Shown in pieces: positions 1-55,939 of a stretch of DNA of 55,939 bases. Source of the DNA: Deinococcales bacterium (lineage in GTDB: Bacteria; Deinococcota; Deinococci; Deinococcales; JAAFIG01); NCBI GenBank assembly GCA_043778225.1, contig JAYWGM010000002.1:1-55939 (forward strand), written 5' to 3'. The translations under genes and the position numbers were made by a program. Positions within the stretch are counted from its first letter, which is position 1. Each line of letters opens with the position of its first letter. A model generated the notes under the pieces. The model was not told where the DNA came from and did not search any database. It worked only from the letters and a program-made list of their open reading frames with translations.

Positions 1-366
1 CTCGAGTTCGCGCCACGGACTGGCGTTGCACTCATGCTCGAGTTCAGAAATAATAATTTCGTCGCCAGCCTTAAAAAGCCTCGAGAAGGCGCTCGAAAGC
101 CGAAAAGTTAGGGCGGTAGCACTTGGACCAAGCACCACTTCGTTGGCACTGCACCCAAAAAATTCAGCAGTTTCGATTCGGGTCTGGTCGCGGATGGCGG
201 TCGAAAGTTGCGAACCAGCATACGGCATTCCGATATTGCAACTGGCAGACTCGAGAAAAGCCGTGATGCCCGCAATACAAGCCCGTGGCACCTGTGCGCC
301 AGCCGCGTTATCCAAAAAAGAAAAACCAGAAGCCAAAGCCGGGAAGTGTTGCTTAAAATTGTCCAT
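1..366 (-). CDS. Aminotransferase class V / cysteine desulfurase-like protein (N-terminal part, runs off window)
   Basis: Manual translation from ATG at 366: MDNFKQHFPAL...FLDNAAGAQVP...VVLGPSATAL...GDEIIISELEHECNASPW, typical class V PLP motifs; not in ORF track. Confidence 0.85.
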   Translation of the reverse strand, partial: MDNFKQHFPALASGFSFLDNAAGAQVPRACIAGITAFLESASCNIGMPYAGSQLSTAIRDQTRIETAEFFGCSANEVVLGPSATALTFRLSSAFSRLFKAGDEIIISELEHECNASPWRELE

Positions 367-381
367 AAACAAGTTTAACGC

Positions 382-2106
382 TTATTGGTTGCCAATACCA
401 AAAATATTTTCTGGGTCGAGATGTGCTTTTGCGCCTTTAATCCACTCGAGTCCAGCACTGGATTTCACATCCTTGACAAAGCCAGCCCTCAGTTTGCCAA
501 TCCCATGATGATGCGAAATCGAGCCGCCATGCTCGAGAATCGTTTCGCGGGCGGAATGCTCGAGAACCGCAAACTGCTCGGCTGGGTTTTTAATGCCCGT
601 TGCCAGCGTCGCAAGGTAAAAATAGACGGCTGCCCCCGTGTGATAAAGCTGGGTCACACGCCACGAGATAATCGGTTTACCGGGTAAGCCAAGGCGTTTA
701 TGTTCGCTTAATACTCGAGCCTTGACCGCTTCGCACATCGTCGGTAAGTCCGACCACGAAACACTGGTCTCAAAGGATTCTGCCATAATTCCAAAGCGCA
801 TAAAAAAATCGCGGATGTAAGCAATCGCAAAGGTTAATTGATAACCACGTTTGCCGTTTTCGCCACCAGCCCGAAAGCCATTATGCAGTTTTGCCAGTTG
901 CCCGACCCGAGCCGATTGCAGCGCCGTTTCTTGTGGTGAGCCTTCAAATAAGAGGGTGCAGGCGCACATCAGATTCGGGTCAAAACCCATCGGACCGGTA
1001 ATAATTGCCCGTTCAATTTTGGACTTGGTGGCTTTCCAGCCTAAGGTTTCTGGTTTGAGGGCTTGTCCAAATTGAAACTGAAAATTGTCCATCAGCCGCA
1101 CACTGGCTGGATAGGGCGGAAATTTAGCGAGGTCGCGCATAAAATTGTAACCGTCGGTAAAGTTTTTGAACAAGACCGAATCAAAACGCTGGACTTCGGG
1201 CATCGCAAAAATTTTGACTCGAGCGCTGGTGATAATCCCAAAATTGCCTTCCGAACCAAACGCCAAACTGCGTGGGTCTGTTCCCATGCTTTCACGCGGC
1301 ATGGCTTTACCTTCGATTAAACCCTTGGCGGTGACCATTCTTATATCCAAGACAATATCTTCAATGTTGCCATAGCGATTTTTTTTCATGCCACTCGAGC
1401 GGGTCGCAATCCAACCGCCGAGGGTACTAAATTCGTTGCTGTCTGGTTCGTGACCAATCGTAAAACCCTGTTTCTCGAGTTCGGTCTGTAAATCCGAGCC
1501 AACAATCCCAGCCTGTACATGGGCAATGCGGTTTTCTTTGTCTATCTCGAGGATTTTGTTCATGCGCCGCATATCCACCGAAATGATTGCTCGAGGGTCG
1601 TTGGATGGACAAGCCAGTGCATGACTGACATTCGAGCCTCCACCAAACGGCACAAGCAGCACGCCATGTTCATGCGCCAGTTGTACCAGTTGTTGCACCT
1701 CGAGTTCGGAAATCGGATAAACGATTAAATCCGGGACTCGAGCCAATGCGCCGTGTCGAATCGCATGGACTTCCTCGAGCGAATGCCCGTGTCCATGTCT
1801 GCGCCGAGCGGTTTCGTCTTGGCTGTAAGCAATTTCTTGCAGTGCGCTAATAAAGGCACTTGCGTCTTTGGGTGGTGCAATCGGGCTAAGACCTTTGACT
1901 TGAAATTCGGGTTGCAAGACCAGTGTTGTGTCCAGCACGCCGTTTGCCCACGAAATCAGGTGCGGCAGTCGCTTGCCCGACATTTCATAACGCGCCCCAA
2001 TCAGTTTAACCATGTCGTTCTCGAGGTCAAGTCCAGAATCGGTGTAACCCCAACCATCAAAACGTTCACCACGCGGCACAGAAGGATCGATTGCAAATTT
2101 CGTCAT
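382..2106 (-). CDS. FAD-linked oxidase, alkyldihydroxyacetone-phosphate synthase (AGPS)-like
   Basis: PFGGGSNV FAD loop, GHEPDSNEFSTLGGWIATRSSGMKKNRYGNIED, C-terminal SHHHGIG; leaderless TATACT-N7-ATG start. Confidence 0.85.
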   Translation of the reverse strand: MTKFAIDPSVPRGERFDGWGYTDSGLDLENDMVKLIGARYEMSGKRLPHLISWANGVLDTTLVLQPEFQVKGLSPIAPPKDASAFISALQEIAYSQDETARRRHGHGHSLEEVHAIRHGALARVPDLIVYPISELEVQQLVQLAHEHGVLLVPFGGGSNVSHALACPSNDPRAIISVDMRRMNKILEIDKENRIAHVQAGIVGSDLQTELEKQGFTIGHEPDSNEFSTLGGWIATRSSGMKKNRYGNIEDIVLDIRMVTAKGLIEGKAMPRESMGTDPRSLAFGSEGNFGIITSARVKIFAMPEVQRFDSVLFKNFTDGYNFMRDLAKFPPYPASVRLMDNFQFQFGQALKPETLGWKATKSKIERAIITGPMGFDPNLMCACTLLFEGSPQETALQSARVGQLAKLHNGFRAGGENGKRGYQLTFAIAYIRDFFMRFGIMAESFETSVSWSDLPTMCEAVKARVLSEHKRLGLPGKPIISWRVTQLYHTGAAVYFYLATLATGIKNPAEQFAVLEHSARETILEHGGSISHHHGIGKLRAGFVKDVKSSAGLEWIKGAKAHLDPENIFGIGNQ

Positions 2107-2142
2107 GATGTCCAGTATACGCCCACCAGACTCGAGGCGATA

Positions 2143-2224
2143 AGGCTAAATAGCTGGTGATGGCTTGGTGTGCTACGAGGCTCAAAATAGCTTGGTGATT
2201 GACGAGGCTCAAATAGCTTGGTGA
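2143..2224. repeat. Short degenerate tandem repeat
   Basis: ACGAGGCTCAAA(A)TAGCTTGGTGA at 2175 and 2202 plus a decayed copy at 2143. Confidence 0.7.
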
Positions 2225-2838
2225 ATCATGGTCTCGAGTGGCTGCATGGCTCGCAAACGATAATAGGCTTCCATCGTGCGTGGATGCACAACCCGTCCTT
2301 TACTTTGCAGATAATGCACCTTACAAGTCAGGGCTTGGTGGTATGCGCGTTCCAAATCCAGAAAAGCCAATTCACGGATGTCATCGTTGACCCCACGTCC
2401 GGGTTCGGAGACATCGGCAACATAGACACAAATCGAAAGTAAATTGCCGCTCCGTGGTCCGGTCACGTGTTCTTCGACGGCATCGAGGACATCGCGGTCG
2501 GTCATTCCCCATTGCTCGAGAATCGCTCGCCCAGCCCGACCATGAACCGCCAACGGGTGGTCAGCATCCGCCAAGGTTTCAGGCGGGGCTAAACGCAATA
2601 ATTCCAAAGCTGGTAAATCCCGTGCAACATCGTGCAGAATTCCAGCCAAATACGCCTTATCGGAGTCAAGGCTGTGCGCCATCGCAATGTCTCGAGCCAG
2701 CGCCGCCACCCGTTCGATATGAGCAAAACGCTCTGGTTTAACCATGGCTCGGACTCGAGCCGCCCAAAAAGCCACTGGCGCAGACGGTGCTACTTGCAGA
2801 AGAATAGCCAACTCAGTCACTCCTTCCCCATTTCCCAA
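2209..2838 (-). CDS. yqeK: YqeK-family HD hydrolase (Ap4A symmetrical hydrolase-like)
   Basis: RFAHIERV, AGILHDVAR, HGRAG, VYVADVSEPGR motifs; exact start uncertain. Confidence 0.85.
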   Translation of the reverse strand: MGNGEGVTELAILLQVAPSAPVAFWAARVRAMVKPERFAHIERVAALARDIAMAHSLDSDKAYLAGILHDVARDLPALELLRLAPPETLADADHPLAVHGRAGRAILEQWGMTDRDVLDAVEEHVTGPRSGNLLSICVYVADVSEPGRGVNDDIRELAFLDLERAYHQALTCKVHYLQSKGRVVHPRTMEAYYRLRAMQPLETMIHQAI

Positions 2839-2854
2839 AGAAGATTCTACCGCG

Positions 2855-2893
2855 TCGTCAGCTTTTTGTCACCCCTTTGTCAGCCATTTGTGA
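2855..2893. promoter_or_regulatory. 11-bp-period direct repeats, OmpR/PhoB-box-like
   Basis: TCGTCA, TTGTCA, TTGTCA, TTGTGA starting at 2855, 2866, 2877, 2888. Confidence 0.45.
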
Positions 2894-3038
2894 AAAAAGC
2901 GCACAAGCCACTAGGATTGGTAGTTGTGCTTTGTAAAAACACAGTCAGTAAGGTAGAGCAGTAGGGCAGAACAACCTAAGCCACTGCTCGAGAAGGTAGT
3001 TGTCTGTAAACGCGGTGCAGCCCTGACTAAAAAAATAG

Positions 3039-4496
3039 CCTTTTCAGCTTCCAAGCTCGGTCTCGAGTGCGGTCAATCCAACCAGCACCCAAAGCCCAGC
3101 TTCCTCGAGTCTCCCAATTGTTAATCCAATTACGATTACAGCACCAAATCAGGTTGCCCCGCCGATAACTGGAACGAATTCTGCCTCGAGTGTGACTGCG
3201 CCTGTTGGGACTGTGCCTGTTGGTAATCCTGTGGCGGTTAAACCGCCCTCGAGTGTTAAGCCAGTCTCGAGTAGTGCGCCGCCAAATAGAATTATCAGAC
3301 CATTTGATGGTGTTGGCTCGAGTTCTTCGGCTGGTGTAGATTGTTTTAAGGCAGTGGCAAAGTCTCTTGATTCACAAGATGCCATTTCGGCGCAACAAGC
3401 GGAGCAACAAATGGGAAATCTTGAAGCCTGTGCGCGTAAAGAAGCTCAGAATGAACTTGAGAATCGTTATCGTCAACAAGGTTTGGATGCGGCGGCAGCA
3501 AAACTCCAAGCGCAAGCTGATTTGAATGCCCTTGACGGTTATTTCCAAGCGGGTCAATTTGAACCTCGAGACCGAATTCAATTCTTAACTGGATTGGCTG
3601 TTGGACTAGCCTCGAATCAGATTACAATTCCCGAATGGCGTAAAGAACTCGCAGCAATTTGTGGGATTCGGTCTCGAGCCAGTGCTGGTGCAATTGGAAC
3701 GTGCGATGAAGCGTTTAAGAACAATGGTTTTGGAGGTCGAGCAGCCTATATGGGTGGTGGTTGTCCAACCAATTCTGGAACGGCTTTGGCTTCAAACCCA
3801 TGTGACTCTAAAGATGCTCGTTTAGCCCCTAAAAATGCAACCCTAACCGATAGGGGTGATAGAAATCATCTTGGAGATTGGTTGTTTGGTAAGGGTGGGT
3901 ATGATATGTCAAGAAATAAGATTACAGGTTCAGGCGTTGGTGGTCAGTTGGACTCGAGAACTCAAGTTGGGATTAGTAAGAATGCACAACAAGCCTTTCA
4001 TGATGTCGCTATGGCATTTGATCGTTATTGCCAAAATCTAAGAAGCCCAAATCTGAATCCAGATAGACTTGATAGTATTTCATTAACAGGTCCCGGCGCA
4101 GAAGTTGCTTTTGGATATGGTGCAAAACTGACATCACAAATAACTGTTCCAATCAATAATTTGCCAAATACCAGTTTGAGCGTTACAGGAGCAGCAAACC
4201 CATTACAAGCAACTACCTCTATAGGTCTAAGTGGTGTTTCTGTGTCTCCACCTAGTATCAACTTCGGTCTTGGACTTGCACTTTATTATGGCGGATTCAC
4301 TGCAAATTTGTCTAATAACGGTAGTAATCAAATAAATTCAGGGGCGCTTAATGGGGGACTCAGTCTTGTTTACTTTCAAGGTGGTTTTTCCATAGGTACA
4401 AAAGGTGAATTCCAAGTCCAACTTGGTGCAGGACTTGGATTGGGAGCCGCAGGAAGTTTATCAATTACACCACCTAAAGATTGTAAAAAAGGATAA
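3039..4496 (+). CDS. Orphan polymorphic-toxin cassette 1 (P/S/T stalk + pre-toxin region + Gly-rich C-terminal domain)
   Basis: Frame opens after TAG at 3036 with no convincing RBS/start; begins inside the stalk repeat shared with 5145-5412 and 10311-10527; followed directly by a small AT-rich gene. Confidence 0.7.
   Translation, partial: PFQLPSSVSSAVNPTSTQSPASSSLPIVNPITITAPNQVAPPITGTNSASSVTAPVGTVPVGNPVAVKPPSSVKPVSSSAPPNRIIRPFDGVGSSSSAGVDCFKAVAKSLDSQDAISAQQAEQQMGNLEACARKEAQNELENRYRQQGLDAAAAKLQAQADLNALDGYFQAGQFEPRDRIQFLTGLAVGLASNQITIPEWRKELAAICGIRSRASAGAIGTCDEAFKNNGFGGRAAYMGGGCPTNSGTALASNPCDSKDARLAPKNATLTDRGDRNHLGDWLFGKGGYDMSRNKITGSGVGGQLDSRTQVGISKNAQQAFHDVAMAFDRYCQNLRSPNLNPDRLDSISLTGPGAEVAFGYGAKLTSQITVPINNLPNTSLSVTGAANPLQATTSIGLSGVSVSPPSINFGLGLALYYGGFTANLSNNGSNQINSGALNGGLSLVYFQGGFSIGTKGEFQVQLGAGLGLGAAGSLSITPPKDCKKG
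3049..3285 (+). repeat. Stalk homology block, copy A
   Basis: Encodes PSSVSSAVNPTSTQSPASSSLPIVNPITITAPNQVAPP..., near-identical DNA to copies B and C. Confidence 0.9.
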
Positions 4497-4498
4497 AT

Positions 4499-4957
4499 GT
4501 GATACTTCTCTATTCAATTTTGAGCTTTTTTCATACTGCTGTTTTGCTTTATATTTCTATCAGAGTGTTTCAAGGATTTAATGAGGTAATCGATACTAAT
4601 TTGTTTGGAATTGTTTTTATTACTGTTCTTTATATTTTTACATCTTTTGCTTTTCGATTTCAAATAGCAAAAGATTCACTATTTGTAACTTTTTATGGCA
4701 TTAGAATTAATCGCATAGATATAAAAAGTGTTAAAATTGTTAAATTTTCAAATGTGTTCGAGATATTGGCAAAAAATGTTTGGAAAACCAATATACCTTT
4801 TTTGTTGATACCATTAGTTTGCGTCTCAGTTGAATATAGAGGTGGGTTTTTTCAATATGTTTTATATTTCGGACGTTTTTTCAATTCAACTCAGGTAGCA
4901 GAATTCAATAAAATCATGCTGCAAAACGATAGTGGTGAGTCCAACCTAAAACGTTAA
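4499..4957 (+). CDS. Putative membrane immunity protein for cassette 1
   Basis: 152 aa, hydrophobic helices, very AT-rich, starts 2 nt after toxin stop. Confidence 0.65.
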   Translation: MILLYSILSFFHTAVLLYISIRVFQGFNEVIDTNLFGIVFITVLYIFTSFAFRFQIAKDSLFVTFYGIRINRIDIKSVKIVKFSNVFEILAKNVWKTNIPFLLIPLVCVSVEYRGGFFQYVLYFGRFFNSTQVAEFNKIMLQNDSGESNLKR

Positions 4958-5029
4958 TAACTAGCCTACCCTCAAGTAACCAAAATACCATAACAACCAA
5001 CCCAAGCCCAGCAATCTCGAGTCCAGCCG

Positions 5030-5130
5030 CAGAGTTTTATCTTTTGGGTTCAAAAATCACGGCGATGGTTTTCCGCGTACAAAGAATCTTCGTCCCTGAT
5101 GGTTCAGGGTTTTCAAAAGATAAAACCCTG
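5030..5130. mobile_element. 101-bp MITE with 17-bp terminal inverted repeats and 10-bp target duplication
   Basis: CAGAGTTTTATCTTTTG ... CAAAAGATAAAACCCTG (1 mismatch); AGTCCAGCCG duplicated at 5020-5029 and 5131-5140. Confidence 0.85.
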
Positions 5131-7074
5131 AGTCCAGCCGCTCAGCCCATAGCCCTACCAGCCCCAGTCAACACCTTGCCAAGCTCGGTCTCGAGTGCGG
5201 TCAATCCAACCAGTACCCAAAGCCCAGCTTCCTCGAGTCTCCCAATCATCAATCCAATAACGATTACCGCCCCGAATCAGGTAGCTCCGCCGATAACTGG
5301 AACGAATTCTGCCTCGAGTGTGGTTGCGCCTGTTGGGAGTGTGCCGGTTGGTAATCCTGTGGCGGTTAAACCACCTGCGAGTGCTGTGAAACCAGTCTCG
5401 AGTAGTGCGCCACCTCGAGTGATAAAAGTCTTTGATTTCTGGGGTCCTGAAGGCAATATCTGTTCGACAGTCAAAACAACGGGTGAACTCGAGTCTTGTA
5501 CTAAAGCCAGAGATTTGCAGGATGAACGAGAAAGATTAGAAGCACAAGCTCGAGCGGGTAATTCTGACGCTCAGAAGAAATTGGCAAATAATTTGATTAG
5601 CGAAGCTAAACTTTATGCCTATCATCGAGTCGGACCACAAGCTGCGGCTGATATTGAGGTTTACCGAGCTTATATTACTGAGAATTTTGATCCTGCTAGT
5701 CAAGTTGGAATGGCTGCTACGCTGAGTTTGTGGATGCAAACAGGAGCGCCATCTGAAATTCGTTGGCGATTACAACAAACTGTTCCCGAATTGCGTAAAT
5801 ACGTCAATCAAATGCGTGAAGTGCGAAAATATGATGCTGGTGTGCGAGCCGGAACAATTCGCTACGACCCAAATGATTATGGTCGCCTTAGAAGTGGCAT
5901 TGATGGAGGTAAAGCCCAACTTGCTTTTATGCTTGGAACTGGTCTGATTGATAATTGGGATGCTTTTGGTAATGTTGACCCGTTTAGCTGGCTTGATATA
6001 TTTGATATTATCGGGGTGTTTAGCGTGGTGTTTTCACTTGCAAAACTTGGTGGTAAAGCCTTGGCGAATGGTTTACGGAGTATCTTGCGTAATGGAGCTA
6101 AAGTGGGTGGTCGAGCCATTGGTGAAACGACTTTTGGTCGTGCAGTAGCAAAAGCTGAAGCTCGAGCAGCAAGGTGTTTTGGCAATAGTTTTACTGCAAA
6201 TACCAAAGTCTGGGTAGCTCGAGCCGCTAATGACCTGACTAGCAAAGCCAAAGTCACCCTCGAGAAAACCAAAACACTTGCAAAGACAGCCTTAACTGCG
6301 GTTGCTATCTCGAGTATTGGTGTGGGTACACAAGTCTTAGCGCATAACGAACAAACTAAACTCGAGACTCCTCAAATTGTTACAGCGACCCACGAACACA
6401 TTGACCCTATCATCGTGACCTTAAAACTCGAAACGAGTGATAAGAAACTCGAGACTGTTCAAACTACGCCTGAACACCCATTCTTTGCACTTCTCGAGCC
6501 AAGTAAAACGGCTAATGGTGTTTGGGTTAATGCTGGCGAACTCGAGAATGGAAATTGGCTTAAACGAGCTAATGGCGAAACTGGCATTGTTAGAAGCGTT
6601 AGTTTTGAAGTCAAGTCTCAGAAAATGTATAACTTAACGGTTGCTCGAGACCACACTTACTTTGTGGGGGATGGGCAGTGGTTGGTACATAATTGCCCCG
6701 AGTTCTATCACGGAACAAGTGTACAGTCAGCAGGTAGACTACTCAGAGGGGCTGAACTCGATACAGCCGTAGCAAGTGCATTAAAAGCTGATGGTGCGGC
6801 TGGTTTTTACCTTGGAACAAGCTCTGATTCTGCGTGGTTTTATTATGCTGCTCGACGCGACGGAACTGTTCTGACATATAACCTTAGTGACGAAGCCTAT
6901 GCCGCTCTAACAGCATCTGGTGCGAGGCTTCAAAATATACCTGTAGGCGCAAGGTCTGCACCCGGAGCAAGTCTTGGTCAAGAATTTTTCATTCCACCAG
7001 AAGCATTTGCGCTTTTTAATCAGCTCGTTAAGTCTGGACAGATTACGATACGAGCAGCACCTTTGCCCAAATAG
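5044..7074 (+). CDS. Polymorphic-toxin cassette 2: stalk + pre-toxin region + Hint domain + ADP-ribosyltransferase-like toxin
   Basis: Hint motifs CFGNSFTANTKV, TTPEHPF, MYNLTVARDHTYFVG...WLVHN|C; C-terminal FYHGT / GFYL / QEF. Confidence 0.85.
   Translation: MGSKITAMVFRVQRIFVPDGSGFSKDKTLSPAAQPIALPAPVNTLPSSVSSAVNPTSTQSPASSSLPIINPITITAPNQVAPPITGTNSASSVVAPVGSVPVGNPVAVKPPASAVKPVSSSAPPRVIKVFDFWGPEGNICSTVKTTGELESCTKARDLQDERERLEAQARAGNSDAQKKLANNLISEAKLYAYHRVGPQAAADIEVYRAYITENFDPASQVGMAATLSLWMQTGAPSEIRWRLQQTVPELRKYVNQMREVRKYDAGVRAGTIRYDPNDYGRLRSGIDGGKAQLAFMLGTGLIDNWDAFGNVDPFSWLDIFDIIGVFSVVFSLAKLGGKALANGLRSILRNGAKVGGRAIGETTFGRAVAKAEARAARCFGNSFTANTKVWVARAANDLTSKAKVTLEKTKTLAKTALTAVAISSIGVGTQVLAHNEQTKLETPQIVTATHEHIDPIIVTLKLETSDKKLETVQTTPEHPFFALLEPSKTANGVWVNAGELENGNWLKRANGETGIVRSVSFEVKSQKMYNLTVARDHTYFVGDGQWLVHNCPEFYHGTSVQSAGRLLRGAELDTAVASALKADGAAGFYLGTSSDSAWFYYAARRDGTVLTYNLSDEAYAALTASGARLQNIPVGARSAPGASLGQEFFIPPEAFALFNQLVKSGQITIRAAPLPK
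5145..5412 (+). repeat. Stalk homology block, copy B
   Basis: QPIALPAPVNTLPSSVSSAVNPTSTQSP...VKPVSSSAPP. Confidence 0.9.
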
Positions 7075-7091
7075 CGAGTAGGAGTATTTCT

Positions 7092-7532
7092 GTGAATGAA
7101 TTAACCAAAATAGATGTAAATGATGTAAGAGCGAAGTATTTGTCCAATCCATCATTCGTTTTTCGTAGAGGCATCCCTAATCTATTTGAACTTTCGATGG
7201 CAATAGCAGAAGGGGCTTTTTATCTTGGATGTTCAAAAGTCGAAATTGAAGTATTTAAGGATTGGCAGATAGTTAAGGGAAATCACGATTGGATTTGCGA
7301 AAATCCAGTAAAATCTGAGATTTTCTTCTTCGACCACTTAGTACCCTTTCCAGAATTAGACATTAATTCTGCACATTGGGAATTTTACTTATCTGTATAC
7401 TGTGTATGTATTTTGACGGCTAAGGATGAAATAATAACGGTAATTAAGGAAAATGAGTATATTGCCCTAGAGATAAATCAGGCACTAGAAAGTGTTCCAA
7501 TTGGCTGGCGTGCTGTAGCATTTAAGCTCTAA
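7092..7532 (+). CDS. Putative immunity protein for cassette 2
   Basis: 146 aa, AGGAG RBS, AT-rich, directly downstream of toxin. Confidence 0.7.
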   Translation: MNELTKIDVNDVRAKYLSNPSFVFRRGIPNLFELSMAIAEGAFYLGCSKVEIEVFKDWQIVKGNHDWICENPVKSEIFFFDHLVPFPELDINSAHWEFYLSVYCVCILTAKDEIITVIKENEYIALEINQALESVPIGWRAVAFKL

Positions 7533-7570
7533 ATTTTTTATCTTGAGTTTAATTATGATTAAGTTACTGT

Positions 7571-8367
7571 ATGACCTAGCCAGCAAAGCCAAAGCCACCC
7601 TCGAGAAAACCAAGACTATTGCTAAAACCGCTCTGGCTGCGGTCGCTATCTCGAGTATTGCAGTGGGTACGCAAGTCCTAGCGCATAACGAACAAACCAA
7701 ACTCGAGAGTCCACAAACTGTTACGGCTACCATTAACCATACCGACCCGATTACTGTAAAACTTGTCCTCGAGACGAACACTGGCAAACTCGAGACCATA
7801 GAAGCTACTCCAGAACACCCGTTTTATGCTCTGCTCGAGCCTAAGAAGAATGCAAGCGGAATTTGGGTTAATGCTGGGGAATTACAACCCAATAATTGGT
7901 TGCGACGTGCCAATGGTGAAACTGGGATTGTTAAAAGCCTCGAGTGGTTGACTGGCACGAAGCGGATGTATAATTTGAGTGTTGCAAAAGACAATACTTT
8001 CTTCGTAGGGAATGGGCAATGGTTGGTTCACAATCAGAACCAACCAAGGTATGAAGGTCCAAAACCAACATTTTCTGTAAACGGCGCTCATGTACCCGGT
8101 CAGCCTGGATTTCGTCCGAATAAAACAATACAGCCTGCTGATGCTGCGGAAGTTTTTCGGACTGCTATTCCTGATAGCGCTACAAATCCACGGGTTTGGT
8201 GGGGAGTAAATGCTAATGGTCAGGTCTATAGGTTTAGTGTTGATAACAATGGAGTGGCTCACTTTAGTGGAATAGATGGTGTCGGTGATGGAACAAGAAA
8301 TATGTCATCTTACGCAGCAGACAGACTTCAAGAAAGGTTTCCAAATGTTGAGATTCACTGTAGATAA
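7571..8367 (+). CDS. Orphan cassette 3: N-terminally truncated Hint domain + small toxin domain
   Basis: 7571-8034 homologous to 6230-6693, ending WLVHN; lacks the Hint N-terminal block; distinct 110-aa C-terminus (…VWWG…YRFS…HFSG). Confidence 0.8.
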
Positions 8368-8878
8368 ATTAGCCAAGCATTTTGAGGTGCATTTTGAAAT
8401 CGAAACCATTCATGAAACGTGGGTTTATGGAAAATTCTTTTTTCAAATTGGCGAAAATATTATTGGCAATGAGGAAGAATCTGTTGCTCTCAATATTGCA
8501 TTTGGTTGGATAGAACAGTATCTAAAAACCAATCAATTTGAAAACGATTCCAGAATTACTGAACTTTCTACAGAAGAAGTATTTGCAACATTTTACGACC
8601 CCTTTTTTATCTATAAAGTTACAAGTTTACAACCCAAATTCCCGATAATTTCTCACCCTAATGATTATCGTTTTTACGTCTCACATCTTGGTGAATCATC
8701 TTTTAATAATTGGGCTATTTTATTTTTTGATAATACGGGTTTTCAAAGAATCCTTTGGGCTACGTTAGATTCGAGAAGTATTTCAGAGGCTTTTTTAGAA
8801 GTGAATACTTTTCAAAATGCCTTACAAAATGCTTTGAAAAAGTATCATGAAGCATTATTGCGGGTAAGACCCCCATAA
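8345..8878 (+). CDS. Immunity protein, Imm42-like
   Basis: FEVHFEI...WVYGKFFFQIG..IIG...SSFNNWAILF...RILW pattern recalled for Imm42; overlaps toxin 3' end; start inferred. Confidence 0.6.
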   Translation: MLRFTVDKLAKHFEVHFEIETIHETWVYGKFFFQIGENIIGNEEESVALNIAFGWIEQYLKTNQFENDSRITELSTEEVFATFYDPFFIYKVTSLQPKFPIISHPNDYRFYVSHLGESSFNNWAILFFDNTGFQRILWATLDSRSISEAFLEVNTFQNALQNALKKYHEALLRVRPP

Positions 8879-8907
8879 ATTTACTGCGAAACTTTTGTTT
8901 CAACTTG

Positions 8908-8931
8908 AAACCCCGCCATTTCTGACGGGGT
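8908..8931 (-). terminator. Stem-loop/terminator of the small minus-strand gene
   Basis: Minus-strand RNA ACCCCGUCA-GAAA-UGGCGGGGU-UU. Confidence 0.55.
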
Positions 8932-8954
8932 GTAGCTTCTCGAGGTTCAAATGG

Positions 8955-9122
8955 TTACTTGAGGATGCTCACGATAGCGGCGATTAAACCGCTTATCAGT
9001 GTCACAATGGCTGCCCAGAATTGCGTGATTTGCGTTGCAGTTTTACGTGCTTGGCGTTGACGCTTGGCTGGAACTTGCGGTTTCAACCGTTTTTTGGTAC
9101 GCTTTTTGTGTCGGATATACAA
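8955..9122 (-). CDS. Small basic protein with C-terminal TM helix, type I toxin-like
   Basis: LYIRHKKRTKKRLKPQVPAKRQRQARKTATQITQFWAAIVTLISGLIAAIVSILK*; AAAGGAGGTG SD paired with upstream ACCTCC; start codon unclear. Confidence 0.55.
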   Translation of the reverse strand: MYIRHKKRTKKRLKPQVPAKRQRQARKTATQITQFWAAIVTLISGLIAAIVSILK

Positions 9123-9651
9123 CACCTCCTTTAACGGAGGTAAATTACCCGCACCCTCTTGAGACAGGGTGCGGGTTTCTCCGTTTTACGGGTTTGCCCA
9201 CATTCCCTGTGGATCAAAACCATCTGACCCAGAGAAGCTACGCAAAAAACATAACACGCTCGAGATACTTTGTGAAGTATCGCAAAACAGGATTCTCGAG
9301 TCGCCCCAACGACCGGACAACCCGACTACTCGAGTACCTACACCCTCGATGCTTACGGCAGACGATTAGCCACCACAGGCGGCAAGTACAACCAATTCAC
9401 CAAGCGCTATAACCCCGACGGACAAACCGCAGAATTTAACCGCGCCCCAAAAGGTGCAGATGGCGGCAGTGGCTACATTAACAGCATCGAATGGTACAAC
9501 ACCTATATTCTGGCATTTAGATACGACCCACAAGGACAACAAATCCTAAGCGCAGATTCTGGTTTTACCGATTACAGTGGAACAGGACCACACTTTGCAG
9601 TCAATCGTCAAACCTACGCCACCTACTCGAGCGACGGAGAAGTGCAAATGA

Positions 9652-9773
9652 TACCAAATTTCGGAAGTTCCTAAGAACTTCCCGACCAAAGGGAGTGAAA
9701 AAAAGACCGTCTTTGACGGATACGGCGTATTTTGCGCTTTTGCGGAATACAGAGTATCTATGTAAAGACGGTA
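9652..9773. mobile_element. 122-bp modular small repeat (SNR/MITE-like) with TGA target duplication
   Basis: TGA|TACCAAATT-hairpin-CCCGACCAAAGGGAGT-long hairpin-CGGTA|TGA; related element at 55843. Confidence 0.75.
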
Positions 9774-10310
9774 TGATTAGCGCTCGAGACGGTGTGGTGG
9801 CAAATAGTCGAGCTTGTAGCGTGGCGATTTTCTGGTGTATTTTGCCTTACGATGTGGTCACAAATACATGGGATAGCCCAGCCAATAATGAAGACAACGA
9901 ACAACAACCTGCAAAATCCTATGCTCGAGTCTATGACCGCACCTTTGGTCTGGCAGATGGTCTTAAATCCAAATCATGGGCAGTCCAACAACCCTTTGAC
10001 CTCATCCCAACCCAAAACGGACAACTCGCCCTCGAGACACCCCAAACTGCTCAATCTACTTCATTAGGTCTAAACCCAGTAGCGGTAGCGGCACCAAACA
10101 CAGTCTCGAGTCCACCAGTCAATCCAGTCACAGTTACCCCACCAGTCATCACTGCCCCAACTGGCACAAACTCGAGTCCAGCCCCGCAAACCACCCCAGC
10201 CCCAAAAGCCACCCCGCAAGCCGCAAGTACCCCAGTCTCGAGTAATCCAGTCTCGAGTCCAACAGTGACTGCCCCACCAATTGGTAGTACCACCCCAGCC
10301 CCAGTCTCGA

Positions 10311-10527
10311 GCAACCCAAGCCCAGCCCCAACCTTGAGCCAACCAATTGCCCTTCCAGCCCCTGTCAACACCTTGCCAAGTACCATCTCGAGTGCTGTCA
10401 ACCCAACCAGTACCCAAAGCCCAGCATCCTCGAGTCTCCCAATCATCAATCCAATAACGATTACCGCACCGAATCAGGTTGCCCCGCCTGTTGTTGGCTC
10501 GAGTAGTGCTGTGCCTGCGCCTGTAGG
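10311..10527 (+). repeat. Stalk homology block, copy C
   Basis: NPSPAPTLSQPIALPAPVNTLPSTISSAVNPTSTQSP...NQVAPP; truncated next to livF. Confidence 0.9.
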
Positions 10528-10578
10528 TATGCTTAAAGATACCTATGGGAGTGCTAGGTCAGCACTCCCATACTCACA

Positions 10579-11376
10579 TTAATCTTCGCCAAGGTACTTT
10601 TTGCGGACAGCTTCGTTGTTTTTAAGGTCGTTGCCCGTGCCTTGCAGCACGATTTCGCCGGTTTGCAGCACGTAGCCACGGTGCGAGATGCCCAGTGCCA
10701 TCAGGGCGTTTTGCTCGACCAACAGAATGGTTTTGCCAGCTTTATTAAGCGCCACAACGCTGTCAAAAATCGTTTCGACAAATAACGGGCTTAAACCCAT
10801 GCTTGGTTCGTCCAAAAGAATTAACTCGGGGTCAATCATCAAGGCTCGAGCAAAGGCTAACATTTGTTGCTCGCCACCCGATAATGTGCCGCCCATTTGG
10901 CTTTGGCGTTCGCGCAGACGAGGAAAAATTTCAAAACCCTGCTGCATTCTTTGCTCAATCACTTTCTTGTCTTGCACCGTAAACGCACCCAACTCGAGGT
11001 TTTCTTTAACGCTTAAACGCGGGAAAATCCTACGTCCTTCGGGAACATGAGCCAAGCCCATCTTCACAATATCGTGTGGCGCAGTTGTGTTGAGGTTCTG
11101 ACCTTTGTATTTAACAAAGCCTTGCTTGGGTGGCTTGAGCATTGAAATGGTACGGAGTGTGGTGGTTTTTCCTGCGCCATTGCCACCAATTAAGCAGACA
11201 ATTTCGCCTTTGGCAACCGTAAACGATAAGCCTTTGAGGGCGTGAATCTGTCCGTAATAGGTGTGTAAATCAGAAATCTCGAGCATCAATTCGCTGCGAG
11301 TTTCGGGCTTTGATTCGCCTCGAGTTTCGGGTTTTGATTCGCCTCGAGTTTCGGGTTTCAAATTTGAATCGCTCAT
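10579..11376 (-). CDS. livF: Branched-chain amino acid ABC ATPase
   Basis: GGNGAGKTT, HVPEGRRIF, LSGGEQQM, LLDEPSMGL. Confidence 0.95.
   Translation of the reverse strand: MSDSNLKPETRGESKPETRGESKPETRSELMLEISDLHTYYGQIHALKGLSFTVAKGEIVCLIGGNGAGKTTTLRTISMLKPPKQGFVKYKGQNLNTTAPHDIVKMGLAHVPEGRRIFPRLSVKENLELGAFTVQDKKVIEQRMQQGFEIFPRLRERQSQMGGTLSGGEQQMLAFARALMIDPELILLDEPSMGLSPLFVETIFDSVVALNKAGKTILLVEQNALMALGISHRGYVLQTGEIVLQGTGNDLKNNEAVRKKYLGED
11296..11358. repeat. 24-bp coding tandem repeat (KPETRGES) at LivF N-terminus
   Basis: GATTCGCCTCGAGTTTCGGGTTTT unit, about 2.5 copies. Confidence 0.85.
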
Positions 11377-12182
11377 GCGGCTTCACCTCCAGCTTCGGCA
11401 TTCTTACCGAATTCGCCAGCCGCCGCGCCGCGCCCAAGGTAGGCTTCGATCACTTGTGGGTTATTGCGTACCTCGAATGGTAAACCTTCGGCGATTTTTG
11501 TACCATAATCCAAGACCGTCACATTGTCCGAAATGGTCATGACGACGCGCATATCGTGTTCGATTAAAACCACAGTAATACCTTGCTCGTCGCGCAAACG
11601 CCTAATCAGGTGCTTGGTGGCTTCGGTTTCTTGGGGGTTCATACCGGCGGTCGGTTCATCCAATAAAATCATTTTCGGACTGGTCGCCAGCGCTCGAGCA
11701 ATCTCGAGCCGACGCTGTTCGCCATATGGCAGATTAGCCGCCAGTTCATCGCGTTTCTCGAGTAAACCAACAAATTCGAGCAGTTCTTTGGCGCGCAGTA
11801 AACCAGCCCGTTCATCGGCTTTGTAGTTGTTATTGTGCAAAATTGCATCCAGAAAACTGGTCGTGGCTCTGGTGTGCCGTCCAACCAGCACATTCTCGAG
11901 GGTCGTCATTGCGCCAAACAGCCGAATGTTCTGAAAAGTTCTGGCAATACCCTTAGCCGTCACTTCGTCTGGGCGTAAGCCAATCATGTTCTGACCATCG
12001 AACAAAATTTCGCCCGAAGTTGGTTTGTAAATACCAGTAATCATGTTAAAAAACGTGGTTTTACCTGCGCCGTTTGGTCCAATAACAGAAATAATGCTTT
12101 TTTCGGGAACTTGGAAAGTCACGTCGTTAACTGCTGTTAAACCACCGAAAACTTTACGGGCTTTGGTCACATTCAAAAGCAT
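11373..12182 (-). CDS. livG: Branched-chain amino acid ABC ATPase
   Basis: GPNGAGKTT, RTFQNIRLF, LPYGEQRRLEIARAL. Confidence 0.95.
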   Translation of the reverse strand: MLLNVTKARKVFGGLTAVNDVTFQVPEKSIISVIGPNGAGKTTFFNMITGIYKPTSGEILFDGQNMIGLRPDEVTAKGIARTFQNIRLFGAMTTLENVLVGRHTRATTSFLDAILHNNNYKADERAGLLRAKELLEFVGLLEKRDELAANLPYGEQRRLEIARALATSPKMILLDEPTAGMNPQETEATKHLIRRLRDEQGITVVLIEHDMRVVMTISDNVTVLDYGTKIAEGLPFEVRNNPQVIEAYLGRGAAAGEFGKNAEAGGEAA

Positions 12183-13465
12183 TATTTCACCACCTTAGCA
12201 AGTTCGCCGTGGTCAAGATTCTCGAGTTTAGCGGGGTTGCGCTTGGCTGGCACAAGTCCTTTGGGGCGCAGAATCATCATCGCAATCAGGATTACGCCGT
12301 AAATAAGCTGCTGATATTGGGTTGGGTCAAAACGCGGCGGCAGTTTAATCAGTTGCAACACCCGACTGATTTCGACCAGCACCAGTTGATTTAAGGCAAT
12401 CACAATTGCCGCACCAACAATCACGCCCTGAATGCTGCCTAAGCCACCCAGCACGACCATCGCAAGGATTTGGGTACTGCGCTCAAAGTTAAAGTCGTTG
12501 GGTGAAATAAAACCAATCACAGCGGCGTACAAAACACCCATTGCTCCAGCAAAACTTGCCCCTGTGGCAAAGGCAATCAGCTTGGTGCGAACCAATGGAA
12601 TCCCCATGGCTTGGGCTGCCACTTCGTCTTCGCGCATCGCCACCCACGCCCGCCCAATTCTCGAGTTATCTAAGCGCGTTACAAAGACTGCCACGGCTGC
12701 CACAACAACTAAAATCAGCACATAGTACATGGTTAATTGCATCTGAAAAAATGGTATTCCCGTGGCTTCAGAAAGCGGCACTGTAATAAATGCCAATGGG
12801 CTGTTATCAGGATTTGGTGCAATCCGCACTCCCTGCGAACCATTGGTGATGTTGATGGGTTTATTTAAGTTGTTTGCCAAAACCCGAATCACTTCGCCTA
12901 AACCGAGCGTAATAATTGCCAAGTAATCACCCTTAACTTTTAAGACAGGCAACCCCAGCAGCGCTCCAAACCCAGCCGCCACAAACAGCGCTAAAGGAAT
13001 AAACAAAAACACAAAATTGCCATTTAATGGAAAGTTATTACCGGCAATAAATTCGTTGGCTTGTGAACCCGCAAAAATCGCCCAGAGGTATGCACCCACC
13101 GCAAAAAATGCGGCGTACCCAAGGTCGAGCAGCCCCGCAAAACCAACCACCACATTTAGACCCAGCGACATGGCTGCAAAAATACAAATCGTGACCGCCA
13201 CTTGTAAATAAAGCGAGTTGGTAAAACCAATCATTGGAATACCGATGGCTAAAACCAGCACAAAAACCGCAATCTGGGCGGCTCGAGAAACTTTCCAAGA
13301 ACCTGCAAAATACAGATTTAAGCAAAAAAACATCACCACTGGCGTGACATAATAACTTTCAATGCCATTCTTTTGCAGCACCATAAAGTAGGCAACTAAG
13401 CCGCTAATAACCGTTGAGGCAATCAATAAAACACTGCGGTCTGGTAAAGGAGTTGTTTGGCTCAT
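12182..13465 (-). CDS. livM: Branched-chain amino acid ABC permease
   Basis: GFAGLLDLGYAAF, GDYLAIITLG, AMREDEVAA. Confidence 0.95.
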   Translation of the reverse strand: MSQTTPLPDRSVLLIASTVISGLVAYFMVLQKNGIESYYVTPVVMFFCLNLYFAGSWKVSRAAQIAVFVLVLAIGIPMIGFTNSLYLQVAVTICIFAAMSLGLNVVVGFAGLLDLGYAAFFAVGAYLWAIFAGSQANEFIAGNNFPLNGNFVFLFIPLALFVAAGFGALLGLPVLKVKGDYLAIITLGLGEVIRVLANNLNKPINITNGSQGVRIAPNPDNSPLAFITVPLSEATGIPFFQMQLTMYYVLILVVVAAVAVFVTRLDNSRIGRAWVAMREDEVAAQAMGIPLVRTKLIAFATGASFAGAMGVLYAAVIGFISPNDFNFERSTQILAMVVLGGLGSIQGVIVGAAIVIALNQLVLVEISRVLQLIKLPPRFDPTQYQQLIYGVILIAMMILRPKGLVPAKRNPAKLENLDHGELAKVVK

Positions 13466-14433
13466 ACTTTTTCTGCCACCGCCTTTCCAAGTAAGCCGGC
13501 TGGCTTAAAAATCAGAATCGCAATTAAAAGCCCAAACGCTACAATGTCTTTATATTCTGTACCAATCTGTTCGTTGGTCATGAGCGGTAAATATGTACCA
13601 GCCAGTGTCTCGAGTAAACCAAGCAGCAACCCGCCAACCACTGCTCCCGGAATGCTGCCAATGCCACCCAAAACAGCCGCCGTAAAGGCTTTTAGCCCCG
13701 GAATAAAGCCCATGACTGGCGATGCCACCCCGTACTTGAGGGCATACAACACCCCCGCCACGCCACCCAGCGCTCCACCAATAAAAAAGGTCAGGACAAT
13801 AATGTTGGAAACATTGATGCCCATTAAACTCGAGGTCGCTTGGTCTTGGGCAACCGCCCGAATACCACGCCCAAGGTTGGTGTAATTGATTAAATAGACC
13901 AAGCCAGCCAGCATCAGCATGACCACCACAAAAACCGTAATGGTTTTATAGTTGATCGAAACCAGATCAAAAACATTGACATTCTGTGAAAAAAACTCAT
14001 AAGAACCACTGGATGGAAACGGACGATTTGGATTGGCTGGATTCAAAATAAGCCGCATCACATCTATTAAAAGTAGGCTCATACCAATTGCCGAAATAAG
14101 CGGCACGAGCTTGGGCGCATTTCGCATTCGTAACGGACGGTAAGCAATCCGCTCAATCGCCACTGCCAGTACCCCAGAAACGGCTGCCGCCACCACAATC
14201 GCAATAATCACCTGAATAAGCGGATGCAAACCAGTTGGAATCAGAACCGCCGTAATCAGTTCCACACCAACCACCGCCCCAACCATAAAAATTTCTGAAT
14301 GGGCGAAGTTAATAAACTCGAGAACGCCGTAAACCATGGTGTAGCCAAGCGCAATCACGGCGTACATAAAACCGATCGACAAACCATCAACAATGGTCGG
14401 TGGAAGCAAAGCAAAGAATAATTCTGCTGACAT
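13462..14433 (-). CDS. livH: Branched-chain amino acid ABC permease
   Basis: ALGYTMVYGVLEFINFAH; start moved to ATG 14433 behind AGAGG. Confidence 0.95.
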   Translation of the reverse strand: MSAELFFALLPPTIVDGLSIGFMYAVIALGYTMVYGVLEFINFAHSEIFMVGAVVGVELITAVLIPTGLHPLIQVIIAIVVAAAVSGVLAVAIERIAYRPLRMRNAPKLVPLISAIGMSLLLIDVMRLILNPANPNRPFPSSGSYEFFSQNVNVFDLVSINYKTITVFVVVMLMLAGLVYLINYTNLGRGIRAVAQDQATSSLMGINVSNIIVLTFFIGGALGGVAGVLYALKYGVASPVMGFIPGLKAFTAAVLGGIGSIPGAVVGGLLLGLLETLAGTYLPLMTNEQIGTEYKDIVAFGLLIAILIFKPAGLLGKAVAEKV

Positions 14434-14485
14434 ATTTAACCTCTGGTAGCTCGAGTATAGAGACTTACTTGCCTCGAGAAACGAC

Positions 14486-14508
14486 AAAAGGACGGGTTTC
14501 CCCGTCCT
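14486..14508 (-). terminator. Stem-loop between livK and livH
   Basis: AAGGACGGG-ttt-CCCGTCCTT. Confidence 0.7.
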
Positions 14509-14526
14509 TAATTGTGTTTAGGACAT

Positions 14527-15690
14527 TTACTTCAAGTCTGGAGTTGGAGCAGAAACACTGACGATTTTGTTGACTTTGTTGTCGTCGTAGTTGTTCTGAG
14601 CAGCCACAATCACATATTTTGCAACTGGCAAATCGCCACGGTTATTAAAGGCAATTGCGCCAGTGATACCTTGGAATTTAACTTGACGCACTGCCGCCGC
14701 CACAGTTTCGCGGCTTGGCTTGCCTTTTTTGGCAGATGCAGCAATAGCGCGAATGACCACGCGAGCAGCATCGTAGCCGTAAGCAGCATAACCTTCAGCA
14801 GTCACATCAAAAGCCTTGTTGTAGCGTTGTGCAAAGCTCTTGGCGGCTGGGAGGCTCGAGAGTGGTACGGCGGTGGTGGTGAAGTAAACATTCTTCATGT
14901 CGCCACCCAAGGCTTGCAAGTCAGAGCCGTCCAAGCCGTCGCCACCAACGAATGGTTGGTTAAGACCTTTGGCACGCATTTGCTTGAGCAAAGGACCAGC
15001 TTGGTCGTAAATACCAGCGTAGTAAACAACATCTGGCTTCTCGGCAGCCGCACGGTTGAGGATGCTGGCAAAGTCGCGCTCGGAGGCTTCGATACCAATG
15101 GGAGTGGTGCTTGCGCCCAAGGCTTTGGCGCGACCATCAAAGGCTGCCGCTAAACCTTCGCCGTAGGCAGTTTTGTCGTTAATCACGTAAATCTTTTTGG
15201 CTTTCAGGGTGGTGACCACATAATCTGCACCGGCTGGTCCTTGAACGTCGTCGCGTCCGCAAATGCGGTTGGCAACTTTAACGGTCGAGGTGCGGTCTGT
15301 GACCAACGGGTTGGTGTTGGCTGGAGAAACCATGGCTAAACCGACACGAGCATAAACTTCGCTCGAAGGAATAGCTACGCCCGAGTTCAAGTGACCAACA
15401 ACACCGAGAATATCGTTGTCGTTAATCATACGGTTGGCATTTGCCACGCCTTGTTCGGCTTTGGCTTGGTCATCGAATGGAGCGTACTCGAGCTTAAAGC
15501 CCAAGCTGGTAATCAGTTTACCCTCGTCGGTGATTGCCAAACGCACACCATTGCTGATGGCGACACCGAGCTTGCTCTGACCGCCGCTAAGCGGTGTTTG
15601 TGAAGCAATTTTGATAACACCTTTGTTCTGAGCTTCTGCACCGATTGCAAGTGCTGCCAATACTGCCAAACCAACGAAACGTTTCTTCAT
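14527..15690 (-). CDS. livK: Branched-chain amino acid ABC substrate-binding protein
   Basis: Signal peptide, GVVGHLNSGVAIP, RICGRDDVQG; AGGAGG RBS. Confidence 0.92.
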   Translation of the reverse strand: MKKRFVGLAVLAALAIGAEAQNKGVIKIASQTPLSGGQSKLGVAISNGVRLAITDEGKLITSLGFKLEYAPFDDQAKAEQGVANANRMINDNDILGVVGHLNSGVAIPSSEVYARVGLAMVSPANTNPLVTDRTSTVKVANRICGRDDVQGPAGADYVVTTLKAKKIYVINDKTAYGEGLAAAFDGRAKALGASTTPIGIEASERDFASILNRAAAEKPDVVYYAGIYDQAGPLLKQMRAKGLNQPFVGGDGLDGSDLQALGGDMKNVYFTTTAVPLSSLPAAKSFAQRYNKAFDVTAEGYAAYGYDAARVVIRAIAASAKKGKPSRETVAAAVRQVKFQGITGAIAFNNRGDLPVAKYVIVAAQNNYDDNKVNKIVSVSAPTPDLK

Positions 15691-15766
15691 CCCATCCTCC
15701 TAAAACTGTAGAACAAGTCACCTCGGGTCTCGAGACAAGCGTTTGTTCTTATGATAAATCTCGCGG

Positions 15767-15796
15767 ATTCTACGCAAAATAAAAGCGCACTGTCAA
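15767..15796 (-). promoter_or_regulatory. Sigma-70 promoter of liv operon
   Basis: TTGACA-N18-TAGAAT on minus strand. Confidence 0.7.
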
Positions 15797-16020
15797 TCTC
15801 TCGAGTTCGTTTTCTGGATTAAATTCAGTACAAAGCCAGTACAAAAACTCGAGTTCAAAATAAATCAATGCCGTTATTCAAAGACTCGAGGTGCATAATT
15901 GGAGTTATTTAATGAGTCAATGATGCCGAAAAGCATTCGGATTTTTAATTGTAGTCAAGACTCAAAAGCGTTAAGGTTTAGGTTAAAACCTCGCCCGATT
16001 CGCTTTTTGACTGATAAAAC

Positions 16021-16893
16021 CTACTGAGCAATTTTTGCCGCAAAGGCTGCTAAGGCAGGCAAATCAAGATTATCCCACTCGAGCATCAGGCTTGGTTTCT
16101 TAGTATTGGCAGCACTGCGCTCGAGCAATTTGCGGTGGGCGTGGGCGTTGGGTTGCGCCAGATAGACCAAGCCACGCACCGCCGCTTTGGCAGCCAGTAA
16201 CTTTGCACCACCAATCATTTCATGGTCTATGGCTAAGAGGTTGGCGTTAATTCGCTGCCCCTCTTCGATGGCTCGAGGGCGGGGCATGGCGACAATCGAA
16301 ATGGCGTGTAAGCCAGCTTGCTCGAGCGCCACCAAACTATTTTCTATTAAAAATGGTTGCTCGAGCAAAATAGGATCAGCCACCAGACCAACCGTGGTGC
16401 GCCCAGCGTATTGCCACATCGGTTCTGGATGATTGACTGGCTTTAAGCCAGCCTGTAATTTGTCCAAAGAACGCCGCACCACTTGGGCGTTGCCCGTCAA
16501 GGCTTGCCCCAGACGAACCGCCATGGCAGTGGTCTCTTGGGTCTCGAGTCTGGCGGGAACTTTATAAATCGTTGGCAGGCTAAAACGCTGTCCAAGCATG
16601 GTTGGTAAATCCACCAGCCACGGCTCGAGTGCAGCCCCGCGACTGCCGGGTTCTGCCCCGGGGCTGATGTCTGGAATCAGTAGGCTTTCAACTTCGGTCG
16701 AGAGTTCAAAAACCCGCCCAACCAAAAGCTGCATCGTGATGGGTTCGTCGGGCATGGCGTTCTGACCAACTTTTAAGGAATCGGCAAAACTGGCTTTGGG
16801 CAGCACAACTTCCATCCCAATGCCTTCAAGAAAAGTTGTCCACCATCTGCCATAACGATCAAAAAGCACTGTGTCTGGAAGTCCAATCCGCAT
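16021..16893 (-). CDS. Acyl-CoA dehydratase activase-related (DUF2229-like) protein
   Basis: MRIGLP..LF.RY...W..FLE..G.EVV N-terminus; TAGACT-N7-ATG start. Confidence 0.65.
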   Translation of the reverse strand: MRIGLPDTVLFDRYGRWWTTFLEGIGMEVVLPKASFADSLKVGQNAMPDEPITMQLLVGRVFELSTEVESLLIPDISPGAEPGSRGAALEPWLVDLPTMLGQRFSLPTIYKVPARLETQETTAMAVRLGQALTGNAQVVRRSLDKLQAGLKPVNHPEPMWQYAGRTTVGLVADPILLEQPFLIENSLVALEQAGLHAISIVAMPRPRAIEEGQRINANLLAIDHEMIGGAKLLAAKAAVRGLVYLAQPNAHAHRKLLERSAANTKKPSLMLEWDNLDLPALAAFAAKIAQ

Positions 16894-17004
16894 TCTTGGC
16901 AGTCTAAGCTATTCACGGGGTAGACTATTGCCCTCTTTGCGGTAAACTAGGGAAAACTCGAGGCAACTCGGGTGACGCTTGAGAGCGTTATTGGGAGGCA
17001 AGAA

Positions 17005-17802
17005 GTGAAGGGAAATGTAATTGTTGTGACCTCGGGAAAAGGTGGGGTCGGTAAAACCACCACCAGTGCTAACATAGCCACAGGTCTAGCCAAGCTCGGC
17101 GAAAAGGTTTGTGTCATTGATGTGGACGTTGGTTTACGCAACCTCGATAGCATTATGGGTCTCGAGGGTCGGGTGGTCTACGACTTGGTGGATGTGATTG
17201 AAGGCAAGTGCAAACTGCGCCAAGCGATGATTAAGGATAAACGGGTCGAGGATTTGTACCTCATTCCAGCTTCTGGAACTCGAGACAAAGATGCTTTAAC
17301 GATAGATGGGATGCACGACCTGGTGCGCCGCTTACTCGAGGAAGAAGGCATGACCCGCGTGATTCTTGACTCGCCCGCCGGTATCGAAGCTGGCTTTAAG
17401 ACCGCCGCCGCCCCTGCCAATGCAGCTTTGGTGGTGGTCAACCCCGAAAGCTCGAGCATCCGCGATGCCGACCGCATTATTGGGCTGCTCGAACCGCAAG
17501 GGATTTCTGAAGTGCGTTTAATCATCAATCGTTTGCGCCCCAAGATGGTCTTAAAAGCAGAAATGCTCTCGGTCGAAGATGTGGTTAGTTTGCTTGGGGC
17601 AAAGCCAATCGGCATTATTCCCGAAGACGAAAACATTTTAATCTCGACCAATAAAGGCACACCGATTGTTTTGGACACCAACTTCAAAGCGGGCAGCGCC
17701 TTTTGGGATGCCGCCCGACGGATTCACGGCGAAGACGTGCCGTTTCCGTCGCTCGAGGAAAAAGTTGGCTGGTTTGAGCGTTTATTTGGAGGAGGTCGGT
17801 AA
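17005..17802 (+). CDS. minD: Septum site-determining ATPase
   Basis: TSGKGGVGKTT, DVGLRNLD, DSPAGIE, C-terminal amphipathic WFERLF; GGAGG before GTG 17005. Confidence 0.97.
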   Translation: MKGNVIVVTSGKGGVGKTTTSANIATGLAKLGEKVCVIDVDVGLRNLDSIMGLEGRVVYDLVDVIEGKCKLRQAMIKDKRVEDLYLIPASGTRDKDALTIDGMHDLVRRLLEEEGMTRVILDSPAGIEAGFKTAAAPANAALVVVNPESSSIRDADRIIGLLEPQGISEVRLIINRLRPKMVLKAEMLSVEDVVSLLGAKPIGIIPEDENILISTNKGTPIVLDTNFKAGSAFWDAARRIHGEDVPFPSLEEKVGWFERLFGGGR

Positions 17803-17804
17803 TC

Positions 17805-18041
17805 ATGTTTAGCTTTTGGGGTAAAAAAAAGGGCAGTGCCGACACCTTAAAAAATCGTTTGCAAGTCATGCTGGCGTATGACCGGGCTGGCTTACCGCCT
17901 GGCAAAGAACAAATGCTGCGCGATGAACTGCTGGGAGTCTTAAAAAAATACTTTCCCAACGCCCAGAATTTCCATATGGATATGCAGCGCGACGGCGAAG
18001 GCGAAGCCATGATTCTCAAAGCCGATATTCCACTCAAGTAA
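17805..18041 (+). CDS. minE: Cell division topological specificity factor
   Basis: SADTLKNRLQVMLAYDR, follows minD. Confidence 0.93.
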   Translation: MFSFWGKKKGSADTLKNRLQVMLAYDRAGLPPGKEQMLRDELLGVLKKYFPNAQNFHMDMQRDGEGEAMILKADIPLK

Positions 18042-18127
18042 GGCAAGAGAAAAAGGTGAAAAGTTTTTCCCTTAACCTTTTCACCTTTTTCCCTTTTCAC
18101 CTTTTTCCCTTTTCACCTAGGTCTTTT

Positions 18128-18814
18128 ATGTCTGAGCGTTTACAAAAACTTCTTGCCAAAGCTGGTATCGCCTCACGGCGGGCAGCCGAAAAAATGCTGC
18201 TCGAGGGTCGGGTGACGGTCAATGGCGTGGTCGCCACCCTTGGGCAGTCGGCACTCGAGACCGACAATATAGAAGCCGATGGCAAAAAGCTCGAGTTTTT
18301 AAGTCAACACGTTTCTTTTGCGCTCTATAAACCACGTGGGGTCGTGACCAGTGCTGCCGATGAACTTGGGCGGCAGGGGGTTCTCGAGCTTGTGCCAAAA
18401 GTGGCTGGTTTACATCCTGTTGGGCGTTTGGACAGGGCTTCAGAAGGCTTGCTGATTCTGACCACCGACGGGGCGTTGACACTCGAATTGACCCACCCGC
18501 GTTATCACCACGAAAAAGAGTACCGTGTTTGGACTGACCCAACCCCCAGCACTGAACAACTCGAGGCGCTCTGGAAAGGCGTTATGCTCGAGGATGGAAT
18601 GGCGCTGCCTTATGGGTTATTTGATGCTAAAGATGGCTTGCGAATGGTGCTGCTCGAGGGGCGCAAGCACCAAGTACGGCGGATGGTCTCGGCGGTTGGT
18701 CTCGAGGTGCTGCGTTTAATGCGGACTCGTATTGGGGCTTTACAGATTCATGATTTGCGCCCCGGCGAGTGGCGCGAATTGAACGCTGCCGACTTAACAG
18801 CTTTGAAGGCTTAA
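18128..18814 (+). CDS. rluB: RsuA/RluB-family pseudouridine synthase
   Basis: ERLQKLLAKAGIASRR S4 domain, VGRLD, EGRKHQVRRM. Confidence 0.88.
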   Translation: MSERLQKLLAKAGIASRRAAEKMLLEGRVTVNGVVATLGQSALETDNIEADGKKLEFLSQHVSFALYKPRGVVTSAADELGRQGVLELVPKVAGLHPVGRLDRASEGLLILTTDGALTLELTHPRYHHEKEYRVWTDPTPSTEQLEALWKGVMLEDGMALPYGLFDAKDGLRMVLLEGRKHQVRRMVSAVGLEVLRLMRTRIGALQIHDLRPGEWRELNAADLTALKA

Positions 18815-18920
18815 AAAAAAGTCTTTATTTTGTTGCTCCCTTGGCTGTTGTGCAAGACCCATGCCGAGTTCTTGTGCAATACCTCATGCAGAAAGCTGAG
18901 AAATACTTTACACTGTACTC

Positions 18921-19967
18921 ATGAAGCGACTTTTGTCCGTCCTGCTCGTTGGTGCTGCCGCTCTGGCGCAAGATAAAGCGTCCTACACAGTCTCCGACAT
19001 CGTGCTGCTGGGTTTAGGTGAGCGCCATGTGGTCTTCTATGACCAAGACAATACCTTTAAGCGCAAGCTCGAAGGGGTGGTATCGGGGCGCACCCAGAGC
19101 CTTGAAGTCCAAAAAGCTACTTTGGATACCCGAGGTTTTCAGGTCAATGGGGCATTGGATGTCAACGGCAATGGCAGTTGGCAAATTCCAGTCTCGAGTA
19201 ACTTGCCCGCTTTTAGTGCCAAACGCTTTGGCGAACGCCTGACGATTAAAGCCAACACCGATTTGCGTTCCTTGTACCTTTGGGATGGTAAAAGTTGGTT
19301 TACAGTTCTCGAGAAGTTAAGCGCTGGACAACAAATCAACACCTTGCCAATGGCTCGAGATGGTTTATTGGGAGCGGGCAGCCTTTGGAAAGACGAAGCC
19401 GCATCTTTGGAGGGCTACCTTAAATCGCGTGGTGCATTTTTGATTGCGACTTTGCCAGACTCGAGCCTAGACGGCAACGAAACCAGTTTTAACCCAACCC
19501 CAAGCAATTTGCGCCGCTCGGTCTTGGCAGTTCAATTTGGCTACGAAGGAATGTGGCTGCAACAAAATGCGCCAACGCCGCTCAATCCAGTTTTGGATGT
19601 GACCGCCAGTGGTGCATTCAGTACCCACCGCGACCAAGACTTTTTTGCCAGAGTGGACAGCACCGCCGACGATTACGCTCGCACTTGGCAAATCGCCCTT
19701 GGTGGACAAACACCATTGCCACCAACACCCAAAATAGATTTTTTCAATCGCCGTATGGTCACGGTTTTTTTAGGGCGTAAGCCAACCACTGGCTATAGCC
19801 TTGGTTATAAGAGTGCGTTGTTTGAGCGCGGCGTTTTACGAATCACGCTCGAGTTACGCCAACCAAGCGGCAACAATTTTAGCAACACCCCAACCAGCCC
19901 ATTTATCATGCTCGAGGTAGCAGCGCAAGAAATTAGTGCAGTGCGGCTCGAGTTGGTCAAGCCTTAA
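18921..19967 (+). CDS. Exported protein with PrcB C-terminal-like domain
   Basis: Signal peptide; IDF...MV.VFLG.KPT.GY motif; TACACT-N6-ATG. Confidence 0.7.
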   Translation: MKRLLSVLLVGAAALAQDKASYTVSDIVLLGLGERHVVFYDQDNTFKRKLEGVVSGRTQSLEVQKATLDTRGFQVNGALDVNGNGSWQIPVSSNLPAFSAKRFGERLTIKANTDLRSLYLWDGKSWFTVLEKLSAGQQINTLPMARDGLLGAGSLWKDEAASLEGYLKSRGAFLIATLPDSSLDGNETSFNPTPSNLRRSVLAVQFGYEGMWLQQNAPTPLNPVLDVTASGAFSTHRDQDFFARVDSTADDYARTWQIALGGQTPLPPTPKIDFFNRRMVTVFLGRKPTTGYSLGYKSALFERGVLRITLELRQPSGNNFSNTPTSPFIMLEVAAQEISAVRLELVKP

Positions 19968-20006
19968 AGTTATTGGGCTTTGAGAAAAATCGAATTAAAT
20001 AGCAAT

Positions 20007-20043
20007 AAAAAACTCGAGGTTAGGTAAACCTCGAGTTTTTTTT
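20007..20043. terminator. Bidirectional intrinsic terminator
   Basis: AAAAAACTCGAGGTT-loop-AACCTCGAGTTTTTT between convergent genes. Confidence 0.85.
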
Positions 20044-20063
20044 CTCATTGCTTGAGCCAGACT

Positions 20064-23000
20064 TTACTCGGTGCTGACACTGGCATCCACTTGTTGATTA
20101 GCCGGTACTACCATTCTAAAGTGGGCAGCTGGGTCCACCAGCAACTCCGCCACGCGCCGCGCCGCATCGGTTTGTTCGCTCGAGACCAGCGCCTTGTGGT
20201 ATTCCCCAAGCATTTCACGGATGTCGGTAACGCCGCGTTCACCAAGTTTATGAATTTTGACGTTTGCCCCTTTGGCAAGGCGACGACTGTGGGCGGTATC
20301 GTCTAAGCCCATGCTTGGTTGGTAGCGCAAATAGACCACCCCGCCAGTCATGCCGCTACAAATCCATGGACCGGGGTCGCCCAGTACCACCACCCGCCCG
20401 TTGGTCATGTATTCAAACGCAAAACCCTTGGCATTGGCTCGAGCCGCCAGCATCCCTAGCGCATCCTCGAGTGGTTTTTTGATTTCGCCACCCAAGACCA
20501 CATCTGCCCCAGATAAACGAATGCAAAAACGGCTGTCGGCGTTGCCCTGAATAAAGAATTTGCCGCCAATTGCGCCATAGCCAAAACTCTTGCCGACACT
20601 GCCATCCACCCGCACACCTTGGTCGTTTAAGCCTTTCATAACCACCACTTTGCCACCAAAACTGCCCTTGCCGACACCATCTTGTGCGCCACCATCCACC
20701 AGAATCTCGAGTTGAGCGGTGTTAAAAGCCGCCAAGCCATTGCCAGGAATACTGCCGCCGTCAAAGTAGAGTTTGGCTTTCTCGAGTTTCATGCCTTTAT
20801 CGTTTTTGCGTCTCGATAACTCGCCAGCTAAGTGCGTGCCTAAAGCGCGGTCAGCACTGGCAACCGGTCCATCTTGGTAGGTCAGCACAGATTCGCCAGC
20901 AGTGGCGGCATCCACCATCCAACTCGAGAGCATTCGGGTCATCGAGTTAAGCGGCTTACGAATCACTCGTTCGGTTTTTGGCAAGGCAAGCGGTTCGACT
21001 TCCTCCAGCAAATAGCTTAAATCAAGTTTGTCTTTACCCATAAAATGCCCAAGGTGCTGGACTTGTCCAATCATGTCCTCGAGCCGTTCGTAGCCAAGCG
21101 TAGCGACCATGGCGCGGAGTTCGGATGCCATGCCCGTAAAAAAGCGGGTCAGGTTCTCGACGGCTTTATCGAATTCTCGAGGCACAAAGCGCTTCATACC
21201 TTTGTGGTCAGCTTCCTCTTGGGTTTCGACTTGGGTCGCAATACCCACATGGCAGGTGTCCAACTGGCAACCTCGGCAGATGGTACAGCCAATCGCCGCC
21301 ATCGAAACTGTGCCAAAACCGACGCGGTTTGCGCCAAGGCAGACCATTTTGACGACATCCAGCGCCGTTTTCATGCCACCATCCACCCAAAGTTCCACAC
21401 GGTCGCGGATGCCAGCCATGACCAAAGCGCGGTGGGCGCGGCGCAAGCCAATCTCGGCTGGGAAACCCGCGTACTTGAGGGCGTGCGCCCTTGCCGCGCC
21501 AGTCCCACCCTCAAAGCCCGAGAGGGTAATGATGTCCGCCCCAGCTTTGGCAATCCCGACCGCAATTGTGCCAATGTCGGGAACAACTGGCACTTTGACA
21601 CAGACTTTGGCATAGGGGTTAATGGTTTTGAGTTCTTCGATTAACTGCGCCAAATCTTCGATGCTGTAGAGGTCGTGGTTGTTGCTTGGGCTAATCAAAT
21701 CCACGCCTTGGGTAGCATGACGCGCCAGCGCAACTTTGGCGGTCACTTTAGAACCGGGCAGATGTCCGCCTTCGCCGGGTTTTGCGCCCTGTCCAATTTT
21801 AATTTCGATAAAAGCGCTCGAGTTCAGCATTTCGCTCGAGACCCCAAAGCGCCCAGAGGCGACTTGCTGCCCGCGCCAACGGGTGTACTGACCAATCATG
21901 TCGGCAATTTCGCCACCTTCGCCATTCATCGAAACCATATCAAGGCGCTTGGCGGCTTCGGGGTATGCCCGAAAAGCGGTTTCGCCCTGTGAGCCAAAGC
22001 TCATGGCACTTATCACAAACGGCAGGCGGTGCGAACCAGCGCTGATGTCCACTTCTTCGGCAGCCCGCATTTCGTCTTCGGTGGCGGGTCCAGATAAGCC
22101 TTTGACCTCGAGCAGATTGCGTGCCGCGACTGGAAACTCGAGTTCAAGCGCCCGAATTCTGCCGGTGTAATCGGTGGCGGCAATTTCGCCGTTGGCTGCG
22201 GCAGCCGCGTGTTTATAGACTCGGGTGTTCAATCGAGCATCGCGCTCTAAGTTGCTACCGCCCAGTGTCCAACGGTGGCGGCGGTCTTGCATCGTTTTCT
22301 CGAGGTCGGTCATGCCATAACCAGCATTCTCAGAAGCCAGAAAGCTCTTGATGCCCAGTTTATCGGCTAAGTCTGGTTTGAGACCAATGGCAGCAAAAAC
22401 CCGCCCATAGCCACGAAGCTCGTGAATCCCCATGGTGGACATGACTTTTTCGACCCCTTTGGTCAGGGCAGAAATAATTTTATCGGCAGATTGCTTATCT
22501 GCCCCCGAAAAAGCCGCCAGCAGTAACCACGGCTCGACTGCATCTGCGCCTAAGCCAAGCAGCATCATGATGTCGTGGAGGTTGCGAACCGAACCACTCG
22601 AGACAATCAGACTGGTTTGGCGGCGGTAAGCAATGCCATCGGAATTGAGGTTCTCGAGGGCTTTGTTGGCTTCGGCAACACATAAACTTGGGTCAAGCGG
22701 CATATGCCCAGAACGGTAGACCAGCCTGTCCTCGAGAATAATCAGTTCTGCGCCAGCGTGGGCGGCTTGCAGCACCTCGTCGCGCAGACGGTCAAGGGCT
22801 TTTTCGAGCGGTTCTGGGAAATTGTTGTCCACCCGTAACTCGAGTTTAATACGGGCAGTTTTAAGGTGACTCTCGATTTCTAAAAGCGTCATTGTGCCGT
22901 GTTTGGCAGCCGTTTCCGAATCGAGTGGAATAACGGGCGTGATTAACTCACAGATTTTCCCAGCAAATTTACCGTTGGGCAAAGCACGTTTACCCAAGAC

Positions 23001-24626
23001 CACGCGGGTGCTGAATTGTTCGATTTCACGCTCGCGGTCGATGGCGGGGTTGGTCACGACCGCCACGGTTTCTTTTAAGAATTCTGCCAAGTTGGGTTTG
23101 GGGTCGCGCAGAGCCGCAATCGGACCATCAAAACCAAGGCTCGAGATCGGTTCGTTGCCTTTTTCGGCTAAGGATTTGACATATTCTTCGTCCCATTTTT
23201 CCCAACCAAAAGCCGCCAAAGCGGCAGCGCTTGGCACATGAACTTCGGGGTCAAATTCTGGGACATTGCTCAGACGTTCAATCGGACCCGAAACGTGGGC
23301 TCGAGCGCCAACCACGACCGCACTGCGGTTATGAACCCGCTCGAGTAAAACGCGCTGGGCTTCAAAATGTGGCATTGGCTGGACACTATTTGGGCGGATG
23401 GTACAGAGCATTTTTTCGCCCGGTGCAAGTGGGCGTGGGTCGTTGACAAAAGCCCCCAATGGAATCACACCGCGCTCGGATGACCAAAAAAATTCTTTTT
23501 CGGATTCGCCAAACCAGAGTGGGCGCAAACCCAAAGCATCCACACTAAAAGCGCACTCGTTGCCAAAACGCATCACTAGCGCGGCAGGTCCTTGGGCGAG
23601 TGGTCCAAGCTGCTGGCGAAAACTCATGTAGGCATCTTGTAAGGCTGGGCTAAAAGTTTTGATTTCGCCCAAAACGGGCGGAAATGCCATCTCGAGACTT
23701 TCAAAAAGGCTGAGTCCTTGGTGGCAAATTAAGCCCTCGAGCAAGCGATTGAGGTCTTGGCTGTCCGAGCCGCCCGTCCTCGAGATACCCAGAAAATCGA
23801 GTTCGCGGCGCAAACGTTCAATCGTGTTGATTTCGCCGTTGTGACCAAGCAGCGTGAACGGCTGGACTTGCTCGAAGGTGGACATCGTGTTGGTGCTGTA
23901 GCGGTTATGCCCGATGGTGCAAACCGATTCAAAATCTGGGCGGCGCAGTTCTGGGTAATAACGATCTAAAATATCGGCTGCGCCACGCACCTTGTAAACA
24001 ACTGTATGCTGACTTAAAGACACCACATGAACCGGCAGGGCATCCTCGAGTTCAAGTGCTAAGTTGAAAAGGGCAGTGGCTCGAGCCGTTTCGGTCTCGC
24101 CAGCCACCACGCCAGCCACCTGGTAAAAAGCAGGTTCGGAAATCGCCGCGACTGGACCCAGCACACTGCCGTGGGTCTGACCGCGCCGCTCGAGAATTAC
24201 CCGAGTGCCAAATTTCATGGTGTTGGCACGAATGTGGTCAAGCACATCTCGAGGATTGACATTGACCGGAATAAATAAGTGCGCCACAAAAAAACCGCTT
24301 TCGTCCACGGTAGCAGCCTCTAAACCCGCCTCGAGCAACCAAGCCTTCCAGAGCTTTTTGGGAATATCGGTTTGGATACCGCAACCATCGCCTTCGCCAC
24401 GTACCTCGCCACTGCGGTGCGCCATTTGCGTCAGTGCCTCTAGCGCCCGTTTGACGTTGCCGTGACTTGGAAACCCAGTTTTACGGATTGTGCCAATTAC
24501 GCCGCAAGCATCTCGCCCGACCCCTTCGTGCAGTGCATTTGGAATCGTTTGGCGCAAACGCCTGCGCTCATGGGCGCGGTGCAGAGACTCGAGCTTGACT
24601 GGGCGCATGGCTGGTGTGAGTTTCAT
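20064..24626 (-). CDS. gltB: Glutamate synthase large subunit
   Basis: DACG glutaminase start, HNGEINT, SAMSFG, EIKIGQGAKPGEGGHLPG, CxxxxxCxxxxC; TTGACA-N18-TATGAT lies just upstream of ATG 24626. Confidence 0.95.
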   Translation of the reverse strand: MKLTPAMRPVKLESLHRAHERRRLRQTIPNALHEGVGRDACGVIGTIRKTGFPSHGNVKRALEALTQMAHRSGEVRGEGDGCGIQTDIPKKLWKAWLLEAGLEAATVDESGFFVAHLFIPVNVNPRDVLDHIRANTMKFGTRVILERRGQTHGSVLGPVAAISEPAFYQVAGVVAGETETARATALFNLALELEDALPVHVVSLSQHTVVYKVRGAADILDRYYPELRRPDFESVCTIGHNRYSTNTMSTFEQVQPFTLLGHNGEINTIERLRRELDFLGISRTGGSDSQDLNRLLEGLICHQGLSLFESLEMAFPPVLGEIKTFSPALQDAYMSFRQQLGPLAQGPAALVMRFGNECAFSVDALGLRPLWFGESEKEFFWSSERGVIPLGAFVNDPRPLAPGEKMLCTIRPNSVQPMPHFEAQRVLLERVHNRSAVVVGARAHVSGPIERLSNVPEFDPEVHVPSAAALAAFGWEKWDEEYVKSLAEKGNEPISSLGFDGPIAALRDPKPNLAEFLKETVAVVTNPAIDREREIEQFSTRVVLGKRALPNGKFAGKICELITPVIPLDSETAAKHGTMTLLEIESHLKTARIKLELRVDNNFPEPLEKALDRLRDEVLQAAHAGAELIILEDRLVYRSGHMPLDPSLCVAEANKALENLNSDGIAYRRQTSLIVSSGSVRNLHDIMMLLGLGADAVEPWLLLAAFSGADKQSADKIISALTKGVEKVMSTMGIHELRGYGRVFAAIGLKPDLADKLGIKSFLASENAGYGMTDLEKTMQDRRHRWTLGGSNLERDARLNTRVYKHAAAAANGEIAATDYTGRIRALELEFPVAARNLLEVKGLSGPATEDEMRAAEEVDISAGSHRLPFVISAMSFGSQGETAFRAYPEAAKRLDMVSMNGEGGEIADMIGQYTRWRGQQVASGRFGVSSEMLNSSAFIEIKIGQGAKPGEGGHLPGSKVTAKVALARHATQGVDLISPSNNHDLYSIEDLAQLIEELKTINPYAKVCVKVPVVPDIGTIAVGIAKAGADIITLSGFEGGTGAARAHALKYAGFPAEIGLRRAHRALVMAGIRDRVELWVDGGMKTALDVVKMVCLGANRVGFGTVSMAAIGCTICRGCQLDTCHVGIATQVETQEEADHKGMKRFVPREFDKAVENLTRFFTGMASELRAMVATLGYERLEDMIGQVQHLGHFMGKDKLDLSYLLEEVEPLALPKTERVIRKPLNSMTRMLSSWMVDAATAGESVLTYQDGPVASADRALGTHLAGELSRRKNDKGMKLEKAKLYFDGGSIPGNGLAAFNTAQLEILVDGGAQDGVGKGSFGGKVVVMKGLNDQGVRVDGSVGKSFGYGAIGGKFFIQGNADSRFCIRLSGADVVLGGEIKKPLEDALGMLAARANAKGFAFEYMTNGRVVVLGDPGPWICSGMTGGVVYLRYQPSMGLDDTAHSRRLAKGANVKIHKLGERGVTDIREMLGEYHKALVSSEQTDAARRVAELLVDPAAHFRMVVPANQQVDASVSTE

Positions 24627-24927
24627 ATGGCGCAAATCATAAATAACATTTGCTGGGATTGTCAAGAAAAAGAGAAGATTAAAGAGTGAATTTTTGGTTT
24701 ATAGAATAATTGTTATTTTTAATCTACATTTTACATAAAGAATTAAATCTCATTTTATCAAATAATAAAAACAATTGATAATATAATTGAAGATTTTTTG
24801 AATTAAAAATTTGTCTCGAGCAATGCACTGGTTTAAGCACAATCTACGTGCCAAAAATAAGCTGATGTGATAAACCCATGAGCGCTTGACCTTTGAAGCC
24901 ATACAGTTTACCGATACAATAAGCGCT

Positions 24928-26244
24928 ATGTTTGAAACCCTCGGAAATAAACTTCAAGACATCTTCGATAAACTGCGCCAACGCGGCAAACTGACCGAAA
25001 CCGATGTCAAAACCGCTTTGCGCGAAGTGCGCGTTGCCTTGCTCGAGGCAGATGTGAATTTTACGGTCGCCAAAGACTTTGTGGCTCGAGTCGGCGAAAA
25101 AGCCATCGGGCAAGAAGTTCTGGGTAGCCTCACGCCCGGGCAGCAAGTGATTAAAATTGTTTACGACGAACTGCGCGAAATGCTTGGCGGTGATGCCAGC
25201 CAGCCGCTCTTAAAAACCGATGGTAATGTTTGGTTTATGGTTGGTTTGCAGGGTGCGGGTAAAACCACAACCACCGGCAAACTGGCTTCATTTTATAAAT
25301 CCAAAGGTCGCCGTCCGCTTTTGGTGGCAGCCGATACCCAACGCCCTGCGGCTCGAGACCAATTAAAAGTGCTGGGCGCTCAAGTCGGTGTGCCAGTTCT
25401 CGAGGTTCAGGACAACGAAACCCCAGCCACAACCAAGGCGCGGCTCGAGGAATACCTCAAAACCAATTTTCACGACCTTGTGATTGTGGACACCGCCGGG
25501 CGACTGCAAATAGACCAAGACCTGATGCAGGCGCTTGCTGACTTAAAAACCCAGTTAAATCCAACCGAAACATTCTTGGTGGTGGATGCCATGACCGGAC
25601 AAGAAGCCTTAAATGTCTCGAGTGCCTTTGATGCCCAAATTGGAGTCTCGGGCTTAATCATGACCAAGCTCGATGGTGATGCGCGTGGTGGCGCGGCGTT
25701 GTCGGCTCGAAGCGTGACGGGTAAACCAATCATGTTTGCAGGTGTCTCAGAAAAAATTGGTGGACTCGAGCCATTCTATCCAGAGCGCGTGGCGCAAAGA
25801 ATTCTTGGTATGGGCGATGTGCTGACGCTAATCGAACGCGCCCAACAAGCCGATATTCAAGCCTTTGCGCCTAAAAAACCCAATGAATTTGACTTTGAAG
25901 ACTTACTCGAGCAACTTAAAAGCATTCAGAAAATGGGTCCAATTGGCGATTTGGTCAAGATGATTCCTGGTATGAGCCGAATGCTGCCCGCCGACCTGAA
26001 CGTGGACGACAAGCAATTTAAGCGCATCGAAGCGATGATTCAAAGCATGACGGTCAAAGAACGGCGCAATCCAAAAATGATTGACGGGCAGCGCCGTAAA
26101 CGAATTGCGGCGGGCAGTGGCAATACGGTGCAAGAACTCAACCGCTTGGTCAAAATGTATGACCAAATGAAAGACATGATGAAAATGATGCGTGGCTCTA
26201 AAGGACGCGGTTTGCAACAGATGATGGGGCGCTTCAAAGGCTAA
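24928..26244 (+). CDS. ffh: Signal recognition particle protein
   Basis: [24 protein letters not shown], Met-rich M domain; TACAAT-N7-ATG. Confidence 0.98.
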
Positions 26245-26245
26245 A

Positions 26246-26581
26246 ATGACCGAATTAACGCTCGAGATTCTGCACACGGTTTTTATAGACCAAAAGCGCA
26301 TAGCCGATTTTACAACGACTAAACTTTTGCGTGAAATGCTGGCTGCCAATGCCAACGAAGAAGATTTGGTGGCGTTGATGTCTGATCGCTACTTATTCCA
26401 AGATAAAATCGAGGCAATTAAAGTTGCTCGAGAATTACTGAATTACACACCCGAACAAGGCTATTTGGGATTGACCAGTTCGTTACAACAACGATTTCAA
26501 TACGCATACACGCTAGAGCAAATTGGTCAGGTTGACGGCTTTGTAGAGCTATCTAGTGTAATATCTTTGCTTAATCCATGA
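26246..26581 (+). CDS. Hypothetical protein
   Basis: 111-aa ORF starting 1 nt after ffh stop. Confidence 0.6.
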   Translation: MTELTLEILHTVFIDQKRIADFTTTKLLREMLAANANEEDLVALMSDRYLFQDKIEAIKVARELLNYTPEQGYLGLTSSLQQRFQYAYTLEQIGQVDGFVELSSVISLLNP

Positions 26582-26733
26582 ATTGCTCAAGAAGAAGGAA
26601 GGGATTTTACCTTGTTTCTTATTCCAATTTGCTAAGCGCATGGTTTAGCAGCCTTTCGCAAGGGTATGTTGTAGGTACTTCTGCTGTGCTTTCGGGCGTT
26701 ATACTTACCCTCAAACACTTTTGGAGGTTTTTT

Positions 26734-28230
26734 ATGACAGAATTAAAACGCATCTCGAGTTGGGTCAATGGCGCAGCCCACCCGAGTTCTTCTGGGCGCA
26801 GTGGTAAGGTTTTTAATCCAGCCACTGGCGAACACAGCGCCAATGTGGATTTTTTATCGATCGAAGAAATAGATTTGGTGGTGGCGGCTTCTAAAGCAGC
26901 TTTTCCCGCGTGGCGTGCCACTGGTCTGAGCCGTCGTGCCGAAATTATGTTTCGTTTCCGTGAGTTAATAGATGCCAATAAAACCGAACTGGCTAAAATT
27001 ATTTCACTCGAGCATGGCAAAGTCCCGTCCGATGCGGCTGGTGAAATAGCCCGTGGTCTCGAGAATGTCGAATTTGCTTGTGGCATTCCCAATTTACTCA
27101 AGGGCGGCTACTCCGAGCAGGCTTCACGCGGCATAGATGTCTACAGTATTCGTCAGCCGCTCGGGGTCGTGGCGGGGATTACGCCATTTAATTTTCCTGC
27201 CATGGTTCCGCTTTGGATGATGGCAAATGCAATTGCTTGTGGCAATACGTTTATCTTAAAGCCATCGGAAAAAGACCCAAGTGCGGCGTTGTTTTTGGCG
27301 CACCTCCTCAAAGAAGCGGGGCTACCAGATGGTGTCTTGAACATTGTCCAAGGCGATGCTGTGGCGGTCAATCGAATTCTCGAGCATCCCGATATTAGCG
27401 CCGTCTCATTTGTTGGCAGCACCCCAATTGCCAAGCACATTTATGAAACCGGCACGCGCCACGGTAAACGGGTTCAGGCTTTGGGTGGCGCTAAAAACCA
27501 TATGCTGCTGCTGCCCGATGCCAACCTCGAGATGGCGGCGGATGCTGCCGTTAATGCCGCCTATGGCAGTGCTGGCGAACGCTGTATGGCAATCAGCATG
27601 GTCATTGCGGTGGGGAACATTGCCGATGAATTTATTGAAAAAGTCAAGGAACGTTTACCAAAAATTAAAGTCGGACCCGGCACCGACCCAACTGCCGAAA
27701 TGGGTCCGCTGATTACCAAAGAACACCGTGACCGTGTAGCAAGTTACCTCGAGAATGCGCCGCTTGAAGGCGCAACTTTGGTGGTGGATGGTCGCAAAGA
27801 TGTTGTGGCTGGCAATGGGTATTTCTTGGGTGTCAGCCTAATAGACCACTGCAAACCGGGCATGAAATGCTACGACGACGAGATTTTTGGACCTGTACTT
27901 GGTGTGACTCGAGTAGCCACGTACCAAGAGGGCTTAAAGCTGATTAACGACAACCAGTACGGCAATGGCACCGCTATTTTTACCCGCGACGGCGGGGCTG
28001 CACGGCAATTCCAGTACGAAGTCAATGTTGGCATGGTTGGTATTAACGTGCCAATTCCCGTGCCAGTCTCGTACTACAGTTTTGGCGGTTGGAAAGCCAG
28101 TCTATTTGGCGATACCCATATGTACGGACCTGAAGGGATTCAGTTTTATACCCGTGGCAAGGTCGTGACCAGCCGTTACCCAGACCCAAGCACCAGCAAA
28201 ATAGATTTAGGCTTTCCATTGAACAGATAG
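26734..28230 (+). CDS. mmsA: CoA-acylating (methyl)malonate-semialdehyde dehydrogenase
   Basis: ITPFNFPAMVP, FVGSTP, GGAKNH, AGERCMA; GGAGG RBS. Confidence 0.93.
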   Translation: MTELKRISSWVNGAAHPSSSGRSGKVFNPATGEHSANVDFLSIEEIDLVVAASKAAFPAWRATGLSRRAEIMFRFRELIDANKTELAKIISLEHGKVPSDAAGEIARGLENVEFACGIPNLLKGGYSEQASRGIDVYSIRQPLGVVAGITPFNFPAMVPLWMMANAIACGNTFILKPSEKDPSAALFLAHLLKEAGLPDGVLNIVQGDAVAVNRILEHPDISAVSFVGSTPIAKHIYETGTRHGKRVQALGGAKNHMLLLPDANLEMAADAAVNAAYGSAGERCMAISMVIAVGNIADEFIEKVKERLPKIKVGPGTDPTAEMGPLITKEHRDRVASYLENAPLEGATLVVDGRKDVVAGNGYFLGVSLIDHCKPGMKCYDDEIFGPVLGVTRVATYQEGLKLINDNQYGNGTAIFTRDGGAARQFQYEVNVGMVGINVPIPVPVSYYSFGGWKASLFGDTHMYGPEGIQFYTRGKVVTSRYPDPSTSKIDLGFPLNR

Positions 28231-28342
28231 GGTTAAAGGGTCAAAAGGTTAAAGAATTCAACTTTTAACTCTTTAACCTTTTTGTCTTTCTGGAGATTTG
28301 GCACTGTAAAACCTTAAAAGCTCAAGGATTTTCACACATTAC

Positions 28343-29272
28343 CTAAACCAGTGCAAAAAGTGGCTTTTGCACTGGTTCATGCTTTATGAACTCGAGCAAG
28401 CACCGCGCTACATAAGCTGCCAAGTTGACAGGTACGGCATTGCCAATTTGTTGTTCTAAAGCCGATTTTGTACCAATAAATTCAAAATTTAAGGGAAAAG
28501 TCTGAATTTGCGCTCGCTCTAACGTCGTCAGTGGACGCACATTGGCAAGCGACTTTACTGGGTCAGTTGGATGCAGTTGATAGGTGGCTGGAATTGGGCG
28601 ATTCACTCCGCGAATGGTTGGGCTAGGTTCGGCAATACTAAAAATTCCACGACGCGCATAAGAACGTGGATGACGATAATAAAACTCGAGTTCTAGGCGG
28701 CTTCCAAAGTAATCTTTGATGGTCATTGGTTTGGTGGCAAGCCCTGACAATAAAATCGGCTCGAGTGCGCGGTCAGTTCCACCCAATTGCCCAATTAAAA
28801 ACAATCTTTTGCGTCGTTGTGGTACACCACACAAACTTGCATCAAGAATTACGGTGCTTAAACCATAACCTCGAGCCTGAAAAATAGTTCGCGCCTCGGT
28901 AAAAGCCTTTGATTTAACAGCCAATTCAACATTTTCCATGATAAACCAAGTTGGCGCTAAACTTGTCACTATCTTAGCAAATTGAATCGTTAAATCAGCC
29001 CGTCCCAAATCTACATTTCGCTTGCCAGCACTCGAGAAATCCTGACACGGCGGACCCCCAATAATAATGTTTGGCGCAAATTGAGCCAGTCTTGAAAAGT
29101 CCTCGAGTTGACCCAAATCACATTCAAAAGCTGGATGCGAAAAATTTCTGGTATAGGTATCCAGAGCAGGTTTCCAATGGTCAAAAGCTGCCACAATTTC
29201 AAAACCTGCTTGCTGAAAACCAAACGATAAGCCACCGCAACCACAGAATAAATCTAAGGTGCGTAAGTTCAT
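28343..29272 (-). CDS. Orphan C5-cytosine DNA methyltransferase, M.HgiDI-like
   Basis: DLFCGCGG, GGPPCQDFS, ENV, QRRKR, GNAV; target-recognition region YYRHPRSY.RR.IFS..EPSPTIRGVNRP; no adjacent endonuclease. Confidence 0.9.
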   Translation of the reverse strand: MNLRTLDLFCGCGGLSFGFQQAGFEIVAAFDHWKPALDTYTRNFSHPAFECDLGQLEDFSRLAQFAPNIIIGGPPCQDFSSAGKRNVDLGRADLTIQFAKIVTSLAPTWFIMENVELAVKSKAFTEARTIFQARGYGLSTVILDASLCGVPQRRKRLFLIGQLGGTDRALEPILLSGLATKPMTIKDYFGSRLELEFYYRHPRSYARRGIFSIAEPSPTIRGVNRPIPATYQLHPTDPVKSLANVRPLTTLERAQIQTFPLNFEFIGTKSALEQQIGNAVPVNLAAYVARCLLEFIKHEPVQKPLFALV

Positions 29273-29499
29273 GGAAATAACCCTGGTGTGTTGACGATGA
29301 TTGCATCTAAGCGCCGCTCTGGACTTAAAAATAAATGTCCACCACCCAAAATAATTTCATGCAAGGCAATCTTTGGCACTCGAGGCTCGAGCAATTGCGA
29401 AGATTTCATATACGCATTGGTGAATGTTCTAAACCAAATAGGCTTGGTTTTGTCACAGTGGTCATGTGTACAGCTTACCTTTTCTAAACCAAATCTTAT

Positions 29500-30708
29500 T
29501 CATCTTGGGGTTGGTGCGTTCTTTAACGTCGGTAACTCTTCGGCGTTTTGCAACAACTGATTCCAAACGTAGCCGGCTGCACCCAGCGCACAAGCATTTT
29601 CGCCAAAAGCACATGGCTCGAGCGCAATACTTCTAAACTCGTCGCCAAATAAGCGCTTGTGGATTTCTTTTTCGGCTGGCTCGAGAATCGCATCACCAAG
29701 CTGGGCAAATTTACCACCAATGATAATCAGCTTAGGGTCAAAGATATTGGCAAGACTGCCTAAAAAAATACCCAAATACATTCCGGCTCGAGCCACGATT
29801 CGTTTGGCGGCTTCGTCGTTTTGCTCGAGTAAGCCCACCAATTCTAAAAGATTGACTTCCAGACCCGTTTCTTTTTTGTAGCTGTCGCATAATGCCCAAG
29901 CACTAAAAAGGGTTTCGGCACAACCTTGGTTGCCACATGAACAGCGTGTGCCGTTGGGCAGAATTGTCATGTGTCCGATTTCGCCGGCAAAACCACGTCT
30001 GCCACGGTATAATTCATGTCCTAGAATCAGTCCGCCACCAATTCCAGTTTCGATATACAAATACAACAAATCAGCACTTTGTTTGTAGCGCCCAAACATA
30101 TACTCGGCAAAGACTGCCATATTTGCGTCGTTATCCACATATAAATTTGGTAATTCTGGCAATCGCTCGAGAATCATGGCGTGTAGGGCAATTCGTTTCC
30201 AGCCTAGATTGGGGGCATACAGCACCAATCCTTGGGTGGTATCCACTGGTCCCGGAACACCCACACCCACGCCCAGAACCGCACAATGCCGCAGCTTTGG
30301 GTCAGCTAAAATCTGGCGGATATTTCGCTCTAAATCTGTAAGCGCACTCGAGACTTGGCGGTAATCGCCTTGACTTTTTTGTTGCACGATAATCTGCCCA
30401 TAAGCATCCACTGCCACAACATTAATTTCACGCAAGCTGATTTCTGCTCCAATCAATACAAAATTATTGCGCTCGAGGTGTAGTGGAATACTTGGTCGTC
30501 CGGGAGTGCTGGTGTTGTCGCTCGTCCCACTGCTGAGCCAGCCAGCTTCCTCGAGTTCAGCCACACTTTGCGAAACGGTACTTTTGGTAATTCCAATGCG
30601 CTCGGCAACTGCGCTTCTCGAGATACTAGGTTCTGACCAGACCAGCCGCAAAATCGCGGTGCGATTGAGGCGTTTAAGTAAAGTTTTTTCTCCAGCCATA
30701 CCGCGCAT
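29500..30708 (-). CDS. xylR: ROK-family repressor, XylR-like
   Basis: N-terminal HTH, DNDAN, GIGGG, AGEIGH, CSCGNQGCAE; AGGAG before ATG 30708; divergent from xylFHG. Confidence 0.8.
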   Translation of the reverse strand: MRGMAGEKTLLKRLNRTAILRLVWSEPSISRSAVAERIGITKSTVSQSVAELEEAGWLSSGTSDNTSTPGRPSIPLHLERNNFVLIGAEISLREINVVAVDAYGQIIVQQKSQGDYRQVSSALTDLERNIRQILADPKLRHCAVLGVGVGVPGPVDTTQGLVLYAPNLGWKRIALHAMILERLPELPNLYVDNDANMAVFAEYMFGRYKQSADLLYLYIETGIGGGLILGHELYRGRRGFAGEIGHMTILPNGTRCSCGNQGCAETLFSAWALCDSYKKETGLEVNLLELVGLLEQNDEAAKRIVARAGMYLGIFLGSLANIFDPKLIIIGGKFAQLGDAILEPAEKEIHKRLFGDEFRSIALEPCAFGENACALGAAGYVWNQLLQNAEELPTLKNAPTPR

Positions 30709-30881
30709 AAAGCTCCTCGAGTGAGACCAAAATAAGCCATTTGGTTTGTTGAATGAATTAAAAGATAACCGATTCTGGTCAATTCGGCAATGGGTATAGA
30801 TTTTTAAGAATAGATAATTTATCAAAGGTTTAATTCGCTCATAACAGGCTCTTAGTCCTATATTTAGACTGAGTTTAAGGC

Positions 30882-30895
30882 TGTAACCGGTTACA
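30882..30895. promoter_or_regulatory. LacI-family-like operator
   Basis: Perfect palindrome TGTAACCGGTTACA just upstream of the -35. Confidence 0.6.
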
Positions 30896-30909
30896 ATTCA
30901 TTTCCCCTC

Positions 30910-30965
30910 TTGACAAAAAGAAGCCGCTTGAGTTACCTTTATTTTGTTCGCAAAACGAATGAATT
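30910..30965 (+). promoter_or_regulatory. xylF promoter and ROK operator-like palindrome
   Basis: TTGACA-N18-TACCTT followed by TTTGTTCG-caaaa-CGAATGAA. Confidence 0.6.
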
Positions 30966-31114
30966 CGCTCGAGCCAAGTCTGGCGCTACTACCATCAGTC
31001 TGTCAAATTAGGTATACTGATTGTCGCTTCCACAAACTTGTCTCACCATCTCCTCGGTCTCGAGGCTCGATGTTGCTCGCTGTGAATGAAGCATCACCAA
31101 CCTGAGGAGGTTGT

Positions 31115-32176
31115 ATGAAAAAATGGCAATTAGGAGCAATCGGTGCGTTATCTTTGGGCTTACTTGGCGGCGTGTACCTTGGTGCAACAGCCCAAACCAT
31201 GGACAAAATCGTGGTCGGCGTTAGCTGGAGTAACTTCCAAGAGGAACGTTGGAAAACTGACGAAGCCGCAATCAAAGGCGCATTAGCCGCCGCCGGAGCA
31301 GAATACGTCAGCACCGACGCACAATCGAGCGCCGAAAAGCAAGTCAATGATGTCAACACCCTGATTTCGCGTGGTGCAAAAGCCATTATTTTGCTTGCCC
31401 AAGACAAGGATGCGATCGGACCTGCAATTGATGCCGCCAAAGCCGCTAAAATCCCAGTTTTGGCATACGACCGTCTGGTCGAAGACCCATATGCCTACTA
31501 CCTCACTTTTGATAACGTTGAAGTCGGGCGCATCATGGCTCGAGAAGTGCAAAAAGTTAAACCAAGTGGTAACTATGTCTTTATTCGCGGCGACCCAGGC
31601 GATGCCAACGCTGGCTTTGTTTATGGTGGTCAAATCGAAGTCTTGAGCGCAGCGATCAAAGCTGGACGCATTAAGAACGTGGCTGAACAAGCCACCGAAG
31701 GCTGGAAGCCAGAAAATGCTCAACGCAACATGGAACAAATCCTGACCCGTATCAACAACAAAGTTGATGCCGTCATGAGCAGCAACGACGGTATGGCTGG
31801 CGGCGCAATTGCTGCCTTGGCTGCCGTTAAATTGGCTGGTTCAAAAGTAGCCGTGTCTGGTCAAGACGGCGACCTTGGCGCACTCAACCGTGTTGCTCTT
31901 GGCACACAAACCGTTTCGGTCTGGAAGGACTCCCGCGCATTGGGTAAGTCGGCTGGCGAAATTGCGATTGCTCTAGCCAAAGGCACAGCCCTAAGCGCCA
32001 TCAAAGGCAGCAAAGTCTTTAATGGTGGTCCAAAGAAAGTCGCCATGAACTCGACTTTGCTTGCGCCAGTTGGCATTACCCGCAAGAACCTGAATGTCAT
32101 CTTGGATGCCAAATGGATTTCCAAAGATGTTCTTTGTAAGGGTGTCAACAAAGTCACCGTTCCAGTTTGTAAGTAA
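31115..32176 (+). CDS. xylF: D-xylose ABC substrate-binding protein
   Basis: [33 protein letters not shown]. Confidence 0.9.
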
Positions 32177-32246
32177 TCCTAAAAGCTGCGGGCGGATACG
32201 CTTTTTAACAGCGTTTCCGCCCGTTTTCATTTTCTCGAGGTGAGTT

Positions 32247-33458
32247 GTGCAGAATTCAGAAACGAATCGTCCTAAGTCGCTGCTGGCGAGTCTAGGCGTG
32301 GATATTCAACTGCTGACCCTAATTCTGGCATTGGTCGTGGTCTGGGTTGGCTTTCAAATTTGGAGTGGTGGACTTTTTTTATCGCCACGTAACCTCTGGA
32401 CACTGACTGCCCAAACTGCCGTGGTCGGGATTATGGTTGGCGGTATGGTCTTGGTGATTGTGGCACGGCAGATTGACCTTGGAGTTGGCAGTGTGCTGGG
32501 TTTTACTGCCATGATTATGGCGGTGCTGCAAGCCAGCGCCCCAATGGGTGTTGGTTTACCGTGGGTTGTGGCAATGCTGGTCGGGATTGCGGTTGGTGTT
32601 CTGATTGGGGCATTCAACGGGTATTTATCGGCATTTTGGGGCGTACCGGCTTTTGTCGTGACGCTGGCTGGGATGCTGGTTTTTCGCAACGGTACATTTA
32701 GTGTCTCGAGTTTTACAATTGCGCCACTAGACCCCACTTTTCAGATTCTTGGCGGCGGCATTAACGGCTCGATTGGCGCACTCTGGACTTGGATTTTTGG
32801 TGTTGCGGTCATTGCTTTGGTGGTTTGGCAGACCATCACAGGGCGCTCGAGACGACAAAAAAATGGCTTTGCAGTTCGTCCGATGTGGGCAGAAGCCTTG
32901 GTGCTGGGCGTAACGGTTGCCCTGATTATGGCTTTTGTCATTGTCATGAACAGTTACCCGATTCCCGGCACAGAGACCCCAAGCGGTATTCCCGTACCAA
33001 CTTTAATTGCGCTGGGCGTGCTTGGTTACTTAAATTGGATGACTCGAGCTACCCGCTTTGGGCGTTATATTTTTGCGATTGGTGGCAACCCCGAAGCCGC
33101 TAATTTGGCTGGCATTAACGTCAAAATGATGATGGTTTATATCTTTGCTTTGATGGGCTTTTTGACTGCCATTGCGGCGGCTGTGCAAGCTGCACGCTTG
33201 AACAGCGCCACCCCAACGGTTGGGCGTGACCTCGAGCTAACGGTGATTGCTGGCGCAGTGATTGGTGGCACGGTTTTGTCTGGTGGAAGCGGTACAATTT
33301 TAGGTGCAGCCCTAGGCGCACTTTTAATGAGCAGCCTCGAGAACGGCTTGGGCTTGGTCGGGGTACGCACCGAGCAGCAAAAAATTTACTTGGGTATTGT
33401 GCTGCTTTTAGCAGTGCTGTGGAATGTCATCAGCACCCGCCGCAAAGGAGGCAGATAG
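32247..33458 (+). CDS. xylH: Xylose ABC permease
   Basis: [26 protein letters not shown]. Confidence 0.88.
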
Positions 33459-33462
33459 TTTT

Positions 33463-34203
33463 ATGACCCCAATGATTGAAATGAACCATATCTCCTTGCG
33501 CTTTGGCGGTAATCAAGCCTTGGATGATGTCTCGGTTAATTTGTACCCCGGCGAGGTGGTCGGCTTACTCGGACACAATGGCGCGGGTAAAAGCACCTTA
33601 ATTAAAGTCTTGTCAGGCGCGTACCAAGCCGATTCTGGCGAGATTAAAATTGAGGGTAAAAATGTTGACATCAAAAGCCCACAAGATTCACAGCGCCACG
33701 GAGTCGAGACGATTTACCAGACGTTAGCCTTAGCCGATAACCTCGATGCGGTTGCCAATGTTTTTTTGGGGCGCGAGAAAGTCAATGGTGTGGTGCTGTC
33801 CGAAGACGAAATGGAAGTCGAGGCACGTAAAGTGTTAGACCGCCTGCGGGTCAAAATTCCAAGTTTGCGTGTGCCGGTTCAAAACATGAGCGGTGGTCAA
33901 CGGCAAACCGTGGCGATTGCTCGAGCCGTCTATTTTAAGGCAAAAGTGCTGATTATGGACGAACCAACCGCCGCGCTTGGACCAGAAGAAACCTCCAAAG
34001 TCTCGGAGTTAATTGCTGCCTTAAAAGCCGAAGGAGTCGGGATTTTTTTAATTAGCCACGACTTGCACGATGTCTTTGACCTTGCAGACCGTTGTACAGT
34101 CATGAAAAACGGCAAAGTGGTCGGTACAGTCAACACCAAAGATGTGACCCAAGACCAAGTGTTGGGGATGATTATCGGTGGAGTCATGCCTAGCGCAACT
34201 TAA
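33463..34203 (+). CDS. xylG: Sugar ABC ATPase (single NBD)
   Basis: [24 protein letters not shown]. Confidence 0.85.
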
Positions 34204-34211
34204 TCAATCAC

Positions 34212-34248
34212 AAAAAAGCGGTGTGCCAAATTTGCACACCGCTTTTTT
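34212..34248 (+). terminator. Intrinsic terminator
   Basis: AAAAAAGCGGTGTGC-loop-GCACACCGCTTTTTT. Confidence 0.85.
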
Positions 34249-34351
34249 ATTGGCTGTGAAATAATCGGGGTCTCAAGCCCTACAAATCGTCTCGAGTACC
34301 AAGAATTTTGGTTTTACGCAGATTGCTGTATGGCTTAAAGGAGTGAACACC

Positions 34352-35401
34352 ATGCGTCATTGGAAAGCAGTTTTTGGAGTCACGGCATTCGCAGCCTTCA
34401 CCAGCCTGATGTTTGGGCAAGCCCAGCAAAATAAAATTACGGTGGGCATCAGTTGGAGCAATTTTCAAGAAGAGCGTTGGCGTACTGATGAATCGGCAAT
34501 GGGGCAGGTCTTTGCTTTTGCCCAAGCCGAAATGCTCAGCACCGATGCCCAAGCCTCAAACGAAAAACAACTCAACGATATAGAGACGCTGATTTCTAAA
34601 AAAGTCGATGCGTTGATTATTCTGGCGCTTGACAAGGACACGATTATGGCAGCCATTGCCAAAGCCAAAGCTGCAAAAATCCCAGTGATTGCTTATGACC
34701 GTTTAATCGAAGACCCAAGTGTCTTTTACATGACCTTTGACAACATCGAAGTTGGGCGGATGCAGGCTCGAGAAGTCTTAAAAGTTAAACCCAAGGGCAA
34801 TTATGTCTTTATCAAAGGCGACCCGGGCGACCCCAACAGTGTTTTCTTGCACGGCGGGCAACTCGAGGTCTTAAATCCAAGCATCAAAAGCGGCGATATT
34901 AAAGTGGTTGGCGAACAATTTACCGAAGGCTGGAAACCCGAGAATGCCCAGCGCAGCATGGAGCAAATCCTGACCCGCAATAGCAATAAAATAGATGCCG
35001 TGGTTGCCAGCAACGACGGTATGGCTGGTGGCGTGATTGCTGCCCTAACCAGTGCAAGATTGGCTGGACAAGTGGCAGTCTCGGGGCAGGACGGCGATTT
35101 ATCGGCGCTTAACCGCGTGGCTCGAGGCATACAGACGGTTTCGGTCTGGAAAGATGCCCGCACCCTTGGTAAAAAAGCCGCTGAAGTGGCTTTGCTGTTG
35201 GCTCGAGGCACACCTGTGACTAAAATTCCGGGGCGAATGATTTTTAGTAAAGGACCCAACAAAGTGCGGATGAATTCGATTTTTATTAAACCTGTGCCGA
35301 TTACTCGAGCCAACTTAAAAGTGGTGCTTGATGCCAAATGGATTAATAAATCGGTGCTGTGTGAAGGTGTTGACCGAACCGTGATTACCGAATGTAAGTA
35401 G
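34352..35401 (+). CDS. Second XylF-like substrate-binding paralogue
   Basis: Collinear with 31115-32176 ([27 protein letters not shown]). Confidence 0.88.
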   Translation: MRHWKAVFGVTAFAAFTSLMFGQAQQNKITVGISWSNFQEERWRTDESAMGQVFAFAQAEMLSTDAQASNEKQLNDIETLISKKVDALIILALDKDTIMAAIAKAKAAKIPVIAYDRLIEDPSVFYMTFDNIEVGRMQAREVLKVKPKGNYVFIKGDPGDPNSVFLHGGQLEVLNPSIKSGDIKVVGEQFTEGWKPENAQRSMEQILTRNSNKIDAVVASNDGMAGGVIAALTSARLAGQVAVSGQDGDLSALNRVARGIQTVSVWKDARTLGKKAAEVALLLARGTPVTKIPGRMIFSKGPNKVRMNSIFIKPVPITRANLKVVLDAKWINKSVLCEGVDRTVITECK

Positions 35402-35448
35402 CCGCCGACCCGACGCTCGAGCATGGTTTTTGTACTACACTGGCTGTT

Positions 35449-35997
35449 ATGCCAACCGTTCTCGAGCGCCAAGTCAGTGTAAGCGAATACCTCGAGTCAG
35501 AACGGGTCTCCGAAGAACGCCATGAATATGTGAATGGCGAATTGCGTTCAATGGCTGGCGAAAGCCTTGACCATGAGTAAATTGTGCTCAATCTGGTCGA
35601 GAAACTTCGCCCAATTGCTTGAGCCAAAGGCTGTCGGTTCTTGACCAAAACCATTAAAGCAAAGGTTAGAAACACCAAGTACCGTTACCCAGACGTGATG
35701 ATTGTCTGTGCGCCACGTCTGGATAAGTACATTGAAGATTCGCCGTGTTTTCTGCTCGAGGTTGTATCGCCTAATTCAGACAGCACCGACAGGGGCGAAA
35801 AACTCGAGGAGTACACACGAATTTCTACTGTGCAACGTTATGTGCTGCTCGAGCAGAACCGAATTTTTGCGACTGTTTACCGCCGTGAAAACGAGCAATG
35901 GGTGGTGGATTTTCTCGAGGGGAACGACTTGTTGGACGTGCCTTGTCTCGAGACCAGTGTGCAATTAGCTGATTTGTATGCCGAAGCGGAATTTTAG
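35449..35997 (+). pseudogene. Uma2-family (PD-D/ExK) endonuclease pseudogene
   Basis: EYLESE..S..RHEYVNG...MAG...H, YPDVMI, EVVSP; in-frame stops TAA 35578 and TGA 35620. Confidence 0.85.
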
Positions 35998-36005
35998 GAA
36001 TTTAC

Positions 36006-36377
36006 CTAATGGCAACTACTGCTGCCTTCGCCTTCAACCGCCGCTTTGCCATCGGTACGAAAACTATGCCCACAGCCACATCCACTGGTGGCATTGGGGT
36101 TAGAAACGACACTAAAACCGCCGCCCATCATGTTTTCGAGGTAATCCACCATCGCGCCTTCGAGCAGTGGCAGACTCATTTTATCCACCACGACATTGAC
36201 CCCGTGGCTTTCAAAAATCGTGTCGCCATCCAAAGTGCGGTCGTCTATTGCCATGCCGTAACTGTAGCCACTGCACCCGCCGCTTTTGACAAAAACACGC
36301 ACCGCAGCATTGAGCTTGTTGTTTTTCTCGAGGATTTCTTTGGCTTTGTTTGCGCCGAACTCGGTCATGCTAATCAT
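36006..36377 (-). CDS. iscA: HesB/IscA-family Fe-S assembly accessory protein
   Basis: GGCSG, NPNA..GCGCG.SF. Confidence 0.9.
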
Positions 36378-36429
36378 AAAAACAGGGTAGCACTTTCTAA
36401 TCTAAGAAAAGGTGCGCTACTTTACCAGT

Positions 36430-36915
36430 TTATGCCATCCGTGCAGCATTTCGGTTTGGTGGGTCGGCATACTCAGGCTCTTGCGGCTCGAGCATGGTCT
36501 TAAAATACTCAAGTGCCAATCTGTAGCCCTGTGTCCCCAACCCAACAAGGCTACCAACACAGACGGCTGCAATCACACTGGTGTGCCTAAATTCTTCTCG
36601 AGCGTGAATGTTAGAGATGTGTACCTCGAGAACGGGCAGGGTTTGCCCCGCGATGGCATCACGCAGCGCATAAGAATAATGTGTCCAAGCCCCGGGGTTG
36701 ATAATAATGGCGCTGTATCCTTGCTCGGTGGCGGTATGTAGCCACTCGAGCATCTGTCCTTCAAAATTGGTTTGCCGACAATCAAGCCTAAAACCAAGGG
36801 CTGCACCCCACGAAATTATCTCAGACTCGAGGTCTGGCAAGGTCTGGCTGCCATAAATTTCGGGTTGTCGTGTACCAAGTCGGTTGAGGTTTGCGCCATT
36901 CAAAACCAAAATCAT
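36430..36915 (-). CDS. aroQ: Type II 3-dehydroquinate dehydratase
   Basis: LNGANLNRLG.R.PEIYG, INPGAWTH, EVHISN.HARE.FR. Confidence 0.95.
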   Translation of the reverse strand: MILVLNGANLNRLGTRQPEIYGSQTLPDLESEIISWGAALGFRLDCRQTNFEGQMLEWLHTATEQGYSAIIINPGAWTHYSYALRDAIAGQTLPVLEVHISNIHAREEFRHTSVIAAVCVGSLVGLGTQGYRLALEYFKTMLEPQEPEYADPPNRNAARMA

Positions 36916-37001
36916 GACCTGACTGTATCACTCTTGGGCAGTTCTCGAGTAGAATGCAAAAATAAGCAGTTTTGGCATTAATTACTCCCGAGGTGAAAAC
37001 C

Positions 37002-38627
37002 GTGACGTTACGTGAAGCCCTAGACATTCTCGAGTTAAACCCCAACAGTTTGGATCGGCAAGTGCTGGAAAGTACACTTAAAAAGAATCTCGAGAACATC
37101 GAATTACGCAATGTGATGCGGCTTTTAGAGGCATACCGCAAAGCCAATGCCTTTATCAATCCAACTTTGGCAACCCACGGCGATGTGCGCGTCACGATGA
37201 TTGATGAGCCAATTCCCGATGGTCCGCCGCTGAATCAGCGCCCAGCCGCCAAACGTTTAGCCGATGAATCCAACCAGCGTTTACGGCGCGACTTTGTGCC
37301 GGGCGCAACCTTTGATGACTCGATTTTGAAAGCACCGCCAACCAACAGTCACCCAACCTTGAGCGATGTTTCGGCATTCTTGACCCAAGAAATCATGCCG
37401 AGCCAGCTTCCAGCCCCCATAGCGACCGAGCGTAAATCAAAGAATAATGTTTTGATTACACCGACCGATACCCCCAAAGAAACCAAGGGAATGAATATCC
37501 TGTGGCTTGCTTTACTGGCGGCGGGTGGACTGGCGGCATCGTTTTTTGTGATTGCCCCAGCCCTTTTTTCTTTACTTCCAAACCGCTCTGGTTTGGTTGC
37601 CAGTTCAACTCCTGCGGTCAGTCAGCCGATAACACCAAACTCTGTCAAGCCAACGACCTCGAGTACAACTGGCAAACCAACGACCTCGAGTAATCCAACA
37701 ACCACGAAGCCCAACACAACCTTGGCTACCCAAACAGCCGCACAGAAATTAGCCGCACAAAAACTTGCGGCGCAAAAAGCCGAAGCTGCCAAACTTGCGG
37801 CGCAAAAATTAGCTGCTACCCAAGCCGATGCTAAAAAGCTCGAGGCACAGAAGCTCGAGGCTGCAAGGCTTGAGGCACAAAAACTGGCTGCCCAGAAATT
37901 AGCCGCACAAAAAGCCGAATTGGCAAAACAAGCGGCTGCACAAAAAGCCGAAGCGGCAAAACTCGAGGCGCAAAAACTGGCTGCCTCACAAACGGCTGTA
38001 CAAAAACTCGAGGCACAAAAACTGGCTGCACAAAAAGCTGCTACTGCTCAGGCAGCAACTCAGAAAGCGCAAGCAGCTAAACTGGCAGCGCAAAAACTGG
38101 CTGCACAAAAAGCTGCTGCTGCAAGGCTCGAGGCACAAAAACTGGCTGTTCAGAAAACCGATGTGGCTAAAATTGCCGCACAAAAAGCCGCTGCCAGACT
38201 CCAAGCCCAACGGCTCGAGGCACAACAAACAGCAAGGCGCATAGAAGCCCGACGCGAGGCACAACGCTTAGAAGCCCGACGTATCGCCCGTCTTGAGGCA
38301 CAGCAAGCCGCCGCCAGACTCGAGGCACAACGGACTGCCCAACGGCTGTCAGCCCAACGCTTAGAGCAGCAAGCCGTTCAACGTGCCATTGCCAGACGCG
38401 AAGCCCAAGAAGCGGCAGCCAAACGGGCAGCGGCGGCTCGAGCCTCGGTTTCGGTTCGCAGCCTCAATCAAGGCAGCTTCAATGCTTGGGATAGGTCTGG
38501 GGCAGTGCTGCGCTATGCCAGTTGGTCAGCCATTCCCGATTCGGTGCGGGCATTGCCGACTTCGCAATTTAGAGCGCAGGTTTATGTGGCTTCTTCGCCA
38601 GCCACTTTACCGGGCTTACCACGTTAA
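37002..38627 (+). CDS. Single-TM protein: J-like N-terminus, AQKLA/AQRLE helical stalk, conserved C-terminal domain (paralogue 1)
   Basis: GAGGTG RBS then GTG; N- and C-termini align with next gene. Confidence 0.8.
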   Translation: MTLREALDILELNPNSLDRQVLESTLKKNLENIELRNVMRLLEAYRKANAFINPTLATHGDVRVTMIDEPIPDGPPLNQRPAAKRLADESNQRLRRDFVPGATFDDSILKAPPTNSHPTLSDVSAFLTQEIMPSQLPAPIATERKSKNNVLITPTDTPKETKGMNILWLALLAAGGLAASFFVIAPALFSLLPNRSGLVASSTPAVSQPITPNSVKPTTSSTTGKPTTSSNPTTTKPNTTLATQTAAQKLAAQKLAAQKAEAAKLAAQKLAATQADAKKLEAQKLEAARLEAQKLAAQKLAAQKAELAKQAAAQKAEAAKLEAQKLAASQTAVQKLEAQKLAAQKAATAQAATQKAQAAKLAAQKLAAQKAAAARLEAQKLAVQKTDVAKIAAQKAAARLQAQRLEAQQTARRIEARREAQRLEARRIARLEAQQAAARLEAQRTAQRLSAQRLEQQAVQRAIARREAQEAAAKRAAAARASVSVRSLNQGSFNAWDRSGAVLRYASWSAIPDSVRALPTSQFRAQVYVASSPATLPGLPR

Positions 38628-38636
38628 GGACTTTGT

Positions 38637-40352
38637 ATGACTTTGCGCGAAGCCATGAAATTGCTCGACCTCAATGAGCGTACCCTCGACATCAGTATGC
38701 TCGACAGTGCGGCGCGGCAGCGCATGGATGCGGCAGAGACATCGTTGCAACGCGACCAAGTTCTCGAGGCATACCGACGAGTTCAGATTTTTCTTGACCC
38801 CAGTGCCGATGAACGCTTTGCGATGCGTGGTTCAAATGTACTGGCAGCCCTTTCAGAAACTCGAGTTGCGTCCCAAGCCATAGATGATGATGAACATGGC
38901 GTGGTTTTGGTCGAGGACGAACCAGAAAGTCAGCCTCCAGCCGCATTGTCTTTTGAGCCAGCCAACTTTGACTTGGATTTAGAATTTAACTTTGAAGCTG
39001 CCGATGAACCTAACATTCGCACCACTGCCGAATTACCTTTGTTGCCGTTTCTCGAGCCAGATATTACTTTTGGACTCGAGCCAGAAAATTTGAATCAGGT
39101 GCTGCCTGATTCTTTACCTGCAATGTCGGATATAACATTACCTGCAATGTCGGATATGGCATTACCTGCAATGTCGGAAGTTGCATCGCCCATCATGTCG
39201 GATATATCGCCAGATTGGTCAGCTTTACAGCCAATTCTCGAGCCAAAACCAGCCGAAGCACCCTCAGAATTTGATGATTCTCTACTTACTCCTGCCCCAA
39301 AACCTCGAGTCGTTTCGGATGAAACATCCCTAACAATTATTGAAGAAATCAGCCCCACTGACCCTACAAAACCAGCTATTGTGGTCAAGGAACTCGAGCC
39401 AAGTCAAGCACCCATTCGTCCTGTACCGCCGCGCAGTCCCACGACACCCGTCAGTCCCGCGCCCACAAAAACCACAAAAAACAGTACAACTGTCAAAAAC
39501 GGTAATCCTGAACGCCGCATTTCTCGAGCCACACAAGCCGCACCAGTCAGCCGCGCCTATGAGAAGCGTCGCCAAAAAGCCAATCGCCAACCACCGCTCT
39601 GGGCTTGGTTATTGGCAATTGCGACCTTGGTTAGCACTGGAATTTTTGCTGCCCCAGCCTTGATAAAACAATTTTCCCCGAAGGCAAAACCACAAGTCAA
39701 CCTAAGCGTCCCAAACTTACCGCAAGCCCCCAAACCAGTCATTAAACCAGTGGTGCAAAAACCAAGCTCGAGTATCGCCAAGCCAAAACCAGTGGTTAAG
39801 CCAGTGGTTGCTAAACCAAAACCTGTGGTCAAGCCAGTGGTTGCCGATACCCCCAAACCAAGCGTTACGACCTTGGTCAAGCCTGTTGTTATCCCCAAAC
39901 CAGTCGCAAAACCCATTGTCAAGCCTGTGGTCAAACCGACACCTGTGGTCAAACCAAAGCCAAGCGACCCGCGCAGTGCCGCCGTGTTACCGCCAATTGG
40001 TGCAAAACCTGTGGCTGTCAAACCTAAACCTGTGGCTGTCAAACCTAAGCCTGTGGCTGTCAAACCCAAACCGACTGTGTTGCGTTTTGAAGACCCAGCT
40101 CCTAAACCAAGCGCCCCAGCCGCGATTCCAGCCCCCGTCGTCACAACCCCAGCCCCAGTTACCGAAGTCGTTGACCCCAATAATCTAACTCGAGAACAGA
40201 TTGGGCGGCGTTTTTTGAACGAAAAATACTATGCCGACTGGTTATCCAGAGGGGCGCAACTCAAATACCCCAATTGGGCAGATATTCCAATTGCGACACA
40301 AGTGCTGGCATTTGCCGATTTCAAAAGCACAGTCTTGATTGCGCTACCTTGA
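38637..40352 (+). CDS. Single-TM protein: J-like N-terminus, acidic linker, Pro/Lys/Val stalk, conserved C-terminal domain (paralogue 2)
   Basis: AAGGA RBS; LPAMSD x3 and KPVAVKP x3 repeats. Confidence 0.8.
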   Translation: MTLREAMKLLDLNERTLDISMLDSAARQRMDAAETSLQRDQVLEAYRRVQIFLDPSADERFAMRGSNVLAALSETRVASQAIDDDEHGVVLVEDEPESQPPAALSFEPANFDLDLEFNFEAADEPNIRTTAELPLLPFLEPDITFGLEPENLNQVLPDSLPAMSDITLPAMSDMALPAMSEVASPIMSDISPDWSALQPILEPKPAEAPSEFDDSLLTPAPKPRVVSDETSLTIIEEISPTDPTKPAIVVKELEPSQAPIRPVPPRSPTTPVSPAPTKTTKNSTTVKNGNPERRISRATQAAPVSRAYEKRRQKANRQPPLWAWLLAIATLVSTGIFAAPALIKQFSPKAKPQVNLSVPNLPQAPKPVIKPVVQKPSSSIAKPKPVVKPVVAKPKPVVKPVVADTPKPSVTTLVKPVVIPKPVAKPIVKPVVKPTPVVKPKPSDPRSAAVLPPIGAKPVAVKPKPVAVKPKPVAVKPKPTVLRFEDPAPKPSAPAAIPAPVVTTPAPVTEVVDPNNLTREQIGRRFLNEKYYADWLSRGAQLKYPNWADIPIATQVLAFADFKSTVLIALP

Positions 40353-40745
40353 TTTTGCAAAAAAGACTGCCCTTAAAAGCGGCGACCAAAAAACCGCATC
40401 GAGCAAAAACACAAATGCGCCAAATCGCAATTTTAAGAGGGCTGCCAGAAGTAAAATCAGTATTTGAAAAGCAAATGTGCCAAAAACCGCAAAGACCAAC
40501 AAAGCGTTGGGGTTGCGATACGACACCGTTAAGTGGGTACTGAGCCGATGTAAACCTAACGCTAGGGCGAATACCATCATTGGCTCGAGCCAGACCAACG
40601 GCTCAGGCTCGAGCAGTAAGCGCAGCAGCAACCAGACTGGTGTGACCAGCAAGGCAATTTGCAAAGAAGCCCGAAAATTTGATTGAAAAAACCACATTGG
40701 CGCAGTCTGACAAAATAATCTGGATTCAATGGCGACTCGAGTCAC
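40344..40745 (-). CDS. Hypothetical membrane protein
   Basis: About 4 hydrophobic segments, abuts upstream kinase gene. Confidence 0.55.
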   Translation of the reverse strand: MTRVAIESRLFCQTAPMWFFQSNFRASLQIALLVTPVWLLLRLLLEPEPLVWLEPMMVFALALGLHRLSTHLTVSYRNPNALLVFAVFGTFAFQILILLLAALLKLRFGAFVFLLDAVFWSPLLRAVFFAKSR

Positions 40746-41737
40746 TATTGAATCGCGGCTCGAGGAAAAATGCCAGTCTCGAGATAGCCGCGTAAACGTT
40801 GTTCGGCAGTCTCGAGGTATGATTGACGTTGGGCTTGCAAGGCGGCAGTCTCATTGATTAAGAGGTCATTTGCCAGCAACAACTGCCGCCCTGCGATAAT
40901 TGCCTCGAGTTCGGCTTGATTGTAATTGGGCAGATGCCCGTAGCCTGTAAGCAGCCCATGCTCGAGTTCTGCACTGTTCTGAAAGCGGCGCAGGTAAAAA
41001 ATGCTAATCCCAAAATCTTGTAATGGTACACCAGTGGCGCTGTCGTCAAAATCAAAAACACTCAAATGCCCCTTAAACCATTTGGTGTTCCATAGATGCA
41101 AATCGGCATGAAGCGGTTGGGCTTGGAAACGCAAATAAAGTTGTTGATGAATCGCTTGGACTTTTTGGTAGCTGGCTTTGAAGACCTCGAGCCGAGTTTC
41201 TGGCATGGGTGTCTCAAAAATCACCACTTTGGAATCAATAAAAATATCCTGTGCATTCTGAAATTGACAACCCTCGGGAATGCGCCAATTGGCAGCCTGC
41301 GTGTGTAGGGTTTTCAGGGCTGCACCCGTGGCTTGGAGTTGCTGAACGGTTGCTTTCGAGCCAAGGTCGTTGCCAGACAGCCAAGAGAATAAAACTGCCA
41401 CAGTATCGCGCCCGAGGGCATTTGAGTAAAAGCTTGAGATGTACAGACCATCTTTACGCACCTGAGGTTGCGGTAAAATCAAGTCTGTGTCTTGGGATAA
41501 TGCCTCGAGCCAGGCAATTTCGGCGTTTAAGGCAGCCATTGGACGGCGCGAATTAACATTGATACGCAAGGCAAATTTTAAGCCGTCGGTTGTGTCCACT
41601 CGAAAAATGGTATTAAAGCTATGGCTGATACAACGTAACCGAGCTACGCCAATTGGGTACTGCTCGAGAATACGCAAAGCATCTTGGCGAAGGCGCAAAA
41701 TTTGCGCTCTGGTGGACAGCAAAGCAAAAGGGGTCAT
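40745..41737 (-). CDS. APH/homoserine kinase type II-like phosphotransferase
   Basis: HADLHLWN, FDFDD; TAGACT-N7-ATG start at 41737. Confidence 0.85.
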   Translation of the reverse strand: MTPFALLSTRAQILRLRQDALRILEQYPIGVARLRCISHSFNTIFRVDTTDGLKFALRINVNSRRPMAALNAEIAWLEALSQDTDLILPQPQVRKDGLYISSFYSNALGRDTVAVLFSWLSGNDLGSKATVQQLQATGAALKTLHTQAANWRIPEGCQFQNAQDIFIDSKVVIFETPMPETRLEVFKASYQKVQAIHQQLYLRFQAQPLHADLHLWNTKWFKGHLSVFDFDDSATGVPLQDFGISIFYLRRFQNSAELEHGLLTGYGHLPNYNQAELEAIIAGRQLLLANDLLINETAALQAQRQSYLETAEQRLRGYLETGIFPRAAIQ

Positions 41738-41824
41738 ACAAATCAGTCTAAACATTTCAAACCAAACCGCGCTTACGCAGTTTGGCGTATGCTTTTGGCT
41801 TACTTCAAACGTTAAAATCTCGAG

Positions 41825-42763
41825 ATGCAAATCCGAAATTTTGAGATGACCGATTTACCAGCCGTTGTGGCGATTCAAAACGCCGTTGTACCATTTCAAG
41901 CCCTGAGTCAAGCCGAACTCGAGCATGACCTGACCAAACTCGAGGAGAATATCCGTCAAGTTTTTATGGTTGCCGAAGAAAATGGTGCGGTGATAGGTGC
42001 AGCCAATTATCATCGGTTTGCAGGGTCTTACCACCCCAATAAATTTGGTCTGGAAATCTGGGTACAACCCGAGTCTCAGGGGCGCGGCATTGGCAGCGCC
42101 CTTTATGCTGCCCTGCTCGAGAAATTAGCGCCGCTTGAACCGATTTCGGTCAGTACCCAAGTGCGAGAATCCGATGCTCGAGCCATGAAATTTGCCCAAA
42201 GTCGAGGCTTTCTCGAGATTAAACGCGACTTTGAGAGTTTACTGGACATCCGCAATTTTTTGACCGAGCCATACCAAGAAAAAATCTCGAGCCTCGAGCA
42301 AAGCGGTGTGCAACTGGTGTCGTGGGCAGCAGCCGACAGCCTAGAGCGCCGCCAAGAACTGCACCAAGTTTTTTCGATGGTGCGCCATGATGTACCACGG
42401 GCTGAACCCGCCACACCGATTACTTTTGAATTTTTGAACGAAAATGTTCTATCGGATTCCGAATTGCTCCAAGAAGCCTCTTTCTATGCACTCGAGGACA
42501 ATAAAATTGTTGGTTTTACGGGTTGTTTTAAGGGGGCAAAAGAGGGCTGGGTAGACCAATGGCTGACCGCCACGACTCGAGAAGTACGCGGACGCGGTAT
42601 TGCGACTGCTCTAAAGATACGGCAAATCAAAATGGCTCAACAACTGGGTTTTAGCACCATTCGTACCGACAACGACACCCGCAACACTGCCATGTTAGCG
42701 ATTAACGATAAACTTGGTTTTGTTCGCCAACCGGCTGTGCTGGTGGTTAAAAAGGAGTTTTGA
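41825..42763 (+). CDS. Double-domain GNAT acetyltransferase
   Basis: QGRGIG and RGRGIATALK...TDND..N..MLAIN.KLGF. Confidence 0.9.
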   Translation: MQIRNFEMTDLPAVVAIQNAVVPFQALSQAELEHDLTKLEENIRQVFMVAEENGAVIGAANYHRFAGSYHPNKFGLEIWVQPESQGRGIGSALYAALLEKLAPLEPISVSTQVRESDARAMKFAQSRGFLEIKRDFESLLDIRNFLTEPYQEKISSLEQSGVQLVSWAAADSLERRQELHQVFSMVRHDVPRAEPATPITFEFLNENVLSDSELLQEASFYALEDNKIVGFTGCFKGAKEGWVDQWLTATTREVRGRGIATALKIRQIKMAQQLGFSTIRTDNDTRNTAMLAINDKLGFVRQPAVLVVKKEF

Positions 42764-43711
42764 ATGCTCAGTATTAAACCATTTACGCTTAACGATTACC
42801 AAGCCATGGCTAATATTGAAAATTCGGTGTTTACCGATGAATTCTTTAGTCCTCAAAGTCTTATTGAAAGCGATCAGCGCCGCCCTGCACATGTCAAACA
42901 AGGTCGTTTTACGGCTTGGCTCGAGCAGCAGCCCGTGGGTTATGCCGAGTATTCCCAAGATGTTGGACAGTACCACCCGCAGCGCTTTCGATTGTCTGTG
43001 ACTGTCAGACCAGAATTTCAGCGCCAAGGTATTGGTTCGAGTCTTTGGGAAAAACTACGCAGTGCGATTACCGAATTTAAGCCAATTGGTTTGATTGGCA
43101 GCAACCGCGAAGATAAGTTTGGATTGGAATTCTTAAAAACTCGAGGTTTGACCGAAAAAATGCGGACTTGGGAAAACCGAATTGATGTGGCAAATTTTGA
43201 CCCTAAGCCGTACAACCATTTACGTTCAGAACTCGAGCAACAAGGCATAGAAATTCTCAGTCTCGAGCAGATTTTGACCCAAGAAAACGCTGCCCAAGAC
43301 TATTATCAGCTTCACACCGAGGTAGGAAACGACGTGCCACGGGCATATCCCGCGACCCAACGTAGCTTTGAAGATTTTGCGGTGTGGAATCTCGAGTCTT
43401 TAAAAACCTTAAAGGCTGGAACATTTTTGGCAGTGCAAGATAAAAAATTGATTGGCTTATCACAGCTTTTTAAGTCTGATGGCGACTACCTAACGATTGG
43501 CTTGACTGCTGTGCGCCGTGAAGCTCGGGGGAAACACATTGCATTGGCATTAAAAGTCGCCTGTCTCGAGTGGGCAAAAGCCAATAGCTACCCAGAAATT
43601 CGCACGTGGAACGACAGCAATAACGCGCCAATTCTGGCGCTAAACAAAAAACTTGGTTTTACCCAATGCCCAGCTTGGATAGAATGTGTTTTGGAACTCG
43701 AGTGTTTATAA
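42764..43711 (+). CDS. Double-domain GNAT acetyltransferase (paralogue)
   Basis: QRQGIG and RGKHIALALK...TWND..N.PILALN.KLGF. Confidence 0.9.
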   Translation: MLSIKPFTLNDYQAMANIENSVFTDEFFSPQSLIESDQRRPAHVKQGRFTAWLEQQPVGYAEYSQDVGQYHPQRFRLSVTVRPEFQRQGIGSSLWEKLRSAITEFKPIGLIGSNREDKFGLEFLKTRGLTEKMRTWENRIDVANFDPKPYNHLRSELEQQGIEILSLEQILTQENAAQDYYQLHTEVGNDVPRAYPATQRSFEDFAVWNLESLKTLKAGTFLAVQDKKLIGLSQLFKSDGDYLTIGLTAVRREARGKHIALALKVACLEWAKANSYPEIRTWNDSNNAPILALNKKLGFTQCPAWIECVLELECL

Positions 43712-43932
43712 AGATTGGCAAATACCAAAAATTACCAAAAAGCAGGACAGACACGGGGGTCTGTCCCTACTGTAGGGGGCGACCCAGCCCGACAGGTGCA
43801 TCTTTAGCGACCCAGCCCGACAGGTGCATCTTTAGCGACCCAAGCCCGTTTTAAGGGTCAAGAAGGGTCAAGAACGAACCCCCGTGTTCGCCCTGTGACT
43901 AATGATGATTTTATGACTTTATAAACACGCTC
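43702..43932. mobile_element. MITE-like element containing GTAG REP-like hairpins and a 28-bp tandem repeat
   Basis: GTGTTTATAAAG ... CTTTATAAACAC ends; GGACAGAC-N6-GTCTGTCC-CTAC; GCGACCCAGCCCGACAGGTGCATCTTTA x2. Confidence 0.6.
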
Positions 43933-43964
43933 TTAGAGATTAGCCTTTTGTGCAGGTCAAGAGA

Positions 43965-44792
43965 TTAGCCTTTTGTGCCAGTCAAAACCACACCTTCAAT
44001 AATTTGGCGCTGGAAAATTCCAAAAACAATTAAAACCGGAATAACTGCGAGGCTCGAGGCAGTCATGATGAGTTGCCATTGTGCACCAGCCTCGCCGCTA
44101 AACAGGGCAATGCCTATCGGTAGGGTTCGCATTTCTTGGCTTTGGACAATGATTAAGGGCCACAAGTAAGCATTGTAATTGCCAAGAAAATTAAAAATGG
44201 CTAAAGCCGAAAGCGCCGGCGTGACCAATGGTAAACCAATCCGCCAGTACAAACCAAATTCGGATAAGCCGTCCAAACGCCCAGCATCAAAAAGTTCGTC
44301 GGGAATACCTTCAAAAAAACCACGCAGCAAGAAGATCCCAAAAGCAGTAATCATGCCCGGTAGGGCAATGGCCAAATAGGTGTTGGCAATGCCAAGTTTT
44401 AGCGACCCTAAGTACCACGGAATGACCAGCATTTCGGTCGGAATCATCAGGGTAGACAAAATCAGGACAAAAATAATTTCTTTGCCTGGAAATTTCAGTT
44501 TTGCCAGCGTATACCCAACCAAGGAATCAAACAGCAGCACCGAAATCGTGCTGACCACCGCAATCCCAACCGAGTTGATAAACCAGCGCAAAAAACCAGT
44601 TTTTCCAACCACTTCCGAGTAATTATCCAGTGTTGGATTGGTTGGAAGAATACTTGGCTGGAAAACATCGGCATAGGTTTTAAGACTGGTTAAAAACATC
44701 CAGATAAACGGAAAAGCCGTAATAACACTACCAACAATCAGCACTGCATAAATCCACCAAGCAGCATCTCGAGACTTCTTAGGAGCAAGCAT
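43965..44792 (-). CDS. Carbohydrate ABC permease (MalG-type)
   Basis: IPDELFDAGRLDG, N.YLWPLI. Confidence 0.92.
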   Translation of the reverse strand: MLAPKKSRDAAWWIYAVLIVGSVITAFPFIWMFLTSLKTYADVFQPSILPTNPTLDNYSEVVGKTGFLRWFINSVGIAVVSTISVLLFDSLVGYTLAKLKFPGKEIIFVLILSTLMIPTEMLVIPWYLGSLKLGIANTYLAIALPGMITAFGIFLLRGFFEGIPDELFDAGRLDGLSEFGLYWRIGLPLVTPALSALAIFNFLGNYNAYLWPLIIVQSQEMRTLPIGIALFSGEAGAQWQLIMTASSLAVIPVLIVFGIFQRQIIEGVVLTGTKG

Positions 44793-45700
44793 TAGTAATC
44801 CACCCGCTTTCGTAAAACTGTCAGTTGCAAGACCGTAAACAGCAAAATAATGACAAATAAAACCACCGTCACGGCTGCCGCATAGCCGTATCTCGAGCTT
44901 TCAAAACCAGCCCGATAAATATAGAGTGCCACAGTTAAGGTACTGTCCAATGGACCACCTTTATCGTTTGGATTAAGGTTGGCAATCTGGGTGAACAACT
45001 GCAAAAAAACATTGGTGGCAATCACCACACTAAAAACCAAAGTAGCATTCAAAAGCGGCAAGGTCATAAACCAAAAACGTTGCCATGGATTTGCGCCATC
45101 GAGTTCGGCGGCTTCGTAATACATTCTTGGTACACCCTCGAGACCCGCAATAAAAATCACAATCTGAAAGCCCAATTGCTGCCAGACCACCAACGCCACC
45201 GCCGAAGGCAAGGCTTGTTCGGGCGACATCAAAAACGGTTGCGCTGCGAATCCCAAACTGGTCAGGAGCGCATTGACTGGACCAAAATTTTTATTGAGTA
45301 GCCATTGCCAAACCCAAGCACTGGCGACAATCGGGGTGATAAACGGCGCAAAATAAATCGCCCGTAAAAAACCTTTGGCTTTATTGATGCTCGAGAGCAG
45401 CATCGCAATGCCAAGCCCAAGCACCAACTGGGCTGGAACACCAAGCAGCGTATAAAGCAATGTATTCCAAAGCGAACGCAAAAAAACTTGGTCAGAAAAT
45501 AATTCCTTAAAATTGTCCAAGCCAATAAACGGCGCGGGTCGGAGTGGTGAAGTAAAATTAAGCAGCGACAAGCGCAGACTGTCAAAAGCTGGATAAAGCC
45601 GCACCAATAAAAAAAACGCCAGTGGCACAAGCAAAAACACATATGCCCAAATCGCTTGGCGCTGCGCTAAACTAAGAGGTTTTTTAGTTGCTTTGGTCAT
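44792..45700 (-). CDS. Carbohydrate ABC permease (MalF-type)
   Basis: FIGLDNF, YYEAAELDGA. Confidence 0.92.
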   Translation of the reverse strand: MTKATKKPLSLAQRQAIWAYVFLLVPLAFFLLVRLYPAFDSLRLSLLNFTSPLRPAPFIGLDNFKELFSDQVFLRSLWNTLLYTLLGVPAQLVLGLGIAMLLSSINKAKGFLRAIYFAPFITPIVASAWVWQWLLNKNFGPVNALLTSLGFAAQPFLMSPEQALPSAVALVVWQQLGFQIVIFIAGLEGVPRMYYEAAELDGANPWQRFWFMTLPLLNATLVFSVVIATNVFLQLFTQIANLNPNDKGGPLDSTLTVALYIYRAGFESSRYGYAAAVTVVLFVIILLFTVLQLTVLRKRVDY

Positions 45701-45748
45701 CGTTACAGACTACGACAATTCGCCTATTGAGTTGTAGGCTTTTTACTG

Positions 45749-45778
45749 CGGCTCGAGGTTCACGTGAACCTCGAGCCG
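45749..45778. repeat. Perfect 30-bp palindrome
   Basis: CGGCTCGAGGTTCACGTGAACCTCGAGCCG. Confidence 0.9.
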
Positions 45779-45900
45779 TAGCGCCCTGCCTAAGCAAAAG
45801 CAGTTCGGACTTTTGAGGCTCGCGCCTTATTGAGGTCAAGGGCTCTGGCGATAATTGGCTTACTGTTGCAGGTTCAACAAATACTTATATCCATAAGCCA

Positions 45901-45938
45901 TTGTATTGATTGACTTAAATACAAATTGCATATATGCT
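45901..45938 (+). promoter_or_regulatory. Promoter of nrtR operon with overlapping inverted repeat
   Basis: TTGACT-N17-TATGCT; TTGTATT...AATACAA brackets the -35. Confidence 0.6.
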
Positions 45939-45961
45939 AATTATAGATAAGAGGTGATGGC

Positions 45962-46615
45962 GTGATAAACCAAAATAGCGAACAAAGTTTTCTCGAGCAG
46001 TACAACCCTGCCGAATTCGAGCGCCCAAGCCTGACCGTAGACATTGCCATCCTGACTGTGCGAAATAAGCAACTCGAGGTCGTGACAGTAGAGCGCAAAG
46101 AGCATCCATATTTGGGTTTTTATGCCTTACCCGGCGGATTTGTTGGCATCACCGAAAGTCTGGACACAGCCGCTGCTCGAGTCTTACAAACCAAAGCCAA
46201 CCTAGAAAATGTCTACCTCGAGCAACTTTTTACCTTTGGCGACCCAAGCCGCGACCCACGAATGCGAATCATCAGTGTTGCCTATTATGCCCTTGTCGCA
46301 CCTAGCCAACTCGAGGGAATCCAAACGCAAAATGTAACCAACCTCGAGCTTGCCTTTGACCACAACACAATTCTCGAGACTGCTTTAACCCGAATTCAAA
46401 ATAAACTCGAGTATGCCCCAATTGCCAGCAGCCTGCTGCCCGAAAAATTCACCCTGCGCCAACTGCAAGATGTCCACGAAACGATTCTTGGACGGGTACT
46501 CAATAAGGATGCTTTCAGACGCAAAATACTAAATACAGGGCAACTCGAGCCAACAGGCATTCTCGAGTCTGGACAAGGCTTTCGACCCGCCGAGTATTAC
46601 CGCTTAAAAGCGTAA
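45962..46615 (+). CDS. nrtR: Nudix-related transcriptional regulator
   Basis: ALPGGFV...ESLD.AA.R.L, EQLFTFG...RDPR, LAFDH, wHTH FTL.QLQ..HE.ILG.....FRRK. Confidence 0.9.
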   Translation: MINQNSEQSFLEQYNPAEFERPSLTVDIAILTVRNKQLEVVTVERKEHPYLGFYALPGGFVGITESLDTAAARVLQTKANLENVYLEQLFTFGDPSRDPRMRIISVAYYALVAPSQLEGIQTQNVTNLELAFDHNTILETALTRIQNKLEYAPIASSLLPEKFTLRQLQDVHETILGRVLNKDAFRRKILNTGQLEPTGILESGQGFRPAEYYRLKA

Positions 46616-46679
46616 GAGGAAAGAGGAAAGTACCAGCTTGCACCTCGCGTTTTACCAAAAAATTTACCAAGGAGAAATC

Positions 46680-47135
46680 ATGTCGATACTTTTTTACGGA
46701 ACAAAAGAAATACCTTATGGTTGCTTTAGTAACTTTAGCGCCCACCCTTTCAAACTCGAGAACATCCTTTGGCGCACGAGCGAGCATTATTTTCAAGCCA
46801 TGAAATTCTACCCAAATTGGGAGCATATTAACGCTCTTCGTGCCATGACAAGCCCGATGCAAGTTGCCAAGGCTGGTCGCTCGAGAGCCAGACCATTGCG
46901 AACAGATTGGGAAGAAGTCAAAGACGACATCATGCGAAAAGCGGTACTGGCAAAGTTTAGTCAGCACCCAGAGATTGCCTTGGTTTTGCTCGAGACTGGA
47001 AATGAGGACTTAATCGAGAATACTACCCAAGACCATTACTGGGGCTGTGGCTCGAGCGGAACAGGTAAGAATATGCTGGGGATTATTCTGATGGAAACCC
47101 GTGAGATTCTGCGTACAGAAAAGGAGAAAGTATGA
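46680..47135 (+). CDS. NADAR (YbiA-like) protein
   Basis: FSNF, EHYFQA.KF, DWEEVK...M, KF.QH, D.YWG, GKN.LG. Confidence 0.92.
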   Translation: MSILFYGTKEIPYGCFSNFSAHPFKLENILWRTSEHYFQAMKFYPNWEHINALRAMTSPMQVAKAGRSRARPLRTDWEEVKDDIMRKAVLAKFSQHPEIALVLLETGNEDLIENTTQDHYWGCGSSGTGKNMLGIILMETREILRTEKEKV

Positions 47136-48016
47136 CACCCTTACAACGCGCTCGAGTCAGTTTAGAAGGTTTATCGGTTGGCGATTCCTTTGGAGAAAAG
47201 TTCTTTTTCTCGAGTGGCGTTTATGAAACTATTAAAGAGCGTTCTATGCCTTCAACTCCTTGGTTTTGGACTGACGACACAGCAATGGCAATGTCGGTTT
47301 ATGAAAATCTTCGGATTTATAACAGCATCAATGCAAATGAACTTGCTTTTCAATTTTCAAAGCGGTACATGAATGACCCAATGCGTGGATATGGTGCAAG
47401 TAGACACCGCGCTATGAAGGCAATAGATGCAGGACGACCTTGGCAAGAAGTCACTTTGGAAGATTCAAATGGTATGGGTTCATGTGGCAATGGTGCGGCA
47501 ATGCGGGTCGCTCCGCTCGGTGCGTATTTTGCAGATGACCTCGAGAAAGTCGTTTCAGAAGCCACACTTTCGGCTCGAGTGACCCATGCTCACCCAGAAG
47601 GAATTGCAGGAGCAATTGCGGTTGCTTTGGCATCAGCTCTAGCTGTTCAAAATGAAGTTTCAGGTCGGGTGTTTCTCGAGACAGTTGCAAAATTTACACC
47701 CGAAAGCGAAGTTAAAAGCAAAATTCTTCGCACCTTAAAATTCACTCAGCACACACCAATAGAAACCGCGATTCATCAACTTGGCGTTGGTTGGGAGATT
47801 ACTGCCCAAGACACTGTACCATTCTGTATTTGGTGTGCCTCTAAACATCTCGAGGACTTTGTTGAAGCAATGTGGTACACCGTCAGCGGACTTGGAGACC
47901 GCGACACCACTTGTGCCATTGTAGGTGGAATTGTGGCGGCTCGAGTTGGAATGCAAGGAATTCCGAGTGCTTGGCGTGCGGCTCGAGAAGATTTACAAAT
48001 CTGGGAGAGTACATGA
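47132..48016 (+). CDS. ADP-ribosylglycohydrolase (DraG/ARH family)
   Basis: GLSVGDSFG, WTDDT, GNGAAMRVAP, TH, GDRDT. Confidence 0.93.
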   Translation: MTPLQRARVSLEGLSVGDSFGEKFFFSSGVYETIKERSMPSTPWFWTDDTAMAMSVYENLRIYNSINANELAFQFSKRYMNDPMRGYGASRHRAMKAIDAGRPWQEVTLEDSNGMGSCGNGAAMRVAPLGAYFADDLEKVVSEATLSARVTHAHPEGIAGAIAVALASALAVQNEVSGRVFLETVAKFTPESEVKSKILRTLKFTQHTPIETAIHQLGVGWEITAQDTVPFCIWCASKHLEDFVEAMWYTVSGLGDRDTTCAIVGGIVAARVGMQGIPSAWRAAREDLQIWEST

Positions 48017-48609
48017 ACATTTTCGGTCTCGAGATTCCGCTTTGGGTCTTTGATTGGGCTGGTTCGGCTTGTGTCATTTTTTCTTTGGTATACTTATTTT
48101 CTAAGTCCATCGCTTACTGGCATTGGAGCAACGCCAGTCTGATTCCTTATTTTGTGTTGTTTGTGGTTGGTGGGCAGACGATGCTGGCGGGTTTACAAGT
48201 CTCGTATCTGATTTTTGGGATTCATGGCTTGTACTTATGGTTTCTCGAGTCACGGCGCGATAAAGGTGAAATTCAGTTTAACGAACCAGCGTGGTATGCC
48301 GTCACTTGGGTGGCAAGTCTGGCGATTTTTGGCTATACCGTATTGGTGACAGATTTTGTCTCCGACCCTTGGAATTGGGTGCAGTTTTTGGGTGTCAGCC
48401 TTGCTTTAATTGCCAACTTTGGCACAACCCGCAAATGGGCTTGGAGTTGGGGCGTGTGGATTATGGTCAATGCAGTCATGGCGGTCTATTTTTGGCATCT
48501 TGGCTTGTGGGCGCAGTTCGCCTTGCAGTTTATACTGGCTGGGATGAGCGTTTATGGCTACCTCGAGTGGACAAAAACCAAAGTCTCAGAGGTTGCAAAA
48601 GGTGTTTAA
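48013..48609 (+). CDS. pnuC: PnuC-family nicotinamide riboside transporter
   Basis: Multi-TM, W..WI.VN motif, GY..W ending, coupled to nadR. Confidence 0.8.
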   Translation: MNIFGLEIPLWVFDWAGSACVIFSLVYLFSKSIAYWHWSNASLIPYFVLFVVGGQTMLAGLQVSYLIFGIHGLYLWFLESRRDKGEIQFNEPAWYAVTWVASLAIFGYTVLVTDFVSDPWNWVQFLGVSLALIANFGTTRKWAWSWGVWIMVNAVMAVYFWHLGLWAQFALQFILAGMSVYGYLEWTKTKVSEVAKGV

Positions 48610-49615
48610 GACTGGCTTGGTGGTTGGTAAATTCGCGCCACTTCATCAAGGGCATGAACTCGTTATCAAAACAGCCTTGGGGCAGTGCGAAAATCTGATT
48701 GTCTTGGTTTACAGCAACCCAGATTTTGGGTGGATGCCCTCGGTTACTCGAGCCAAATGGCTACAGCAGCTTTTCCCACAGGCTCGAGTCTTTGTGCCAG
48801 AAAACCCACCACCAAACAAAAGCGACGATTTGACCCAGCGTGAATTTGTAAAATCTTGGCTTGAGCAGAATCATTTTGTGATAGATGCGGTTTTTGGTTC
48901 GGATGATTACCTTGAGGGTTTTGCCGTCCACATTGGTGCAGAACCCATCAAGATAGACAGTTCTCGAGCATCCCAACCGATTTCTGGTACACAGTTACGT
49001 GAGGCTGTACAGAATAAAGAAGTTTTGCCATTGAAGCCGTTTGTCTCGAGTTTGGTTTACTCGTACCTCGAGTTCTGGGCGCAACCAGTTCATAAAGTCG
49101 TGTTTCTCGGCGCAGAAAGCACGGGCAAAAGCACCCTGACTGTACGAATGGCACAGGAATACAAGACCAAGTTTGTAGCCGAATTTGGGCGTGAAGTCTG
49201 GGAAAATAAAAAAGGACAACTCGAGTTAGAAGATTATGTGTTCATTGCCAAAAAGCACCGCCAACTCGAGGATGAGGCAATGCTCGAGGCACAGGATTAC
49301 CTTTTTGTGGATACCAACGCCATCACCACAATGTTTCTTGGCTATGCCTATGAGGGGTGGGGACTGCCCGAGCTAACGGCTTTGGCAAGGGAAGCCGAAA
49401 ATCGGTATCACCATGTTTTTTTATGTTCCGACGACCTTCCATTTGCCCAAGACGGTTGGCGCGACGATGCCATCTGGCGGTCTCGAGCGCAAGGTATGGT
49501 GCGTTACGACCTCGCGGTGCGCGGCGTTGCTTACACCGAGCTTTACGGCAATCTCGAGGCTCGAGTAGCCCAAGTCAAAGCCGTTCTCGAGGCAACAAAA
49601 AACTCGAGGGCTTGA
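48602..49615 (+). CDS. nadR: NadR-like NMN adenylyltransferase / ribosylnicotinamide kinase (no HTH)
   Basis: GKFAPLHQGH, ISGT.LR, GAESTGKST, DT...TT, QDG.R. Confidence 0.88.
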   Translation: MFKTGLVVGKFAPLHQGHELVIKTALGQCENLIVLVYSNPDFGWMPSVTRAKWLQQLFPQARVFVPENPPPNKSDDLTQREFVKSWLEQNHFVIDAVFGSDDYLEGFAVHIGAEPIKIDSSRASQPISGTQLREAVQNKEVLPLKPFVSSLVYSYLEFWAQPVHKVVFLGAESTGKSTLTVRMAQEYKTKFVAEFGREVWENKKGQLELEDYVFIAKKHRQLEDEAMLEAQDYLFVDTNAITTMFLGYAYEGWGLPELTALAREAENRYHHVFLCSDDLPFAQDGWRDDAIWRSRAQGMVRYDLAVRGVAYTELYGNLEARVAQVKAVLEATKNSRA

Positions 49616-49629
49616 TTCCCTCGAGTTTT
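49599..49629. terminator. Bidirectional terminator
   Basis: AAAACTCGAGGG-N7-CCCTCGAGTTTT between convergent nadR and tig. Confidence 0.8.
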
Positions 49630-49639
49630 ATATTTTTGT

Positions 49640-50884
49640 TTACGCACCAAGTTTAGACATGGCTGTTTCGAGGGCTTTATCGCGGGTGGCAATAACCCGA
49701 AAATTGTCCACACCTTCGTCGCCAAGGGCTTTTAAGAGATTCGGCACACTGGTGCGAACCGAAACCGCATAATTGCGGATGGCGGTTGCCCATTCGTCGT
49801 TGTCGAGCTTTGTGCCAAGGCTTTCGGCAAGTTTCTCGAGCGCTAGATCGTTGCGAACCCGCAATTGTGCGCCTTTCAAAATATCCTGCTCAAATTCCTC
49901 GAGCTTGCCTTCACTGCCCAAGTATTCACGGTAGGCTTTTAAGGTAATGCTCTGCTTTTCGAGGTCGGCAGAAAGGTCTTGTTCCATGGCTGCCACACGG
50001 CGTTCAATCATGACGCTTGGAATTTCGACAGTGCTGCCCTCGCCGAGTTTTTTGACAAATTCGTCGCGGCGGGCTTGTTTGCCGCTCTGAATGGCTTGCG
50101 CCTCGAGGTCGGTTTTGATTCGAGCCGTCAGGCTTTCAACGGTTTCAACATTCTCGAGTTGGAAGCTCTTGACGAATTCCTCGTTGATTTCTGGGACAAC
50201 TTTATTTTTGATGTCCAAAATTTTGACTTTGAGAACGGTTTGTTCGTCCTCTGGTTTATCGCCGCCCTGCACCACGACCTCGGCTTCTGCACCCACGCCT
50301 TGTCCAAGTAGGGCATTGCGAACCCCAGCTTCGGCACGCTCGAGGTAAACCGGATAAGTTTTACCAACATCCTCGCCCTCAAGAATTTCGACATTGACCA
50401 AATCCTCGGCTTCGGCAGTACGCTCGACCTGCTCATACGTTGCACGGCTCTGCTGTAATTCGCTCAGGGCTTTTTGCACGTCTTCGTCGCCAACGACTGG
50501 CGCTTGGGCTTCGAGGCTAAAGCCTTCCCAGTTGGGCAAGGTCAGTTCTGGGTAATTTTCGGCATCTACCGTAAACTCAAACTGATTGCCTTTCTCGAGC
50601 TTACCGGGGTCTACATTCGCCGAGACTGGAATCAGTTTTAACTCGGTCACAGCTTTACTGTAGTTTTGTTCGATTAAATGTTTGGTGACTTCGTTTTCGA
50701 CGAATTCTGTACCAACCCGCTTTTCAATCATGCTTTTTGGGGCTTTGCCGGGACGAAAACCGGGAACGCGCACTTCGCGTACCAAGGAATTCATGATGCC
50801 CTCGAAAGCAATCGCCACTTCGTTTGCCGGAATAACCACTTTGAACTTCACTTTATTACCTTCGCGCAATAATAACTCTGCCAT
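49640..50884 (-). CDS. tig: Trigger factor
   Basis: VPGFRPGKAP signature, AAGGAG RBS. Confidence 0.95.
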   Translation of the reverse strand: MAELLLREGNKVKFKVVIPANEVAIAFEGIMNSLVREVRVPGFRPGKAPKSMIEKRVGTEFVENEVTKHLIEQNYSKAVTELKLIPVSANVDPGKLEKGNQFEFTVDAENYPELTLPNWEGFSLEAQAPVVGDEDVQKALSELQQSRATYEQVERTAEAEDLVNVEILEGEDVGKTYPVYLERAEAGVRNALLGQGVGAEAEVVVQGGDKPEDEQTVLKVKILDIKNKVVPEINEEFVKSFQLENVETVESLTARIKTDLEAQAIQSGKQARRDEFVKKLGEGSTVEIPSVMIERRVAAMEQDLSADLEKQSITLKAYREYLGSEGKLEEFEQDILKGAQLRVRNDLALEKLAESLGTKLDNDEWATAIRNYAVSVRTSVPNLLKALGDEGVDNFRVIATRDKALETAMSKLGA

Positions 50885-50908
50885 AGAACTCCTTCAACCT
50901 CAAAAACA

Positions 50909-50993
50909 TGGTGCGAGAAGCGGGACTTGAACCCGCACACCTTACGGCACTGGATCCTAAGTCCAGGGCGTCTACCAATTCCGCCATCCTCGC
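50909..50993 (-). tRNA. tRNA-Leu(TAG)
   Basis: GCGAGGATGGCGGAATTGGTAGACG...CTGGA-CTTAGGA-TCCAG...GGTTCAAGTCC...CACCA. Confidence 0.97.
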
Positions 50994-51070
50994 ATTAAGC
51001 GGCAAAGAGCCTACTATAAGAAGCGCCAAGTTGCAATAAAAAACCCCGAGAAGTTATCCCGAGGACTTTT

Positions 51071-51147
51071 TGGGGTAGGCGACGGGATTTGAACCCGCGA
51101 CCTCCGCTGCCACAGAGCGGCGCTCTAACCGGCTGAGCTACGCCCAC
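51071..51147 (-). tRNA. tRNA-His(GTG)
   Basis: GTGGGCGTAGCTCAG...CCGCT-CTGTGGC-AGCGG...GGTTCAAATCC...CCCA. Confidence 0.97.
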
Positions 51148-51171
51148 CACAAACCCTCTCGGGCGAAAAGA

Positions 51172-51200
51172 AGTGTAAACGTGTAAAGGCATTGTGTCAA
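51172..51200 (-). promoter_or_regulatory. tRNA-His promoter
   Basis: TTGACA-N17-TACACT. Confidence 0.8.
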
Positions 51201-51203
51201 GAC

Positions 51204-52400
51204 TCAAATGGTGGTGAGCGCGGCGCTGATTTCTTCAAGAATATCGGCTGGGTCTTCGATGCCGACCGATAAACGCAACAAACCATCGGTCACACCAATT
51301 TTGGCTCGAGCTTCGTGGCTTAAAGCACGGTGGCTGGTGGCAACAGGATACGACAGGGTACTCGAGACATCAGCCAAGCTAGGCGCAAGTGGAATGGCGT
51401 GGCTGATGGCTTTTACAAAATTTGAAGCCGCCGCGTAACCGCCGTGCAGTTCAAATGCCATCATCCCACCAAAACCATGACTAAACAGTTCTCGAGCCAA
51501 GTGGTGTTGACTGTGGCTGACCAAGCCCGGGTAATCCACACGGCTGACTTTGGGATGTGCCTCGAGAAACTGGGCAACCGCCAAGGCATTGCTGCTGTGG
51601 CGCTGCATTCGTAGCTCAAGGGTTTTTGCCCCCATCAGGGCTAACCACGAGTCAAAGGCGGCGATTGTGCCACCAAAGCGCAGCAGCGCGGCTCGAGCCG
51701 CTTGTAGTATGTCGGTGTTGCCCATGATTGCGCCACCCATGACCGCGCCATGTCCGCCAATGTACTTGGCAAGGCTGTGAACCACCACATCTGCGCCATG
51801 CTCGAGCGGACGCAACAGGGCTGGACTGGCAAAGGTATTGTCCACACAAACAGTAGCGCCCTTGCTGTGTCCGAGTTTAGCTAAACGCCCGATGTCCGCC
51901 ACTCGCAAGGTCGGATTCGATAGGCTCTCGAGGTGCAGCCATTTGGTATTGGGCAAAAAAGCTGATTCAACCGCCGCTAAATCCTGAGCATCCACAAACG
52001 AGACTTCCAAACCAAAACGCGGTAAATCCAAAGTAAAAAGCGCAAATGTGCCACCATAGGCATTTTGGTCTGCCACGATGTGGTCGCCGCTTTTCAGGTT
52101 GCCAAGCAGCAATGCCGAAATCGCCGCCATCCCACTGCTCGAGACGGCGGCAGCTTGGGCAGCCTCGAGTTGTGCCAATAAAGTCTCGAGGGCGGTGGCA
52201 TTGGGGTGTCCGTTGCGATAATAAATATAGCCGGTTTCGCCTTGGTAAACCCGTTCTAAGTCTTCTAAACTCGAGAAGGCATAGACTGTTGCTTGATGAA
52301 TTGCTGGGTTAATTGGTTTGCCAAGCCCAATCTCAAGTTCTAATCCGGCTCGAGCCGCGAGGGTTGCTGGTTTCGTGTCAGCGAGGGCATCTGGTTTCAT
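51204..52400 (-). CDS. Trans-sulfuration PLP enzyme (MetB/MetC/methionine gamma-lyase family)
   Basis: Y.R.G.P, SSGMAAI, DNTF, HSLAKYIGGH, RLSVGIE; TATGCT-N6-ATG start at 52400. Confidence 0.9.
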   Translation of the reverse strand: MKPDALADTKPATLAARAGLELEIGLGKPINPAIHQATVYAFSSLEDLERVYQGETGYIYYRNGHPNATALETLLAQLEAAQAAAVSSSGMAAISALLLGNLKSGDHIVADQNAYGGTFALFTLDLPRFGLEVSFVDAQDLAAVESAFLPNTKWLHLESLSNPTLRVADIGRLAKLGHSKGATVCVDNTFASPALLRPLEHGADVVVHSLAKYIGGHGAVMGGAIMGNTDILQAARAALLRFGGTIAAFDSWLALMGAKTLELRMQRHSSNALAVAQFLEAHPKVSRVDYPGLVSHSQHHLARELFSHGFGGMMAFELHGGYAAASNFVKAISHAIPLAPSLADVSSTLSYPVATSHRALSHEARAKIGVTDGLLRLSVGIEDPADILEEISAALTTI

Positions 52401-52552
52401 GACTCGAGCATAGCGCAAAAACCAACTCATGAGGTTTTCATATTTAATTGTTGTTGGCTTAAAAAACTTCTCTTGGACAGCTTCTATGATGAATCTCACA
52501 GCAAAATGCGTATTTGCGGCTAGACTGGACTGGAAATACCTAAGGAGGTCTT

Positions 52553-53503
52553 ATGAAATTGTTACATTGGCTCGCAGTTGGAACGCTCGCTTTGGCTTTG
52601 GCATCGTGTGGTGGCACACCCATTCCTGCTAAGCCTTCAATCGCTGCAAAACCCACCACCAGCAATTTAGATGGGGCAACCGCCAATGCCAAAAAAGGCA
52701 AAATTCGGGAGCAAGCCAAAGGCATCAATACCCTGATGGGTTTTGGACGCACCTTAAAAGCCACAGGTTCTTTGTCGGATGCCCTGACCCAAGCGCTGCC
52801 CGAGTTATCGCAAGGACAAATCGCGGCGACCGTCAAGGGGCTAAATCTTGCCCAACGTTCTGGTCTACAAGCCCAAGCCACCTCAGCTTGTACAGGTGGT
52901 TCATTAGCCACCCCAATCAGCAACTCCACCGATGCCGATGGCGATGGTATTCCAGTTGAAATTTTGGCTGTTTTTACCAACTGTGGTCTTGGTTCTGGTG
53001 CGTCAAATCCTATCCTGAACGGCGCAATTTATATCAAAGACGGCAACGATAACAACGCCAACAGCAGCTATGGAATTATTATTGACCTGACCATCAGCAC
53101 GGGTTCGAGTTCGTTGAAACTTGGCTTAGGTGTGGATTATACCGCCCCAGCCACACCAACTGGAGCGCATGGATTTAATTTTGTGGTGCTGTTAAAATCG
53201 GTTGAAGCTGGAGTCACTTCCGAAGTTGGCGTATCATTTAATTCGACCTTCCAACCAACGGCTGGCAGCACAAATCCATACGGCAATGGCACTTTGAATT
53301 TTACCGGAACATACTCAGAAACCGAAGGCAGCGCCTCGTATGGATTTAACTTGACCGGCACAAATCTTGGCATCGTCACCACCTGTGATGACTTTAATGC
53401 TGGAACGCTGCGGGTTGCCGATACCAACAGTTCATTTTTAATCACTTACACAGGCTGCGGTAGCGGCACATACTCTGGTGATGCCACTGGCACATTCAGT
53501 TGA
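52553..53503 (+). CDS. Lipoprotein of unknown function
   Basis: LALASC lipobox, AAGGAGG RBS, DADGDG Ca-loop-like motif, beta-rich. Confidence 0.8.
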   Translation: MKLLHWLAVGTLALALASCGGTPIPAKPSIAAKPTTSNLDGATANAKKGKIREQAKGINTLMGFGRTLKATGSLSDALTQALPELSQGQIAATVKGLNLAQRSGLQAQATSACTGGSLATPISNSTDADGDGIPVEILAVFTNCGLGSGASNPILNGAIYIKDGNDNNANSSYGIIIDLTISTGSSSLKLGLGVDYTAPATPTGAHGFNFVVLLKSVEAGVTSEVGVSFNSTFQPTAGSTNPYGNGTLNFTGTYSETEGSASYGFNLTGTNLGIVTTCDDFNAGTLRVADTNSSFLITYTGCGSGTYSGDATGTFS

Positions 53504-53517
53504 ACTTAGTAAACCCG

Positions 53518-53543
53518 ATACCTCGAGTCTAGGCTCGAGGTAT
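53518..53543. terminator. Stem-loop between convergent genes
   Basis: ATACCTCGAG-N6-CTCGAGGTAT. Confidence 0.6.
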
Positions 53544-54803
53544 TTCTATGCTGGCTTGTAAACCGTGTGGCAGGGCATTCTCGAGGTGCAAAACCCCGCC
53601 GTGGGCTTGGGCGATTCTGTCCACCACCGCTAAACCTAAGCCACTGCCATAGGCTTTTGTGCCGGGCGCACGGTAAAAGGCTTCTCGAGCGCGAGCGAGG
53701 GCTTCGGGGGTCATGCCGTTGCCGGTATCGGTCACGATTAACAGCACATTATCGGCTTGGGTCTCAAGTGCTAGGCTGATACTGGCATTTGGGGCGTGTT
53801 TACTGGCATTCTCCAGTAAGTTTTCTAAGGCGCGTTCAAGCAAAACGGGGTTGCCTGTCGTCAACAACTGGCTCGAGCCAATGTACTCCACTTGGCGTTT
53901 GGCAGCAATTTGGCTGCACAGCGCCGCCAAATCAAAAGTTAGCCTTTCGGTGCGACCTTCCCGAGCCAAAAGCAACAGCGCTTCGGAGAGTTTGGTCATC
54001 CGTTCGACTTGGTGGCGTGCCGTACTGAGGGCTTCGTCGGTGCTTGTCCAACCATTGGCTTGGGCATCGAGTTGGGCTTGCATCGCCGCCAGTGGGGTGC
54101 GGAGTTCGTGGGCAGCGGTGCGGGTAAAATCCACTTCGCGTTCACGGAAACCCTGTAACCGCTCGAGCATCTGATTAAAAGTTCGGCTTAAACGCTCAAG
54201 TTCGCCTTGTCCTTGGCTGTGCGGCACACGCTCGGCTAAATTGCCCGACTCCGCCACACGCTGTGAAGCCACAATTAACGCCTCGAGTGGTTTAACCGCC
54301 TGAGCGCTCAGCAACCAAGCCGCCAACGCCCCCAGACCCGCAAAAAGTGGCACAGTCAGCGCTAAGGTATTTAAGTAATTGGTGGCACTTTGGCGCTGCT
54401 GGGTTAAATCGGTAATCACCTCGAGCCTCGCGCCTTGCGGTAAATCCACGGCGACGGCTCGCCAAGTACCAACTGTCGAAAATCCCAACTTTGTAATCTC
54501 GAGCGTTGGCGGAAAAGTTGTGCCAAAGGTTTCTAGTACCGTTTGGTTTTGGCGGACTCGAGCAATCACCACCAAGTCGCTTTTAGGTCGTGGCGGACGA
54601 TTGCCAGTCCGTCCGCCGCCATCGCGCCCACCACCATCGCGGCGCGAGGGTCGGATTTGTTCCTCGAGAAAATTTTGCAAGGCTCGGTCAGCTTCGGCAA
54701 TCCCAAGGCGTTCAAAGCGCACATAGCCAACCGCACCTTGGGCAATCACGGCTAAGGCAATCAAAGCCGCAATCAGCAGTGCCAAGCGCCAGCGCAGACT
54801 CAT
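53529..54803 (-). CDS. HAMP-domain sensor histidine kinase
   Basis: AAHELRTPL, NLLENA, D.G.G, G.GLGL. Confidence 0.95.
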   Translation of the reverse strand: MSLRWRLALLIAALIALAVIAQGAVGYVRFERLGIAEADRALQNFLEEQIRPSRRDGGGRDGGGRTGNRPPRPKSDLVVIARVRQNQTVLETFGTTFPPTLEITKLGFSTVGTWRAVAVDLPQGARLEVITDLTQQRQSATNYLNTLALTVPLFAGLGALAAWLLSAQAVKPLEALIVASQRVAESGNLAERVPHSQGQGELERLSRTFNQMLERLQGFREREVDFTRTAAHELRTPLAAMQAQLDAQANGWTSTDEALSTARHQVERMTKLSEALLLLAREGRTERLTFDLAALCSQIAAKRQVEYIGSSQLLTTGNPVLLERALENLLENASKHAPNASISLALETQADNVLLIVTDTGNGMTPEALARAREAFYRAPGTKAYGSGLGLAVVDRIAQAHGGVLHLENALPHGLQASIEIPRA

Positions 54804-55459
54804 CTGATTCCTAATTGGTAGCCGTTTTTGGTGCTTCTCACGACTTCAGCCCCAAGTTTTTCACGCAAGCGATAAACCGTAACTTTGACCACACTGACCG
54901 AACTGGCAGCTTCGCCCCAGACAGCATCCAAAAGTTCTTCGGCGGCAAAAACCCGCGACGGCGACAAAACCAAACGCTCGAACAGGGCATATTCTCGAGG
55001 GCTTAAATCGGTGCGGATGCCTTCTTGTAGCACCTCTTGGCGGGTTAAATCCAGACTGATTTTGCCAAATTGCAAATGGCTGGTTCTGGCTTCGGTAGGA
55101 CGGCGCAACAAGGCTCGCACTCGAGCCAGTACCTCGAGCAGCAAAAAGGGTTTGACCACATAATCGTCGCCGCCACCGTCTAAGCCCTGTACGCGGTCGG
55201 AGAGCGCATCTCGAGCGGTTAAGAACAAAATACTGCCCATAAAGCCACTGGCTCGAGCTTCTTTGGCTAAAATAAAGCCACCGTCTTCGTATTCATGCAG
55301 GCGCACATCCAAAATCATCAGGTCGGGTTCGCGCTCGAGCAGTGCCTCACGTCCAGACTCGAGGTCGTGACAAACCACAACTTCCAAGCCCTGGGCTTTT
55401 AAGGCTCGAGACAACGGCGTGGCAATGTCTATTTCGTCTTCGACCAGTAAAACCCGCAT
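54800..55459 (-). CDS. OmpR-family response regulator
   Basis: LLVEDE, ILDV, LTARD, DDYVVKPF, wHTH. Confidence 0.95.
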   Translation of the reverse strand: MRVLLVEDEIDIATPLSRALKAQGLEVVVCHDLESGREALLEREPDLMILDVRLHEYEDGGFILAKEARASGFMGSILFLTARDALSDRVQGLDGGGDDYVVKPFLLLEVLARVRALLRRPTEARTSHLQFGKISLDLTRQEVLQEGIRTDLSPREYALFERLVLSPSRVFAAEELLDAVWGEAASSVSVVKVTVYRLREKLGAEVVRSTKNGYQLGIR

Positions 55460-55460
55460 A

Positions 55461-55498
55461 GGTAACAGTATGCCTCAAAACGGTAACGATGCGGTAAC
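55461..55498. promoter_or_regulatory. OmpR-type direct repeats
   Basis: CGGTAAC at 55481 and 55492 (11-bp period), GGTAAC at 55461. Confidence 0.5.
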
Positions 55499-55514
55499 AG
55501 TGTAGAATTGCGCC

Positions 55515-55769
55515 ATGACCCAAGTTGCACTTTCAAAAACCGCTTTAGCTGCCATAGACCAAATTCGCGCCCAGCGTGGTATTCGCACAAGGGCAAAAGC
55601 GCTCGAGGTGATTGCTGTAGAAGCGGCTGGTGCGGTTGAACACCCGCTCGAGACAAAAAAATGCGAAACGCAAAAACTGTTAAGCCAGATGCTTACGAGA
55701 TTGAACGAATCGAAGAATACCTTGAACGCGAACGCAACGGCACAAACAAAACATATCCCTTGGATATAG
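55515..55769 (+). CDS. Small ribbon-helix-helix-like protein
   Basis: TQVALSKTALAAIDQIRAQRGIRTRAKALE; TAGAAT-N6-ATG. Confidence 0.6.
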   Translation: MTQVALSKTALAAIDQIRAQRGIRTRAKALEVIAVEAAGAVEHPLETKKCETQKLLSQMLTRLNESKNTLNANATAQTKHIPWI

Positions 55770-55842
55770 CGCTTCAAATGGCGGCTGAACGGCGGCAAAA
55801 ACGTGCTTGACCCAAGATTTGCACCGTATCAAATAGAACTTA

Positions 55843-55939
55843 TACCAAATTAAGGTAAAGAATCGCTTTTTGATTCTTTACCCGACCAACGGGAGTATTA
55901 ACGATACCGAATTTAACGCGAGAACGGCAGTTTGCCGTT
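55843..55939. mobile_element. Second modular small repeat (truncated by window end)
   Basis: TTA|TACCAAATT-hairpin-CCCGACCAACGGGAGT-N9-ACCG... Confidence 0.7.

Follow-up and report, generated by a model that had tools for sequence, protein, structure and literature searches.

CTCGAG as a highly iterated palindrome in an uncultured Deinococcales family

The uptake sequences of Pasteurellaceae (USS) and Neisseriaceae (DUS) are 9-12 b long, are not palindromic and occur about once per kb. Sequence-specific uptake and a receptor have been demonstrated for these words, which are thought to accumulate by drive through biased uptake and recombination, and Findlay and Redfield (2009) reportedly described their effect on the proteome. 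In cyanobacteria, the highly iterated palindrome HIP1 (GCGATCGC, which contains GATC and CGATCG) is scarce in imported DNA. According to Elhai's article, HIP1 density is 0.3-2.7/kb, and m5C and m4C CGATCG enzymes are found in different cyanobacteria (PMC4390886). Its spacing is quasi-periodic, a finding that Rodriguez-Cruz et al. 2026 credit to Xu et al. 2018 (PMC13756078); Xu et al. 2018 is a further source on cyanobacterial HIP1 (PMC5861425).

An earlier note on a DNA stretch of 55,939 nucleotides (the window) proposed that CTCGAG is such a HIP1-like palindrome in a non-cyanobacterium. The host is indeed non-cyanobacterial, as the nearest named relatives of the Ffh protein encoded in the window are Deinococcales bacterium MAGs (82-95% aa), followed by Deinococcus (~70%) and Meiothermus (64%). 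The 18 copies that had been counted by hand in 1-2140 are exact (starts at 1, 37, 80, 250, 445, 532, 559, 714, 1218, 1394, 1474, 1546, 1590, 1699, 1737, 1774, 2020 and 2131), and a similar density holds over the window apart from four gaps of ~1 kb (Table 1). In total, the window has 357 copies (6.4/kb), when 7.21 +/- 2.28 were expected from 100 dinucleotide-preserving shuffles; the largest shuffled count was 13, and 0/100 shuffles matched the observed number.

Table 1. Coordinates of CTCGAG sites, CTCGAG-free stretches and genes in the window
Feature	Position	Strand	Remarks
CTCGAG copies, n=357	1..55939		Sample, from genes and spacers, of a palindrome highly iterated across genome and family
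CTCGAG-free, 1,063 b, GC 0.35	3953..5016		Inside polymorphic-toxin locus
CTCGAG-free, 956 b, GC 0.41	6644..7600		C-terminal tip of 676-aa PT-HINT pretoxin protein and next spacer
CTCGAG-free, 1,000 b, GC 0.38	7939..8939		Tip of 274-aa PT-HINT protein and Imm42 immunity gene
gltB (glutamate synthase large subunit)	20064..24665	-	29 CTCGAG sites
ffh CTCGAG, frame 0, Leu-Glu	25399..25404	+	Alignment column 1059
ffh CTCGAG, frame 0, Leu-Glu	25444..25449	+	Alignment column 1104
ffh CTCGAG, frame 2, Val-Ser-Ser	25617..25622	+	Alignment column 1277
ffh CTCGAG, frame 0, Leu-Glu	25906..25911	+	Alignment column 1566
C5 cytosine DNA methyltransferase, 309 aa	28343..29272	-	PF00145, 8.5e-64; between MMSDH and ROK regulator
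CTCGAG-free, 1,119 b, normal GC 0.48	52403..53522		Over 316-aa ORF without Pfam match

The source genome (4.03 Mb; 4,029,277 b; 89% complete) contains 24,877 copies, i.e., 6.2/kb or one about every 160 bases. This number is 26.7 times that expected on base composition and ~15 times the 1,651 copies predicted by a second-order Markov model, and CTCGAG is by far the top hexamer of the genome. Genome-wide, no 8-mer extension of the word is dominant, its flanks have no conserved bases and do not extend the palindrome, and GAGCTC, the word reversed, occurs 24 times. The survey of relatives that had been suggested gave 4.3-6.8/kb in 19/19 genomes of the uncultured Deinococcales family, most of which are fragmented MAGs, and 0.03-2.9/kb in 12 outgroup genomes. 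Specifically, three genomes of outgroup f3 have 128-457 copies in 4.2-4.8 Mb, Deinococcus loci have 0-1 copies per ~7 kb each, and the high-GC relatives f4 and f5 reach 0.9-2.9/kb, with GAGCTC common there too. Within the family, the excess is ~27-fold in the source genome and 24-fold in G003, and the word is constant across five genera, the loci read being all CTCGAG-rich at GC 0.47-0.61 (47-61%). CTCGAG is therefore a highly iterated palindrome of the whole family; no paper on its excess in Deinococcales was found in our literature search.

The excess was also said to occur in all three frames and between genes. Counts based on 3,500 ORFs, a crude gene set, are 13,056, 4,468 and 4,632 copies in frames 0, 1 and 2 and 2,754 in non-coding DNA; the density is 6.19/kb in coding and 6.15/kb in non-coding DNA, where observed/expected ratios are 26 and 29-32, respectively. 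Shuffles keeping both protein sequence and codon usage gave 2,395 genic copies and a codon shuffle gave 1,011, vs 22,156 observed. Thus, neither of the two outcomes named beforehand as refuting the claim, an excess confined to one frame or one accounted for by codon and dipeptide usage, was found. That the sites simply follow from base composition, from codon or dipeptide usage or from copies of a mobile repeat might be suspected from the Leu-Glu frame, which holds 59% of the genic sites, and from f4 and f5, where both CTCGAG and GAGCTC are common. However, this explanation is refuted by the synonymous shuffle, by the non-coding ratio and by CTC and GAG being minor codons outside the motif (9% of Leu and 23% of Glu codons), and the flanks and the rarity of GAGCTC also speak against it; we consider its chance negligible. 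Yet 69% of LE pairs are written CTCGAG, and the LE dipeptide itself is at 2.32 times expectation. The spacing of sites is Poisson (gap CV 0.998; variance/mean 1.006 in 1-kb windows), with the 3-b codon periodicity as the sole one, indicating that sites are placed independently of one another and are additive.

CTCGAG is conserved between relatives beyond background. In 197 orthologue pairs between the source genome and G003, 858/1,342 sites are shared. Where amino acids are conserved, retention by frame is 527/665, 97/172 and 172/204 (0.79/0.56/0.84), compared with ~0.41 for other hexamers, and it is 89/150 (0.59) vs 0.34 in non-coding DNA. At 929 conserved Leu-Glu pairs, CTCGAG was retained at 0.81 vs 0.14 expected (context-matched), and it stood opposite other encodings at 0.43 vs 0.024 expected (18x). 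Both creation and retention are biased, at all six positions. Flanking synonymous identity, a weak test of import by recombination, was 0.567-0.579 near non-shared sites vs 0.594 for shared sites and controls. As an example, 18-25 of the 28-29 comparable gltB sites are at the identical position in four same-genus genomes, despite a same-amino-acid codon identity of only 0.54-0.62.

Four sites of ffh illustrate the effect on proteins. At 25399..25404, LE is written CTCGAG in 6/6 family sequences and is Leu-Lys in five Deinococcus orthologues; at 25444..25449, Deinococcus has Val-Asp or Leu-Asp, and three same-genus sequences write LE as CTGGAA; at 25906..25911, the residues are LV, LT or LL in Deinococcus and IA in Meiothermus. 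The VSS at 25617..25622 is encoded with TTCATC or TTCTTC in same-genus orthologues and is VAQ or VAR in Deinococcus, and the CTCGAG there exists because of a TCN-to-AGY serine codon switch. Overall, Deinococcus Ffh has LK, VD/LD, LD or LT/LV/LL where the family has LE sites, and the most conserved quartile of proteins has fewer frame-0 sites. Together with the frame counts, shuffles and retention values, these observations bear out the earlier proposal that a motif-specific, frame-independent process acts on CTCGAG in this lineage and alters protein sequence. They show that a force reading the exact double-stranded hexamer creates sites and protects them from loss, acts equally on genes in all frames and on spacers, overrides codon preference and changes amino acids.

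All 14 CTCGAG-free gaps longer than 1.8 kb in the genome have a GC of 0.31-0.47. Such low-GC gaps and the toxin/immunity cassettes of the window show that recently imported DNA lacks CTCGAG, and we read 3953..5016 as a recent import still unmarked by the motif process.

CTCGAG resembles HIP1 and the alternate HIPs as a short GC-containing palindrome in tens-fold, lineage-wide excess, in genes and spacers alike, beyond what codon usage explains and conserved above its surroundings. Both also occur in host genomes with many restriction-modification (R-M) genes. On the other hand, the phylum and the word differ, CTCGAG is a hexamer and not an octamer, and it is denser (6.2/kb) than the 0.3-2.7/kb given in PMC4390886, with Poisson instead of quasi-periodic spacing (the latter from PMC13756078). 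We found no conserved orphan methyltransferases in the family that correspond to cyanobacterial DmtA and DmtC. HIP1 proper is not what the genome accumulates, since GATC and CGATCG are at 0.13 and 0.195 of expectation. USS and DUS share with CTCGAG the lineage-wide excess in all frames and spacers and the reshaped proteome, and competence genes are present in the CTCGAG family; however, CTCGAG is 6 b, palindromic and at 6/kb.

Many other 4- and 6-b palindromes are purged from the family genomes. In the source genome, 29/64 palindromic hexamers are depleted more than 20-fold (below 0.05), several of them to 1-13 copies in 4 Mb, and the profile differs from that of G003 (CTTAAG, 0.008 vs 0.58). 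Restriction-site avoidance in prokaryotic genomes was reportedly described by Gelfand and Koonin (1997) and Rocha et al. (2001). As in that phenomenon, the profile here tracks lineage-specific R-M turnover, but the avoidance is of extreme depth, and CTCGAG deviates 27-fold in the other direction.

A CTCGAG methylase co-occurring with the excess, as expected in the earlier note, did not emerge from our searches: we detected no methyltransferase orthologue group spanning all family genomes, and the XhoI-family endonuclease (PF04555) and Vsr (PF03852) are each found in 0/19 of them. A genuine XhoI-type pair, with the PF04555 nuclease beside a PF01555 methyltransferase, is present only in outgroup G021, and that methyltransferase has no orthologue in the source genome. 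XhoI-type R-M shares the recognition word CTCGAG, but R-M causes avoidance, whereas CTCGAG is enriched here. C5 methyltransferases occur in 17/18 other family genomes, with none in G010 (91% complete), and PF01555 enzymes are absent from the closed genome G013; the only enzymes common to G010 and G013 are type I HsdM-like (32% identity), a type with bipartite recognition sites. In addition, a TaqI-like methyltransferase was found in 3/19 and a 501-aa enzyme in 2/19 family genomes, and D12 enzymes differ between genera, the one common to G013, G009, G011 and G017 having no match in the source genome. At least 20 genes of the source genome itself encode methyltransferase domains, and for several of them the scanned neighbours include no recognised partner nuclease; the C5 enzyme of the window, one of the 20 or more, is not family-wide and matches M.HaeIII and M.HhaI over the catalytic half only. 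MutH-like proteins were found in 1/5 genomes. The analogy with HIP1 therefore holds for the phenomenon, but its mechanistic part is not supported, as these absences and the Poisson spacing count against it.

In Elhai's HIP model, methylation-directed repair works as a ratchet: a CTCGAG-specific methyltransferase would mark sites, and mismatches in or near them would be repaired toward the methylated, site-bearing strand, so that sites are gained and kept. Elhai 2015 connects methyltransferases with matching specificity to HIP1 and the alternate HIPs (PMC4390886), and CTCGAG-specific m5C methylation exists in Halorubrum (PMC8112702). The methyltransferase genes of the source genome, several without a recognised partner nuclease nearby, and the bias at all six positions also agree with a ratchet, and different non-orthologous methyltransferases could all methylate CTCGAG. 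We nevertheless regard it as unlikely, given the missing family-wide orthologue group, the lack of a C5 enzyme in G010 and of a PF01555 enzyme in G013, which have only the HsdM-like type in common, the unmatched enzyme of G021, the scarcity of MutH-like proteins and absence of Vsr, and the fast change of methyltransferase content and palindrome avoidance while CTCGAG is constant. In very-short-patch repair, a Dcm-like m5C methyltransferase and a Vsr-type T:G endonuclease would turn CTTGAG and TTCGAG into CTCGAG; C5 enzymes are common in the family, and in E. coli this repair raises CCWGG and lowers CTAG. With no Vsr in 19 genomes and the transition neighbours not depleted (TTCGAG 1.37, CTTGAG 1.41), this explanation is essentially refuted and very improbable. 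It would also drive one position only, the neighbour pool (~1,300-1,400 each) is too small for 24,877 sites, and G010 has 21,883 sites without any C5 enzyme.

Another reading, to which we give little credence, is that each site is directly selected for a function that it serves in the chromosome. For example, an abundant dimeric nucleoid protein may bind the word. Alternatively, as Deinococcales exposed to desiccation often suffer double-strand breaks, CTCGAG may be a Chi-like 'self' signal at which end-resection halts, and a palindrome would work in both orientations. Conservation of the non-coding sites too (89/150 vs 0.34) favours selection, the palindrome suggests that duplex DNA is read by a symmetric dimer, and an AddB-like protein of 813 aa, beside a RecN-like gene, occurs in 17/18 other family genomes. 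However, with Poisson spacing and an equal density everywhere, neither a per-length requirement nor saturation is evident, and no protein emerged as a candidate for binding the word. Apart from f3, the AddB-like gene occurs throughout the order, including f2, f4 and f5 (3/3 each), which lack the excess, and is thus no lineage-specific RecBCD/AddAB helicase-nuclease of Chi type; RecC was found in 0/5 genomes and PDDEXK_1 had no match in the source genome. Moreover, known Chi sites are over-represented only few-fold, vs 27-fold for CTCGAG. Weak direct selection and a molecular drive lead to identical predictions for every test run.

We do not think that the excess is a by-product of an R-M system or of one dedicated methyltransferase, because such genes turn over fast and the word is constant. 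Our preferred, still tentative reading is a molecular drive, weak, additive and per-site, that would be exerted by a conserved core factor for the uptake, exchange or repair of DNA: family members would preferentially take up or recombine DNA that bears CTCGAG, and alleles with the word would replace alleles without it. The closest models are Haemophilus and Neisseria uptake sequences, together with the enhancement of transformation now proposed as a role of HIP1, and the proteome effect of CTCGAG resembles that reportedly described by Findlay and Redfield for uptake sequences. ComEC (PF03772) and DprA (PF02481) were found in 5/5 genomes, but the two are near-universal (the controls were positive in 10-11 of 14 genomes), which makes them weak evidence for uptake; no CTCGAG-reading protein, including an uptake receptor, was identified in the searches.

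The CTCGAG excess parallels cyanobacterial HIP1 in another phylum. It is conceivable, though rather doubtful, that CTCGAG is a methylation-independent 'self' word, the bare hexamer being read by a conserved core uptake or recombination-repair protein. If so, it would be the shortest and densest uptake or recombination signal known, and would show that HIPs arose twice independently and do not need methyltransferases; it would also mark kin DNA for exchange in a lineage purged of ~30 other palindromes by restriction pressure.

The word CTCGAG, a palindromic hexamer and the XhoI site, occurred 357 times in the window, against 7.21 ± 2.28 copies (maximum 13) in 100 dinucleotide-preserving shuffles, and a listing of its sites confirmed the 18 copies that the earlier note had counted by hand up to position 2140. 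The window is contig C2 of its genome (G000), a MAG of 4,029,277 b in 107 contigs, with a GC content of 48.7% and a completeness of 89%, in which no 16S rRNA was found. Genome-wide, we counted 24,877 copies, that is, one per 161 b, corresponding to observed-to-expected (O/E) ratios of 26.7 on base composition and about 15 on a second-order Markov model. Note that the maximal-order Markov expectation (ratio 1.16) was discarded: CTCGAG itself dominates the 5-mers on which it is built, and the ratio carries no information. CTCGAG was the most over-represented hexamer by a wide margin, and all 107 contigs contained it at 4.0–10.6 per kb. The enriched 8-mers were all mere extensions of CTCGAG and the flanks were almost random, indicating that the unit is the hexamer. 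TCGA not within CTCGAG was present at 0.74 of expectation (11,565 vs. 15,717), and one-mismatch neighbours were present genome-wide at 0.15–1.41 of expectation, and none of the transition neighbours was depleted; the perfect word alone is favoured. A second, weaker word bias was also seen in this genome, with TTGGCA/TGCCAA over-represented 4.7-fold and CCAA/TTGG 2.4-fold.

The distribution of the word over reading frames was analyzed with an intentionally crude set of 3,500 ORFs, none overlapping another and none shorter than 100 aa. CTCGAG occurred 13,056, 4,468 and 4,632 times in frames 0, 1 and 2, respectively, and 2,754 times outside the ORFs, and its density was 6.19 per kb in coding and 6.15 per kb in non-coding DNA (O/E of 26 and 29–32, respectively). 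Synonymous shuffling within each gene, which leaves protein sequences and per-gene codon usage unchanged, yielded 2,395 copies compared with the 22,156 observed, and whole-codon shuffling yielded 1,011. Outside the motif, CTC accounted for 9.2% of Leu codons and GAG for 22.6% of Glu codons, so that 2.1% of Leu-Glu pairs are expected to be written CTCGAG; the observed value was 69.2%. The excess is not due to codon usage. At the protein level, the dipeptides LE (2.32-fold) and SS (1.58-fold) exceeded expectation, and VE (0.71) and ME (0.52) were depleted. Of the five frame-0 sites in Ffh, four encoded LE at positions with LK, VD/LD, LD or LT/LV/LL in the majority or all of the Deinococcus orthologues, and one frame-2 site owed its presence to a change of serine codon, from TCN to AGY, when compared with orthologues from the genus. 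When proteins were ranked by conservation, the density was 6.5–6.7 per kb in the lower three quartiles and 5.4 per kb in the top quartile, the decrease coming wholly from frame 0.

Gain and retention of sites were quantified by comparing G000 with 393 kb of a relative from the same genus (G003), which gave 197 reciprocal-best orthologue pairs with 71,080 aligned codons and 84.7% amino acid identity. These pairs held 1,342 CTCGAG in G000 and 1,177 in G003, and 858 were common to both. At unchanged amino acids, the word was kept in 527/665, 97/172 and 172/204 cases by frame, compared with about 0.41 for other hexamers, and its retention in non-coding alignable DNA was 89/150 versus 0.34. A context-matched control is fairer, since CTC and GAG, both rare codons, are lost quickly under neutrality. 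Among 929 conserved LE pairs matched in this way, retention was 0.81 versus 0.14 expected, and non-site encodings had CTCGAG as their partner in 0.43 of cases versus 0.024 expected, indicating that creation and maintenance are both biased; relative to neutral expectation, sites were lost about ten times more slowly and appeared about eighteen times more often. A smaller set, gltB, ffh and mmsdh in six relatives, gave the same outcome (the mmsdh row of the genome G006, a wrong ORF with a nucleotide identity of 0.26, was left out). One-off partners of CTCGAG were found at all six positions and were mainly transitions. Non-shared sites showed more differing bases than controls, and their partners included CTTGAG (60), CTTGAA (47), CTCGAA (41) and TTAGAA (40). 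Patch conversion, which these multi-base differences had suggested, was dropped because relaxation to AT-rich default codons suffices to explain them and no multi-base event is needed. In a check for import by recombination, synonymous identity flanking non-shared sites was down just 1.5–2.7 points, a small effect.

The best matches of the window's Ffh were MAG records of Deinococcales bacteria (95, 86 and 82% amino acid identity), followed by Deinococcus (about 70%) and Meiothermus (64%), so that the earlier description of the host as a non-cyanobacterium was correct. In a species-representative collection, the family to which G000 belongs comprises 19 genomes of five genera, and all 19 carried CTCGAG at 4.3–6.8 per kb, as computed on rounded genome sizes. 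Twelve outgroup genomes, which represent four further families of the order, had 0.03–2.9 per kb, and merely 128–457 copies were found in the 4.2–4.8 Mb genomes of one of these families (f3). Family loci were all CTCGAG-rich at GC contents from 0.47 to 0.61. Deinococcus loci had 0–1 copies per approximately 7 kb each, a scarcity that reflects avoidance. An outgroup genome of the family f2 (G019) was intermediate, with 6,990 CTCGAG in 4.5 Mb and just 62 GAGCTC; its CTCGAG density of 1.55 per kb is about 5 times that expected at a GC content of 0.58, the value in a 14.7-kb sample. Either a codon effect or an attenuated version of the process seen in the family could account for this state.

A second pattern in G000 was the avoidance of palindromes. 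Among the 64 palindromic hexamers, 29 were below 0.05 of expectation and 41 below 0.2, compared with just 64 of 4,032 non-palindromic hexamers below 0.05. The 4 Mb contained AGGCCT, GACGTC and GGGCCC once each, GGCGCC 3 times and CTTAAG 8 times; GGCC occurred 131 times versus 14,138 expected, GATC was at 0.13 of expectation, and the degenerate GRCGYC set was also nearly absent. The avoidance profile was largely common to G000 and a sample of G003 (Spearman 0.80), with lineage-specific differences at CTTAAG (0.008 vs. 0.58), ACATGT (0.010 vs. 0.26) and CGATCG (0.195 vs. 0); the purging of entire hexamers has taken place inside a single genus, at approximately 84% DNA identity. The depth of avoidance also differed within the family. 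Avoidance of this kind would be expected under strong and changing restriction pressure, and CTCGAG was the single outlier in the opposite direction in both genomes.

The earlier note had pointed to the cognate methylase that co-occurs with HIP1, the highly iterated palindrome of cyanobacteria, and had named methylation-directed repair among the processes that might act on CTCGAG. A methylase link of this kind was not evident, as no methyltransferase orthologue spanning the family was found among the enzymes of G000 and its relatives, and neither Vsr nor an XhoI-family nuclease was found in any of the 19 family genomes. G000 has at least 20 methyltransferase-domain genes, including TaqI-like, type I, type ISP and MmeI-like enzymes, five C5, at least three PF01555 and three D12 enzymes. 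The TaqI-like 650-aa enzyme and a 501-aa Eco57I-type enzyme were rejected as cognate candidates, being present in only three and two of the 19 genomes, respectively, at E ≤ 1e-20, a threshold that excludes distant homologues; PDB matches of the TaqI-like enzyme and the window's C5 enzyme covered the catalytic parts only. No C5 enzyme was found in G010 (91% complete, 21,883 CTCGAG) and no PF01555 enzyme in the closed genome G013 (23,515 CTCGAG), and the sole enzymes common to these two genomes, proteins of about 500 aa, were set aside as HsdM-like. D12 enzymes were heterogeneous across the family; one was common to G013, G009, G011 and G017 (62–71% identity) and had no match in G000. The Dam-like enzyme of G003 has a G000 orthologue on contig C101 (63% identity), and no MutH-family match was found in G000. 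A MutH-like gene, located beside a Dam-like enzyme, was present in one of five genomes and NucS in three of five, including the CTCGAG-avoiding outgroup G020; both were rejected as factors because neither follows the word, NucS being patchy. The sole genuine XhoI-type pair was that of the outgroup G021, and its methyltransferase had no orthologue in G000. The methyltransferase genes of the family behave as accessory, fast-turning restriction-modification genes, while the word is constant across the family.

Gaps between CTCGAG sites had a coefficient of variation of 0.998, and the variance-to-mean ratio in 1-kb windows was 1.006; the sites are mutually independent apart from a 3-b codon periodicity. 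Directly adjacent sites (spacing 6) were absent from G000, since their junction would make the avoided word GAGCTC, and CTCGAGNCTCGAG, in which one base of any kind separates two CTCGAG, occurred 123 times compared with 30–50 at neighbouring spacings. Long gaps were in excess, with 41 empty 1-kb windows versus 8 expected, and the 14 gaps above 1.8 kb all had a GC content of 0.31–0.47. Three of the window's four 1-kb gaps were low-GC cassettes, for toxin tips and immunity, in a polymorphic-toxin locus whose conserved parts bear CTCGAG, which fits recent import of the word-free cassettes. In the window, the 571-aa ORF after the 551-aa ORF of the table had no NCBIfam match.

Coordinates of features in the window, in its genome (G000) and in the same-genus relative (G003)
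Feature	Location	Strand	Remarks
Polymorphic-toxin locus	window 3192-8878	+	PT-HINT pretoxin proteins of 676 aa and 274 aa; Imm42 gene; two ORFs without Pfam match
551-aa ORF	window 36972-38627	+	Weak match (7e-9, below cut-off) to histone H1-like DNA-binding family, residues 245-384
CTCGAG-free 1.1 kb	window 52403-53522		GC 0.48 (normal, unlike other gaps); over 316-aa ORF 52553-53503, no Pfam match
AddB-like protein, 813 aa, ADDB_N domain	G000:C32:43476-45914 (L312:4474-6915)	minus	Adjoins RecN-like gene
Dam-like D12 methyltransferase, then MutH/Sau3AI-like gene	G003:C1:27108-28231		

We regard the status of CTCGAG as a highly iterated palindrome of the HIP type as established. A literature search brought up no account of its excess in Deinococcales, and the papers found to mention CTCGAG with Deinococc- dealt with methylomes of other organisms. 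A conserved core factor would give each site a weak and additive benefit, or a bias in its transmission. Pointing to such a factor are the constancy of the word while restriction-modification content changes, the lack of an evident dedicated methyltransferase, Vsr or MutH, the independence of the sites, their equal coding and non-coding density, the effect on the proteome and the word-free imports.

As the cause, we tentatively favour a drive linked to uptake or recombination; ComEC and DprA were both present in five of five genomes, with which an uptake-type drive is compatible. A methyl-directed repair ratchet run by non-orthologous enzymes, which would need no single methyltransferase across the family, seems rather unlikely given the distribution of MutH and Vsr. 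Direct selection for a chromosomal function of the sites is similarly doubtful, and its Chi-like form was not upheld, as no lineage-specific helicase-nuclease was found: homologues of the AddB-like protein occurred in 17 of the 18 other family genomes and in all three genomes each of the outgroup families f2, f4 and f5, and in none of the three genomes of the CTCGAG-avoiding f3. Viral contigs were also scanned, and at least 131 stretches had three clustered CTCGAG; these were mostly of GC 0.54–0.70 and also contained GAGCTC and GGCC, and no family signature was seen among the viral matches listed. Terminase_6N was found in none of the 19 family genomes, and neither search revealed phages of the family.

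To our knowledge, HIP1 has resisted explanation for thirty years, and work on it has been confined to a single phylum. Compared with HIP1, the Deinococcales case is independent and denser. It shows no evident link to a methyltransferase, the idea that prevails in work on HIP1; CTCGAG also coexists with extreme palindrome avoidance, and its strength can be measured. Being independent and denser, it opens comparative tests of the competing HIP1 models. For the organisms themselves, XhoI would cut unmodified DNA to fragments of about 160 b, the excess skews the codon and dipeptide statistics on which gene finders and binning tools rely, and the density of CTCGAG marks out imported DNA in the genomes of the family.

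What the first reader, a model, noticed from the sequence alone, without database searches (positions are those of the whole stretch)
3039..10582. Polymorphic-toxin cassette array joined by a Pro/Ser/Thr stalk behind an Rhs-like core
Seen: three toxin/immunity pairs in tandem. Cassettes 1 and 2 start inside the same ~240-bp stalk sequence, which also follows a YD-repeat fragment at 9276-10582. Cassettes 1 and 2 also share a diverged helical region after the stalk (PFD/VFD, C...LE.C, FEP/FDP). Known: Rhs/CDI/Maf loci keep orphan CT-immunity modules for recombinational swapping, and Rhs cores normally end in PxxxxDPxG directly before the toxin. Here I see no such motif; a long mucin-like linker intervenes and serves as the homology block. 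Inference: an undescribed Rhs-variant architecture whose full-length head gene is elsewhere or lost.
Basis: partly seen in the sequence, partly recalled or inferred. Interest (0 to 1): 0.8.

Follow-up and report, generated by a model that had tools for sequence, protein, structure and literature searches.

The report
Secretin-linked tethered toxin arsenal of Deinococci
This stretch is a headless row of spare toxin-like tips with their likely antidote genes, belonging to a family of giant Deinococcus-group proteins that lack the usual self-cutting motif and whose genes usually sit beside their own outer-membrane pore gene, which likely exports them against rival bacteria.

Summary
Window 2922-10578 is an insertion between yqeK and livF. 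It holds three orphan toxin/immunity-like cassettes plus a core-end fragment split by a 122-bp MITE.

Full-length heads (2,500-3,900 aa) run: signal-like leader, YD shell (predicted Rhs cocoon), TFSLADG...LEAP core end, low-complexity linker, helical region, optional Hint, variable toxin. The core end occurs in 26 of 364 Deinococcota genomes. PxxxxDPxG is absent in 40 of 40 family tails and present in 5 of 5 canonical Rhs controls.

New: a separate short secretin occurs in 26 of 364 genomes. It co-occurs with the toxin in 21 and lies within 12 kb in 18 of those, typically in an Ig-lipoprotein/subtilase/secretin operon (10 of 10 loci read). No T6SS marker was found in 5 genomes checked.

Best reading: an antibacterial polymorphic toxin, likely exported through its own secretin and likely carried outside the shell on a tether. 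This genome's assembly holds only cassettes. Eight literature searches found no description. Toxicity, export and processing are untested.

The parts
2922..10578 (.). Inserted island between yqeK (HD hydrolase) and livF
   Evidence: yqeK and livF are neighbours in G003, G005 and G007 (3 of 5 same-genus loci fetched); DNA likeness to G003 stops at window 2921 and resumes at 10579
3039..4496 (+). Orphan cassette 1: stalk (3045-3283), helical region, Gly-rich beta-type C-terminal domain of no known family; no Hint; no clear start signal
   Evidence: 431 of 481 residues identical to the G001:C760 cassette
4499..4957 (+). Likely immunity gene 1, two N-terminal hydrophobic segments, purine-rich site before the start
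   Evidence: travels with cassette 1 in G001 (122 of 151 identical); no Pfam family over cut-off
4939..7074 (+). Orphan cassette 2: stalk (5143-5414), helical bundle, PT-HINT (6172-6693, ends HNC), likely ADP-ribosyltransferase-type tip (6694-7071)
   Evidence: tip 42% identical to the C-terminus of canonical Rhs fragment P0086; Atlas leads Tox-ART-HYD1/TreTu 0.92-0.93 (lead only)
7092..7532 (+). Likely immunity gene 2, no known family
   Evidence: position and AGGAG site; two outside homologs
7519..8367 (+). Orphan cassette 3: starts inside Hint (homology from 7571), tip 8035-8364 of unassigned activity
   Evidence: tip 58-67% identical to 5 other proteins, 4 of them Rhs-type with PxxxxDPxG
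8345..8878 (+). Immunity protein Imm42
   Evidence: Pfam PF15593, 49.9 bits, cut-off 27.2
8955..9125 (-). 56-aa basic ORF with one hydrophobic segment; passenger of unknown role
   Evidence: similar DNA follows the cassettes in G001:C331 (82%)
9276..9651 (+). First piece of a core-end fragment (last YD strands of the shell)
   Evidence: 75% identical to residues 1236-1357 of the G001:C148 core; core-end profile E 2.4e-37
9652..9773 (.). 122-bp MITE with TACC...GGTA ends and TGA target duplication
   Evidence: 21 blast hits in the genome, 9 at contig ends; 4 full copies with TNA duplications; a contig of run X3 joins 9652 to 9782 without it
9774..10582 (+). Second piece of the core-end fragment: TFGLADG...LETP motif and stalk, ending without a toxin

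Best explanation
The window holds a headless array of three toxin-like tips with likely immunity genes from a Deinococcota family of giant YD-shell proteins that are likely antibacterial toxins, likely exported through a dedicated secretin encoded beside the head gene and likely carrying the toxin outside the shell on a low-complexity tether. Shown: the layout of heads and cassettes, the missing PxxxxDPxG, alternating conserved (stalk, Hint) and variable (helical, tip) blocks, and linkage to an Ig-lipoprotein/S8 protease/secretin operon. Inferred: Sec export by the leader; passage through the short secretin with the lipoprotein as pilotin-like helper; release of the tip by Hint self-cleavage where present, and otherwise by a cut in or after the stalk, possibly by the operon's subtilase (about 30%); swapping of tips by recombination at stalk or Hint. 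In this genome the cassettes would act as an immunity bank or relic, since no head or operon is in the assembly. Step odds: orphan array of this family 0.95; antibacterial toxin/immunity function 0.85; export via the linked secretin 0.7; toxin outside the shell 0.6.
For: Heads with YD repeats, stalk, PT-HINT and nuclease-type tips (Colicin D, EndoU, RNase, DUF2380 over cut-off in 4 of 28 scanned; PT-HINT in 12 of 28); SMI1/KNR4 gene after the G003 head. Predicted shell (pLDDT 79.5) matches Rhs cocoons best (Foldseek E 1.6e-31, TM about 0.43, 12% identity). TIGR03696 in 0 of 28 and 0 of 5 heads. PxxxxDPxG in 0 of 40 tails against 5 of 5 controls; tail median 579 aa (306-768) against 173-208 aa in the controls; a standard Rhs cavity fits under 25 kDa (PMC8636562, passages). 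Block identities among 10 cassettes: Hint 72-87%, tips 14-27% apart from one orthologous pair. Core end in 26 of 364 genomes, short secretin in 26 of 364, both in 21, within 12 kb in 18 of 21. Four near-complete genomes hold one other secretin plus one per operon. No VipB/TssC in 5 of 5. Basic-then-hydrophobic leader in 18 of 23 N-termini. S8 triad intact in 2 of 2 checked. Same gene order annotated on a D. wulumuqiensis plasmid.
Against: No experiment. Five toxin-positive genomes lack the secretin (G000, G001, G007, G157, G251) and five secretin-positive ones lack the toxin; linkage shows co-inheritance, not export, and kin are not independent. No inner-membrane T2SS genes were recognised in the operon and none were searched genome-wide. 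The core end keeps a conserved Arg (34 of 44) and two Asp (36 of 44, 38 of 44), which could be a divergent self-protease. The family shell is longer than a standard Rhs shell, so its cavity may be larger; the model covers only its last 1192 residues and is unreliable after the core end. The linker is not always Pro/Ser/Thr-rich (median 0.36 against 0.25 in the shell; several acidic or about 0.2). None of the three window tips hits Pfam.
Confidence: 0.62

Rival explanations
1. Ordinary Rhs mechanism in disguise: the R...D-x-TFSLADG core end is a divergent aspartyl self-protease, the tail is cut there and held in an enlarged shell, and the stalk is only a spacer and recombination handle.
For: Conserved Arg and two Asp at the core end; fold is an Rhs cocoon; about 1,900 residues precede the core end in G018.
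Against: No TIGR03696 or PxxxxDPxG; profile comparison of 41 family core ends with 5 canonical cores gave under 5% probability (thin control alignment); tails of about 60 kDa exceed known Rhs cargo; Hint supplies release in 12 of 28 scanned.
Confidence: 0.2
2. The toxins leave by Sec and the housekeeping secretin or vesicles; the linked secretin serves the subtilase or lipoprotein, and the operon only travels with the toxin on one island.
For: 5 genomes have the secretin without a core-end hit and 5 the reverse; second heads lie on other contigs in G006 and G155; loci sit on plasmids; Neisseria MafB did not need PilQ (PMC4287609, passage).
Against: Adjacency holds in 3 families with little else conserved around it, divergent from a head in 8 of 10 loci read; most exceptions are fragmented assemblies or relics.
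Confidence: 0.2
3. The heads are surface adhesins for biofilm or kin recognition, like repurposed teneurins, and the tips are not weapons.
For: Inserted carbohydrate-binding and Ig-like domains (PA14, CBM60, FG-GAP); mucin-like stalks are typical of adhesins (own knowledge); source runs are biofilm metagenomes.
Against: Tips are nuclease or ART types shared with canonical Rhs toxins; known immunity families follow (Imm42, SMI1/KNR4); orphan arrays are a toxin hallmark (PMC3150448, passages).
Confidence: 0.08
4. The headless state is an assembly artefact: the head and operon are present but unassembled, or the array order is scrambled by the stalk repeats.
For: Assembly 89% complete; a second array begins at the very start of contig C94; unitigs break at the stalks.
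Against: Both outer junctions of the window's island are spanned by single contigs in X1; exact repeats are only 36-41 bp; no part of a head or operon gene anywhere in the assembly. A head upstream of C94 is not excluded.
Confidence: 0.15

Closest known systems
Canonical Rhs/WapA-type YD-repeat toxins with orphan CT/immunity cassettes (PMC3150448, PMC8636562; passages)
   Same: YD repeats, predicted cocoon fold, variable tips shared with Rhs, downstream immunity genes, orphan arrays.
   Different: No Rhs-associated core or PxxxxDPxG; a 300-770 aa tail with linker, helical region and optional Hint; swap points at stalk and Hint; no T6SS marker; own secretin operon.
Bacterial teneurin-like proteins (PMC13018210; outline and first third of Results)
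   Same: Sec leader, adhesion inserts, YD shell, polymorphic toxin end.
   Different: TLPs keep DPxG, carry about 15 kDa tips and were listed in six phyla that do not include Deinococcota; metazoan teneurins lack the motif and carry the tail outside, as inferred here.
Neisseria MafB/MafA islands (PMC4287609, PMC3482391; passages)
   Same: Signal peptide, optional intein-like domain, orphan cassettes, partner lipoprotein gene.
   Different: No YD shell in MafB; no DUF1020 hit here; MafB export did not need the secretin PilQ, whereas here a second secretin is encoded at the locus.
D. radiodurans secretin DR_0774 with Ig-fold lipoprotein belt DR_1364 (PMC10828601; passages)
   Same: Secretin paired with an Ig-fold lipoprotein in the same phylum.
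   Different: DR_0774 is the 740-aa housekeeping channel; the linked secretins are about 400-470 aa, 40-54% identical to the G003 copy and 28% to the own-genome housekeeping copy, and occur in addition to it; that paper has no occurrence of 'Rhs' or 'toxin'.
CdiAB two-partner secretion
   Same: Giant toxin with a dedicated outer-membrane exporter next door, and orphan tips.
   Different: The exporter is a secretin, not an Omp85 protein; the passenger is a YD shell, not a filament (CdiB nature from own knowledge).

Membership tests
Polymorphic toxin system | Conserved delivery region with variable C-terminal toxin domains | tested here: met
Polymorphic toxin system | Immunity gene directly downstream | tested here: met
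   Imm42 and SMI1/KNR4 by family; genes 1 and 2 by position only
Polymorphic toxin system | Orphan tip/immunity cassettes with homology to the head | tested here: met
   5 of 10 loci read, G001, the window
Polymorphic toxin system | Toxicity and cognate rescue | not testable with these tools
   bench test needed
Canonical Rhs | YD repeats forming a beta cocoon | tested here: met
   PF05593/TIGR01643; model and Foldseek, TM under 0.5
Canonical Rhs | Rhs-associated core ending in PxxxxDPxG | tested here: not met
Canonical Rhs | Small tip directly after the core, caged in the shell | tested here: not met
   tail median 579 aa in 40 members; caging itself not observable
T6SS-delivered Rhs | PAAR domain and T6SS in the genome | tested here: not met
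   no PAAR hit in heads scanned; VipB in 0 of 5 genomes
Teneurin-like protein | FN-plug + NHL + YD shell | tested here: inconclusive
   no NHL Pfam hit; N-terminal part not folded
Teneurin-like protein | Bipartite DPxG | tested here: not met
MafB | N-terminal DUF1020 | tested here: not met
   no hit
Type II secretion system | Secretin domain | tested here: met
   PF00263 and PF03958
Type II secretion system | ATPase, inner-membrane platform and pseudopilins | not tested
   the operon as read has three genes; genome-wide search not run

The most novel reading that the evidence does not exclude
A new toxin export route in Deinococcota: a three-gene kit (short secretin, Ig lipoprotein, subtilase) puts a 270-420 kDa YD shell on the cell surface. 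There the shell is a pedestal rather than a cage, a mucin-like tether holds the toxin module out, and release has moved from the lost cis aspartyl protease to Hint or to the kit's protease in trans.
Probability: 0.35. Interest if true: 0.88.

Novelty: new variant of a known kind. Interest (0 to 1): 0.74.

Why it matters
Bacterial YD-shell toxins are understood as cages sealed and opened by a DPxG self-protease. This family keeps the shell, drops the motif and carries a tail too long for a standard cage, which is the arrangement seen in animal teneurins. It offers a bacterial test of how a cage becomes a display platform. A secretin reserved for one polymorphic toxin locus is not among the export routes tabulated in PMC3482391 (no occurrence of 'secretin' in the held text). 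The system is in cultured Deinococcus species, partly on plasmids, so export, processing and killing can be tested directly. It would also give Deinococcota, where no T6SS marker was found in the 5 genomes checked, a contact weapon.

Tried and rejected
Complex prediction of tip 2 with immunity gene 2: no answer, score 0.06 against a mark of 0.32; not used for or against.

PDB sequence searches with tip 2, tip 3 and the core-end profile gave only chance or repeat matches, or none. Atlas search of tip 1 gave scores under 0.9, no assignment. The model of cassette 2 is confident for the helical bundle and Hint but not for the tip; no fold comparison was obtained for it. No residue-level superposition of the core end on an Rhs plug was obtained.

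Of 72 profile hits, 15 (P0059, P0062, P0064-P0076) were dropped as repeat-protein noise: 13 bits or less, or none, on rescoring (one search shows up to 14); my WD40 label for them is from recall. Of the rest, 40 passed the filters (40 bits or more, core end reached, tail of 250 aa or more).

Stalk hits in G020, G036 and G008 (E about 1e-4) were treated as low-complexity until retested; G008 was not supported. X3 and X4 contigs that run from one stalk copy to another fit homology in related strains and are not evidence of rearrangement here. G001's yqeK contig ends near the insertion point but not in stalk sequence, so a shared insertion site was rejected. Earlier scan findings: none in 3 look-ups.
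Full report
Observation. Window 3039-8878 holds three open frames, each followed by a small gene. Cassettes 1 and 2 begin in a Pro/Ser/Thr stalk, identical at 218 of 239 bases; a third copy ends the fragment at 9276-10582 (134 of 149 bases to copy 2). The helical regions of cassettes 1 and 2 align above all 1000 shuffles, but at only 24% identity. Cassettes 2 and 3 carry PT-HINT, and cassette 3 starts inside it. The YD fragment lies after the cassettes and ends without a toxin. It is split by a 122-bp MITE with a 3-bp target duplication, one of 21 hits in the genome; a contig of run X3 lacks the element. The whole block 2922-10578 is an insertion: yqeK and livF are neighbours in 3 of 5 same-genus loci fetched, and the other two did not show livF.

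The tips look like toxins by association. Tip 3 is 58-67% identical to five other proteins, four of them Rhs-type with PxxxxDPxG, and is followed by Imm42. Tip 2 is 42% identical to the end of another canonical Rhs fragment. It shows H, D, GFY, W and R, the signature that PMC3482391 lists for Tox-ART-HYD2 (passage); Atlas neighbours are ART families (a lead only). Tip 1 is a Gly-rich domain of no known family with a two-helix membrane partner, conserved as a pair in G001. None of the three tips hits Pfam.

The head exists in relatives, whose records are titled Deinococcales bacterium. G003 encodes a 3646-aa protein: leader, YD repeats, stalk, helical region, weak PT-TG, PT-HINT and a weak WHH nuclease, followed by SMI1/KNR4. 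The single-contig genome G013 has two heads, each trailed by cassettes that start in the stalk. G001 has a core piece and five further contigs of cassettes, all broken in the stalk. A profile of the core end found 72 clusters; 15 were dropped as noise. It also matched 26 of 364 Deinococcota genomes in three families. Named carriers include D. peraridilitoris, D. roseus, D. betulae, D. gobiensis, D. wulumuqiensis, Deinococcus sp. Arct2-2 and Calidithermus terrae. All named carriers are Deinococcota, but most clusters carry no name, so the range outside the phylum is open.

What differs from Rhs. The predicted last 1192 residues of the G018 shell (pLDDT 79.5, 44 rows) match Rhs cocoons best, at 12-13% identity and TM 0.43-0.47. 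Yet TIGR03696 hits 0 of 5 heads, 0 of 28 further members and 0 of 5 carrier genomes. PxxxxDPxG is in 0 of 40 tails against 5 of 5 canonical controls. The core ends instead in D-x-TFSLADG...PF...LEAP. The tail has a median of 579 aa, whereas a standard cavity fits under 25 kDa (PMC8636562, passages). The linker is Pro/Ser/Thr-rich in many members but acidic or less biased in others. Among 10 cassettes, stalk and Hint are conserved while helical region and tip vary, which fits two exchange points. Against this reading, a conserved Arg and two Asp at the core end could form a divergent protease; a profile comparison with five canonical cores gave under 5%, but that control is thin.

The linked operon. 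Heads sit beside genes for a Big_7 Ig lipoprotein, an S8 protease with intact triad (2 of 2 checked) and a short secretin. This secretin type occurs in 26 of 364 genomes, with no hit between E 1e-76 and the 1e-55 limit. It shares 21 genomes with the toxin, and in 18 of the 21 lies within 12 kb of a core end; kin are not independent, so these are descriptive counts. All 10 loci read in detail show the operon; they were chosen as already linked. A head is divergent from it in 8. Four near-complete genomes have one other secretin plus one per operon, and none of 5 genomes has VipB. RefSeq annotates the same order on D. wulumuqiensis pDrdI without naming a system. Five genomes have only the toxin hit and five only the secretin. 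A basic-then-hydrophobic leader is seen in 18 of 23 N-termini by hydropathy (no signal-peptide predictor was run).

Mechanism, committed but inferred. The head crosses the inner membrane by Sec, folds its shell and passes the outer membrane through the linked secretin, helped by the lipoprotein; D. radiodurans has an Ig-fold lipoprotein belt on its own secretin (PMC10828601, passages). The toxin module stays outside the shell on the tether and is released by Hint or, where Hint is absent, by a cut possibly made by the subtilase. Tips are swapped by recombination at stalk or Hint. This genome's assembly has no head, operon or second secretin, only this island and a second array at the start of C94. 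Its immunity genes 1 and 2 keep purine-rich start sites while the cassettes show none, as described for orphan modules (PMC3150448, passages). The island is most likely an immunity bank or relic; a head lost from the 89% complete assembly is not excluded.

Literature. Eight searches listed no paper describing this family or operon; I saw listings and abstract starts for these. Read: PMC13018210 (outline, first third of Results), and passages of PMC4287609, PMC3482391 (first 300,000 of 357,715 characters held), PMC10828601, PMC3150448 and PMC8636562. No supplements were read; those of PMC3482391 may list some of these proteins as generic RHS/HINT toxins. Most subscription journals are not in the library.

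Verdict. Real; a polymorphic toxin system that works like Rhs/CDI in its cassette logic but fails the defining core test for canonical Rhs. New variant of a known kind, with a candidate export route of its own. Interest 0.74; the bold case (dedicated secretin export of a tethered toxin on a shell pedestal) has probability 0.35 and interest 0.88.

Noticed in passing
G000:C94:1-8200 (L056): Second headless array at a contig start: Gly-rich tip plus membrane partner, a stalk cassette resembling the G013 head's tip, a DUF6932/HTH pair, two PD-(D/E)XK transposase-family genes, an IS3-like element and stalk remnants.
   Followed up: partly
L056:1149-2080 and L027:13159-14042: A similar DUF6932 + HTH gene pair (toxin-antitoxin-like) sits between cassettes in both the own genome and G013.
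   Followed up: no
window 9652-9773 and other contigs: MITE family with TNA target duplication, 21 hits, 9 at contig ends; a second subtype about 78% alike; an IS5-group mobiliser is a guess from recall.
   Followed up: partly
window 8955-9185: Small basic membrane-peptide ORF between hairpins; similar DNA at high depth in contigs of other organisms in X2 and X3 and in G001:C331; type I toxin-like by look only.
   Followed up: no
window 6220-6320: The Hint domains of this genus carry an insert of about 30 aa near the N-terminus; cassette 3 begins in this insert.
   Followed up: partly
window 382-2106 (-): FAD-linked oxidase of 574 aa that by look resembles alkyl-DHAP synthase (recalled), next to yqeK; conserved in the genus.
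   Followed up: no
window 11289-11358: Three 24-bp tandem copies in the 5' end of livF (KPETRGES repeats).
   Followed up: no
NC_017793.1 (53 kb D. gobiensis plasmid); G066:C7 has the same length: Two heads, each apparently split into two frames, plus the operon fill most of a small plasmid.
   Followed up: partly
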